DNA from: Klebsormidium nitens
Taxonomy: Eukaryota; Plantae; Klebsormidiophyceae
NCBI GenBank assembly: GCA_000708835.1
Contig: DF237170.1
Coordinates: 1 to 64,000 of the forward strand
Reading direction: 5' to 3'
DNA: 64,000 nt
Shown here piece after piece: positions 1 through 64,000 of the stretch. Both the position numbers and the translations under genes were made by a program. Below the pieces are notes generated by a model. It was not told the origin of the DNA and ran no database searches. It saw nothing but the letters and a program-made list of their open reading frames with translations. Positions within the stretch are counted from its first letter, which is position 1; each line of letters begins with the position of its first letter.

Positions 1-2330
1 AAACCCTGTCCAACCGTCACATCGAGAGTGCCCAGCACGTTGAAGATGAAAGAGCATATGTTGCGATTATTGTTAGAAAAACAATGAACACTCCGCCAAT
101 TAATGGTTGATCGACTATCCTGCTTTAGAAGGTAATTACAATTCGACAAGATTTAACGCTACCGAGTACGCGATATCCACCACATTATATTGATTTTTGA
201 GACTTGCACAATGTATCTGAATTAAGGCTCTTCACATGATTCCATGGTACCATGGCTAGCACTGTGCAAATTAGAAGTACACGAGCCGACGTATGCATGT
301 ATCATGTTAGCCCATAGCTATTCGGGAGCCCCGGCCCTTCTATTGTCCCCCTTGTGCTTATATCAATTGTTTCATTGCGCAACAAAGGTCTTTGAAAGCT
401 TTAGAGTCGGTAATTGATTGGTCGGCGACTAGGGTAACCAGGGACTTGGTTGATGCGCTGCAATCTGCTATACCCCCATTGCACACCCCAAGGTGGAAGC
501 GTTGTGGACAATACCAGCTACTACGGATATACGGATATTTTGTATTGCGATGTCGATCTCCGGTCCACGTACTGCGGCGCTGCACGACCAACTTGGCAAC
601 GGCGGGCACTGCCAGACTCAGCGCTTCTTTGCTAGCAGCAACCTTTTAGATAACTAGCAGATCAACATGATGGGAATGTGGCTCATTGCCAGTCTAAAGG
701 CTCTGAGATGCTTCATGCTAAACATGAGGGTGTTGATCAGCAACCGTCCGCATGTTGGAAGTTCGGAACTGACCATCTCTAGTAGCACTAGCACAACTAA
801 CCCGTAAGATATACGATTGGTGTTGCCAGTGCAAACGAGCGGGATCCGACAATTGGACCGCGGACGATGTCGCATGCGATACTTTCCATGGTTCTACATT
901 ACGCCTGAAATAGCATGATATAAGTGGCATACAGCTCTCAATCTACACATGCACCCGTCGTTTGCTGCATACTGGGAGAGATGGTATACAACGATGCCCC
1001 GGGCGCGGCGGCCGCCCTTGCAACGGTTTACCACTAAGTTTGATCAGGGGAAGCTGGGGCGGGCTTCTGGCCATGCGTATTAGTGTAAACGTTGCATATG
1101 TGCAACGTTCGATTGTTTCCACTCCGTTCTATAATCGGTGGCAAATATCGGTAAAACTCGAAGCAAAAGGGACTCATAACAGTTGGACCGTGTGAATCGT
1201 CGTGCCAAAGTAACTAGTCCTAATAAAAACGGAGTCAACGTTGCCGGATAGGAGACTAGTGTTTCGACAACATATGTTGGGTGACCGTACCTGGGTTAAG
1301 CCTACCACTCTCGTTATTGTCCGACAGCGGCTTGGGTTGCGCAGCTCAAGAACACCGGTGGATTGTGTCGTCGTTGTGCTGTATTGCGTTAGGCTACAAG
1401 AGGGACTCCCACATGCTCGACCCAACCGTATTATTTCTGATAAGCAACGATCTAAGCGCAATCCAATTTGGACCGTCCTCCACCACGGAACATGCAATGC
1501 AGTTTTCTTGGCGATGACCTAAAAGCCAGGGCCGACCTTACACTAGCCTGCATAGATGCTTCGCATGTATGCGCACGTCTAAACTTCTTAACGATTAGTC
1601 GAGTTCCTATTGACCAGCGCCCCTGTCAGAAGCTCAAAACAGCGCGCCCCCAAGGCCAGCGGGGCCTTCCACGACCTGTCTCCGCTAGGCAATTGGAGGT
1701 GATCGAAGCATGCAGCGCCCAGCCCTCCTCCGTAACTCTCGCGACGGTGCACGTGACCCTAGCTGCACTACGGCATCCCTGCGTATGGTACTACAGACTA
1801 TGCTTCTAGGGGTCTTGCAACCCCGTCTGCCCCCCTGCACATTTGACGAGCCTGAAACGTCCTTCGAAAATGACTTGCCCCCAAGCCGGGCCCTCTTCCT
1901 AGTAGCCTCTACGAAGAGCGACCGGCGTCCGCCACAAAAGACCCCCCGAGCCAGCCCCCAAAACGGAAAGCTCCATCGCTAGAAGTATTCCCCACCCCGG
2001 CGCTGTCCTGGCGATCCAGGCCCCCACTTTACCAGATGGACTTGCCGGAGTTCTCCTTGAAGAGCGAAGGCTGGCCGCCAAACGGGCTGTACTCTTGGAA
2101 GTCTTCTGGACTTGGTGACACTGCACGAACGACAAACAGAAATTGAACAACGTCCTAACAATAGAAAGGCTGAATGCCTCGAGCCCGGAAACTCGTAAGT
2201 AACACCCACAAAGCAGCATGCCCCAAAAAGCGGCGGACGAGTGATCGGCATCCTTTGCTTACGTGTATTTCAACCCCCTTCAATGCAGCCAAAGAGGAAA
2301 CGTTCTTTGAGCATCGTCATCCACTACGCA

Positions 2331-5300
2331 CTAATCACCAATGGAGGCGGTGCACGTCGGATCAGAATTACGAAGGAGGGAACAGAAGCGGAAGAGCAGG
2401 AATAGAGAGTGGGCGACACCTGTTTCGCTTGCGGGAGGCGTTGGCGGCCCTGGCGCCGCCTCCGAGAACTGGGGACGTGCCGAGGGGTGCTGCTGTGACT
2501 GCGCCTGCTGGGCATGCTGCCGCTGCTGCTGCTGCTGCTGGACCGAAGGGAAGCGCGCTGCAACAACTTTCATGTTCTGGATCAGGATCAATTGGACTTC
2601 CAGGTTCAGAATATTAACTCCGAAGAGTGACCTTTGACTGTAACTCTGTGGTTGTCCTTCAGATAGGCTTTATAGAAAAAGTAAGGCTTTACAAATAATC
2701 TAGCTTAAGTTAACAGGAAGCGAGGGCATTTAACTCAAGAGTTGAAACGGCTCTTCACATGGCATCTTCCAAAGTCTCCGCGCCTTTTACGATGCGTTCT
2801 CTTGCAATAAATCTTGACAACAGGCTCCGGCGAATCAGTATCCCGGTCCCCAAGCATAGGAATTCATGACAGTTTCTGCAGATGCAGCTTGAGCAAAATG
2901 CAAACGCAGCTCTGAGAGACAGCCCGCAGATTAACAGGATTCAGTCCAACCCTACATATTTCTTTATCCACGCACGTTGTCCAAGCACGTTATCCAAGCA
3001 ACTGCACACCACTCACCATAATCCAGTGGGTTCTGGTTGTACCCCCCCGCAAGCTCCGGCCGAAAGTGGCCCGCCTGCGCAAACCGGCCCGCCATTTCCG
3101 GGTCCATCCCGCCACGCCCCTCGTTGGGACCCCCATCGAACCCGCCTGAGAGCTGCCGCCCCAGCTGCTGCGCCCGCAAAGCCCGCTCCAAAACCACGCG
3201 ATCCTCATACATCTTTGACTGCTCGTGACGGAACATTTCCTTCTGGTCCTCTGGGGACAGCCAAGGACCCTGTTCGCGGTACTGCGTGAACAGGCTCGGG
3301 GGAGCAGCGGAGTTTCCGCCCGATTGCGGGCCCGGGCCGTCCTCCCTCCCCAGAAACCCAGTGGGAGTGCTGCTTGTGCGCCGGGAGAGGGGAGCACGAA
3401 GGGGATCCCCCTGGAAATCAAAGGGTCCGCTGTTGGTCCGAGCCAAGCCCTGGTTGGGGGTTAACGCGCCCATTGAGCGGACCAAACCCTCGGACAAACC
3501 CTGGTTCGGGTTAGGGTTTATGCTGCCCATGGAGCGCATTAAACCTTCGGGTGGGCCCTGGCTGTGGCTTATGCTCCCCATCGAACGCATGAGCCCTTCG
3601 GGGGGGGGCACGCGCNCCTCGCGCGCCGCGACNCCTCGCCTCGTCACTCCCCCCACCCGACCACTTACGTACTTCTACTCGTCCTCGTCNNNNNNNNNNN
3701 NNNNNNNNNNNNNNNNNNNNNNNNNNNNNNNNNNNNNNNNNNNNNNNNNNNNNNNNNNNNNNNNNNNNNNNNNNNNNNNNNNNNNNNNNNNNNNNNNNNN
3801 NNNNNNNNNNNNNGGGTCGGGCCCGTCGGTCGTGGTCGGTCTACTCGCCTCCCGACTCGAACGCGACGTCGGACGGCCCGGTTCCGGGGGGGCCGACCGC
3901 CGCCTTCCCTGCGCGCCGCAACTCCTGGCCTGTCATCCCCCCCCCCACGACATTTGTATTCATGCCCTGCAAGCCCTGAGACGTCAGCCCGTTAGGGGCC
4001 CGCCCAAATCCGGAGAAGCCCTGACTCCCGACAGCGTTTGTCTCGGGGGACGCCTGGAGTGATCTGCTTTTCCGGGGGTCTCCTTCCTCAGGGCTCAGCA
4101 GCCCCCCCTGCCCATCCCGCTCGCTGCCATGCATGCTAGGGTTTTCATCACCTTCCCGCACACCCCCGTACATCCTCCCATCGTCAGACATCGGCTCGGG
4201 GGACTTGCGTGGATCGCTGACCGCCTGCGGCGACTTGCGCCCCTCGAGCTCTTGCTTTGTGCCACCCCCCCTCCCGAGTGGCTCGCTCGCATACTTTTGC
4301 AGAGGAGCAGGTGCCTGCCCCTGCACCTCCGGCGTCTTCGTCGCTGACCTCAGCGAAGCATACCGCTCCAGGGCTTGGAAGGCCGCCCCCTCGGTATGAG
4401 CCTCCTCCGTGCTCACACCTGGTCCCCTGGCCCCCCCTGCTCGATTCAGGATCCGAGGGTCCAGTTCCAACTGAGGGGCCCGGTCCCCCCCGACCAGTTC
4501 CGGAGACCCGGGCACTGACAGGCTCTCCTTGCGGCGCGCTCTTTCCAGGTCGAGTAGCAAGCTGTCCGCCGCCCGCCGCATCTCCTGCAAGTGCTGCACC
4601 GTCTCGCTCGTCGAGCGCCCCAGGGGGGGGTTCCCCATCCCAGGGGGGAACTCGCCGCGCTCGCTCGCCCCAGGGGGCTGCCAGCCAAAGCCCCCCCCCT
4701 CTCGCGACCCCTCCTGCTCCCCCCCGTCCATGTCCATCCCCTGCCCCGGGCCGCTGCCTCGCCGATCCAGCCGGGGCCCCGGAATGACATCAGTGTGCCG
4801 CTGTGGCGCCACGCCCCGTAAGTCTTGGAATCCTTGCACGGGCACCGAGCGCGTGCGGTTCAAAGCGGATGGCAGCGTGGGGCTAGGGCGCACCCCCATT
4901 TGCGCCAGGTCGTGGAACCCGGGGACGGGCACACTGTCCCGCCGGCCGAGGCTTTGGAACAGTCCCGGGTCCAAGCGGCCGAGCGCCTGCCGCCGCTCCC
5001 GAATGCTCAGCTCCAGAAGCGCGCGCTCTGCGAGGGAGAGCTCGAGCATGCGGTTGCTGATGGCGAGCTCTCGCTTGGCCAGTTCGCGTGCCAGCAGGGC
5101 GCGTGCGTCACGAGAGAACTCCCCCGAAGGGCTCAGATCGTTTCCCCCCAAAGGGTACGAAGGGAAGTCTGGGTGATTCATGCCGAGGGGGCCGAAGCGA
5201 TCAAGGAGGTCGTGCGGGGAGGGCTCCCCCTGCAGAAGAAAAAGGGGTGGGTCAGATAGGCAGATGCACATCAACAGGCTTGGGGGATCCCTCAGGACTT

Positions 5301-6764
5301 TCGCCTGACACAGGCGTCAGCTTGATACAGTGTGGTTTTGCGTAGTCTCAGATGTTTGCATGCTCGATATGCGTTTGTCATTGTTGGTACCATGGGAGCC
5401 TGCAGCTTGATGTCACTGCACCATTGGCCAGGAAAAGCGTGCTCCGGCGCGATCCTCCGTGCACTTTCAACCTGGCAAGCTGCAGATCAAGTTCTTTCAT
5501 ACCCAATGTGAGGCCAGCCCTTGAGCGCCTACGCAGATGCTCTTGATAAAGGAGAGTTGTTCCAGAACACAGTCAACAGTCTGTTGAAGGACGTCCATCG
5601 GTACACAACCCGCTTAGCCCCAGCAGATTCAGGCGCCAATTGCAAGCTTGGAGGTTACGATGAGACAACGTTGATCCTACACGGTAATGGAAGCACGAAA
5701 ACCCCCTTATCCAGGTCCGGCGCTCCCTCTGCTGATGGATGGGGACAATTCCCGACATTGAAACTCTCCGAGCGTATTGTGTTGGTCTCCCGGTTTCCAA
5801 AGCGGTGCTGAGGCAGGATCATAGAAGCGGTGCTTACTTGTCGCTTCGAGTTGGCCAGGTTGGCTGCCAAGAGCTCTGGCGCCGACCGGTGGAAGAAGCG
5901 GCAGTTGCTCCGGAAGCAGCGCCCATTCTCGAAGTCGCGGCACACAGGCTGGTCGTTTGGCGTCTGCAGGGCCGACAGAATGTCATGCGGCAGTGCAGAC
6001 TGACTCGGTCGAAACAGGTGGCATGTTCTGGGGTTAGCCATACCCACTTACTCTACTGCAGTTCAATCTTGGGTTCTTCAGCAGTGTGCACAGCTGGCAT
6101 ACTCTGAGAGGGGTGCACCCAACTTATGTGGCCTGACAATCAGGCCTTGTTGACCAAAATGGTAGACTGAGGTTGCTAGTATACATCCCTGGCTAATACA
6201 AGTGCTTAGCCAGCTCATTCTACATTATGATCGCCCAAGGAAGTTCTTGACCCACTAGAGGGGCTCTACCCCAGCAGGCCTAGCTGTGACGTGGACTGGG
6301 AGCATCACATACGACAGCACTGATGCAGCTTCTGATAACTGCTGACGGGTCCATCGCTGAGGAAAAAGTTGGTGCCCCACGTCAATCACAGACCCAAAGC
6401 GATTGCGAAGCAACCGGTTTGCTGAGCCACCACTTCCCTTGGCAACTGATGTCAGCTTCCTTAATAAAGAGCATCTCAAGCCGGACCCCAGAAGCAACCT
6501 GTCATTGGTGGAGACTTAAGCAAGCCAACGTTAGCGCATCATGCACGATGACGTGGCCAATGGTGGTGTCACCATGGAGCTGCAAACTTTGGTTTATCAG
6601 CAAGCACTCGTGACGGTCCTGAACCAGACGGAACCAGACCCTGCCAGACGAAACCAGAGCCTTACCCCCGGGGTCCCATCGGCATTGATGTGCGCATATC
6701 GGCAGTTCACCCGAAAGCAAACACCCTTGCGGAAGTCCCGGCATATCTCCGGCTCCCCTTGCAT
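2331..6764 (-). CDS. Tandem CCCH zinc-finger protein (two C-x7-C-x4-C-x3-H fingers) with a long Gly/Arg/Ser-rich disordered C-terminus; multi-exon, 3' end and some internal exons uncertain
   Basis: Exon 6764-6666 reads MQGEPEICRDFRKGVCFRVNCRYAHINADGTPG followed by gtaag. The second finger CRDFENGRCFRSNCRFFH lies in ORF 5655..6047 and ends at a gtaag donor. Low-complexity ORFs 3841..5274 and 2964..3656 flank an N gap, and a polyQ segment lies in 2331..2591. Confidence 0.7.
3690..3813. other. Assembly gap (124 N) inside the G-rich large exon of the CCCH gene, with low-quality flanks
   Basis: Run of N at 3690-3813; isolated N bases in 3610-3640; coding-like sequence degrades on both sides. Confidence 0.95.
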
Positions 6765-8956
6765 TCTTGTCTCTTGCTTGCTCGCCTACCTAGTCCCTCG
6801 TGCAAGCGCGCGCGTGTCACTGGTGTGCATCGGTGTGCTTGCGCTGCAGCTAGAGCGAAAAACTGGAAAATCAATATCTGAATCCAAATTCAGTGCACAT
6901 GTCATCAACTAAATCCTTGCTTGATGTAAACCATCGCAACCTTAGCACTCCCCTCCTGGCTAAGCTGTATGCTGTACACCAGTTCTGCCAGCTCTTGTAA
7001 TCTTCACGTGCCTTGTGAAAAGAAGGCGCCTTGCAGTCTCTCACATTATGTATTAACAGAAGGCGCTGCTACAATAAATATAACCCTCCACAACATAATC
7101 CTAGCTGCAAGAAGGCCGTTGCCCTGGATACCACTTGCAGTGTATACACCACCAATGCTAACGCGTGAAGTCTCTTGACCACTAGTCCATAAAAGTTTCT
7201 AGCTGGGTAGCCTATCTCCAAAAGGGAAAACTCCAAAAGTATCCGGCATTCATTGAAAGTAGATGCAGCTGATGCAAACATATGAATGGCAAAGCACACT
7301 AGGGAAATTTATTAAAAGAATGGCCTGCTTCTTGACCTAAATTCTTCTGCACTCCTGAAGAATGGTGGTCAATCAACGCCATTGCCAGAACTCTAAAGCA
7401 AGCTTGCTTGTTGAGCTTCGCGTTGATATCAAGAGTGAGCCACATCAGATGGTATGCCATTCGATGTGACCACCGGATACAGTGTAACCAAGTCACTTCA
7501 AGCCGACCAACCTGGGAAGCAATCTCCTGAGGTCACGCAGTAGGCGTCACCAATGACTTCCAAAATGAAAAGAAACCGTTGCCGAAGATGCTAATTAGCA
7601 TTACACAAAATGTGCGCATCTCAGCGAAACAGCTTCAATCTTGAGAAACCCTTCCACCGTGCATAATGCAAAATGCATCTCCCACCACAGGTTGTGTTTT
7701 CCACCATATAGAATCACGCTCAGCTTCTTCTCTCATATCCCTGACATCTCAGCGCAACGTCCAGCATGCTACTCGTACAGAAGAAGAAGATCCTGGCAAA
7801 ACCTTAGGTACTTACCGCCAAATGCCAGTCAAGAGAAAGACAACAGCCGAATGCAACCTGTAATGCGTTCTGACTCAGTCCAGCATACACTAAAGCTTTC
7901 ATTGAAAGCACCTGAAGACTTTTAGACAACTCACCTCTATAAAGTTGTTTCAATTTCAGAAATGGAGCCCTTTGCTGAATGGAACATCGCAACTGGTAAA
8001 CCCCTGCTTGTCCTTTTTCCTCCCTAGCTTCAGCGCCTACTTTACATTGCAAACAACACCTGCAAGATGTTCCTCCACAGTCATGACCCCCGGGCTCGCA
8101 GGATGCATCCAATAAGCAGGAAACCTCCGCGCTGCAATTGCTACGCCTACTCTACGCGTGTTGATGTCAGCTGCTTTAGCCCGCCATCCTCCATTTCCTG
8201 CGTTTATTTTCTTCCTCGGAGTCAGGGCAGGATCCAGCTAGGCAATTGCACAACCTGTTGCTTTTCTCCTCGGGGGGTCCGTTTTGGGCTGAAGTTCACC
8301 GGGGTTTGGCAGGTCGCTCATGAACTGACACGTTGGAAAGAGGTCTGCCACGCGGGAGCGATAAGGCCTTCAAGTCTGACAAGCGATTATTCCGTGTCAG
8401 ATTGCATCAATTGGCCGAGCCAAAATTTCCACATGGCAGCTCCGGTTTATCTGCTGAGGTAAACAGAAAAGTGATCAGCATCTGCCAAAGGCCCGCGGAC
8501 TCCGGAGTCGCGGACAAGAGTTTTTGAGTCATTCCGGGCAGCTGGTTGGCCCGGCCAGTGGCCACGAAGAAACAGGCCGGCACCAGCCTGTCGATTAAAA
8601 TCCACCAGATGCCTTTGATTACCACTGGTCGGATAGTGCACCAATTTAGTTACTTCGAATATCTGATGAGATAAAATCTGGATATTTTTGACTTTTATAA
8701 ACCCACATTTAAGGTACCTAAAATTCGGCACAGTGTCGGCATGCAAGTACCACACGTGAAAAAGTTGCGGTCAAACAGCCGTTTCGCAGTGCAATTATTC
8801 CCGTACATGATACACCCGGGTCCCGTATAATGGTACCGTGGAGGTACCGTCAGATATTTTGGTGCAGAGTCGAGGGCCGGTTGAGTCAACAACGAAACAC
8901 CGTATGTAAACTGACCAAAGTTAGGTGTACCGTATACTAAATAGATTCTCTATCGA

Positions 8957-9162
8957 TGAAACTCAAGAGAAATTAAAATGATCAAAGATAATAATAAGGT
9001 CTTAGGTAACCGCTCTGGGACGGGTAGGGTTGGTTTGGTGGTTAGGGTGGGTACGGGTGCGGAGCAGGTATCTTTTTGGGTTAGGTTTTTTTAGTGTTAG
9101 TTGGAGGCTTGGAGCTTACTATTATCTTTGCTTATTATTGTCTTTCTTGACTCTTGAGAGTT
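8957..9162. mobile_element. Small foldback/MITE-like element, copy 1 of the G-rich-core family
   Basis: Inverted arms caaagataataataag (8983-8998) / cttactattatctttg (9115-9130) and ctcaagag / ctcttgag; central G-rich core 9017-9096; flanking 12-bp direct repeat attctctatcga (8945-8956, 9163-9174). Confidence 0.65.
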
Positions 9163-9621
9163 ATTCTCTATCGACCTGCCCTGGCTTGCTGATCAAAGTT
9201 CAAACCCACCAGTAAGTTATGTATAACCATCTCTGTAACCAGCAAATTCCTAGTAGGGTGGGCAATACACCGACCTGTACCGAACAGGACCTCTACGTAC
9301 CGATTGACCTCATTGTTCCGGGTGAGCCGGGCCGATACTATCTGAGCTGACCTCAGCGGCTCAGCAGCCGCCCAAAACCCTCAAATAGACAGAAACCCTG
9401 CATAAAGCTCAGTTTACACGGTCCCCGCCGACCGGCCGCGCGCTGCATAGCGCCGGCGGCCGCCGGCCACCCGCGGGGCTTATTGAATTTTGCGTTTGCT
9501 GTTCTCAAAATGTACGTCATAGTAATATAGGAAGTGGCGCGCCTTAGACAGAATGCTACTGGGACGTTTCAGGAACAAAAAGGAGCGAAATGCATAGGCG
9601 GATCCAAAAGTGGCCCTCACC

Positions 9622-10928
9622 ATGTCGATGTATACCATCATCACGGCTTTTCTGATGTTTGTGAACGCACTGGCGATCCTCAATGAAGAAAGGTTTCTGA
9701 AGCCATGTGAGCAAGCAAAGCAGTGTGGATTTGCCCTTTTTTTTGTTGCTGAGGGTGGTGCAGCGTGCTTGTGTTCCTTCTCTGGTTGCTTTGTGTCTGC
9801 AAACCATGTAGGAACAGCTTAAACTTTGAAAACTCTTCTGAGCTTTTTGCCCTTTTGCACGCATTTTAACCAGCCAGACATTCTTATTGTGGCCACCAGA
9901 TCAGGCACAACCCGTTTTTGCTGCCATCCTGTGAATGTATTGATGGAGTTGTTAAATGGATTGTGTCCTTTCAATCTGCACAGCGCTCTGAAGAGTCTAG
10001 GAGTGCCTCAGCAAAGGAAAAAAAGCAGAATTGGTTTCCCTGCGGTTTTAAGACATATTGATGAGCCATCCAGTGGGAAACCGACTGATGAGTGCCCCAT
10101 TCAGCTGAGAAAGATTTCAACTGTATGGGACAGAGGCAATCAACATCAGCGGCCTACTTTTTCTGCTATTCTTTGTTCGCCGAACTTCCAACAGGCAAGG
10201 CCTCTGGTGAAAGATCATGAAAACCACAGGGCAGAGCTTAAGCATCCCCAAAAATATCTCATGCTAAAAGCAGGCCTGCCAGCTGTAAGTATGAACACAG
10301 CAGGGAGGTACGACAGTCTGCTGGTACAGTAACTAATGGCCAGAGGATCTTTATGAGCTGAAGTAATCAGGAGCACCAGAATTCAAGCAGTGCTTCCATC
10401 TCACCAACTGGTGCAGGGCTGCCAAGATCAAACTATGCGAACAAGGTGGTCGCATGATTTTGATGCTATTTCGCTGAAATATCTTCCTATACACTATCCT
10501 GTGCAGATGGATGGGGCTTTCAGGAGATGTCGGGAGGGCGTGTAGCATCGCTCAAGGGCCAGATCATTGGACTTTTGCATGCAGTACAATACCTCCGAGG
10601 TGAGAATACAGATCTCACTATAAAGTTGAGATTTGATGGTACCATGAGGATTCAGAGCTTGCTACTTCCCTGATGAGTCCGTAGTCCGTAGGTGCGATGA
10701 CCGTCCCAAAAGCATCTGCGATGCTCTTGAAACCTCTGATAGCATGTCTGCAAAGTCCTGTTAGAAAAGGGCCAGAGATGACCCTTCACTGTGTCGGAAG
10801 GCAGTCTGTGAGCACTTGTTTCTGACAGGAGAGCTCTGAGCCACCTGACCAGATTTCATCTGCCATCTGCAGTTCCTCTTATTGTGATGAATGTGATCAC
10901 CATTTTCGGAAAACTACTGTTTGGATAG
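9622..10928 (+). CDS. YOS1: Yos1/IER3IP1-like ER-Golgi transport membrane protein, 77 aa, exons 9622-9706, 10507-10599, 10873-10928
   Basis: Spliced translation MSMYTIITAFLMFVNALAILNEERFLKPYGWGFQEMSGGRVASLKGQIIGLLHAVQYLRVPLIVMNVITIFGKLLFG*; GT-AG junctions with consistent phases; NALAILNExRFL and LKGQIIGL are family signatures. Confidence 0.95.
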
Positions 10929-12229
10929 CAAAGCAAAATCCGAGCTACCTCCCGGCGCGGGGAGAAAAAGGTGCAAAAAAGGGAAACTGTTGCCGGGCCT
11001 AAACCACATTGAGCCATGGCGGCTGGCCGCTGCCATGGCCAGCATCGATCTCCGGTAGGACTGGGCGGCCGCGGGATACCAATCAATGATTCAAAATCAA
11101 ACGACTCCAACTGAGTTTCTAAAGTGAGGCTGCGGCTGCACTAGTCATGTCATTGAGCAAGGGCAGAAACGTCTCCGGATCGGCGGCCAGCGTCTGAGTC
11201 AGTTGTTCTTGGTGGCGGCCTGATCATTGTGCTGCGGTATATCTTACTAACTCGCCGGGACTGTACATGATGATCTGGGTACGACGCCAGTGAAATATAT
11301 CCAATGTCCAGTGGGGCCGCAAGTATCATGCGTATCTGCTCGCCCTTGCGCACTGGTCTTGCTGAGACGGTATACATATGACCCCAGACATCATGCCATG
11401 TCTAACTAAGTCAGTGAGCAAATGTATACTAAGCCCATGCGTATAAAGCTTCGCTATAATATGGACATCATGCAGTCTTAACTTTGCGCAACCGCGGCGC
11501 GCCGCATTCAATTACATCATGCCTGAGCTAGAGCGCATGAGCGATCCGCGGTCACTCTTATTCGAAGCCTTGATTGAGCCTTCAGGTTCGAGAATCACAC
11601 TGCAGCTAGCGCCGTACGTGCAAAAGATCATGAAATTAAGTTCCGCGCTAGCTAAGCTCTGGCATGCACATGCGTGATATCTGGTTGCACACGAATTACT
11701 TTTCATATTCAATTCGAAAGTTCGTCCAAGAAGTCCGGGCTCTGCACGAGCACATTGGGAGCACATTACTGGCAAGCCATGAGCATGCATGGCCTTGGAC
11801 CGCGACCCGCAAGTGACTTCATGCAATTGATATTCCGGGAAACTTGAAAAGTTGCATGTCAATGTCGACAATTCTCATTTGTGGTGCATCGGGCGGCCCG
11901 GCCACCTACAACGTCCGCCACCCTATAGTATGTCGTCAATGAATCTGGGCTGCGGAGAGTACGTCTTGGTTGCATGATAAACCTTTAATTCCAATGTAGG
12001 ACCGGCTTATATTCGTGATTGTTGTCTCTGATAAAAGGATCCATGTCTATGCGGAGCACACTATTTTTGCTGACGTCCTCCACACCTGGTAACCATTTTC
12101 ATAACGGCGGCCTTCTTCTGTTTGCCCGATCTGCAAAAAAAGGTTCTCCGCTTTAGCTCTACGCATGTACATCTTACTCGGAGAGTTCGGCCACGCAAAT
12201 CTGCCCCGCCGCTCTCATCAGCCCCGCAA

Positions 12230-15200
12230 TCAGCGCTCTCGTTCGGCGAGTTGTCGAACGCCCCGCATCGCCTCCTCGCTCTCCGACTCGGACGTATCTT
12301 CCTGTCTAAACCCCGATACTTTTGATTTCGACGGCGTGGACCCCCCCGGCATGTAAAACAGCCCCGTCTCGTCGTCCGCAATCCAGGTATCGAACTCCGT
12401 GGGGACCCCTTCCAGCCCAGACCTCCGCCCCCCTCCCCCCCAGAACAAGCTCCCCAGAGAACTCCCCCCCAAATCGTCTTCCTTGGCTAATTGGTCACCC
12501 ACAGAAAGCGAACGCTTCAACCCACTAAGATTCCCGGTCGAGCCTTGCCGAGAGCGTGGCCCTTTTCTGTCCCCAGGATCTCCCCCCGTTCCTTTTTCTG
12601 GCGTCAGCTCCCCGTTATCCTTTACGTTAACCGGGTCAGAATCCCCAGCGTTAACTGGGTCAGCTTCTCCGGCAATGACCGGGTTAGCTTCCCCCGGTTT
12701 GACTGGGTTAGCTTGCCCGGGGGGCGCTTCCGGGACGTTGCGGTACAGGTGGCGGGTGACGAAAAGCGCCGTGTCCTCGTCTTTCCAGTAGGCGGTGTGC
12801 GAACTGAGCGCCGAGATGTACGGGTGCTCGAACGTGGCGTCCTGCAGAGCAGTAATTACCGCGGGCTGAGTCATAGAAGAGACTCTCGTTTGCTTGCAAT
12901 TTCTTCGTCGTGGACGATTGAGTTCAATTTAGACGTGATCTAGCGTTCTGCCAGATCCCAACAGCCGTCACCGAGAGATACCCGGAAACGGCACTCCAAG
13001 CTATTATGATTCCCCTGCCCAACCGCAATTCTGCCCTATGGAAGGTTGCCAACCGTGAAGTTCTCTTTCACTCTGGTAATCAAAAGGCTTCCTGATAAAT
13101 AATGCACATTGTATTTCGGTCGGGCCGCCACGGGCCCGCACATCATGGACCACAGACCAAGCTCGTTCCATACTTTGGGCGCGATCCGGAAAGTGCCCAG
13201 TCCGGAGCCTCCAAACGCACTCGCACGAGGAACATTTCCGCTCGCTGGCAAGAACGGACGCTGACAACGAGCACCGGAACGCATCCCCGCACCTGGAGCA
13301 TGAAGTCGATCCGCCCGTGCTTGCTCCCGGTCACCCGCTCCATTACGAGCGCCGTGTGCTGGCTCACTTCGTCCCCCCCCTCCTCCGACTCTGCCGCGCT
13401 GGCCTGGTCTGCCCCCCCGAACGTGGACGCGATCTTGGTCTTCATGCTTGACAGCGAGCTGATGATGTCATTCTGGAGCGCGCGCGAGCGCGCGCTGAGG
13501 TCATCGCGCAGCTGCTGCATCCCGATGTGGAGGCGCTGCCCCCCGCGGTGGTATGGGATGAAGACGGGGCGCCGGGCGACGAAGTCCTTTGACACCAGGG
13601 GCTCGATCCTGCATAAGAGGGGAGCGCAAAATACTCTATTGTGTCAAACGAATTTTGCCCAACTCGTCAAACGAAACATGTGGTACACCTTCGCAGGGCT
13701 TTCATCCAAAGCACAGCACTTTTGAAATACTGGATTTGACGGGTAACATTCAGACAGGGCCATCTTTAGGGTCTATACACACAGAGCTGGTGTTCTTTTT
13801 GGCAAATCGCCGAGAACTCAAGGTGCTGTTTTGCCCAATTTCCCCCTGCAACTCAACGTCGTGCCGGGGGGTAGCTTCCGCACGCAAAATTGCCCCGTAC
13901 ACGGTCTGATCGCAACAACACCCGGTGTTCGGACCGTCACCGGGCTTTTTTCGGGGTGGCCGATTGGAACACCTCGGTGTTGTTGCTGACGTATGACCGT
14001 ACGAGTCGGCGAAATGGAAACAACACCCCGCGATCGGCGCGGTGCTTTTTGGGCGACGGCAGCACCGCGATCCCTGCTCTACCGTCGCTCCGAAAAAAGA
14101 ACACCCTCTGTGTGTGTATAGACCCTTAGTGGAACGGCACATGAGCAACAAGCCGATGAAGCACTGTTGAGCGCTCTGTTTCTAGGGCGGGGAAGCGAAA
14201 ACTGCACAGACAAATTCCCATTCTTGGGTAGAGAGGGTCACAGTGGACGCATAGAAGAGCTGTCTTCTGAATACTGCTTATGGCAAGGGCGTTGGGGGGG
14301 CGACTAAGTAGACGTGCAACAATGAGAGGTGTGTCTGTGTGTCTATGTCTAACGAAGGGTTTGAAAACCGCTGGGATTGAGATTCGATTACAGAAGAAGG
14401 CGTCCGCCAGAAGCGACCAGCCAAGCACTGAAACCTGGGGCGTGAAGTATGAGGCCGATATAACTTTGACACCTGTTTGGAAGGGGCTTCACCAAAAGAC
14501 GATGTTCAACCCCAAAAGCGCCTCACAATAGGTAAACCGGGTCAGTAGAAGTGAAGGGCGGTAGACTCACGCAGAAAGCCCTATACTTACTGAGAATCCT
14601 GAAACGGTGGATCTCCACGTATAAAGGAGCGCCTCACCTATACGCGACGGGGTCGTATGGGTGGAAAATGTTGACCATGTGACGCGCAGCCGGCATGCTC
14701 TCCTCCAGTTTCTTGAGGTCCATATTCTCGCCCCGCGTCGCGCTCCCGAACTCGATGTTGCGGAGCGCTAGGAACATGCCAAGTGGCGAGCCCACGGCGA
14801 AAAACGTGTCCACCTCGAACGCGAGGCGCGGGTAGTGGACGAACGCGTGCGGGCCGCGCTTGCGCAGAACCTGGCATAAGAGGGGCGCGCATATGACATG
14901 AGTGAGTGCTTATTAGTGCTTAAAAGGGGGAAATTTTGGATGCGGAGTACCACCCAGGGGGGCAGTATGCGAATAGGCGAGTACTTGATAATCGGTACCA
15001 AGAAGCAGGGCTGGGATTGCGAGTAGAGTCAATGGGCAAGGGCGTACGAGCATCAGCGGTAACTACGGGGGTTCTCTGCATACAGCACTTGTACTTGTTG
15101 AGTACGTGTCATCGAGTTGTGCTCAGCACTCACAGACATGGCAAAACAGGATGACGGATTCATTCAGGATTCATTAGAGCCAGGTACAAGAAATTCCAAC

Positions 15201-18200
15201 TACCATTAAGACCTTAACCCAACAATCTACGTGCCCGCACCCGTACCCACCCCAGGCCCCCCATCTTACCCCCCCCGTTCTGAATTTGGCGAGCTTGTTA
15301 TCCTGCCGCTTATCATCCTTGATTGAGTCCGAGCTCATACAGGGTTCGTGGCAAAAGCCATCTGTTCCATGAAGAGGATTTTCATAAACTTCTTAATCAT
15401 CTGCTTCAGAAGCGAAACGCGCAAGGGCGCAACGGAAAAAGCGACAACAAACACTTGCCTCTGCGTCGAGCGTGCTCTTGAGATCGTCCAGTCTCACGTC
15501 GACAGACGGGGTCGAAATGAGGAGCGGGCGGCTAACAGGACGTTCCGGTTCCGCTGCAGCAGAGCGGAGCGCCTCTTGGATCTCTGCCGGGGACTCAGGT
15601 ATATGTACGCTAGAATAACGGGGCGCATCTACACTCGCCGTGCTTTTCGCACCTATACTCGCGGGCTGCGTGGCGCGCGCCTCTGCGCCGCTTGGACGTT
15701 CTGACGTTTGCACATCGGACCTGGGCTCCCCTCCGGACCCCTCGCTTGCGTCACCAGAGGGCTGGCTGACGTCACGATGGGCTCGGCCCGCATTTGCGTC
15801 TGCTCGTTCCGGCAAGGAAGACCGATCATCACCCGTGTCCTTTCCCATTCCGCTGGCCGAATCTTCAGTGCCCTCACCGCTGACCGCCGCGAGCTTCTCG
15901 GCAAAAGAAAGAGCGCGCTTGGACCCATCTGCCTCTCCATTCGCAATTTCTATCTCAGAATCGGGTTTTTCAACAGCCTCGTTTCCCTGCGAACTTTCCC
16001 ATCTCCTCAGCTTCTCCCGCAGAATGGCCACCTCCGCTCTCAGCGCCGCCAGCTCCGCGTCGCTGCTCTCGTTCCGGGGGGGTCCGCTGCCAGTGTCATC
16101 ACCCCCCCCTTCAAGCATTCCCGCCGCTTCTGCCAGTCGCATGTCCAGCACATCCAATCCGGATTCTTCGGACGCGCCAGGGGTCGGCTGCTCTTCTACG
16201 GCTACCTTGTCTATACTGCGGCTAGCCGGGGGAATGGTTTGCTCGCCCAAAACTCCCCCCCTTTTCGAAACTCCCGTTTCCTCTCCCTGTTCCACTCTCT
16301 CCGCTCCAGCCTCCGCAGACGTCAATTCGCTGGTCGGCTCATTAATCCGAACCGGAACCCCCGAGTCGTGTTCTGCTCTTTCCGCACCCGTACCAGAGTC
16401 CCCTCGCTCGGCATCTGGAGGGGGGCCTTCATTTCCCTCCGCTCTCGTTCCTTGCTCGCTCCGGTTCTCCTGCATTTCCTCTTCAAACCCCCTTCCCTTA
16501 TATTTCTCCTCGCCTCCTTCTTGCGCCATATCCGTATCCTCCTCCCCCGCAGTTTCACCAGCCCCCTTGCCTGCCACGTCATCTTTACCGCCGTCTCTCT
16601 CCCTCTCTCTTTCTATACCCTCGTGATTTCTCGTCTCCCCTCGTCCACCCTCGTTTCGTGTGACGTTTGATCTGGGGGTCAAACCCGTGTCCTGCCTTCG
16701 TTCTTTAGCCCCAGACTCCGCCTCTGCCGTTGCGATTCCACCAATGTCTTCGTTTTCCAGGCCAACCAGCGCCCCAACTTTCTCAATCACGTCACCTATT
16801 TCCCACCCTCTCCCGACGCTTTCTGCGAACTCTTTATTACTCTCCCCTTCCCCACTAAGTTTCACCCCGACCCCGCTGCCTTCTACACCTTCCCCATCAA
16901 CCGCTCCGCCCTTCTCCCCACCTCCCTCCGTGCCCTTCTGGCTGACGTCAGCGGCCCCCCCTCTGACGCCCCAGCCTTCCCCGCTGACGTCAGCACCGCT
17001 TCCACCGACATCAGCACCGCTTCCGCCGACAGCCGCCGGGGGATCCCCCGCGGGATCCTCGGGGATGCGGCTGAGCGCCCCGCCCGCGGTGCTGGCGGGT
17101 TTGGCAGGAGCGGCCGACGCGAGGAGCCGCGCATGCAGATCGGTGAGGAAGGGCTTCGGCTGGTGACACAGGATGTCGTAACTGAGTACGGACCCGAGGG
17201 AGTGCCCAAAAATGTGCACCTGTGGGGAATGAGTTGGGTGTGAGACAACCAGAATGGCTGGGGGTGACTTGGAATGCTCAGAAGAAGGAACGAAATCGAG
17301 ACACAGGCTGAAATTGAAACAGCCATGGAGAAGAGTCGATGACTCTTGCAGCCAGTATGAGCGGAAAAACTAGGGCGGCGTCCATATCTGCGCTCACCTG
17401 GCCGTCAAAGCAGGGGTTGCTCCCCGCGACGAAGTGCCGGTAATATTGCTCTTCATAAGGTTGAAAAATTGCCCGGATACTGCGGAACCACAACAACTAG
17501 AGGCGGCCGAAAAAGATCAAGCGCCCCTGACCGTTGAACCGAGGGATGCGCCGGCGGGCAACTGCACAACCCTCCAGACCAAAGGGAACGAAGGCCCGGG
17601 TTTGCAGGACCACAACAACTAGAGAAGGCGGAAACTGTTCCAGCGCCCACCTGGCCGTCGTCCGCCGGCGGAAGAAACTGCAAGACTAGATCGTGGGACA
17701 TAAAGGTTCATCCCTTGTGGATATTACAGATCACAAAATCTAGAGGCGGCGGAATTCGACGCCCACCTGGCCGTCGAAGCCGGGGTTCCGCCGGCGGAAG
17801 CGCGCGTACTGGCGGTTGAGCGAGCGGCAGACGGAGTTGACGATGTCCTGGCAGTAGACTGGGCTCATGTAATACAGCACGTCCAGAACCGTCGCGTTTA
17901 CGATCTGGCGAATGCCGCGGATGCCCTCCATCGTGATGTCGTCGATTATATTCTCGCCGCCTAATTGCAAGATCTTGCGCCACTGCAGAAAAGAACAGGA
18001 GGGCAAGGGTTTGAGGATTGAAACCTTTGGAAGGCAGAAGAATATGCTTTCCTGTGTGGGGGCGGGACTCAAAGGTCGGCTTCTCGGGGCGTGAAGGGAA
18101 GGTCGATATCGTCACCCAGCTGCAGGATCTTGCGCCACTGCAGAAAATATAGGGAGAGCGGAGCTTTAGGAAGTCGAAATCCTGGAGGGGTGAAAGAGCA

Positions 18201-21200
18201 AGCGAATTTGGGGCGAGAGTCGAAGGGCCGGGGTTATTGGGAGAGCAAATATTGGAGGCGCTGCCGAACTGCAGGATCTCACGCCACTGCAGGAAGAACA
18301 CGGGGATGAATGTAAGAGTTTTTAAGCTTTGGAGGTAAAGATATTGCTCTGAGGAACCGGGGACGAAGCCCTAAGGGCGGGCTTCTTGGCATGTGGACGG
18401 AGCAGAGGTCCCAGTCGTCACCCAGCTGTAGCATCTTGCGCCACTGCAGGAAGCAGAGCAACTGCGTGACCTGAAAGCGTGACGACAGCAAAGATCTTGT
18501 TCCCAAGAGCGCGGGGCGCTACGGGGATGTACAGCTCCAGGTCTTCCGCTGACCTGAATTTTCTGCAAGACTGCGGGGGCAGACCTGATCCAGAGTTTCA
18601 CGATGAACGACGGGTTGATCTTCTTTCCCGTGAAATGAGACAACGTAGACGGGCGATGTTGAATCTCCCGCAAGTAACCTTAAGCAATTCAGAGCCCAAA
18701 GTCTTATAACGCCCAAGAATCCAAGGGGTATCTCTGCTGAGCTGGCACGAGGAAAGGAAGTTCACTGGCCAAAACCGTGGGTTAGCGGGCTAACCTGGCA
18801 GGGGATAAAGAGCACGTGTTGCGCTTGCTGCGGGTGCGGCTTAGGGAATTGGTCGCGCTCAGAGGTTTTATGATAACCAAGTCGTGGCTTTATTGCGCTG
18901 ACTTAAGAAGAGAAGGGAGGTTTCAATAACCAGCTTGCGGGTTCGCGCGCTGACCTGGCAGGGGATGAAGAGCACGCGCTGCGCCTGCCGCTGGTGCGGC
19001 TTAAGGAACTGGTCGAGCATGGCGTCCGAGACGGCCTGGAACTTGTGCGCGTCGTCCACGATGTTGGCGCGCTCCAGCCGCTGCCCGATGCCGTGCACCA
19101 TGAACACCAAGTGCTGCACAGGGACCTGCGCACATGGATAGCACAACTCTCAAATCTGGACTCATCGATGTAAATAGTAACCCAAAAATCAAAATCGGAT
19201 ACTACATCCCCAAACCTGATGCCGTGCACCATGAACATCAGGTGCTGCGCCTGCGTGCCGGAAAGGTGAGACGTCTCAGTTCTAATCATAAGCACTGTCG
19301 ATATATAACCCGAAAAACCTGAATCCCAAGAACGCTTGGGTCAGACACTTGAATGCTTCCGAGATGGATTGTATCCATGTCAAAGATCAAAAACTCTGCT
19401 CGTCCAGGATCGAGCCAACTCGCCTGCCTGCGTCCAACTCCTCCTACTGGAAATAACATTAGCTTCAGCAGAAACGAAGATCCAAAAGATAGAAGAAGTC
19501 CTACAAAAAAGCTTAAACCCTGCGACTCTGCGAATGAGCCGACTCGCCTGCGCCTTTCTGTCGTCCTCCATCTCGTCCCTCCGCTGCTTCACCTCCTCCT
19601 GCCCCACCGGTGCGCCCTCGTCCCGGAAACCCCGCCGCAGCCGCGTCGTCGGATGGCCCGCGCTGAACATGCGCGAGATGACGCCAGAGCCGTCCACGCC
19701 CAACCACGCCTCCCACGTGTCATCCTCGCCCGTGAACAGCGCGTACAGGCCCTGCAGGAAGGGACGTCCCGGTTCCGTTTACTAGGGCGGAAGTCCGGAA
19801 AGTTCGAAAATTGCAAGCTACAGAACATGCGCGGGATGACGCCAGAGCCGTCCACGCCCAGCACGAGTCCCACGTGCATCCTCGAAGGTGAACAGCGAGT
19901 AAAGCCCCTGCACAAAGTGAGGCGTTCCGGTTCCGTTATGGATCCGTTCTGTTGTTGCGTTTGATTTTAAGCGGACCTTTAGATGCAGGTCATGCCGAGC
20001 AGTCCACGCTGAGCGACGCCTCTCACATGTCATCCTCGCCCGTAAAAGCGCGTAAAGACCCGGCAGGAAGGGGCGCGTTCCGGTCCGTTTACTAGGGCGG
20101 AATTCCAGATTTCGGACGTCGCAAGCTGGAGAACATGCGCGAGAGGACGCCAAAACAGTCCACGTGCCGGTTTCGTGCCAGTATTCGGTAGATTCCTGGA
20201 CTCAAACCGCGTCAACACGGCATACATCCAGAAACGGTCGACAGCTCCCAGTACGAGGGGGGCACAACTGGCAAACGAAAGCGAGCCGTGTGCTCACCAG
20301 CGACGGCCCCGCAATGTTGACCCGGTGCGCGTACATCCCGTTCGGCAGGAAGCTGCGCCGGCGCCACACCTGCCCACGGTACGCGATCTCGAGCTGCTCC
20401 GCGATATCTTCCCGCAACGGCAGCCAGTCTTTCGTTTTCCGTGGCTGCGCGAACCACGACCCCCGCAGGATCCTTCTATGCCCGGCCTTCCAAAAGATTG
20501 CCGACAGCTTTCGCTTCTCGAGAAAGCACTCGTATAACCCGCCCTTCACCTGGATCCCGATCTCCGACGAATCGTCGCTCTCGGAAGCCGTGCTTTTTGG
20601 GGGCTCCGGAACGCTGCCAGCTTGCGAGCTGTCCGCGTCGACTGTCGCAGCGTCAGAGACTTCGGTCAGCGGGGCAGCGTCCGAGATACGTCTAGACCCC
20701 TCGGCTGACGAGATTTCTGCTGCTGCTTTGAGTTCTGCCGCCAACTTTTCTGCGTGAGCTGCTTCCACGTCGCCCGGCTGCCCCACTGAAGTTGACGCTT
20801 CAGTCGCTGTGTCTTCTTCGCCTCTCGTGCTGGAGTCCCCTTTACCAGTGCCACCTTCTTTGCCAGCTGTCCCACCTTCCGAGAGACTATTCTCCGTCAG
20901 TTCTTTGTCGACCTTTATTTCGTCCAACCCCGCCTTCTCCCCCTCGTTTTTGGCCGGCTTTTCCGATGGCTGTGGCTTGCTTGGCGACTGGCCCAAAGGC
21001 CCCGATTGCGATCGAAAGGACGGGAGGTACGAGGATACCTTGGAAAAGAAGCTCTCCTGGGCTTGCTCAGCGTCAGTCTCGATTGGAATGGGGGGCAACT
21101 GTTCTTTCTTTCCAAGGTCGGTGTTCGGAGGTCGCTCCTGTGCGGCAGGGGCGGCTTTGTTGCTGGGAGGCTCCTTCAAGGGGCTGGCTCCTGTAGACAA

Positions 21201-23205
21201 CGACAGTGGAAGTGAATGAGGTCTTGTAACAGAGTAGAAAAGCGGGGCAGACTTCCTGAAAAATCCTGGCAGAATTCCTGGAAAATCCTAACAATAATGC
21301 ACAAAATGCATAAGATACAGGTCTCAAGGCAGCGTTATGGAAAGGCTTTGTGACCTCGATCAAGCTAGACTCATGATTTTGTAGAGAAGGCACAACGACA
21401 GGGCGGGTAGTGAAATTGAAACGTTTAACGACTTCTTAATCGACATCAACATTCAGCACTTTACCAAGGAGGATGCCATCCCAATGATCTTTGCCATGCA
21501 GTTCGAGTTTTCTTCTTTCTCCACTCCAGATAAGTTATGCAGCACCATGTTCCTGAACCTTGGTTTGTAACAGTAAAGGTGCCCACTGTCCCCAACCTGC
21601 AATTCTCTAATCCGTTTCACATTCAGGCACGGCCAGATCTACACAGACAATGCAAGGTGGTCAGACTTAGAGAAGTGAAATAGCCCAGAAGCGCACACTG
21701 CATCACAAGCAGAGTGTACAAACTCGCTGCCCAAACGAGCGATTGACGCCCCACCTGCTAGATCTTCCTGAAGTCTCTTTCCAGCGGGGGCTGGGCTTTG
21801 GGCCGCTTTCGCAATCTTTCTTGGGGCTGCCTTCAGGGGGGATGCCTGCGGGCTGCCCTGTGTGGTGGCGCCCGCCCCCCGCTCGAGGCGCTCCCGGTCT
21901 TTTAGCTGAGGCCCGATGCTGACCTCAGCAAACTCGCGCCACCAGCACGAAAGCAGCATCTCCTCTTGTTGCTGCAACGGCGGCGATGCATTTGCTGTGA
22001 GCTTCAGTAAAGGAGAGTCTGTTGCGGCTCCTTTCATCATTCCCAAAGCTTATGGGGCATTTCAGGGAGAATCTGGCCTTGTATCTCTAAGTTTTCTTCA
22101 ATGAGTCGAGGGTTTCGGCACGAGGACAATGGGGAACGTTTTACAGAATGGCCCTTCACTGAGAGAGGATGCAATCCAGTCTTACCCGGTAGGCGGCCTC
22201 GAGCGCCGCAGAATCCAACGTGCCAAAGCGCAGCCATTCGCCTTTCAGCGCAGCCTCTGTGGACGGCACCAGGGCCGCAGCCTGATCATCTGTACAATGG
22301 CAAGCGAAAGAGTATTCTAAGGAAGAGAAACCAGAGAGAGTTATTGTGGACCAGAATCTAGAGCAGTTTCGCCCATGGATGATTGCTCAATTGGACCTAT
22401 GGTGAGGGCAGTCACCATAGTACTCTGTGTTTTAAGACCCCTGTGACCTCATCAAAGTCCTCAAAGACAGAGTATATGCTCGTTCCTTTTGCCTCCATGG
22501 GTCCATCATGACGCAATGCCTTGTAAGCCAGCGGTTCAGCTTCTTCCGGACAGCCCACGACATTGAGTGGTTCAGGACCTTTACGGCTTGAATCTGAGAA
22601 AAAACCTTGGCGATTCCAATAGTGCATGACAAGTAATCTGCTTGTCAAAGTGTGAAACATGGAATCATGGAGGAAAAATCGCCAAAGATGAAACACGAAG
22701 CATTCCTGATTACACCACCACCATGATATTGCGGGAATCCAGATAACACGAGAGGAAGGCAAGACAAACCGGACAGCAATCGAATCTCTGGATGCTTACT
22801 AAAGTGCCAGGGAGTGCGTGTACGACACACATCCAGATGCATGCACATAGACTTTAGCAATGCCCACAATAGACACTGCACCAACAAATTGCATCGATCA
22901 CCTCTCAGTGCTTTCTTGCTGAAGAACCACCGCACATCGGCCCCATCAGACGGCGAGTTCGTGAGCTGATTGGACGCTGCCCTGCCCTTCAAAGCCTCAA
23001 AGTAGGTGGTCGAATCCCGGGCCATCTGGACCTTCGGCGGTGTCTTTGGAAGGTCTAAGACTGGTCTTCGAGCGGGCGGGGAAGGCCACCGCAGCTCATC
23101 GGCTTGTGAAGCAAGCTCCTTTTCGAATTCATCATCCTTCTTCATGGTTGGCTCGGTGCTGTCTGAAGAACCAGCCCCGTGCTGATGCGCCATGGCGCCT
23201 GCCAT
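12230..23205 (-). CDS. SGR2: SGR2-like DDHD-domain phospholipase A1 (PA-PLA1 family), multi-exon
   Basis: Motifs SPSDGADVRWFF, LLSCWWREFAEVSIGP, LYALFTGEDDTWEAW, HLVFMVHGIGQRLE, VLFIPCQWRK, lipase GHSLGS, FFAVGSPLGMFL, NIFHPYDPVAYRIEPL, GRIDFMLQ and HPYISALSSHTAYWKDEDTALFV occur in order on successive exons. Confidence 0.93.
13769..14125. mobile_element. Tourist-like (PIF/Harbinger) MITE, 357 bp, in an SGR2 intron
   Basis: About 32-bp TIR gggtctatacacacagagctggtgttcttttt versus aaaaaagaacaccctctgtgtgtgtatagaccc; TTA on both sides (13766-13768, 14126-14128); no coding capacity. Confidence 0.85.
15211..15280 (-). repeat. G-rich-core family copy 2 (diverged), in an SGR2 intron
   Basis: Reverse complement contains GGGGTGGGTACGGGTGCGG...TTGGGTTAAGG, colinear with the core at 9017-9096. 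Confidence 0.6.
17365..17830 (-). repeat. Decayed tandem copies of an SGR2 exon 3' end plus donor site
   Basis: gcccacctggccgtcg occurs at 17645-17660 and at the true junction 17761-17776; a diverged copy lies at 17391-17455; a shared upstream ctagaggcggc motif also occurs at ~17497. Confidence 0.8.
17960..18460 (-). repeat. Four ~150-bp-spaced copies of an SGR2 acceptor plus exon start (cag|TGGCGCAAGAT...)
   Basis: gatcttgcgccactgcag or close variants at ~17971, ~18127, ~18274 and ~18433; only the ~17988 acceptor continues into conserved ENIIDDITMEGIRGIR. Confidence 0.85.
19760..20260 (-). repeat. Decayed tandem copies of the SGR2 intron end plus GLYALFTGEDD exon start
   Basis: ccggttccgtt(tactagggcgga) and catcctcg..gtgaacagcg motifs recur at ~19720-19795, ~19870-19935 and ~20030-20105. 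Confidence 0.8.
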
Positions 23206-23626
23206 GGCCCTGGGTGCGGTTGCAGTCTGCAAAGAATATTCTGCGAGATGCACATCTGCTGAACTAGATGGTGGGCTCTGCCCGGGACAATGTGCTCGGG
23301 ATAACTTTGTGTGATTGGTATCGTGTACGTTCTGCCCCCTGACGCTTGACACAACTTTAAACTGGGCCGGCGCAGCACCGCTCCGGTTGGAAAGGCCACG
23401 TGTACGAAGCCCACTGGTCATGCCTTGCAACTTCAACGGAGGGGATCCCTTCATACTCCTGAACAAAATCACTGGAAAATTGATGATCGTCTCCTGAACA
23501 AATCTGAGAGCCACTGAATGAACTTTGCAAACGGAGGCCGCGGCCTGCTTAGAAGTTCAGAAGTCATAAAGTAAGTCTTAAGTGCACATCCGTTTGATAT
23601 CTTCCGCTCAACGTTCAGCCTTCGAC

Positions 23627-24321
23627 ATGAGCGCCACGTCTACCGCCCTCCTCCCCATCCCAAGCAGCTGGGTAGGTATCTTTTCAGGGGCGCGGCGCCC
23701 CGGGCCAGCACACAATGTTGCCAACACTGATATGTGCAGGCGACCTGCGAAGCATCAAGCTTGGACCCTTGTGACAGTCCCGAGAAAAAGAGCACGCGTG
23801 ATCCGAGCAGCAGGCTGGCAAGATAACTCCGATTTGAGGGAGGAGTTGAACAGAGCTCAAGATCAGCAACCCGCAGCAGGAAACGAGGCTTTGTTCAAAC
23901 CTAAGGGGGTATTCGATGGATACGGCGCCAAAGATATGGACATCTCCCGGCAGTTTAGACACGTGACGAAAGGTGCCACAGTTCTCGCCTTTTACTTCAA
24001 GGACACCGTTTCCCTGCGAACCATACTGGAGTTCGTTGACGCCAGCCAAGGGTTTGGTGCTTTTCAGATTTTCAGGGAGTAACTTTCCGGGGGCGGCTTA
24101 TTCTCCCAAACATTTACCTGGCTTATGAGAAAAAGCCCCAGCTGGTAGAGGCTCCCTGGAAAGAGGCGGCGGCGGCTGTTCCGGGCTGCCGATTTTCAGC
24201 GTTCACCATGGAAGTGGCATCGGCGAGCGATGCTAAAATCATGAAAGAAGTGCTTCAACCGTTTGTGACACGCTTGGACGAGCATGGTGACAGTGCTTAC
24301 GACGATCTGTACCTGATCTAA
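23627..24321 (+). pseudogene. Frameshifted copy of the intronless orphan gene (paralogue of 25891-26586)
   Basis: An extra attttcag (24068-24075) shifts the frame to a stop at 24082; the original frame resumes GVTFRGRLILPNIY...DDLYLI* and ends at 24321. Confidence 0.8.
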
Positions 24322-25195
24322 ATGCACTCTTTGAGACAGTAGAGGCTGCCTAGATTCCGGTTCGATCCAGAGCGCATTTGCGTTTATAGTACATTTCAAC
24401 TTTTTATTAGTCATAGTAGAGGTTCATCACACCAGGAAAGCATCGCTTTTCTTGACTTGACCCTCGTTGTGCAGAAATTGGAAGTTTTGAATCAGAGGCA
24501 CCTCTTGCCTACCTGCCTGATCAAAGGCCATGCTTGATCACTCAATTGCATCCATGCCTGTCTTCTGGCCAGATACCGAGTGTACGGCAGGGGCTACTAT
24601 AGTTCCAAAATTGTAGGAACGTCAGCAGGTCTGCTGAGGTGCTGCTGGGGTCCCAAAGATCAAGGTTCGAATATTTCAACGCTTTGATATGATAGCTAGA
24701 TATGCTCGCATGTCATCTGGCATCTGACGCGTTGAGTGAGACCTGCATAACAAATTGCCATGAATCGGCGCGGCCGCGCCATGGACGTATTTGTATGCAA
24801 ATTAACGTACATATCTAACCCGAATATCATACTACCATATGATTGCATCAGATCCTAATATCACCGTATAACAACGATCACCGTATGATGTACATATGCA
24901 TGCACTGCTGTTTCGTGTTATCATGCTGACAGGATGAGTAAATGAGTCACGTCAAGACCAGACTTTGACTGCGAGCAAACGCGAAGTTGCTGGAACCGAT
25001 CAGAAACTCACACGTAAACAATCATACGGTGGTCAAAGTCGACGACCAGGGAAACCCATGATATGTCACGAGCTTGAGAAAGTTCGCTCTTACCAGCATC
25101 AGTAATGCCTGCCATGGTGGCACAGTGTTCTTTATCTTAAGGAGCAACTTCTCCGAGTCAGTGGCGCAAAGACAGAACAAATGTCCAGCTCGAGT

Positions 25196-25495
25196 GGCGT
25201 TAAACCTAATTGAATATCGCCACCACTGGCAGTCTTGGACATGGGTTGCTCTTCAAATACTGACAAAAACTTTTGTCGTCTTCAAAGTACTAGTACGTGC
25301 TCGAATTCCGAGCCATCTCAGGACCTAGTTCGGAGGCGTCTTTGAAAGGTCTAATAAGACCGGTCTTCGGGCGGCCAGGGAAGGCCACCGCAGCTCATCA
25401 GCCTTTGAAGCAAGCTCCTTTTCGGAATCAACATTCTTCTCCAGGGTTATTTCGATGCTTTCCGCCAAAGAACCAGCCCCTTACTGATGCGCCAT
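25196..25495 (-). pseudogene. Chimeric junction relic: SGR2 N-terminal fragment fused to the fucosyltransferase C-terminus
   Basis: Minus strand reads MAHQ*GAGS...EKELASKADELRWPS (SGR2-like, with stops), then YFEDDKSFCQYLKSNPCPRLPVVAIFN* (FucT-like). Confidence 0.8.
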
Positions 25496-25890
25496 GGCGC
25501 TGGGGTGCGGTTGCAGTCTGTACATAAAGAATATTCTGCGAGATGCACCACGCTAAACTACTAGAGGAGCGGACAACTGGTGGGCTCTACCGGGGAGGAT
25601 GTGCTGGGGCTGCTTTTGTGTGTTCGGTCTCCTGTATCTTTTACTGTACTTCAGAAGGTTTGACACAATTTTCAACCGGGCCGGCGCAGTACCGCCCGGG
25701 TTCGAGAGGCCACGTGTACGAAGCTTACTGGTCATGCCCTGCAACTTTGACGGAGGGGATCCCTTTGACTCTGAACAAAATCACAGACCTGAACAAAGCC
25801 AGTTATTGCAGATCGGGGCCAAACGGAGGGCGGCGCCCATCCCTTTGAATCTCCTCCTCCGCTCAACGCTTTCCAGCTTCAGCGTTCACC

Positions 25891-26586
25891 ATGAGTGCTG
25901 CTGCCGCCCTTTTCCTTACTCCACGCTGGGAAGGAATCTTGTCAGGGCGGCCGGGGCGCCCGGCCGGAGACACTGCGAGCTCCATGTGTTATTGGCGATA
26001 CGCAACGCGTCAAGCCCCGAATGATTTGACAGTCGCGACGAGAAGGGCACGCGTGATCCAAGCATCAGGCAGGCAAGATGCTTCTGATTTGAGGGAGGGG
26101 GAGTCGAACATGAGTGGAGCTCGAGACCATGCTCGAGACCTACCTGCAACGAGAAAGGAGGCTTTGTTCACACCTAAGGGGGCATTCGATGGGTATGGCG
26201 CCAAGAATCTGGACAGGTCCCGGCAGTTTGAAACCGTGACGAAAGGTGCCACGGTTCTCGCCTTTGACTTCAAGGACACCGTTTCCCTGCGAATCATACT
26301 GGAGTTCTTTGACGCCAGCCAAGGGTTTGGTGCTTTTCAAGGAGTAACTTTCCGGGGGCGCCTTATCATTCCAAACATTTATGAGGCTTATAAGGAAAAA
26401 CCCCAGCTGGTAGAGGCTCCCTGGAGAGAGGCGGCGGCGGCTGTTCCGGGCTGCGCATTCGCAAGATTTACCATCGAAGCGGCATCGGAAAGCGATGCTA
26501 AAACCATGAAGGAAGTGCTACAACCGTTCGTGACAGACTTGAATGAGTATGGTGACGATGCTTTGGGTGGTGCGTACCTAACGTGA
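25891..26586 (+). CDS. Intronless hypothetical protein, 231 aa, possible plastid transit peptide
   Basis: Intact ORF; conserved at protein level with the neighbouring copy; Ala/Arg/Ser-rich, poorly conserved N-terminus followed by a conserved globular-looking region. Confidence 0.75.
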   Translation: MSAAAALFLTPRWEGILSGRPGRPAGDTASSMCYWRYATRQAPNDLTVATRRARVIQASGRQDASDLREGESNMSGARDHARDLPATRKEALFTPKGAFDGYGAKNLDRSRQFETVTKGATVLAFDFKDTVSLRIILEFFDASQGFGAFQGVTFRGRLIIPNIYEAYKEKPQLVEAPWREAAAAVPGCAFARFTIEAASESDAKTMKEVLQPFVTDLNEYGDDALGGAYLT

Positions 26587-27959
26587 ATGCAGACACTAGT
26601 AGAGGCTGCAGAAACCCAATCTAGAGCGCCTTTGCATTGGGTCGAGTAATGAGACTGCTGGAATGTGAGTCATCAGATATAGTAGAGGTTCATCAGACCG
26701 GGAAAGCGACGCTTTCTCTGATTCACTCTTCGTTGTGCGAAGGATTCGAAAGCTCAAAAGAGAAACTTGCGGGTGAGGGTCATTTTCACGAACTCTGCCC
26801 GCCTGCTTGCCTGATCAAAGGCCATGATTGCTCACTCGACTGTATCTGCCTGCACCGTCTGGCCAGGTAGTAGCAGTATACTGCAGGAGCTAACGTAGTC
26901 CAGATTTGTAGGAACAGGTCTGCCGGGGCCGGGAAAGTGAGATCAAACAAGTCGGACAGCCCTATACCGAAAATTTGCTCGCATGTGGCATCTGGCTCTA
27001 AGCTGCAGCTTTATAGAGCTCTGCACCATTGACAGATTGCTATGGATCCCGCCATGATGCTCGTGGCATGAACATGCAAAGCGAGTTATGACCATATGAT
27101 GCACGAATTAATGCATCAGATCCTAATTATACCGCAGGACAACAATAAATCCCAGTGTTATCGTACTGATCATTGCCAGTGTTCGTAGCTCCAGTTGTGC
27201 AGACTGAGTTACTATCTTAGCTTTACTATGGTACCTTAATTATCACGAGAAACAACTGGTATCGATCCGGCTCGATCTCAACATTGGTTGAAGAAAATCT
27301 TTCATGGTGATCTTTTATTTGGAAAGAAGACCGTAAAAAGCTCAGCGGCAGCTGCATGTGCACTTAAAAGAATGTCGAATAATTGCGAGTTACGAATTCG
27401 CCCGCGATTTCAGTCATGCAGTCTCAAATTGCTCCATGGATAATTAGTAAGTAGTCAAGAACATTCAGTGGCTGAACATATAATGCGAAATTATTAAAAC
27501 GGTCCGGCCTGGCATTGATTATTTACAGAGCTAGGTGGACTACATATACTCAGACTGCACAAAAACGTATATATGCAGTAAGCGCGCTATGCAATTGATA
27601 CGCAAGATCAGAATTTCACTTCACGTTGAAGCACATGCATGTTCCAAAGTGTGTCCCGAGCCGCTCGAGTATGCCGCTCGAGTATTGCTGAGATCAGATT
27701 GAACCTAAGTTGCAATTCTGATCATTGCAACATTGTATTCTACATGCAAACGAAGTGGAAGTGAACGCTCGTATGGTGGGCACTTACGAAACCGGCGACC
27801 AGAATATTGTGTATTGTCACGAGCTTTTTAGGTAAGGATTCCACTCTTCCCAGCATCCGACAATAACGCCTGCCAGAGTAGCAGGCTGTTCTTTGTTTAA
27901 GAAGCAACTCCTCCTACACAGGGGCGCAAAGAGAGAACAACATTTCAGCTCGAGTGGCG

Positions 27960-30900
27960 TTAAATAAATATCACCTCTAGTCTTGGACATGGGTTGTCCT
28001 TCAAATACTGACGCAAACTTTTGTCGTCTTCAAAATAGGCGCGGCCAAAAACAGCCTCCCGGTAAGTAGTCCGCACCGGAGTCACTTTGAAGACCTTATA
28101 TAGCCCGTCACCGTACTTTTGGTACTTTTGATACTTTTGGTAACCGTACTTTCGCCACGTGGGCACGTACCCGGCTCTCTGAAACGCATAAGCTATCGCT
28201 TCATGGACCACGGAAATCCTAACATCGTCATCCCTTATAAAGACGTCGCAGAAAGGGAAGGTCCCCCGCTCTCGAACGTACAGATGGTGTACGCTTCGTG
28301 ATAGCACTTGCGAACCGTTTAAGGGTACCGGAGTACACGAGCAGGGGCGATTTGGCTTGGCGGCAGCTAAGCCGTTCTCCTGGATCCTCGTCGCAATCTC
28401 GATGCAGAGTTTGCACGTCTGCGACACGGCTTGCGAGTTCAGCAGAGCCCGAAACGCGGAACTTGGAAGCCGCCGCTTCCAGGCGAGCTTCTCCTGCAAC
28501 GGAACAAGCGCACGTCCTGAGCCGATTGCCGATTCTACACAGAAAATGGAGTCAACGCTATCGGCTGAGCTTGATAGTCGCATCCCCTTTCGCAGGGTGC
28601 AAGGGCATGCGACCGAGGCATGTTTTCATAGAGCGTCAATTCGAAATCGGCAAACCTTTCGGCAGTCCACCGAAAAAGGGGTTTTGGTCCTTCGCTTTTC
28701 GTCCCACATCACACCGGCAGCAAAGCAAGGGAACGGAGCATTCATGAATCGCACATAGCATGCAGACTGTCTTACAGATTCCCCGTGCTTATGTCCAGAA
28801 TCATTGAGCGTATCTGGCAGATTGTGTCCAGAATAGCGCACGGTGTTCTCTGCTCACCTCGTAAGCTGTCCGGTTGCGCATGAGCCGTTTGATCTCGTCA
28901 ACAACCGCCGGCACCTCGTCCATGCTGCGCAGCTGAATGATCGCATTGCGATCCGGCACAAAATCCATCACGTTGGGCGCCCCGATGTAAATCGGCACCG
29001 ACCCAGCCACGAGTGCGTCAAACATCTTCTCCGTGACGTAGTCCTCGTAAATGCTGTTCTCGAAAGCGGCGTAGAACATGTGCTTGCGCGCGAGCGCGTA
29101 CTTGATCGTCTTGGGGCTGCGCCGCTCGGTAGTTTCATCTGCGGAGTATGGAGCTGAGTGTCAGGACTTGAAACCTTTTGGGAGGGCCTCTGAATCAGAA
29201 CTGTCCACAGCGTAAATATGTTCCTCAGGCAACGGAAGGCCACCTTCCAAAAAGCCAAGTTGAATCCAAATGTTGCGACTTCCTCGTCCATCAAGTCGTC
29301 GTTGCTTCTCAACAACTAGCATGCTTGATCGTTGCCATTGCGTTCGGTTCCGACACATTGCAAAAGAAAAGCATGTGAAGAAGAATGAGCGAGGACGGAG
29401 ATCTTTTAGGAGCGAACTCGAATGGAAGGAATTTGGTAAAAAGAGAGGGGCAAACCCCGCTAGGATACGACAAGAAGCGACCGAAAGCAGACACCTGATC
29501 TGGCGACTGGAATTTCGCGACGCACGCATGACTCAGCCACTACGTCATCCTACTGACACCATCTACCATCAAAGCATCGTCGTTCGGTCGACCCTTCTTT
29601 GAATTGAAGCTGTTTTCGAAGCCCAAAGTGCGTCCACCAATTATCTAATCTCGGTAGACACGGGAGCCCAGCCCGACAGGATTAGCCAACCTCCATGTGC
29701 AACGGAGAACGAATTGAATCCAATCAGCTGTCTTGTTTGCCTCTGAACCTACCAAGGGGGGTGACCCAGCCACGTCTTGAACACTTGTCACAACCTAAAC
29801 AACGCCTTACCTGCCTTTGACAAAAGCTTTAATCGAAAGGCTTCGACACCAGATGACAGTCAGGGGACTAAACAAACTCTTATTCTCTACGCCCAAAAGA
29901 AAGAAAGACGAATCGCTACCAAGAAGACGTCATACCGGGTCCGACACCTCACCCTCCCACGAGTTGGTACGACCGCACTCGCCGTACTGATGCACTGCCA
30001 GCCCCAGCCGCCTCATCTCCTCTAGGGCCTCGTTCCGAAAGCTTATCGCATTGCAGTTGCTGATCATCGACATAACCGCCGGAATCTTCTCCCCGAAATC
30101 CAGGGGGGGCTCAAAGTAGTCGTCTTCGGGGGGACACCCCGGTTGCGGAACGTGCGAGGATAAGGAGCCTAGCATGGTTATGTTTACACCGATCATTGGG
30201 AGTTGCAAGGCTGGGTAGTAGTGTGGGCTCTCGATGTTACGCACGACCAGGGGGCCGAGGTCTTGGGAGCTGTTGCCTGGAGACGAAAGGGGATTGCAGA
30301 GTTGGACCACTCTAAGTGATTTCTCTTAAGGTTTCACTCGGAAAGCTGGGAACACTCTATTGCACATAGCTTAAGACCCGCAAGAAGTCCAAGCCGTGAA
30401 ATTGAGGAATGAGCAGCAAACTCAGGTCTGGAGGTCTTTTATAACATGCAAGGTCCATTGAGAACCATAAGAGAGGGAACTAAAACCCACGGAATTACTG
30501 TTGCATTTCGGTGTCTGCTTTCTCTTCTGGATCACATCTGGCATCAGACAATCCAAGACCATTCAAGCTGCCTTCTCCTTACGGTCAATGAATCTGATTT
30601 TCTCCTGAGAAGCACTGAAAGTGGCCGCGGCCACTCGCCCTCTCATTTCAAAAGGGTGATGGAACGACAAAGTAAACTCAAAAGATGCAAGCAGACAGCT
30701 ACCTCGAAGCATCCAACTAGAAAGGATTCGCGCTCTCCACGTCTCTCACTTGTGGTGGAAGGAATGAAGATTGGCTTAGAAGGAGGCCATTCCAACGTGT
30801 GTGCATCCCAGGATGAATAATTGGCCGCCTCCGGGCTCCCAAGTGTGATTTGCCTGGTGCAAACATGGAGGCGGATTCAAGGGCACGAGAACGTATAAAG

Positions 30901-31735
30901 CTAAGGAACATGATTGGGAACCAACGTTGCAGTACAACTGTTCAGCTTACCGCAACCGTCACATCAAGTGGTCTAACCTGTGCAGCAATCTGGATCAAAG
31001 GAGGCCAGTCACTGAAAAAGGGTCTTGATTGTCTTTTCTTGGCCTCCACTACATTGGCGCGCTTTACTCGACACATCTGATAAGAAACATTTTTGCAGTT
31101 TCTAAGTCAAGCTGCCACGGCATCCTTGCATCTTATGTCAAGTCACCACAAGACTACTGTTTTAGAGGCCCAGTGTGAACAGGCACTGAGCTGCAAAAGT
31201 CAAAGAATTTGATTTATCAGGGTTGCCTGAGTTCAGTGTTCAGGAACTTTCCAAGCAACAACACATCCAGTCACATGCAAAGAACAGCGTTTACGATGAC
31301 CCTATCACAATTGCGCCTCTCTCACCTGCATTTGACATCGCATCGAGACAACACTTCCTCCGGCGCCAAGTCCCATGGCTTAAATCCAACCTCTAGAATC
31401 CGCACCGGGTCAATTTCAAACTCTCTGCCACCTGGCCCACTGGCCGCACTGTCAGCTTTTGATAGCCAATCCTCACAGGTCACTCCCTCTGGAGGATGAT
31501 TCCTGTCCACAATTTGTACATTGGGTTTTATCAAGTTGTGCTCATTGCTGCTTGGACTCAGGGAAGTGCTGTCTAGAGTAGAGGCCCTCAGCGGGAACAG
31601 CAACCTACCGCTATCGCGGTTGACATAAGAGTCCACAAAGAACGCACAGATGATCAGCAGAAGCACGCCAAGCGCTACGCTTCTTCCCCATGAGAGCAGC
31701 CTCCTTGAATCTCCCCATGGATTCTGTGGGCGCAT
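27960..31735 (-). CDS. Glycoprotein core alpha-1,3-fucosyltransferase (GT10, FUT11/FucTA-like), multi-exon
   Basis: N-terminal TM anchor (GVLLLIICAFF); MISNCNAISFRN; GT10 motif FENSIYEDYVTEKMFDALVAGSVPIYIGAPN; last exon 28493-27960 EKLAWKRRLPSSAFRALL...TCKLC...RPCSC...HLYVRERG...NPCPRLEVIFI* matches the plant core FucT C-terminal domain. Confidence 0.92.
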
Positions 31736-32168
31736 GGTCTATTCAGAGGAGGCATGGAGCTCGTGACGCTCTGCGGCTTGCTAAGCTATTAATCTTTAAG
31801 TTTGACAAATCAGCAGGTCTGCAAATCATACAAAGCTAAGCTCATCCTAGGCCTGGTTTGGCCCTGGGCCTGGGCCGCTGCAGGATTCCGCGCGGCGGAT
31901 CCGTATTTTGGCCGGGCTCCGTTCCGCAAAGAGCAGCGGGATCCCTCTCTCCGGAACTTCTCGCCAGCTGGCTTGCAGCTGAGCAGCACACACCGCTGGC
32001 AGCAATACCAGAACTTTGAACACGCATCCGAAAAGGTGACGCGCTTTCTCCCTCCAGCACTTCCTTTTCGATTTGTCTCAGAGCGCTTTGCAGAAAGTGA
32101 GCAAAGCCACCAGCTCACCAAGTCACTCTCGCTCTTCGAGAAGAAACAGATAAGCAGCCTTCGACGTT

Positions 32169-35100
32169 ATGGCAAACTACATCTGTTGCGCCCAAGTCGA
32201 ACAGAGCACCCTGGGCATACAGGTTAGTTGATGCGTCGAGCACCACAGGCCACTTGGTCTTCTAAAAATCGAATATCAGAGCTCTGATAATTCTTTGTCC
32301 ACGGGGGCCATATTACTGTGTTGTGCCCTCCTGTGGCCGCTAGAATTACGAATCCGCGGCACTTCGATGATTCCAGGTCCATAGTCCTGACGCCTTTGAT
32401 TCTCCTGTTCTTTAATTCTGCAAGTTTCTTCAAGCAATAGGATACAGAGCTGTTTCTCTTAAAATTCTACGCCTGATTTACCCCGCGTGGCTTTAGTCCC
32501 GAGTTTTTGCAAGGAGTTGAAGAGCTCCTTCAAACCCCTTGATCTTCAAGCTGACACAAAATTGACGATTGCTTCCCCTTTTGCCTTCAACTCACCTGGA
32601 CAACGTTCTCTCTATTCACTTTACTTTGTCAAGTTGCTCAATTATTGACTCTTCGGTTTGCAGGAGGACTGGGGGCGCTTCTCAAAGTGAGTAAGATCCT
32701 GGTTTTATTCAATTTGCGATGCTCTGTCCTGAAGGAGAAATATATTGTAACTTTTCTCATGAATGAGTTGCATCAGGAAAGGCGACTTGCTGTCAGCATT
32801 GTGCAGCCTTTCCCTCTCCTTTAAGTTTCAGAGATTCTTTGTCCATAGTCCAGATTTTTGCAATTGACTAAACAGAAGCCTGTTGGTCCAGCTGTCTGGG
32901 AACAGGACACCTTCTCTGTTACACTCTGCACATCACCCTCATCTATTTTCTAGTTTCCATAGGGTCCTAGGACTCCAGTATCTACTTGTGAGGCCAGAAA
33001 AGATGGCAGTAGGGTTTAGAAGAAAGAGCCAAGGGTTTCAAGCGGGGCTTAGCTAAGATTTGCAATGATGACTGCAGGATCCTTGAGCCCGGTTGTCACT
33101 TCCTCAACCCCTTCTGCGGCCAGGCGGTGTCTGGCACCATCTCGCTGAGGATTCAGCAGCTTGATGTTCGGTGCGAGACAAAGACCAAGGTTTGTGTCAG
33201 ACTTCATTTTTCAGGATTTAGGGTTTGAGAATGTTTTTTCTATCTTTTTCTTTTTAAGAAGAAGGACAGATTGACGCTGTCAATGGGACTTCAGTCAGGT
33301 GGTTGCACTTCTTTTTCTCCTCTGGAGAATCAGTCTCCCTTGTGTTCGATCTTTTTGGGTTTGCTATGAATAGGCGTTACACTTTGCAAGCTACTCAAGT
33401 AGCCCCTTAGTAGGCTTTCCTCGTCAAGGATTCTGATTCTGACTACTTTGGTATGTGCATGATTTGTAAGTTGATACCTTTCATAAGATTGACTCATAAG
33501 ATTGACTCAGTGTGTGGAAAGAGCGTACTGACAAGCGCACCAGCTAGACTGCTCACCACCCCTGATGCCTGACGAGTCAAGGCTTCTGGTGGAAAATCCT
33601 GGTTGCAGACTGGAGTCAAGATTTGTGCTCATTGGCTGCTTTTTGCAGGACAATGTCTTCGTGACGATGGTATGCTCTGTCCAGTACCGTGCGGTGCGGG
33701 AGAATGCAGACGACGCCTTTTACGAGCTGAGCAATCCTCGGGAGCAGATCCAGGCGTATGTCTTTGACGGTGAGTGGTCTAGCCTGTACAAGACTACTCC
33801 TAGATCCAATTTATGGTTAAAGATGCAAAAGGACGTTTTTGTGCCGCCAATCGGTTCAAGAATTTTCAAGTTGTATCTGACACTGGTCTGTCATTGAGGG
33901 ACTGTTGACTGGTGAAAACTGGTCTGTGGTCTCAAGCCCCATGGGACATTTTTGAGGCATAGGCCCGTGGATAGGGTAAGACTAGAGCAGGACTGCATGG
34001 GCCATCCAACATTTGCGGATAAATATCGAGAATGTTCCTGGCGTCTTTTATTTGTCGAGCCAATTAGAAGGGTGAAACACTTTCCCGACCATCTCGTCTG
34101 ATTCAGGACAAGTTTCACGATTCTCGTTATCTGAGTAATGTGTAGAACTACGGTCTTTGAAGGCCGGGCCCCGGCCAGCACAGGTTGAAAAGTGTCAAAT
34201 TCAGGAAACGAAAACACCCGCTGAGATTAGGGGCGGATACGTGTCAGCTCTTGCCACTTGACATGACTCACAAGAGTGCTATCGACAGGGCTAATGTAAG
34301 TGAGAGGGTGTTGTGATATCTGTCGATTGTTCAGGCATCGACTTGTTTTAGGTCGTTCGATTGCTTCTTATCAGACTCTTGTCTGATGGCAGTTTCTTCT
34401 GCTTGCAGTCGTGCGGGCGAGCGTCCCAAAGGTGAGAAATAATCTGTTATTGAGCAGTCATCTCAGCATCATGGAAAGTTTGACCTTGACAGGGAGGACT
34501 TGCGTTGGAAGTTTTGCGGATGTCAATCACTTTTTGAGCTCGTGTCACCAATTCATGCTCAAGTAAACTTTCTGTCAAGCTTTGCGTGACTTGCAAGGCT
34601 TTTGACGAGGGTTTTGGTCTCGGCTGTTCGCCTTTTCTCAGCGTAGACGTGAAACGCGAAGTCGCATGAGCATCTGATAGTTTTTGAAAGTCCCGTCCCG
34701 GCAGCCTCACTCTTTGTGCTTCTCACCAGTGCTTGACTCGTTCCGTATAAACAATGTCATCTTGGAACGGTTCTTGAGCACGCTTCCTGTGATGGAATAC
34801 ACCTCACATTAGATGTAGGGGTCAGCCGATAGAGGTTTGTTTGAGCTTCTGCTTGAGAGGTTTGGCCAATGACGTAAAAGTGGTGCAGCAAGTTTAGCAG
34901 ACAGACCTGGCAAGCAAGGATATGCAGAAAGCGAGAGCCACTGAATCTCAAGTGGGTACAGCGTTCATGAAAGTCCAATTGGCAATCCACGAGCGTACAT
35001 GACAAGGTCAGTAGATGAGCAGGTCACAATGAAAACAAGACAACCTTGCGGTGTGGTCCCAAGTGTTCTGTGACCTCCCTTGCAGTTGCTGCTGGACGAG

Positions 35101-37935
35101 GTCTTCGAGCAGAAGAACGAGGTCGCGAAGGCGGTGGAGTCGGAGCTCGAGAAGGTCAGGCCCATATTCGGTGCTGCGCAGTTTCTGCTGCAATTCTTTC
35201 CACGTTTCATCTGCTCGTCGTCGTGTGGCATTTTGTTCTCAAGCGGAGGCAGACACTTCTATTTGTAAAGCTTTGTAGCAGGGTTGCCCTTTCCTTATCC
35301 TGGAGTTGGTTTTCTTCGGCCCGATGACGTTGAAATGTTCATCGTTGCTGCTCCCTAAGTGGGACCCCAGGGTTTGAGGTTGTTTCGTCTGAGCGTTTAG
35401 GTCGAGCATGTACTCTCGAGGTCGCTTATGCAAATAGCTGACGGGCCGAGATGGTCCAGCTACTGATTTCTGAGGGATCTTGAAAGATCGAGTTAGCAGG
35501 AAAGTACATGCAGGACTTCATGGTTCCGTGGACTTGCCTTGCTTGAGCTGGGCATGTCTAAGGCTGCTGAAAATTTATTTTTGGCCTTCTCACAGCTTCA
35601 CGGAAGAATCTGTTCCAGGCAGATTTACCGGAGGGGTTACTCGGCTTTCGCACCCAACAAACTGGAACCTCGAGCAGGCCAGGCTGCTCTGCACGTCCTC
35701 ATCATCCATTGCATTCTTCAATGTCTCGTTTTTTTCAGCAAGTACATGATCGAGCTGATGGTTTTCTGCTGACGCAGGCGATGAGTGCCTACGGGTACAA
35801 CATTGTCCAGACCCTGATTGTGGACATCGAGCCGGACCTCCAAGTCAAGAGGGCCATGAACGAGATCAACGCCGGTAAGTTCCCTCTTCCCTCCGTCCTT
35901 GTTATCTGGTTTAGGCGGGTCTGTCTCTGTTCAACTTCTTATCTCGTCTTGCTGTGGTTTCCTCCCAGCTTGGATCGACACGGCAGCGTCTGCGAATGTC
36001 AAGATAGTTGAGCTTGGACTGTTTTGAGTCACGTCGCAGTCTCAGCACGTCCCGTCTTTTTCTAGCAAGCGTAGCACGGTGTTGACGAAGGCGGAAAGGA
36101 AGGACGGAGCTCGGATGGTAATTACACTTGCTCCTCACCGCGCCTTTAACGTCGTTTCCCGTGACGTCATCCCTCGCGGCACTTTGCAGCCGGGTTGGCA
36201 AAGAAGGGACCAAACACAGAAAAATAGCCTGTGCACCCAACAAAAGCTGTGCTATGCTAATCGTAGATGGTCAGATCTTCGACGGAGTCGTTCATTCGTG
36301 ACGTCATTTCGGGAATTCTGACGTCATTTCTTGCTCCTCTTGGCAGCTGCCCGCATGCGCATGGCCGCGGTGGAGAAGGCGGAGACGGAGAAGATCTTGC
36401 AGGTAAAGCGGGCGGAGGGGGAGGCGGAGAGCAAGTACCTATCCGGGAAGGGTGTGGCCCGGCAACGCCAGGTGGGTGACGTCAGCATTTCGGCGATTCA
36501 GATTACTTCGACAGAACTTGGAGTTTCGGGCTATCCATATCCGTCCTTTATTGTTTGTGTAAGACTTGCAACCCTTGCGCGAACCCAAAACCTGCGATCG
36601 CTTTCCAAAGGCGAACGCACGGTCCAAGATCGTAAAATTGTCAATCATGCTGGCCTCTGACGGTGCAAGTTCCACGGAAAGAGCTGTGGCTCCGGTGGTG
36701 CCACGAGGATGTCAGGCAACGTTCTTGTGTCGAGCGCCTGTCGTTATGGAAGTCCAGGTTGCCGATATGGCCCCCGCCTGCGATGGTGCATCGTCGAGAC
36801 GACGCTTTCTTGCACGCACTCACGAACAGCTTGGCGGTTCTGCCCAGCAAGTGTGCTTCGTCATCAAGACGAGATCATTCTAAATCAACACGGTTTGGAT
36901 ACCGTCCACCGACATGCCCTACATACATGTCAAGAAAGATAATGTGAAGTATATTGTCATCGCACTGGGACGGGTGGGGATAGTTTGGGGGTTAGGGCGG
37001 GTAGGGGTGCAGAGCAGGTGCCTTCTTTTAGGGTTAGCCTTTGAGTGTTACTCGGAACCTATCATCATTGTATCATCATTCTCGTGTTTCATATCCTCTG
37101 CAGTAGTGGTGCCCGGGTTTGCAGCGGTGCCAGCAAACCGCTGGTTGGTTCAAAAGTTGGTCAGCGCGGCTTGTCATCTACTGTGCTTGAGTTCGCTGAC
37201 GTCACATTCTCACCACGCGCTTGTTTTCGCTGACGGCGCGGCGAACCTTCGCGACGTGTGCAGGCCATCGTCGAGGGACTACGCGAGAGCGTGGTGGCGT
37301 TCGCGCACGGCGTGGAGGGCACCTCCCCGAAGGACATCATGGACATGGTTCTGCTAACCCAGGTGGGTCAAGAAGCGGGTTCCAAACCGCTGGGCGTTTC
37401 TTTTCCCCAACTCTTTTGTCACCGGCAGAATGAAAAGCCCTTGGTTTCTGGCACCAGGAGAGGCCTCCTCATGATCTCGACCTTTTTCTGAGCTGGTGAG
37501 ACCCCCACTCAAGAGTCTTGCTGTGAAGCACAAGAGAAAGTGCTACACTGGCATGCTTGGTGTGGACTCCGATCTCACCGGCCTCAAAACGACGTGTAGC
37601 TCTATTGCACCCCTGGCGTGAGAAGGTTGGATTAAGAAGTATGCTTGTCTCAAGGAGACGTCTGCTCCTAGTTCCGCCAAGGGCTTCTCTCGAAGAAGTT
37701 TGTGCTTCCAAAGACGTGTGTTAAACCCCAGCTCTCTTCTTCCTTTGACGTTGTTTTAACTTACAGCTCTCGTCCTCTTTTGCAGTATTTCGACACCATG
37801 AAAGAGATCGGGGCACACAACAAGAGCTCGACCGTGTTCATGCCCCACGGCCCAGGTGCGGTTGCTGACGTGGCAAGCCAGATCAGGGCCGGAACGCTCC
37901 AGGCGGCCTCCGTACAAGAGATGGCAAGGGATTGA
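32169..37935 (+). CDS. HIR: Hypersensitive-induced response (HIR) / band-7 SPFH protein, 10 exons
   Basis: Spliced translation [18 protein letters not shown]|EDWGRFSK|ILEPGCHF...[10 protein letters not shown]|DNVFV...QAYVFD|VVRASVPK|[10 protein letters not shown]...|[20 protein letters not shown]...|...[17 protein letters not shown]|AIVEGLRES...|YFDTMKEIG...*; all GT-AG. Confidence 0.96.
36967..37050 (+). repeat. G-rich-core family copy 3, in a HIR intron
   Basis: GGGACGGGTGGGGATAGTTTGGGGGTTAGGGCGGGTAGGGGTGCAGAGCAGGTG aligns base-for-base with 9017-9070; the left flank tcaagaaagataat resembles the arm of copy 1. Confidence 0.8.
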
Positions 37936-38732
37936 GAAAAAAGTCGAATACAAAAACGCTGTGCGCGGACGTGCGAAGGACCACCTAAAGAGACTCTCTG
38001 GGCCCTTAGTGTAAGATAGCAAGAGCGGACTTTGTGTCGAACAATAAACGCCCAGGACATTGAGGAGCGTCTCCGAATTCCAGGCAATTGGTTGTTCGCC
38101 GGTTTTACCCGTCGGGGCAGGTCCAACGGCAGAGTCGCTGGTCTCTAGGTCTTTGACGAGCCACCCAACTGATGTGAAGCTGGAGTCCAGCAGCTATTGC
38201 ATCTTTTCTAGAAGGTAGCTTCAGCTTCACTTCATGGATCGCACTTATCCTAGCGATTGAACTTGATTTACTTTTCAAGAGCATGCTCCGGATCGCCTAC
38301 GGTAGTATTAGCAGGCCGCCATGGCCACCCCGCTGCATGCACAGCTCGATCACCATGGTGTATTCTTCGTTACCACGTCAACCTACGGTACCTATTCCAG
38401 AGATTGAATGATGTACCGGGTACCGTCGCGCGACGGGTTTAAGGTAGTATGGCAATTAACCGCCTGCAGAACCCTAGGTCACGTTTCAGGTCACGAAAGG
38501 CCCCGGGCAAACCAAATTGAGTCGAGTTTTTTGCATTAGGTTCGAGGCCCCAAGGGGGTCCTAGGACCCGGATCTTGAGGTGTCTCGACCCCTCGAGCCG
38601 CCCCTGCCAACCGGGGAGTCTTGGCTCTCTTAGAACTGAGGGGGGTCACCACTTAATTTTCGTAGCTCTCATTTGTATGTATAAATGATGGCGGAAAGGG
38701 GCTTGGACAACCTCGGTCCATGCAGGGATATC

Positions 38733-38778
38733 GCCGATTTGTTAGAAGTACAGCCGATTTGTTAGAAGTACAGCCGAT
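38733..38778. repeat. 20-bp tandem repeat x2.3
   Basis: gccgatttgttagaagtaca twice, then gccgat. Confidence 0.85.
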
Positions 38779-39537
38779 GATTGGTCCAGCTCGAGCCCTT
38801 TACACGTGCACACGAATCCATGAGCATGTACATGTCATGCCTTTGATCAAACTGTACATCAGACTTCCTTCCCCTGTCTAGGCGTTCCTACGGTGACTTG
38901 TGGGCCAGGACAATGCATACTGACGGCTCACTGATTTGTACTCACAGAGCTGTAAAGGCGGCTTTGAGCAACCTACTTAACTGGCGGCTAGGTTGCTACA
39001 TTTTGCTCGCTGATGATTTGAGCGGGTATTTTTGATGATCACGTGTACCGTGTGCAGAATGGTGGTATCCCAAAGCTTCCAAGGCAAGCTTTGGTTGACT
39101 TCCGCAATACATGGGCCAAAGTATTCCCTTACGGCGCACGTTTACGTCGAAGTAACATTCCAATTGAATCACTTCAATCGTTTCTGTTGACGCAAACGTA
39201 ATCGAGTGGTTACGGATGTGAGGCAATTATGATGAAATTCACTGACAGGCACGACAAGTATGATGCCTCAAGAACCTGAGGGACGTCTGATACTTTATGG
39301 TACACCAGTAGAATTGCTAGCCTCTCCCTATTCTTTACAGGTCTACAGGAACTACACTTACTTATCTCCTGACATCGGCTTACACACCGGAGGGAGCGAA
39401 CATTGAAGTCCGAGGAAAAATATACAAATTCGCCTCCAGAACATTTTGGAAAAGTGCGTCCAGGTCTCCTCCACATACAAGTGCGTCCATCCATGGCCCA
39501 TTACTATGTTTGCGAAAGAACTCCTGCTTATTTACGG

Positions 39538-40260
39538 TTAACCTAAGAGCTTTCTCTCGCAATCATAGGCTGCTCTCGCCAGCTCTTGGACTGATCTGCC
39601 CATTGTTTTAAAGCTAAAGTTGTCCTTCTCTTTCTCATAATCGTTACATTCGCCGCACCTAATGATCCCCGTCCCCCAGTCCCTCTCGAAAGTTGCCGAA
39701 CCAATAAGAATTATCTTAGTGTTGCAACGGTTGTTGGGGCGATGCGTGCGGTAGTTATTGCATCGAACGACAGATTTAGGCAGCTTCTCGAGTCTCTTGA
39801 TCAACTCAATGTCTTCGGTCAGCGCATCCCGCTCCGCTTGAAGCTTCTCTTTTTCGTCGTTCGCCCCCCTGATCTGTTCTTTCAACTGAAGAACTTCTGC
39901 CTCGTGTTCCTCCTTCATCTTGCGGACTTCTGAAGCGTGCTCGGAAATGATGGCGTTAAGTTCTTTCTCCACCCCCTCGCAACAGAGGTATCTTGCGGTT
40001 GCTCTCAGCATGGCCAGCTCTGCGCTCGATATCCTAGATACCTCCAGCCCCAAGTCGGTCGTGCCATGCATGACCGAGAAAATGACGCGAAAACACACAG
40101 GATCCACGTCCAAATAGGGTAATCCGTTTACCTTCTGGTGAGGAATCTCTGACGTGAGCATCCTAGAAAGGAGCCAGTCGTGGGAGAGGCACTTCTCTCT
40201 CTCTAGAACAAAGAGAGTTCCTTGGATGGACACTTTCAGGAGAGAGAGGTCCTCCGCCAT
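39538..40260 (-). CDS. Intronless BTB/POZ (KCTD/T1-like) protein with a coiled coil and Cys-containing C-terminus, 240 aa
   Basis: LKVSIQGTLFVLEREK...WLLSRML...PYLDVDPVCFRVIFSVM...ATARYL is a BTB-type pattern; heptad-rich middle; C-terminal CGEC. Confidence 0.75.
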   Translation of the reverse strand: MAEDLSLLKVSIQGTLFVLEREKCLSHDWLLSRMLTSEIPHQKVNGLPYLDVDPVCFRVIFSVMHGTTDLGLEVSRISSAELAMLRATARYLCCEGVEKELNAIISEHASEVRKMKEEHEAEVLQLKEQIRGANDEKEKLQAERDALTEDIELIKRLEKLPKSVVRCNNYRTHRPNNRCNTKIILIGSATFERDWGTGIIRCGECNDYEKEKDNFSFKTMGRSVQELARAAYDCERKLLG

Positions 40261-40900
40261 GGAAGCGTGTTCACTCCCTAGTGAATAGGGCGGAGCTTAC
40301 GACGGGAAGACACTTCCTGAGATGCCTTTTTAACCAAGGGCTGACGACGCGCGAGCTCTACATTGATCAGCAGATCTTGCGCTCTGTGGTCTTGCTCTCC
40401 AGAAGGAGGGAGACCTGGATACGTGCGCTAAGCCCCCCTGTCTGTTACCCACTCTACAATTCGAATCGAACTGGCAAATCTCTGGTCGGGTCACATCAAC
40501 AAAAATTACGGCCACAAGATGTATTATCTCAGCCGGTGACATGGACCAATCCGACATCAGTCAGAATCATCTGTGGTCCAATCAATCGGGCGACCTGCTA
40601 CTTCTGAGCAGGCCCTAGAGCCACGTCAGTGATCGAGATAAGGTAATAAGCACCAGTGAATCTTATTGGACAAAACCCGATGAGAAACACGGCAGGTAAG
40701 CTGGAAAATTACCCTGTAGACGATCTGTGATTATATCCCTCCTCATTTACGTGCAGAACTGTCAATCTCTGCTCTCGTTCCAAGAGGAGGCCGCCCCAAG
40801 CACGGGCGCTCGAAAAGACTTGACTCATTCTGAGAGAAGAACCAGAACTCTTGAAGACCTTCAAAGTTACGTCGAGGTCACAAGGATTGAAGACGTCACC

Positions 40901-41597
40901 ATGGGGGCTGATGCGCCCTTTCTGAAGGTGTGCATTCAAGGAAGTATGTTTGTTCTGGACAGGGAGAAGTGCCTCTCACAGGATTGGCTTCTTTCGCGGA
41001 TAGTCACGTCAAAGGCTCCTCACGAAATGGTCAACGGGGTGCCTTACCTCGATGTTGATCCCGTCTCTTTCAGGGTGATCCTCTCAATCATGCAAGGCAC
41101 CACTGATGTGGCATTGGAGGTCTCTAGAATGTCAAGCGCGGAGCTGGCTCTCTTGAAGGCAACTGCAAGAACCCTTCTCTTTGACGAGATTGAGGAGCAG
41201 ATCGGATCGATTGAGTCGGAGCACGATGCAGAAGTCTGCAAGCTGAAAGAGGAGATTCAAGAAGAGCCAGCTTGAGATACAGAAGCTCACTTTGGAGAAT
41301 AAGGCGCTGGCCAAGGAGCACGAGATCGTCAAGATTCTGCAGAAGCTGCCCAAATCCATGATCTTGTGCAGGAATAATCGCAGCTATGACTGCAAATATC
41401 GTCAATGTGAGGGAAGAATTCTTCTCATTGGTGCCGGAACCTACGAACGCGCCGGGCTGAGATGCGAGTTGCGCTACCACGATGTATGGCATGAAGCGAA
41501 GCCCAGTGAATTTCGCAATGAGACTGTGGGGGACGGGGCTGACGGGCTGCTGATGGCGGTTCAAGCGTGCGAGAGGAGTCTGAACCCAAACTTATAG
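40901..41597 (+). pseudogene. Inverted paralogue of the BTB gene with a 1-nt frameshift near 41255-41270
   Basis: MGADAPFLKVCIQGSMFVLDREKCLSQDWLLSRI aligns with the neighbour; the frame stops at 41275 but homology continues in another frame (KSQLEIQKLTLENKAL...LQKLPKSMILC...AVQACERSL). Confidence 0.7.
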
Positions 41598-42788
41598 AAT
41601 TCATGGGTGTTGATAAAATCAGCTTTGATTAGGATCCTGAACTGTGATGAATAAGGATTGGGTGGAGGTCCTGGTCAAGCAGTCTTTGCAGGCTTCGAAA
41701 AAGGGTCATATTGAGTCAGCGAGGACTCTGCTTTCGAGGATGTGAATGGGTATTGACTAGATTTCAAAGAAGAGGCTCAGAGAACACGAGATATGATCAT
41801 AGTAGCAGTCAAGTCCTGAATCGCAGCTTGGATAACGCTTTTAGTTGTGATTTGTTCCCAGGATTCTTCAAGTGATTTCTTCTGCCCGTAATCTGCCTGA
41901 AGCAAAACTGTACATCAAAGTTGGCAGCTAGCTGGACCACTGGGCCCCCATGTCCAAACACCCTTGTTTTAGGTCTGATAAATGAAGAACATTTTAGTGC
42001 GACTCGCATGTCTCCCATCAGCCGTTGTTTCTAAAACCTCCCCCCGTTAAAATCTGCTAGAGATGGTTGTTCTGACGTACAGACGGTGCTGTGTCGGACA
42101 CTCTTGAAGTATGCTTTTGGCTTGTGGGCCAAGTAAGCATAGTCTCGAGGCTGCCACAATATGCATGTAATACGATTGAATCAGCATTTAAGTTACCAAC
42201 ATATCAAGTGGTCCGCGATCTGCAAACGGCCACTTAAATTGCGCCCACCTTAAGGCTTGAATTCAAGCTGATAAAATCTTGCTTGAAATATTGCGGCCGC
42301 GGCTTCTTTACCCGATGAATAAGAAAATACGCTTGAATTAAACTCTTAAATAGACGTTGATTCACAGAGTATGTCCGTCTCGACCCACTCTTCAGGGTTG
42401 ACATGGAGACGGCAGCATGACGTAAAGCAAGTCATGCTGGGTGCGAAGTAAACGTGATGAGTATCATTAACTCCCGTCCGTAACGGCATGCTTTTTGATG
42501 ACGTGCATATACAATTGTGGTAGTCAGCATGAGCCATTTGGGTGAGCTAGGCTTGGTCTCTCATGCATCGATGCGATCCATCAAAGGAAACGCGTACGGT
42601 GACGGCACGGCAAAGTGGTCAGACGCACGGTGACCATCGACTGGAAGCGTAGCCTTCCGCTACGTCAACTTTCTTCAGCTCGAGGGCGAGCTGGGTCCGT
42701 TCACCTGAGGCTCTTTCTCAGGACACTCCTGAGGACCCTATCAAGTGTTTCAGCTTCGCTCATGCCGTCTCTCCGATCAACGGTTGCA

Positions 42789-45700
42789 TCAAACAGATTC
42801 CGCGTGCAACTGTTTCCACTCTCTGATCTCGTTCAAGAGAGCCCGATCCAGCACCAAGTTTCGGTGCTCGAAGTCTAGGTTGGTCAGCGGGGACGTGGTG
42901 TGGGTCTCCAGCCATTTCGCGATGAAACTGCGGTCGTAGTGGTTGCCGTCGGCGGCCAGCACGGGCTCCTCCATGACGTCCTGCACACGGTTATCACAAT
43001 GTTTGGTTACAGATTCCAGGGTGAGGTTTGAGTCTGTGGAAATGGCCCGCAGCCTGGTTAGGCGCCTTCTCGCACAAAATCACCTTGAAAGTTCACGTGA
43101 AGCAATTGTTTGTGGAGAGCGTTTTGAGTGTAACTGAAACAATCTCGCATGGCAATCAGCTTCGTTGGTGAATCATCAACAGCGGTTTCGCTCGAGACTT
43201 CAACAAGCACGTAGTGCAGTTCTGAAACAAGGGCCCGGAGAAGCGAATCGAGTTCCAATTGCGGCGCCGTTTCCTAGAGTGGACGTTGGCTCACCCCTTT
43301 AATATGATCAGGGCAGGAAGCACCCAAACCCGGTTCGGCCTTGAGAGAAAAGGAAAGTCCCATTCCGACAAGCGGGCCTTATTCTGACGGCGTGACAAGA
43401 GTCCACTTACCACCATCTCACCGCAACCAAGTCGAAGCAACGAATCGATCCGTTTCGTAGCAACTCTGGAACGATCCCGCCCTGTCTTTGAACACATCGA
43501 GCATCTCAAAAATTCATTCCCGGAGAAGCGTTGACGCGAGCGCGGCTCTCACCTGGGAGATGGGGCAGATGAATCTGTGCGGTACTTCGTCTCCCGCAGA
43601 CTGCCCGGTCGCTTCGGCAGTCGGACTGAGCGTCTGCGATCTCAGCCCAACTAGTGTCGGCACAACCTCCGTTCGCAGGCTCGGCCGTGCCGCGCGGCTC
43701 GTCTCCGTGCACTGGAGCCCCAGACGCGCGAGCGCGGCCGCGACAGCCGGCGGCCAAACCCCGGCGGACGCGTCGAGAACCGTCTCCAGCCTGTCGGAGC
43801 CCAACGCCTGCAAAGAAGGCTTTCGGTCGCAATTCTGTGAACAGGTCAAGCCCGGGGGTCCTGTGGGGTTAGGCTTGGGGGTGGAGTAGATTTGAAAGTA
43901 AAGCCCTTGAATGCCTGGGCTGATAGGATGGGTCAGGAAGGATCTGGTGTCATTTCCTGGGGACAAGAAGGCCGCTTATATGATATCATTTTTCGGGGAC
44001 AAGAAGGCCGCTACTCTGATGTCATTTTCTGAGGACAAGAAGGCCGCTACTCTAATGTCATTTTCTAGGGACATGCTAAGAAGGCCGCTACTCCGTGCCT
44101 TTGACGTCATTGCTGACGCCTCCGCTGTCGTCCTCTCTAATATCCACGGAACTGAGATATGCTCACCTGCGAGACCGCCTTCCGCAGACCAAGGGGTGCG
44201 CGCGCGGTCAGCAACTGGAGCAGAACGAGCCCAAAGGAGTACACGTCGGAGGCGGGCCCAAAATGGCCCTCGTTCATGTACTCTGGATCAATGTACGCGA
44301 AGGTGCCGACGCCAAAACCCCCGGGCGAAGAGATGTGCGTCGCGGCCGCGAGGTTCGTGCCCGGCGCGAGCTGCGGGGGATCTCAGCGAGGCCCACGTCG
44401 CCCAGCTTGCTGACGAGATTTTGGTCCAGGAGGATGTTGGCGGGCTTGATGTCCCTGGAGAGAAAGGATCGGAGGATGAGATGAAGCTAAACTAAAGAGA
44501 AGGTCGCCCGTTTCAGCAGGACGTAAAAACACGTTTCAGTGGCGAGCTTTTTTGACGGGCCCTTATTTGACTCCAATCACCATAATCAGCAGGCGATACA
44601 ATATCTAAATGAGTTTTGTCTCGCGCTTGACCTGGCTCTCCGGAGCTCTTTGTGAAGGTTCAAAAGAGGGGCAAAGCCTACAATCGACCAGGCATATGAT
44701 ACTTCATGTGCAATCTCCGAAATTGGAAACTCTGGAAACTGGAAAGCTGCGGTCGAGTGGCGTCGATTCGATCGTAGGAACTACTTTCCAAAATACTACC
44801 GGCGCAGAAACTATCCTGATCATGCCATGGCATGAAGGTCAGGTCTCCACAATTCGGGACGTCCTTGAAAGGGGTCGGAAGACTGATTGACTTTGCGTCC
44901 AGGGAGCAAATCACATCAGCGATTAGGAAGGCTGCCTCGCATCCTATAAAACCCTGTACTCAACCCTCTTACATAAGCACGCTTAGCTAGCCACAGCCCC
45001 AGAAACTCGGACCTCGCAAAATCTCCTGATTCTGGAAAGAGTTCTTGACCTCAGGACACAAAGTCGCAGGGAATGGATTCTGCACGCGCTATAAGAGCCG
45101 GTCAAAATATTTTAAAGCAGCTCCAACTCACCGGTGGATGATCGGGGCGGGCCTCGCGGAGTGCAGGTACAGCAGCGCCACCGCGACCTCCGCCGCAATC
45201 CGCACGCGCGTCTGCCACGTCAGCGCCGGGCTGCCCCCGGTTCGCAGCAGCCGCTCCTCCAGGTTGCCATTTGGCATCAGGTCATACGCCAGACAAATCT
45301 GCGGCTCGAGACACGTGCCTAAGAGCATCGCAATGTTTGGGTGGCGGACTCGACAGTGTACCTGCACTTCTCGTTCGAACTGATCCCTCCCTTGGAGACC
45401 TTCCCCGGTCATAACCTTGATCGCCACTTCGGTGTGATCCAGCACGCCCTTGTAAACCTTCCCGAACCCGCCCTCCCCCAGTACATTCTCCGGCGCCCAA
45501 CCCCCGGTCGCCTGGCTGAGCTCCTTGAACGTGTACCGATTCAACCCGTTGGTGGTGTTCTGGCCGTCTGATGAGCATTTCCCGCCGACGGTTGGCGCCG
45601 CCTCCAGCTTCCACTGAAGCTCTTTAACTTTGGCTCGCTCCGCTCTGATTGCTGCCTGGAGTGCTTCGACTTTTGCCTGCTCCAGAATCAACGTCGCCCG

Positions 45701-47010
45701 CGCCACGTCTGCGGCCTGGGATGCTTTGGCGCTCGTACGAGATGCCTGCAAAGAAAGTGACTTTTGAATGCGGCCGCGATCCGTCCAGGGTGCAGTACCA
45801 CACAAATCCTGTCGCCTTCGGCCGCCCATTCCGAGTCTGCATCACGTGAGGGGGCGTCAACCAAAAAAAAGTCCTCCCGGACGATTTGGCACAAGCAGGA
45901 CATCTTTTTGTGGGATCACCCCTGCGGTCCGTTCCTGGTTGAAGCTGCGGATCTCGCGCCACGTTATCGATCTTACAATAGTCCCTGAAGCGACCCACCT
46001 GCTGTTCCGTTACCAAACCTGGATCACCCAGCGGCGTCATCGCAGTAGAGCAGTAGGGCTGCGGTTGATGTTAGCTTGCAAGCATTCCATTTGCTTGCGT
46101 CTGGTCGGAAACTCAGCCTCTACTCAAAATGCCTCAAACGAGAAAGAGCGTGCTTATATACACTTCTCACACGTTGCTCATCCGACCCGGTCAAAGCTGC
46201 AAGGTCCGTTCTCAGAATTAGTTCATCCACTTACCTTGGCAGCATCGATGACCATTTCAGCCGCAGGACTTCTCTCAAGACGTTTGAGGGCCAGAGCCGC
46301 GGCCCCTCGCACCTCTTCGCTCGAGCTTTCCAGCAGGTCCACTAACCGGCTCACGGCCCCCGGAACAGCAGCAATGACCTCCTGGTTTGCTGGGTCACCC
46401 GCAAGGTTCCCGAGCGCCGCAGCCGCACACGCCTGTGCATCCTGTCTCGAGCTCCCCAGAAGGTCCACTAACCGACCCAGGGCCCCCGAAATAGCAGCAA
46501 TGTCCTTTTTGTTTGCGCTGTCACAAGCAAGATTGCGCAGAGCGCCAGCCGCTTGTGCCTGCACCTCGTCGCTCGAGCTTCCCAGCAGGTCCACTAACCG
46601 ACCCAGGGACCCCGGAACAGCAGCAATGGCCTTTTTATTTGCGCTGTCGTATGCAATATAACAAAGAGCCCAAGCCGCTAGTGCCTGCACCTCGTCGCTC
46701 GGGCTATTCGCAGGTCCACAAAACGACGCAGAGCCCCAGGAACGGCAGCAATGGCCATTTCGTATGCGGCGTCGTTGCTAGCAAGTTTTACCAGGGCCCC
46801 GACGGCGTTTACTCTTATGATTCGGTTCAAGCTTCCCAGAAGATCTACCAACCGACCAAGGGCTTCTGGTATGGCACCGATAGTCTTCCGACTTGTGGCC
46901 TCATCTGCGATACTCTTGATGGCTAAGACAGCTTTACCCTGCACCGCTTCACTTGAGCTTCCCAACAGGTCCACCCACCGCCGGATGTCCTCTTCGGACG
47001 TTGTTTGGAC
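42789..47010 (-). pseudogene. ARM-repeat / coiled-coil / Pelle-RLCK-type kinase / U-box gene with two apparent frameshifts; 5' end not resolved
   Basis: ARM-like repeats (LGRLVDLLGSS..EVQ..AAGALRNLA) at 46235-47010; kinase [46 protein letters not shown]; U-box VPHRFICPISQ|DVMEEPVLAADGNHYDRSFIAKWL..SPLTN; 1-nt deletions at ~46705 and in the G run 44375-44379. Confidence 0.8.
43949..44093. repeat. 36-bp minisatellite x4 in an intron of the U-box kinase gene
   Basis: Unit approx. tcattttctgaggacaagaaggccgctactctaatg; the fourth copy carries a small insertion. Confidence 0.9.
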
Positions 47011-48869
47011 CTGCAAAGCAAGGGTTGGAAGAAATCAAATGCCTAATTTCCAATAAGAAACCTCTCTGAAGCGGCCAACTTCCCAAATGTCGCCAAAGAT
47101 GCGTGCAGAACTCTAAAGAGGAAATGAAATGTGCGATACATCCCTCAGCCAATATCAGAATTTGATACACCAAACACCGTGTCTGCGCCCGATCGAGCTA
47201 TAAATCAGATTGGCAGCAGCCTGTGATCTCCTCATCTGAGAAGAGCTTGCATCCAAAGGGGACTGGAAGGAGACAGGAGCAGAAACCAGCATCCTGAGCA
47301 TCGAGATGAATCCATCATCTCACACTGCTGGTTTCGAAAATTGTTTGTAAGTCGAAGTTTCAAGCTACATGACAGTACTGGAGTCCGAATCTGAGAAATC
47401 GTCGGAAGCTTATCACAGTGGCATGCCAACTTGCTCAGATCTAGGAAGGAATCTGGAGACGTGTACGAACTTCCTTTATTATGGTTTCAGTGGGTCTCAT
47501 GGCTGTATTTGACAATCCATGATTGAGCAGCAAAAGCCGAACCAAGGCTCAAAGATCCAGCCCTTTTGGAACTACGTTAGGCTCGAGCTCTCGAGTTAGG
47601 CTCTGTCCAGTGTGTCGATGCATTATGACTAGGGAGTCCAAGTCATACCAAAACAGAGACCTTCTTTTCTGAAATGTTCCGAAGGTCAAAGGACGAAGTT
47701 GGCAGGGTTGGGACCGAGCACCAACTTGCATACATACCTTGTTCTCCATGTTGTCCTTTCAATTGGATTATGGTATGTATATTTTGAATCCTAGAAACTC
47801 AACAACTTGCGTTCTTGGCCCCCTCTCAGTCTCAATGTCGTTACTAGGTACCACTGCCGTTGCTCGCTTCCGTTGCTCGCTTCAGCAGGTCACGGTACAG
47901 CTTGCAGAGACTACATTACGCCAACAACCTGTGGACATCCTTCCTCAAGCCTTCCTCTTCCGTGATGGGAACATTAACTCAGTAGCTTCGATTATGTAGT
48001 CTGTTGCAAAATGATGCAGAGCCTCTTTCCAATGCCAGAGAAGCTTTTCCGTAACCTTTCCATTCAGATATTTGGTCGACTGATCTACTGTGTACCCTTA
48101 GAGATACTTACAGAATCGACGAGCTTGAGCAGTACTAGTTGCTGCTTAGAGGCCTTTTGGTCATTGACCAATGACGACGAGTCCACAACACGCCCAGGCC
48201 TCGCCTACTAGTTCACTAGTCTAGTTGCCTAGTTTGATTGGCAGACTAGCCCCCTAATGCGACGTTCCACTTTGACATCGGTTGAAGACGAAGGGTCGAG
48301 CTGATCTGAGCGGATGTTGCATTATGCAGTGGACTGCTGGATCTGCATGCACATGTGGTCTGCCAGCAGTACTGCAGCTTGTCTGCACTACGCTGATTTG
48401 CTGGTGATCAGCCAGGAGATCCCTGTTGAAACATTGACAGCGACGAAATTGAAAGCGGTGGAACAAAAGAATGAAGTCAACGCTGCAATGCGACGCCCTT
48501 CATCACTGACATCATGCTTACAAATAGTCTTGTGGCTACAAAGGACATGATGTGCAGACATCATGGTATAGCTGTGAGCCCGGAACAAGTCTGACAAGTC
48601 ATGCGAAGCTTATACGTCTACAGAACTCAGTCTACCTATAACGCTTCACAATGGTAGTCCGAGTCCGTAAAACTTGGTCATGTCATCATCAGACAGGGCC
48701 AACAGTACATCAGAGCCACGCGCAGTGTCGTTCAGTTGGAGTCCCAGTTCGACGCCGTGGCATCAGCCGTCGTATCCAACGGTCGTATGCAACCGTCTGC
48801 TCGCTGGCGTACATGAAGCCGCGGCCGCGCTAGCGACCGTCGGTGCAAAACGGCGCGGCGCCCGGCCCG

Positions 48870-49066
48870 CCGCGCGCGTATTTCTCGATGTAGTGAACAG
48901 CAAGCCCAGTGAACAGTAGGCATTTTGGGGTTACTAAAAACCCTAACCTAAGGAAACACCCGCTCCGCACCCGGACCCACCCTAACCCCCTAACTAACCC
49001 TACCCGTCTCCGTTACTGTTCACTGGCTGTTACTGTTCACTACATCGATCGGAATGCCGCGCGCGG
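48870..49066. mobile_element. Foldback/MITE-like element, G-rich-core family copy 4 (core on the - strand)
   Basis: Exact inverted 16-mer tcgatgtagtgaacag (48885-48900) / ctgttcactacatcga (49033-49048), extended by ccagtgaacagta and ccgcgcgcg; core 48931-49010 (ccctaacc repeats) matches 9017-9096. Confidence 0.8.
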
Positions 49067-50332
49067 CCACGTAGCCACGTATTGAGCAGTGAGAAGTGCC
49101 AGACACTGCAAGCGGCCATGGGCCGTGGGCCGTGGCACACTGTACTTAATTAATGCAATCCGCCAGTCACCTTCAAGCGTGAAGAGATTCTCCACTCGCG
49201 ATCCGCTAGGATTAGGCCCACTGAGGGGACCAATCGAGGTACGTATGAAGCAGTTTGCAAGAGTCAAGGCTGCAAGGCGTGCTGACGGTAGCAACGTCGT
49301 ACTATTCCTCGATTGACAAAGAAAAAACACTCAGCAGTCGGAGATGTGTATATTGAATGCGGGGCTTAAATCGATCACGTATATATAAGTGATTCAGTTA
49401 ATCATTATGTCATATGCGGGTCAACCAAGGCACAACCCCTAAATTGGTTTCAATGGCGGCTTTCGCCATGCAAAGTTGAAGCGTTCGATCATGACATGCT
49501 TCATATAATTGAGCATGCTGCTGTCGCATGGGCATGCTCACAATGTTTGCTCGCATATTACTACTATGGCATGCAACTTGACCGTCTGTGCAAGTGGGGG
49601 CGCGGACATATGCTTGTTGAATCTTTGAGGAAATGATGGCATGTACATGCATTTTAAGTGAAACATAAGTATGATATCTTCATATTACAGAGCTTCAGCT
49701 CGAAACGCTTTGCGGGCCTCAGCTTAGTATGTCCCATCTCTTCAACTAGATGAGTGCGCATGCACAACATGCAGGTGTAACATTCAAGACGGATATGCGG
49801 TAGTCGTTCGCAAAAAGCAAATAAAGTGACAGCACATTCGCGAAGTTGTACGACGATTGCTCTCGAACCCGGGAATTCTTAGATCTCAACCAAGTGACAA
49901 GTCCGAAACCAATGAGCGATTTAAGAAGAGCCGCATTAGATCCAACCTTACCTGCAATACGTTACTCTCTCAAGAAGAGAAGGGATTGACTCATCCAGAT
50001 TCCAATATAGAAAGTGCCGATTACTCGTGCAGTGCCATCAATCATTGCATTCGTCATAACAGGCAATCATCCTTCCCAACTTGTCGACTACAAGGCTGGA
50101 ATGCACCACCTTCAACAAGAGTCATCGACATCCTCTAGCGCACAACTGGTCGCGATCTTAAGAAGAGCCGAAATGATGACCATTCCGGACACACTGTCGG
50201 GCTCCGACGACCGGTTGACCAGACTTGATGTCCAATCCGACAATTCTACAGTGCTTGTTAGAGCAAGCAACATCCAGGCTATCTATCTACCCTAACTACA
50301 GCTAAAAGGACGGCTGCCCACCTCCTAGGTTG

Positions 50333-53300
50333 CTACTTCTTCCTTTTAACATAGGAAGACAGGAAGAAGGACGTCTGGTTCTTCTGCAGGAACCTGTGGG
50401 ACGGCAAACACGCCGTTCGTCAAAAGGCACAGTACTCGAGACACTCGGTGCAGTTAACAAGGGAAGCCGTCGAACGACCGGATGAGGACCCCCGTCACAA
50501 GCAGACTGCTCTAAGCACGGCCAAGAGGTCAACATGCTGATAGAACTGTTCGGAAAGAGGTCGGAACGATAGCAATTGAAATTCAAACTCTAAGCACGCC
50601 CCACATGTCGCTGCTGAAGACGGGAAGACGGAGCTGCCAATTTGAGCTCTAAGAATCTACATTCCACTTTGACGTTCTTAGACCGGGTCACATGCGTTTT
50701 CAGAATCTGCCGAGACCGTCGAAAACTTGGCAACAAGGTGTGCGTTATCATGATTCAAACCGCGGCCTCCGTCGACCGCGTCCGGTTTTCATAAATACGC
50801 AGCTTTGAAATGCGGTCGATTTTCGGAAAGATTCGGCCACTTTTCGGATACTCCGTAAACACCGAGCTCGGTTTTGCTCGGTTTTTGAAAGTGGTGTTTA
50901 TATGCGTCGGTAATTTCGGAGCTGCCACGTCGGACAAACTTGGCAAAAATTGGCGAACCAAGCAAAAGTGGACGAATCGGAACCGGGCACAAACAGCTCT
51001 TGTGCTACGCGGCGGGTCTCACTTGAGGAAGTCAATCAGCTTGGCCTGCAGTTGCGCCATGGACGCCTCTTCCATGTTGGTGTATACCAGCAGCTCCGGC
51101 AGTTTCACTGCACGCATAGAAATTCGCAGAGTTATGACAGAGTAGCGACCGGCACGTGCAGCAGAACCTAGCAGGGCTTGTATGCATAGAGTTGGCACAC
51201 GTTCGAGGGTGGCGAAAGTAGTTCAGCAGCAGACGGAACCTGAGAGCGCCGTTTGGGGCTATTCCTACTTAGAGTCAAACGAGAGTCAGAGTCATTTCTC
51301 AGGAAGCGATGAGGCTAGCAAGAGCTTCAACACGGCTGATACAATATTGGCTGCCGCAAGGGCTTGAAATTTATCAAGCGACGCCTGTATAGAAGTGCCA
51401 GTAGCGCGGAAGTAGGTTGACCCGTGCGACAAGTAGGGACTCCAGATACAACATCCCCGCTAGGAGAGGGTGATCGAAGTTCGGATCCACAACAGGAGAG
51501 CAGTTCTGGCGGTTATGACTGATATCGTTCTGCTTAAAGAGCTTTCTTTGAACTGCAGAAACATTGCCACAAGGACTTCAGCAAGGGGGTCACATTAGGG
51601 CTTACACAAAGCTTTGCCAGAATCTAGCCGACCACTGTCAGAGTTAATCACAGCTCTTTCGGAGCAACCTCTTCCTTTTGGTAGATACGAGATCAGCCTT
51701 TTTTCACTCAACAATCTCAAAAATCCATCCTAAAGGTGTCACGGAAAATAGAGGTTGCTCGGGAAATGCTTTTACGCCGTGCTCAGCTTGATTCAGAGGA
51801 AACAAAAGAAGTCGACAAGCGCTCACCAAACAGGCGCAGCAGGTGCTCCGCCCCGTATATGTTGGACGGGCTGATGTCACTCTCCTCGGGAATGACGTCA
51901 TTGAACTGGTCCCGCTCCTGGCTGTACAGGAGCATCGCCGGGAGGGCCTTGTCGAAGTACGAGCGCAGGCCGTCCACCACTTCTCCTGTGGCGTCGTCGG
52001 TCCTGCACAGGGCCTCGAATCTTAACGGTGCGATTGAAAGAGTAGAATAAGAGCTGATCCGCTGAACTTTTCTACTTCTACAGCAAGTTCGGTTCTCGAC
52101 ATATCAGATACATCCGCCCTTTTCCACTTACAACTCGTGCTTTGTGAAGCGACCGGTAGGCTTTGGCGCCCCAAGCTTCGCACGAAAACCGCACCCAGCC
52201 CACACCTCATTGTACCATAACAAATCAGGTGAGATAAAAAGGGAATCTTTTGCCATGTATACGGTGATTCGAAGGTGGCGGCGTCTCGTGGTGACAAGTT
52301 GCCGACTATTGAGGGTACGTATCATCTGAACTTCGATTCGGGCCAAGAGCTTGTTGACATGGCTTGTGATCCACGTTGCGAAACTGTGAAGCTTTGCAGT
52401 CTGACTATGAGCCCTGAAGCTTTGTGAAATGCTGCGTGCACTCGCCTAGTTCAACGCTAAAGCAAGCAGATAACAAAACTTCAGCCGACTCAAACATCCA
52501 ACCGCTGTTCTTGCGCGCCTCGCAAAGACGTAGAGGGCCGATCCACTGGCGCGTTGTATGTGATTGCACAAGAACGATTTTGTGCAAATTGAGGGTCCTA
52601 ACGGTCACACAAAGGGGTACCACAAGCCCAAATCAATCGTGCTTGCTCCAATGGCAAACGTGGTATTCCGTGTCGGATCAAAGCTGGTACTGAGGCAATG
52701 TAATCTATGGATCGACCAGCCCACACCCTGTCCTCAAGCGGACTCGCAAGGTCAACAGATCGACCGCTGGTGTCCACCTAATAACCTCTCAGTCGTTGGA
52801 CACAGTTCCACTTGATGTTCAGCTTGAAACAGACATACCATGCTCCTACGAAAGAAAGAAGATTACTGTAAATGTGCTCACTCCGACGACGCCTTTTTCG
52901 TCCTTGCTTCCAAGTACTTCTGCAGGATGTCGTTCACGGTCGGACTTCGAGGGAGCGGTACTAGCTGCAAGGTTAAGAAACAGATTGCGGAAAGGGTTTA
53001 TGAACAGGCCAGTTGATTGCATCCCATATTGACGTCACAAGTTCCGAAACGGTAGGAAGTTCATTACATCATCGTGAGACAGGTTGCGTGTTGACCGAGA
53101 TCGAAGTTGAGCGACTAACACGATTGGAACCAGATAACCTCGCTTCAAGAACAAGACAGCCTAAATCCTCCACTATACCCTTCATTGAAAAAGTTGCGGA
53201 AGGGAGAACACTCCAGTTGGCCGTCTCAACGAACAGAATGGAAGCCTTATGATACAAAGCCATGTCGGGGGACATGTCCTGGTCTTGCTTTGAGAGCAAT

Positions 53301-55931
53301 GCAAGAATAAAGATTATACAAAGCTTCCTGAGAAAGGGATTGGGCTCACCTTGTTGTTTTCGGTCACGTGTTTCCAGTCATCGATCAGCTGTTTCTTTAG
53401 GTGACTCGAGAGGGGCAACTTGACCACTTGCTCCGGCTCCTCCTCTTTCGCCTATGAAGAAGTAAGCGTGCGCTATTTAGACACTAGCTCTCTTTCCTCG
53501 TTCGGTGTCAATTGCATCAGTCTGAAACACTGACCGTTTTTTGCATCCAGTCGACAGGGTATATTAAGAGCTTTCGGATACGACTAACATTGTTAGTACC
53601 CGGTTGGCATTGAAGCCGATTCGACGCTTGCAAAACCTGGCCGGCCGGATCCAAAGCCTCTGACCGATTCAAATCATTTGTAACGGGATACTCCCGAGTA
53701 GACCTTCGATGAAAAACGGCATGTTGCTTGATGACGGTTCGGTCGCTCCTTCGGCGAGCTCTCAACGATGGTCATCTGAATTACGAACACCCTCTTTCCT
53801 ATCAACCACAGGTCACAGAGACGATGCCCAAAGTAATAGCAGTACCGAGGAATCCTCCTCCTTCTCTAAATACTCACCTCGTTTGCATCTGCCTTCCGTT
53901 TCTTGCCTCTCTTGGACTCGCCCTCTGCAACACAAAAGCGATCAACGTATCATTGACCTGCTTTAGCCAGGCAGTTGATGCTCTCTGTTACAAAGCAGCA
54001 TGAGGCAAGGAATACTGCCCTGCTGAAGTCCTTTGTATCCTGGAACAAGTGGGTCCAACTTGCTTGGCATAATGTGTATCTGATGGAGGCGCAAAATCGA
54101 TGAAATTTTGTCAAGCGAAACCCGAGAGATTCACAACGATCGACACTCGCAACCGCACGGGCCAGGCAATTGTACTCACAGATGCTGAGACTTCCCAGCT
54201 CTTGCCAATTTACAATGTACCAGGTCCCTCAACCAAACAGATGCTGAGCCTTTTTAGCAATTGCTATTGTCAACTTGCAAATTACCAGGTCATTTAACCG
54301 GACCCCCTCTAAGTGAGTTGCTGCAACCCCAAAGGTGGCCAGACCTGCCACAACACTTTCACGCACCTTTTCGCTCCGAGCTTCCCACTTTCGACTTCCC
54401 CCGCTTCTCGGCGGCCTCCCGGTGCACCTTCTTCTGCTTGGCAATGTTTGCGTCCGTGATCTTGAGCAGTCGCTTTGTGTCCACCCACTCATCCCAACTG
54501 CGACAAACGTATGCAAACGTCATTCCGCTCCTTATCCCCTCCTTCCTAAAAATCATAACAGATCTCCCTCAGGTCACGAGAGGCCGAGGGAATATGCTTC
54601 GAAAAAGGACAGAGACACATGCTCGACAATCGAAGCTTTCCAAGCATGAGTGGAGTTGCCGGTTTCATTATCAGAACATGTCGCAACCTTCGTCCTTCTG
54701 GACAGACTGCCTGAGCCCTTTGCCACGGGGTATCAGATTGGGCGCTGAAGGAGTCGCCAGAGCTTTGACCAGAACTTTACCGGTAGTTCTGTTGCCAATT
54801 TTTTTGAGACGTGAGTGACGGTGTCACGACTTTCCAAAAGCAGTGGGACATGGTCACGCACCTCTAACCCCATCAAGAACAAGATGCTTTGGAACTTGAT
54901 GAGAAGCACTTCGAACGTTGACTGACAAAAAGTTGACAGTCGTCCAGAACTGAGGTAGACTCTGGCCAGACTTGGACAACTCCCTCGAGCATTACAACAA
55001 GAAAGCACAACTTTTAAGGAGGACTGGAGCGATCTTTGCAATTGCCTTTCATACCTAAGACAAGACTTGCTTTCAAGCAATACTTGACTGCTGATGTAAA
55101 ATGATGCTTGACCCCGCAACGGCGTTGTTCCAAAGTCTCCAAAAGAGATTCCCAAACACGAGCCTACCTCTTGCTCCAACCCAGGTAATGCACGTAATAC
55201 CGCCACTCCTTTTTCCGAAACTCAGCCTTTTGGGTCTGGACGAAAGGGATAAACATCAGATCTTGAGTTCATATTTCACCTTTCAGTGCAGAACGAACAG
55301 GCATTTTTAAGAAGCAAAGATGCACCTAGGAAAAACCGAACTTGCAATTTTGTGAGTGACACTTGCACTGACAGTCTTCGAATGTTTCAAGAAAGGCCTA
55401 ACCTGAGGGGCAGTACCGACGAGCAACAATATCAATGGTTTTACTAAGATGCATTCTCTTTCGAAGCCTTTTTCTCTCCGAACATTGACAACCAGGACTG
55501 ATGTGAGACAATCCTGGATTCTTCAGCAATATGTTGGCTAAACATACAACCACTTGGCATGGTCAAGACAGACTTTGACCACCCAGCACCCTCAAACAGG
55601 CCGTTGCTAACAGCTCAGATCCTGACCTGATGCAAAATGTGAACCCAGATCATACATTTCAAGAAATGCACTTGGAAGCACAATTGTACCGACATGTACA
55701 GCGAGAAGATGATGTACCCGAGAGGGAAGGCCTTGATTTGTCAATGTTGGAAACAAAAACATCCAAGTCCTATCTTACCTTTGCCTCATATATCAACGGC
55801 CCATGGTAAGCGAGGACCTTTTCGCCTTCCGCAAAAGGCCCCGTGTCTTTCTTTTTCTCGTCGGACGCATCAGTGGCCGCCGCAGAGACAGACGTCTCCG
55901 CCTCCTCCTTTGGCACCGCACCGCGCGGCAT
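50333..55931 (-). CDS. MRG1: MRG-family chromatin protein (MRG15/Eaf3-like; chromo/Tudor-knot plus MRG domain), multi-exon
   Basis: FAEGEKVLAYHGPLIYEAK|TQKAEFRKKEWRYYVHYLGWSKS|WDEWV...; LKKQLIDDW; LVPLPRSPTVNDIL; GLRSYFDKALPAMLLY; PSNIYGAEHLLRLF|VKLPELL; FLK|FLQKNQTSFFLSSYVKRKK*. Confidence 0.94.
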
Positions 55932-56952
55932 GTGCGCAACCACCAAGCGTTGCGACAGATCCTCAGAGAAGGGCAGACGGCCCAATCAAGGTAAAGGGAT
56001 ACGAATGCCCCTTCTAACTTCTGTATTACACAAAGGTCCGATTTCTTCGCTCGACCTGTCTGTAATGGCCCAAACCTTTTCCAAATGCGCTCAAGATAGC
56101 GACAACGCTCCTATACGAAGCAGCGCACAAATGCCCTTGAGCGTCAGCACGAAGGGTGGCTCGCTGCAACAGCGCATACACGCTGGTTTCATACAAGACC
56201 CTGCAGGCCGTGGAATCACTACCTCAATGCAAGGGCGGCTGCCAGGCAGCTGTCCAACAAAGCGACAACTTGTTCAATGAACAGTTCACAAAAACTAGTA
56301 GTAGGGGCCGGGCGTTCCGAAGCTATGGCGTTCCTGCTGCGCATGATCTGCTCAGAGTCAGACTGCCGCGCTGTGCAAATTCTGTTTTCCCGCGAAGCAG
56401 GCGGTTTCTAGGCTCAGACAACTAGGTTGACCGCAAACCGACGGCGCATTCCTAGGTTCGCTTCCGCGCACTTGGCGCCGCAACCGTCGATATGCTTACT
56501 GTGACCACACTGCTTCTTTTCTACCGTGCGATTTACCTCCAGGCTCCATATACCGTACAATGGTTTAACAACACGACATCTTACGGCAAGGAGGTTGACC
56601 GCCGTCGTCGATCGACGCACACGGTGCTGCCAACGTGGCAGCCACGAGTCTCGTCACTAACCGCCACCTCAGACTCATGAAGAGTCAGAGGATCCGCAGT
56701 CCGAGAATCATTCAGAGAATCAAAAGCGAAAGCCTCTTCAAAGACCAGAAGGAAGTGAGGCCCAGGGAAGCGGAAGTCGAAGGAAGGGCGCCAGAACGTG
56801 GAGCAGGAAAACCTCTCAATATTGTACATACAGAAAAGGCTACACAATTGCGCGAAAGAGACTGCAGCCATCGTTTTGAAATTTCCGCAGGGTAACATAC
56901 ATCTTCTAGCTTGTGTGGAGCTGATTGCCGTAGCGGCAAAAGCGCGTGAAGG

Positions 56953-59900
56953 ATGCCTGCCTCGAGGGAGCCGGAGCAGGTCATCCTCTCTAGATGTGGG
57001 GCTGTACTTGGCAAGAAGACGGTGCTGAAAAGTGACCACTTTCCAGGCTGTCAGAATAAGAAGCTGATGCCCCATTTGGATGGGGCACCGAACTACCGGC
57101 AGGTCAGTCAAGGCTGGTATATGTGCATTCATCAAATTGGTTTCTCAATCGGTTGCACTAGAAGTCAATTTTCTTGGACACTGGCATTGCGCCTTTTCCC
57201 TCTTCCCAATGATGTGGTGCCTGCCCTAATCTGCTTTTGATTTTACAAGTTCAGAGGTAGTCGCTCTTCAGCTTACCACGGACTACGGACATTTTTTGAT
57301 GAACGCACTGCACACGAAAATTAGAGTACTTTGAAGTTCATTACAGTGGAGTCTCTTTCCCCCTTCCAGATGTCATTCAGCTCTGCATCAGTCCCTCACA
57401 TGCTCAGTTGGTATACTCTGTGTTCCCGGTGCATTGATTGCTTCATTGCTTTGATTGCTTTAGCAGCAATCAGCCAGAAACCGACATACCGTTCAGCTGT
57501 TTAGGCTTTAAAATTGTTCTCCTGGACGCTAAGCTTGTTTGCTTCCTTTTTGATTTCTTGGTAAAAGTGAGACGACAGCATTGCAGAGGGTAAACGTCCC
57601 TCAGAGACCCTGTTGTTGCTTGGGTTCTCCTTAACTTTGAAGCATTTGGGCAAGAACAGATTGCCTGTTGTCAACCGAGAGAATGCAGGGTAGCGCTGAA
57701 CGTTGTTTCACAGGAGCCTGTCCCTAAGAAGGAGAAGGGATTTAAGGCGCAGTTTGAAGCTTTATCCCAAAGCCTAGTGTTGAGTGAAGAGGAGGCTCGA
57801 AACTTTGGTTGAGTGAAAGCTGCCTTGGGCATTTAACCAGGGTGCTTGATATCTTCCCATGTAAAAGTTGATGACGAAAACTTATAAAAAGTTGACCCAC
57901 AATTTGGGGAATGGGGTCGACAGAATACCAATGTGGCCGCTAAGCGCACCTGCTTTCTATCCATGCACTTACTACGTCATTGAGTGTGACTTGGAAATGC
58001 TGATTTCTGATTGAAGTAATCATGTGCATTCATGAAACGCACAAGCTCTCCTCTTATACATGAAGTGCAGTTCGACAAATTTCGCACAGTCCTTTGCCCC
58101 TTCAGTGACAAAATCGTCTCTGAGGATTCTGATGATATTACTCTTGGCACGTATTCTTTCTATACTCTGCCTATCAAAAAGGAGTCGTGGAAATCGGCCT
58201 TTCCCTGACTTTGAAAAGAGAGGACAAACTATAGCAGCACATTCGTGGGGGTTCTACAAGCTTCTAGATGCTGACAGCGAATGTCAGCCATTTGCATCCT
58301 CAGCTTGGCAATATTCTAGCTCCCTTGAGTTTCTGGTCACCTAGTGGACTCGTTTTTAGAGTCACAAGGACACTGCGTGTGACTAACATGTTTTGGGTTA
58401 CTAAGACGCTTTTCTTCAGTGCTCCGAAGCTCTGTGCTTGAACACATTTGTGAATATCACTTTCGTTTGCATTCTTTTTTGTTCCTTCAAGGGCTAGATT
58501 GTTGCACGCAGAAGGCACTCATCGCAGACCCAGACGCCAAAAGTGCAAAAGACAGTCAATGAGAAACTTTTTTTTCTCAGTCTCCAACGCCGACAATTCT
58601 TGACATCTCACGCTTCTGCCCAAGTTGGGGGACATGTAGGGTCTATCCGTTTACCCCTCCGCATACCAGAAGACAGTGGTAGTGTGGGGACTTGTCACTC
58701 CCGTCTCTTGCAGCGAACTGATCTTTGCAATCGCTCCAGCCTCCCTCTGTCTGGTTCATGTTAAGTCTACCTTTTGGTCACACTTTACAGCCATTTGTTT
58801 AGGTCAAACAGTCTCCCAATTGTGCAGTCATCCACCTTTGCTTGCTAATACATTTGGAGCCAGAGCCTACTTGGCATTCCAGTCAATCGCTCTCCGATGC
58901 TCGTCCTGATCCGCCTTTGCCTTCGCTTCGAATATTCATGAATACCCATGGGTATCTTACCCCATTGGTAGGGCCTCCTTTGATGCTCAAGACCTCCGGT
59001 TCTCGGAACCAAACGCAGAACATTGAGCCCTGGGCGCTCGACCCTCTCGCGCACGGCGTCGCAAATTCAAGCACTTCCAAAATGCTCTTCTGAAGTGCTC
59101 AAGCAACCACGCGTTTCCCAAAAAGGCAGCCGTTTTGGCCCCTGGCTGACAGTAAATACACTTCTTCCCCCAAGTGGCGCTTTGCGGTCTCTCAGTATAT
59201 GACGCCGTAGTCTCAGCCACTTGGATGTGCCTCCCTACAATTGCATAGTCAACCAGGCACTTCGAAAGGCGGCCATCCTAGCCCCTTGCTGACAAGAATT
59301 TCATCCTCGCAGGTTGGCGACCTCCCCGTATATGGCGTTGCGATCCCGACCGCCGCCGGCATTCGGCACGTTCTTGACCAGATTGGGTGCGGCCCCGACG
59401 CCCACCGCCGTGCGCTGTGGCACAACATGCGCGAGGAGCCCGTTCTCTACATCAACGGGCGGCCCTTTGTGTTGCGCGAAGTCGAGCGGCCGTTCACAAA
59501 CCTGGAGTACACGGGGATCGACAGGGCGAGAGTGGAGCAGATGGAGGAGCGGCTGAAAGAGGACGTGCTGCGCGAGTCGGAGAGGTGGGCGTTAGATCTG
59601 TATCTGTTGTTAAAGAGTCCCTCTGGATTGCCCCCCCCTTGGTTATTGTTTTTGCCTCAGGTTGTGGTTGAAAAGAGTTTAGCACGTGTTATGCGGACGT
59701 TCTTGTAGAGTCATGGGAAAGGTTCCGCGGTGGGAGCGGGAGGAGCTGAGTGGTGTTTTAAGAATCTGGGCTTGTTGGCACATTCTATAAGGCGTTTGAG
59801 AGGTGGGGTGACTTCGTCCTGCCCCGTCAGCAGATTCTTATGATTGAACTGCCTCTTCACTTGTCAGCGGTTCTGATCGTGAAAGCCTGTCGTTTGTGAC

Positions 59901-62900
59901 CAGAAACGGGGGTCCACGGTTTGAAACGCCTTCGTCCGCTGTGATTCCAGATGACTGGTCCGAAAAACTCCTGCTGAAGCAAGCGGCACAGACAAAAGAA
60001 GTTTGAACCCTTCAATCTCAACTATAAAGTCGGCTTTAGATCCACAACCCGTACATTACCTTCGCTCCTAAACACCGAACTGCAACCGCTCCAACTCTCG
60101 ACCCAATATTTCCGCAAGCAACTCGTTACCCACTACTGTTAATCTCGTTCAGGTACGACCACAGAATCATGGTCAGTGACGAGCTCCCCGACGGCCAGAT
60201 GGTCGACCAATGGGAATCCATAACCCCTTCCTCCGTCCAGACTCCGCTTGAAGTGTACCAGGGCTTGCAAGAAGAGGGTTATCCCGTTGACTACGAGCGG
60301 GTTCCGGTAACCGACGAGAAGTCGCCGAAGGAGCGCGACTTTGATCTGCTGTTGCGGCGCCTGGCAAATGCACATCCGAGCACGGCGCTCGTGTTTAACT
60401 GTCAAATGGGGCGGGGGAGGACGACGACGGGGATGGTGGTCGCGTGTTTGGTGCACTTGCGGCGGACGATCTTTGGGGGCACAGCCGGTGAGGGCTGCTT
60501 TTGTGAAACGATTAGATTGTCCGTAAGTCTGCAGATTTTCATGCAGCAGTGGTGTGGAGACGTGAAAGGCACGATACATGGCAGACGAATTTTGGGCGGA
60601 CTTGATAGAAACAACAACAATTTGTCTTGGGGGAGGAAGTCGTTTTGAAACGCGGTGGTCAAAACCTTTTTGCTAAACCCAAAGGCTTTTTAGGGATGCT
60701 CCTGATTGGGTTCCTAAAGTCACGTCTCAGCTCACGGATGTAAGCGCTCAGGAAGAAGTACACGTCATCCAGGACAACATGGACAGAATCGCTGCTCTTT
60801 GAAATGAATTTCGAGGAGCGAGCTATCAACTCGAGAAGCGCAATATCAATTCTGACGGACGCAAACCTGGCTGTTCCTTCCAAACACAACCGACCAGAAA
60901 CATTTTAGCGCCTGGAAACACGCATCGACTTCGTACCCTCTTCTGCAGTGCCGAGCGGGGGGCGCGTGCACGAGGTGACGGAGGAGAGCATGCGCAACGA
61001 CGTGGCGGACACGACCGAGGAGGCGCTCAAGCGGGGCGAGTTCACGGTCATCCGCAGCATGACACGTGTCCTCGAGGGGGGCGTTGAGGGCAAGCGCCAC
61101 GCGGATAGCGTCATCGACAAATGCTCAGCGATGCAGGTGAGGCGCGCTCATGGAATTGTTTGGGCCATCGCCGCTGTTGAGGCTTTCGGATGTTGGAAAT
61201 GCCCGAAAGGAAAACATCGGATTATTTTGCTCTTGTGACGAAAAGTTTGACAGAGTGGCTCACCAGATAGATCAGGCGCCTTGAAGGGCGAAGGTTGATG
61301 GCAGAGCTGCGCGTTCTTTCTAGGTAGCATCGCTCTGGCTGCGTATCGTTTTTGTAGCTGTTAGCTTGTTCAGGTATTGGAAGTACCTTCGGGAGATGCG
61401 CGTAGAGGCAGGAGCGTTAGGATCCCGGACGACAAGTATGCGCTTCCGTCAAGATTGTCGTCGGACCTAGAAGAGCCTCCAGTCAAAACCGAGTCTATCT
61501 ACGATCAACAGCCTAGCAGGTCAAACGTCTCGGAATGGATGCTGGAAGCTTCGGACTGAACAGTCACCATTCATCGTGCAAATTCTCGCTCACCTCTATA
61601 ATTTCGCGATTCTAGCAACGGTTACATAACATTCAGGTCCTCGAACCAGATTGCAAGACTCAAGTGCCAGAAAGCAAAACCCGGACGCATGACTTGCTTC
61701 GTCCCACACTCATTCTCCAGAACCTGCGGGAGGCTATTTTCGGGTACCGCAGCAGCATCGTGCGGCAGGTGGACGAGAAGAAGCGGGAAGCCGCGCTCTC
61801 CGCATTTGTTGAGTACCTGGAGCGTTACTACTTCCTCATCTGCTTCACCGTGTTTCTGTCCACCGACGCGTTTGCGCGCCCGACGAGCCCCGTCAACGGC
61901 AAGCACTGGGACGGGAAGGAGGGCGGCTTCCAGATGTGGATGCGGGCACGGCCAGAGTTGTACTCGGTACTACGAAGGTGAGGGAATTGAGTGTCATTTC
62001 AATGCTTCTGAGGGCTAGTGTTTGGTTTTGGATTTGAGCCGGGTTGTGAGGGTCAACGGGAAGCACTGGTACACGAAAGAGGGCGGCTTTCAGATGTGAA
62101 TTCGAGCACGCCCGGAGTTGTACTCTGTGCTGCGGAGGTGAGGGGTTTGGAGGAGAACTGCTAGCTTTCTGCAAAAGAGTTTCGGGTTAAAGGCTACTCT
62201 TGCTTTCTGGAAGACGAAGCGAAAATCTGAGCAAGTCTGAAAATCAAAGTCTCGCCTCCTCTTTCGCTCGCTGCCTCCTCCGTTGTCGAAGCTCACTCGC
62301 AGCACTTAGCCGGGCATGCCTCATCGAGAACCTTTGTGAATTTGCCAATGCTCGAGGATTCAAGCCAGCTTTTCCCCCAGCTTTCTTCCCCGTGCACATG
62401 GTGCTATGTAAACCCTTTCCCCCGGAGGTATTTGCCATTGTAGGGGGGACCTGATGCACACACTTCGACGAAGAGTTTATGCTGAGCATGAGGTACAGAC
62501 ATGTTATGAACGCAATCCTCACCCCTTCCCCTCACGTACAGGCTACTACGGCGGGACCCAATGGGCGCTCTCGGTCTCAGCAACAAGCCCCGCATGCGGC
62601 GCAGCATCACCGTCGGCGAGCAGTCCGGTGCGGACATGGACGCGGTAGTCTCTGCGCGGTCCGGCGAAGTGCTCGGACGGAGTACGATTCTCAAGAGCGA
62701 CCACTTCCCAGGCTGCCAGAACACCAACCTGCCCGAGAAGATCGAGGGCGCGCCCAACTTCCGGGAGGTGGGTTTGCACTGGTTAGGGGAGGGTTAGCGG
62801 TAGCTTGAGTGCGGGTCACTAGGTTCGTGAATGAGTGTGGCTGAGATCGTGGACAGTATAGGCCACACCGATTCTCCGAAAACGAAGGCCTTGTCTCAGT

Positions 62901-64000
62901 TTTGAGAGGGGGTTGCAGCCTGGTATTGCGATACTCGGCGGCAATTTGGGAACTGTGTAGGCGTTGCCACTGTTGACACTGGACAGACAAGGTTGTTGAG
63001 GGAAGCGTGCCGTTTGACTTGCTTATGGCATACTTTTCCGTCACGTTTCATTGCCTTGTTTTCCATCTTCCTCTGGAAGAAACGCCTGTTGTTGCAAGGG
63101 ACCTGCTGTCTGTGTAGTAGAGCAAGTGATGCGGCAACAGCTGCATCTGCTGAAAGGGACCGGTCAGCAACGTCTTAAGGTACAAATTCAGCCGGCAATC
63201 CGTGAAAATTCTTTGCGGACAGCACCTTCTTCCTCCCACCTCAAGTCGCAGAAGCATTTTGCCCCTCGTTTGGGCACACTTCTGATTTGGACTTGTATCA
63301 GACTCTCTGAGGACACTGACACTGCTCAACGTCGCCCCTATCCAGGTGTCCGGCCTCCCGGTTTACGGCGTTGGCAACCCGACGATCGACGGCGTGCGCC
63401 GTGTGCTGCGTCGGATAAACGACGGCGGCCGGCGGCCGGTGCTGTGGCAGAACATGCGGGAGGAGCCGGTGGTGTATGTTAACGGGAAGCCGTTCGTGCT
63501 GCGCGAGGTGGAGCGACCGTTCAAGAACATGCTCGAGTATACGGTGAGGGTCTTAATGTTTCCTGGTCACATGTCTCCCGAGAGTGTAACATTGAAATCA
63601 ACAAGAGGCCCTTTGCTTTGTGCAGAGTAAAGAACGACCTTTAAGGAGCATGCTCGAGAAGTACAGTGAGGGCCCTTTTGTTTGGGCTGTTCGAATTGAT
63701 TTGGGTCGAGTCTCGAACCGCATCAGCTTCTGGTATGAAGTTCTATGCCACTTATTCCTAACAAAGAGAGTTCAGCAGGCAGCCGCTTCAATACAACGTC
63801 ATGCGCTCGCTGTGCCACTTTCTGCGAGCTGGAATCTGCTGTTCCCTGTTCGTATTCTTGCAGGGGGGTAAGCTCGAGCATGCGACCTCGTGGTTTTCAA
63901 GGTTCAAGAGGCCCCGTATTTCCTTTCACTGTCGCCATCTCAGCTCGTGAAGCGCAGACTCTGTTAGCCTGGAATACTTCCCAATAACCAGGCAGCCAAG
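56953..64000 (+). CDS. Paladin-like (PTP-like phytase / inositol phosphatase repeat) protein, truncated by the window edge
   Basis: Two repeats of G.VLG..T.LKSDHFPGCQN...GAPN(Y/F)R, W.NMREEPV.Y.NG.PFVLRE.ERPF.N; Cx5R-type loop FNCQMGRGRTTTGM; exons ~56953-57102, 59312-59585, 60152-60488, 60948-61135, 61720-61979, 62542-62768, 63346-63543. Confidence 0.92.
62050..62145 (+). repeat. Decayed copy of the paladin exon 3' end plus donor site, inside the following intron
   Basis: Reads VNGKHWYTKEGGFQM*IRARPELYSVLRR|gtgagg versus the true VNGKHWDGKEGGFQMWMRARPELYSVLRR|gtgagg at 61893-61985. Confidence 0.9.

Follow-up and report, generated by a model that had tools for sequence, protein, structure and literature searches.

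Within the window, by which we mean the whole 64,000 nucleotides analysed here (positions 1-64000 of Klebsormidium nitens scaffold DF237170.1), four dispersed copies of a small element share a G-rich core that is set between inverted arms, and the sequence of the arms differs by type. We put the probability at about 70% that these copies represent a non-coding, non-autonomous, cut-and-paste foldback/MITE family, probably Mutator-like, with the G-rich core in common. Their anatomy, with arms made of tandem subrepeats and flanking repeats of 8-12 bp, is that of a small foldback/MITE element, and we regard the family as a known type of transposon in an unusual form, not as a novel kind of system. 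An earlier note on this DNA had described a dispersed, mobile-looking family with a conserved centre, and this much of it stands, but its emphasis on telomere likeness was overstated. So was its proposal of an undescribed system, because the anatomy is of the foldback/MITE type and MITEs with an internal region better conserved than the terminal inverted repeats (TIRs) have been published (PMC2872659).

A profile of the G-rich core, built from the four copies and run with nhmmer over the whole window, gave four matches with E-values from 1e-17 to 1e-20 and no fifth copy; it bore out the copies claimed earlier and placed them to within a few bases of the coordinates given then. Likewise, when 3 or fewer mismatches were allowed, a core-derived 18-mer matched the window four times against 0.12 matches expected. 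The core is 76-93 bp long and strand-asymmetric, whole elements measure 177-206 bp, and the copies lie on both strands at non-coding positions (Table 1). Gene annotation for the first 16.8 kb of the window was taken from the K. nitens record KFL_002210020. It places copy 1 approximately 460 bp upstream of the Yos1 gene, between two divergently oriented genes, and copy 2 within an intron of a DDHD-domain gene whose sense strand is the G-rich strand of the element. No Pfam match was found in the 20 open reading frames (ORFs) neighbouring copies 3 and 4. The family is frequent here, at four copies per 64 kb, and is found in introns and near gene starts, which makes it relevant to the repeat annotation of K. 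nitens, a reference streptophyte alga. As for the coding content of the window, protein look-ups with its kinase and BTB-like ORFs matched relatives' contigs only, a representative protein search with its ORFs returned land-plant and other algal proteins, and exact look-ups with its single-exon ORFs gave no match.

Several identities for the element could be dismissed. It is not a coding exon, since the ORFs that cross the four cores are short and differ in frame; it is not a known RNA, since Rfam 15 gave nothing at gathering score in the window, nor at E-values up to 1 for copies 1 and 4; and it is not a tRNA-derived SINE, since neither ARAGORN nor Rfam produced a match. The possibility that the core is an inner piece of a larger repeat, which the earlier note had named as a way in which its proposal could fail, was also discarded, because no homology extends past the core within 3 kb on either side.

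Table 1. Features of the four elements in the window (positions 1-64000 of DF237170.1)
Feature	Position	Strand	Evidence
Copy 1 left flanking direct repeat ATTCTCTATCGA, candidate target-site duplication	8945..8956	.	perfect 12-bp match to 9163-9174
Copy 1 left inverted arm, AT-rich, AAAGATAATAA subrepeat	8957..9012	+	score 21, motif matches
Copy 1 G-rich core (minimal shared part 9019-9095)	9013..9105	+	nhmmer E 1.4e-19
Copy 1 right inverted arm, two tandem 16-bp subrepeats CTATTATCTTT / TTATTGTCTTT	9106..9162	+	
Copy 1 right flanking direct repeat ATTCTCTATCGA	9163..9174	.	
Copy 2 flanking 8-bp direct repeat TTTTGCCA, weak candidate duplication	15139..15146	.	repeated at 15349-15356
Copy 2 right arm, two tandem AATGAATCC subrepeats, 11-bp spacing	15147..15194	-	
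Copy 2 G-rich core, intronic (DDHD-domain gene)	15195..15285	-	nhmmer E 7.8e-17
Copy 2 left arm, degenerate	15286..15348	-	
Copy 2 flanking 8-bp direct repeat TTTTGCCA, second unit	15349..15356	.	
Copy 3 left-arm remnant (AAAGATAAT..AAG), related to copy 1 left arm	36935..36962	+	local alignment
Copy 3 G-rich core, sole perfect TTTTAGGG unit	36963..37056	+	nhmmer E 1.2e-20
Copy 3 two tandem TATCATCATT subrepeats, right of core	37060..37080	+	
Copy 4 flanking 10-bp direct repeat CGCGCGCGGC, candidate target-site duplication, low-complexity	48869..48878	.	repeated at 49056-49065
Copy 4 right arm, two CTGTTCACT subrepeats	48879..48925	-	
Copy 4 G-rich core (minimal shared part 48933-49008)	48926..49014	-	nhmmer E 4.9e-20
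Copy 4 left arm, two AGTGAACAGTA subrepeats, 17-bp spacing	49015..49055	-	pairing score 33
Copy 4 flanking 10-bp direct repeat CGCGCGCGGC, second unit	49056..49065	.	

Every core carries 7-8 GGG runs (7 in copy 1), in keeping with the five or more that had been reported, and consists of 42-46% G and 7-14% C (44% G in copy 1). A canonical G3+N1-7 quadruplex motif is present in the cores of copies 2, 3 and 4, at 36967-37007 in copy 3 and 48970-49005 in copy 4; copy 1 needs a 15-nt loop. Conservation is higher in the G-run columns than in the other columns of the core (0.89 against 0.60, permutation p 0.0002), a figure that derives from four sequences only and from an alignment that itself anchors on the G-runs. 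This better conservation is the one observation that points towards a G-quadruplex (G4), protein-binding or replication role, which the core might conceivably have. In copies 1 and 4 the core ends in a run of 5-7 T that copies 2 and 3 have not kept. The TTAGGG words attributed to the core occur in copies 1, 3 and 4 but are missing from copy 2. The label "telomere-like" fits poorly: these words are isolated, the telomere unit of K. nitens is TTTTAGGG (PMC3622300), and that unit appears a single time, in copy 3, with no tandem array of it in any of the four copies. The copies share a unique, non-repetitive sequence of 76 bp, so they go back to one common source and not to additions by telomerase. 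The C-rich strand of copy 3 contains a template-like word, AACCCTAAAA, that might have linked the element to telomerase RNA. This link was also rejected, as no other copy has the word (copy 4 has the related AAAACCCTAA) and plant telomerase RNAs are far longer than the element.

The arms are imperfect, approximately 40-55 bp in length, and each contains about two tandem subrepeats of 11-17 bp. Inverted arms had been claimed around copies 1 and 4, and in both cases the pairing score (21 and 33, respectively) was reached by none of 300 shuffles. The inverted repeat of copy 1 (8963-9001 / 9112-9150) covers 39 nt with 77% complementarity, while the whole copy 4 element folds as a hairpin (z -6.9) and has AGTGAACAGTA four times, twice in each arm and inverted between the arms. 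Copies 1 to 3 have two tandem subrepeats of 11-16 bp on at least one side. Pairing is marginal in copy 2 (score 15, matched or exceeded in 5 of 300 shuffles), and neither copy 2 nor copy 3 forms a stable stem on folding. Since copy 3 lacks both significant inverted arms, judged by pairing score against shuffles, and a flanking direct repeat, we take it to be a decayed copy. The assertion that the arm sets are unrelated is accurate for copies 1 and 4, whose arms are 26-28% identical, which is the random level, but it does not extend to copies 1, 2 and 3, whose arms are distantly related through a loose common motif of the AAAGATAAT / AAGGATGATAAG kind (copies 1 and 3 align locally over 8984-9105 and 36935-37056). 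No terminal motif common to both arm types was seen. Neither type occurs elsewhere in the window without a core, and a relative has no such arms in its orthologous regions; only chance-level words were found in either place.

In a typical MITE, constraint falls on the TIRs, which the transposase reads, and the internal sequence is free to drift. The textbook pattern is reversed in this family: core similarity is greatest (84% identity) between the two freshest copies, 1 and 4, with the G-runs retained, and the ends of these two cannot be aligned. The earlier view of the core as the conserved part is in agreement with this comparison.

Perfect direct repeats adjoin the arms of copy 1 (12 bp, P 0.0055) and copy 4 (10 bp, P 0.015, a CG-rich low-complexity word), and copy 2 has an 8-bp repeat (P 0.088); the P values are comparisons with random sites, a length of 12 bp being reached at 0.55% of 2000 such sites. 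The repeats around copies 1 and 4 look like target-site duplications, and the claim of mobility is strengthened by them. The three lengths differ, and all are compatible with a duplication of approximately 9 bp plus or minus chance extension.

The distribution of the family outside the window is consistent with insertion. There was no copy in 89 kb of DNA from Klebsormidium-like relatives that takes in the syntenic loci of copies 1 and 2, which suggests that the copies are lineage-specific insertions. The element is absent from the orthologous intron and intergenic region of the relative (L126 and L122), where exons are 77-93% identical to those of K. nitens; the relative's non-coding DNA is only about 60-65% identical, so no empty site could be aligned at base level. 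A scan of public metagenomes with the 18-mer picked 120 loci (684 kb), none of which fits the core profile, and the 18-mer matches there are accordingly put down to chance.

These observations suggest how a foldback/MITE family of this kind could operate. The elements, each a strand-asymmetric G-rich centre between two imperfect inverted arms with subrepeats, would be mobilised by a transposase encoded elsewhere. This enzyme would bind the arm subrepeats and terminal motifs, excise the element and insert it again through a staggered cut of about 9 bp (the observed range is 8-12 bp), and a cut of that length points to a Mutator-like or foldback enzyme. At least two arm types of unrelated sequence bear a nearly identical core. 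Either selection at the level of the element may have maintained that core, whose G-runs would assist transposition in cis, or recombination may have handed it from one element lineage to another. Exchange of arms between elements may have taken place, as far as four copies allow a judgement. The sequence shows directly the four copies with their arms, subrepeats and flanking repeats, the stronger conservation of the G-runs and the lack of the element at orthologous loci of a relative; what we infer is the transposase superfamily, the function of the subrepeats and whatever part the core plays. No autonomous partner or transposase was seen in the window. Clear arms together with flanking repeats in only two of the four copies count against the foldback/MITE reading, as do the unequal lengths of those repeats, the low complexity of the 10-bp one and the lack of a terminal motif common to the arm types. 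The occurrence of 84% identical cores beside unalignable arms is unexplained by it.

That pairing of like cores with unlike arms invites explanations in which the core is the essential part. It is unlikely, though the least so of the alternatives, that the mobilising machinery needs the G-run core and not the ends, either because a hairpin with a G-quadruplex loop is recognised by its shape, in which case arms of any self-complementary sequence would serve, or because the core makes new arms by fold-back copying of adjacent DNA; were this true, we would be dealing with a eukaryotic DNA element that is identified by its centre and whose ends are replaceable. A slightly more doubtful proposal is that the core propagates alone, by entering existing palindromes or MITEs or by seeding foldbacks when a 3' end turns back at the G-rich block and adjacent DNA is copied in inverted orientation, so that the arms are local in origin. 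The random-level identity of the arms beside the closest pair of cores favours such a course, as does the failure to find either arm type coreless elsewhere in the window, but the core by itself shows neither terminal repeats nor a duplication, and the relative's orthologous regions hold no arms. In copy 1, moreover, a perfect 12-bp repeat encloses arms of no more than 77% complementarity, from which it follows that arms and core were inserted together as an already imperfect unit, and the relatedness of the arms of copies 1, 2 and 3 shows that arms are passed down instead of forming afresh at every locus.

Two further readings would place the function of the core outside transposition. The elements could be genes for hairpin RNAs, such as small-RNA precursors or other structured RNAs, with a variable stem and a G-rich loop conserved as a processing or binding signal. 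Plant small RNAs are known to arise from MITE hairpins, copy 4 is a long, near-perfect hairpin, and the T run closes the core in both intact copies; we nevertheless consider this improbable, given the want of an Rfam match at E-values up to 1, the unstable stems and unconserved T run of copies 2 and 3, and flanking direct repeats that indicate insertion at the level of DNA. Most improbable of all is that the core is a cis-element under host selection, be it a site for G-quadruplex or telomere-repeat proteins, an origin or a regulatory element, and that the arms are incidental. The conservation of the G-run columns and the location of copy 1 between divergently oriented genes are what such an element might display, but the former is subject to the small sample and anchored alignment described above, orthologous positions in a relative whose exons are 77-93% identical hold no copy, the copies occur on either strand, in an intron as well as in intergenic DNA, and TTAGGG is not the telomere unit of this alga (PMC3622300).

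If the pattern holds genome-wide, the foldback/MITE family would be a test case for the contribution of internal sequence to transposition, for the effect of a G-quadruplex in the loop on foldback excision, gap repair and template switching, and for MITE lineages that swap their ends or change their transposase.

Some features of the K. nitens elements recall known systems of quite different kinds. With their scattered TTAGGG or TTTTAGGG words and G-rich setting, the elements are reminiscent of interstitial telomeric repeats and plant telo-boxes; unlike interstitial telomeric repeats, they have no tandem array. SINE families share highly conserved central domains, one of which, domain V, is also found in the MER6 DNA transposon (PMC6887750), and the K. 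nitens elements resemble them in having a short conserved central module with differing ends that is transferable between element types. SINEs, however, are retroposed RNA-polymerase-III elements without inverted arms whose domains are conserved across phyla, whereas the K. nitens core was not found outside K. nitens in the metagenome loci and relatives' DNA surveyed. Another parallel is the CMITE group of the coral Acropora, MITEs of about 100 bp in which an internal region of about 75 bp, of unknown origin and proposed by its authors to aid transposition, is better conserved between families than are the TIRs (PMC2872659). The likeness is one of design only. CMITEs have TIRs of 13-14 bp, a shared CCYT terminal motif and TTAA duplications of the piggyBac type (PMC2872659), neither of which is present at the flanks of copies 1, 2 and 4; the K. 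nitens elements have arms of 40-55 bp, no common terminal motif and flanking repeats of 8-12 bp, and their core is G-rich, a property not reported for that of CMITE.

The K. nitens elements resemble the Mutator/Foldback families, among them Tm1, Muta1 and Drosophila FB, in their inverted ends of short tandem subrepeats. These families include MITE-like, non-coding members and make target duplications of 8-10 bp, mostly 9, with no target consensus. Tm1 of root-knot nematodes has TIRs composed of tandem repeats of 13-15 bp and duplications of 8-10 bp (PMC3169594), and in Muta1 of Aedes one subterminal repeat and a terminal motif at each end suffice for transposition (PMC5499845). The K. nitens elements differ from them in having only about two subrepeats in each arm, flanking repeats of 12, 10 and 8 bp, and no MULE transposase partner that we could see. 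In FB and Tm1 it is the ends that define the family while the centre varies; in K. nitens the centre is held in common and the sequence of the arms differs by type.

The G-rich core is carried by four dispersed copies, each of which proved real, as the earlier note had claimed: a profile built from them matched these loci with E values of 1e-17 to 1e-20 and gave no further match in the 64-kb window, and an 18-mer from the core, searched with up to three mismatches, gave four matches where 0.12 were expected. The part common to every pair of copies is about 76 bp long and bounded by GACGGG and TTTTTAGT; about 10 further right-hand bases are common to copies 1-3. We found no homology outside the core within 3 kb on either side of the four loci, so the core is not the interior piece of a larger repeat, the alternative that the earlier note had raised against itself. 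A coding exon was rejected too: the ORFs that span the cores are short and their frames differ among the copies.

Coordinates of the core copies, their flanking direct repeats and the genes neighbouring copy 1
Feature	Position	Strand	Remark
Copy 1 core	9013-9105	+	profile match
Copy 2 core	15195-15285	-	profile match
Copy 3 core	36963-37056	+	profile match
Copy 4 core	48926-49014	-	profile match
Copy 1 flanking repeat	8945-8956 and 9163-9174		ATTCTCTATCGA, 12 bp, perfect
Copy 4 flanking repeat	49056-49065 and 48869-48878		CGCGCGCGGC, 10 bp, perfect
Copy 2 flanking repeat	15349-15356 and 15139-15146		TTTTGCCA, 8 bp, perfect
KFL_002210020	3841-6764	-	annotated gene, K. nitens
Yos1-family gene	9622-10928	+	annotation

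G makes up 42-46% of each core and C 7-14%, and the GGG runs number seven or eight, where the earlier note had given five or more. Judged from sequence, the predicted quadruplex potential is clear: the canonical motif is met in three of the four cores, and copy 1 would require one long loop. Mean pairwise identity is 0.89 in the consensus GGG-run columns and 0.60 elsewhere in the core (permutation p 0.0002); because this statistic comes from four sequences in an alignment anchored on the G-runs, the better conservation of the runs is suggestive. The telomere unit of K. nitens is TTTTAGGG (PMC3622300). The core has isolated TTAGGG words, as had been noticed, and a single TTTTAGGG that is confined to copy 3, so that the proposed telomere character reduces to a loose likeness.

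To look for inverted arms, we took 150 bp from either side of each core, aligned the left flank with the reverse-complemented right flank and compared the scores with those of 300 shuffles. Arms frame copy 4 (score 33) and copy 1 (score 21), with none of the 300 shuffles scoring as high in either case, in agreement with the first reading of this DNA. Copy 2 scored 15, a value reached by 5/300 shuffles and lying at about the 98th percentile among random genomic sites, and copy 3 scored 10, giving no inverted-arm signal within these flanks. The paired stretches lie symmetrically around the core, about 15-60 bp away. As single-stranded DNA, copy 4 is predicted to form a long hairpin, at z -6.9; for copy 1 the predicted hairpin is weaker, at z -2.8, and the folding of copies 2 and 3 does not surpass that of shuffles. 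Copy 4 has four occurrences of AGTGAACAGTA, two per arm, spaced by 16-17 bp and inverted between the arms. Two tandem 16-bp units akin to AAAGATAATAA occupy the right arm of copy 1, whose left arm has one good unit. In each of copies 2 and 3 the right side holds a tandem pair of units spaced by 11 bp (AATGAATCC, ATCATCATT), and the left side has a poorer unit.

Copies 1 and 4 are the closest pair in their cores (84% identity in a global alignment, 85% over 73 bp by BLAST), but their arms are only 26-28% identical, which is the random level. The proposal that the arms are unrelated holds for this pair but not for all four copies: the left arm is partly common to copies 1 and 3 (8984-9016 and 36935-36966) and the arms of copy 2 contain a related AAGGATGATAAG motif, which places copies 1-3 in one loose arm lineage and copy 4 in another. 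The possession of one core by arm types of unrelated sequence is the unusual feature of the family, and the label 'inside-out MITE' is apt.

Direct repeats adjoin the outer arm ends of copies 1, 4 and 2; none was found flanking copy 3. Among 2000 random window sites of matching geometry, 0.55% had a repeat of 12 bp or more, 1.5% one of 10 bp or more and 8.8% one of 8 bp or more. The repeats delimit elements of 206 bp (copy 1), 177 bp (copy 4) and 202 bp (copy 2). Copy 1 has a perfect flanking repeat around arms of only 77% complementarity, so its arms and core came in together, already imperfect.

Scaffold DF237170.1 is 136.6 kb long and the window covers its coordinates 1-64000, with a G+C content of about 52%, few long ORFs and no match in window-wide searches for tRNAs and Rfam families. 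Copy 1 is intergenic, between KFL_002210020, to which a 491-residue ORF (3844-5316, minus strand) is 100% identical, and the Yos1-family gene, which starts about 460 bp downstream. A DDHD-domain gene (1677 residues, minus strand) contains copy 2 in one of its introns, about 590 nt long, and the G-rich strand of the copy is the sense strand of the gene. In K. nitens this is a GC-AG intron whose 5' splice site, at about 15462 on the minus strand, reads GCAAGT; the orthologous intron of a related species begins with GTAAAG, at about 207 of contig L126. Also within the DDHD gene span is a separate MITE (13766-14128; about 357 bp) with 33-nt terminal repeats (GGGTCTATACACACAGAG...) that are 91% complementary, TTA on both sides and an interior unrelated to the G-rich core; its pattern is that of Tourist/PIF-Harbinger-type elements.

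Contigs from Klebsormidium-like relatives were reached by protein searches in Logan assembly SRR23617307 (L122, L126) and JGI metagenome sample 3300060284 (L121, L123, L124). Window 15661-1187 has a collinear counterpart in L126, at 77-93% exon identity, and about 48.9-39.5 kb has one in L122. The core is absent from all 89 kb of this DNA, even at E values up to 10, where about 5.6 copies would be expected at the window's density. In the relative, the orthologues of the copy 2 intron and of the intergenic region around copy 1 contain neither core nor arms; non-coding identity is about 60-65%, so these absences are regional and not base-level empty sites. A metagenome scan with the core 18-mer returned chance matches only. 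Long Klebsormidium-like contigs (13-75 kb) collinear with DF237170.1 exist in public metagenome and run assemblies, and L121-L124 and L126 provide outgroups for dating K. nitens insertions.

Other repeats were seen on the scaffold. At 46309-46904 about five 126-bp units stand in tandem; they are 62-88% identical and apparently encode protein on the minus strand. Their array has a longer counterpart in L122 (2184-3888), within a called product of 523 residues, which suggests a repeat protein with an array that differs in length between species. A tandem duplication at 23056-28037 (period about 2.27 kb, segments 75-92% identical), with an additional partial unit about 2.75 kb further on, probably represents a small family of tandem genes, for which Pfam gave no match. 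Two paralogous ORFs of 240 and 182 residues lie head to head at 39538-41275 and match each other in inverted orientation over 292 nt at 72%; they have no Pfam match and an orthologue in L122 at 65% identity; neither is recorded among annotated K. nitens proteins.

The G-rich elements have the anatomy of small non-autonomous foldback elements or MITEs: they are short and non-coding, occur scattered over both strands, and have inverted arms of tandem subrepeats bounded by direct repeats of 8-12 bp, compatible with a length of about 9 bp. This design matches published Mutator/foldback families. The TIRs of Tm1 consist of tandem repeats of 13-15 bp, the family includes MITE-like members and its duplications measure 8-10 bp (PMC3169594); in Muta1 a terminal motif and one subterminal repeat per end suffice for transposition, and extra subterminal repeats give higher excision (PMC5499845). 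By analogy with both, the arm subrepeats may serve as docking sites for a transposase, and the repeats outside the arms are putative target-site duplications; no transposase partner was seen. The earlier note took the family for a candidate undescribed system, but a conserved interior with variable TIRs has a precedent in the coral CMITEs, in which the TIRs vary more between families than does an internal region of 75 bp; the authors of that study suggest that the region aids transposition (PMC2872659). CMITEs differ in being piggyBac-like: they duplicate TTAA and have a CCYT end in common, and neither feature appears at copies 1, 2 and 4 of the K. nitens element. A second analogue of a core common to unlike ends is found in the central domains conserved across SINE families with differing ends, one of which also occurs in a DNA transposon (PMC6887750). 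The family is best read as a variant of the known foldback/MITE kind and not as a new system.
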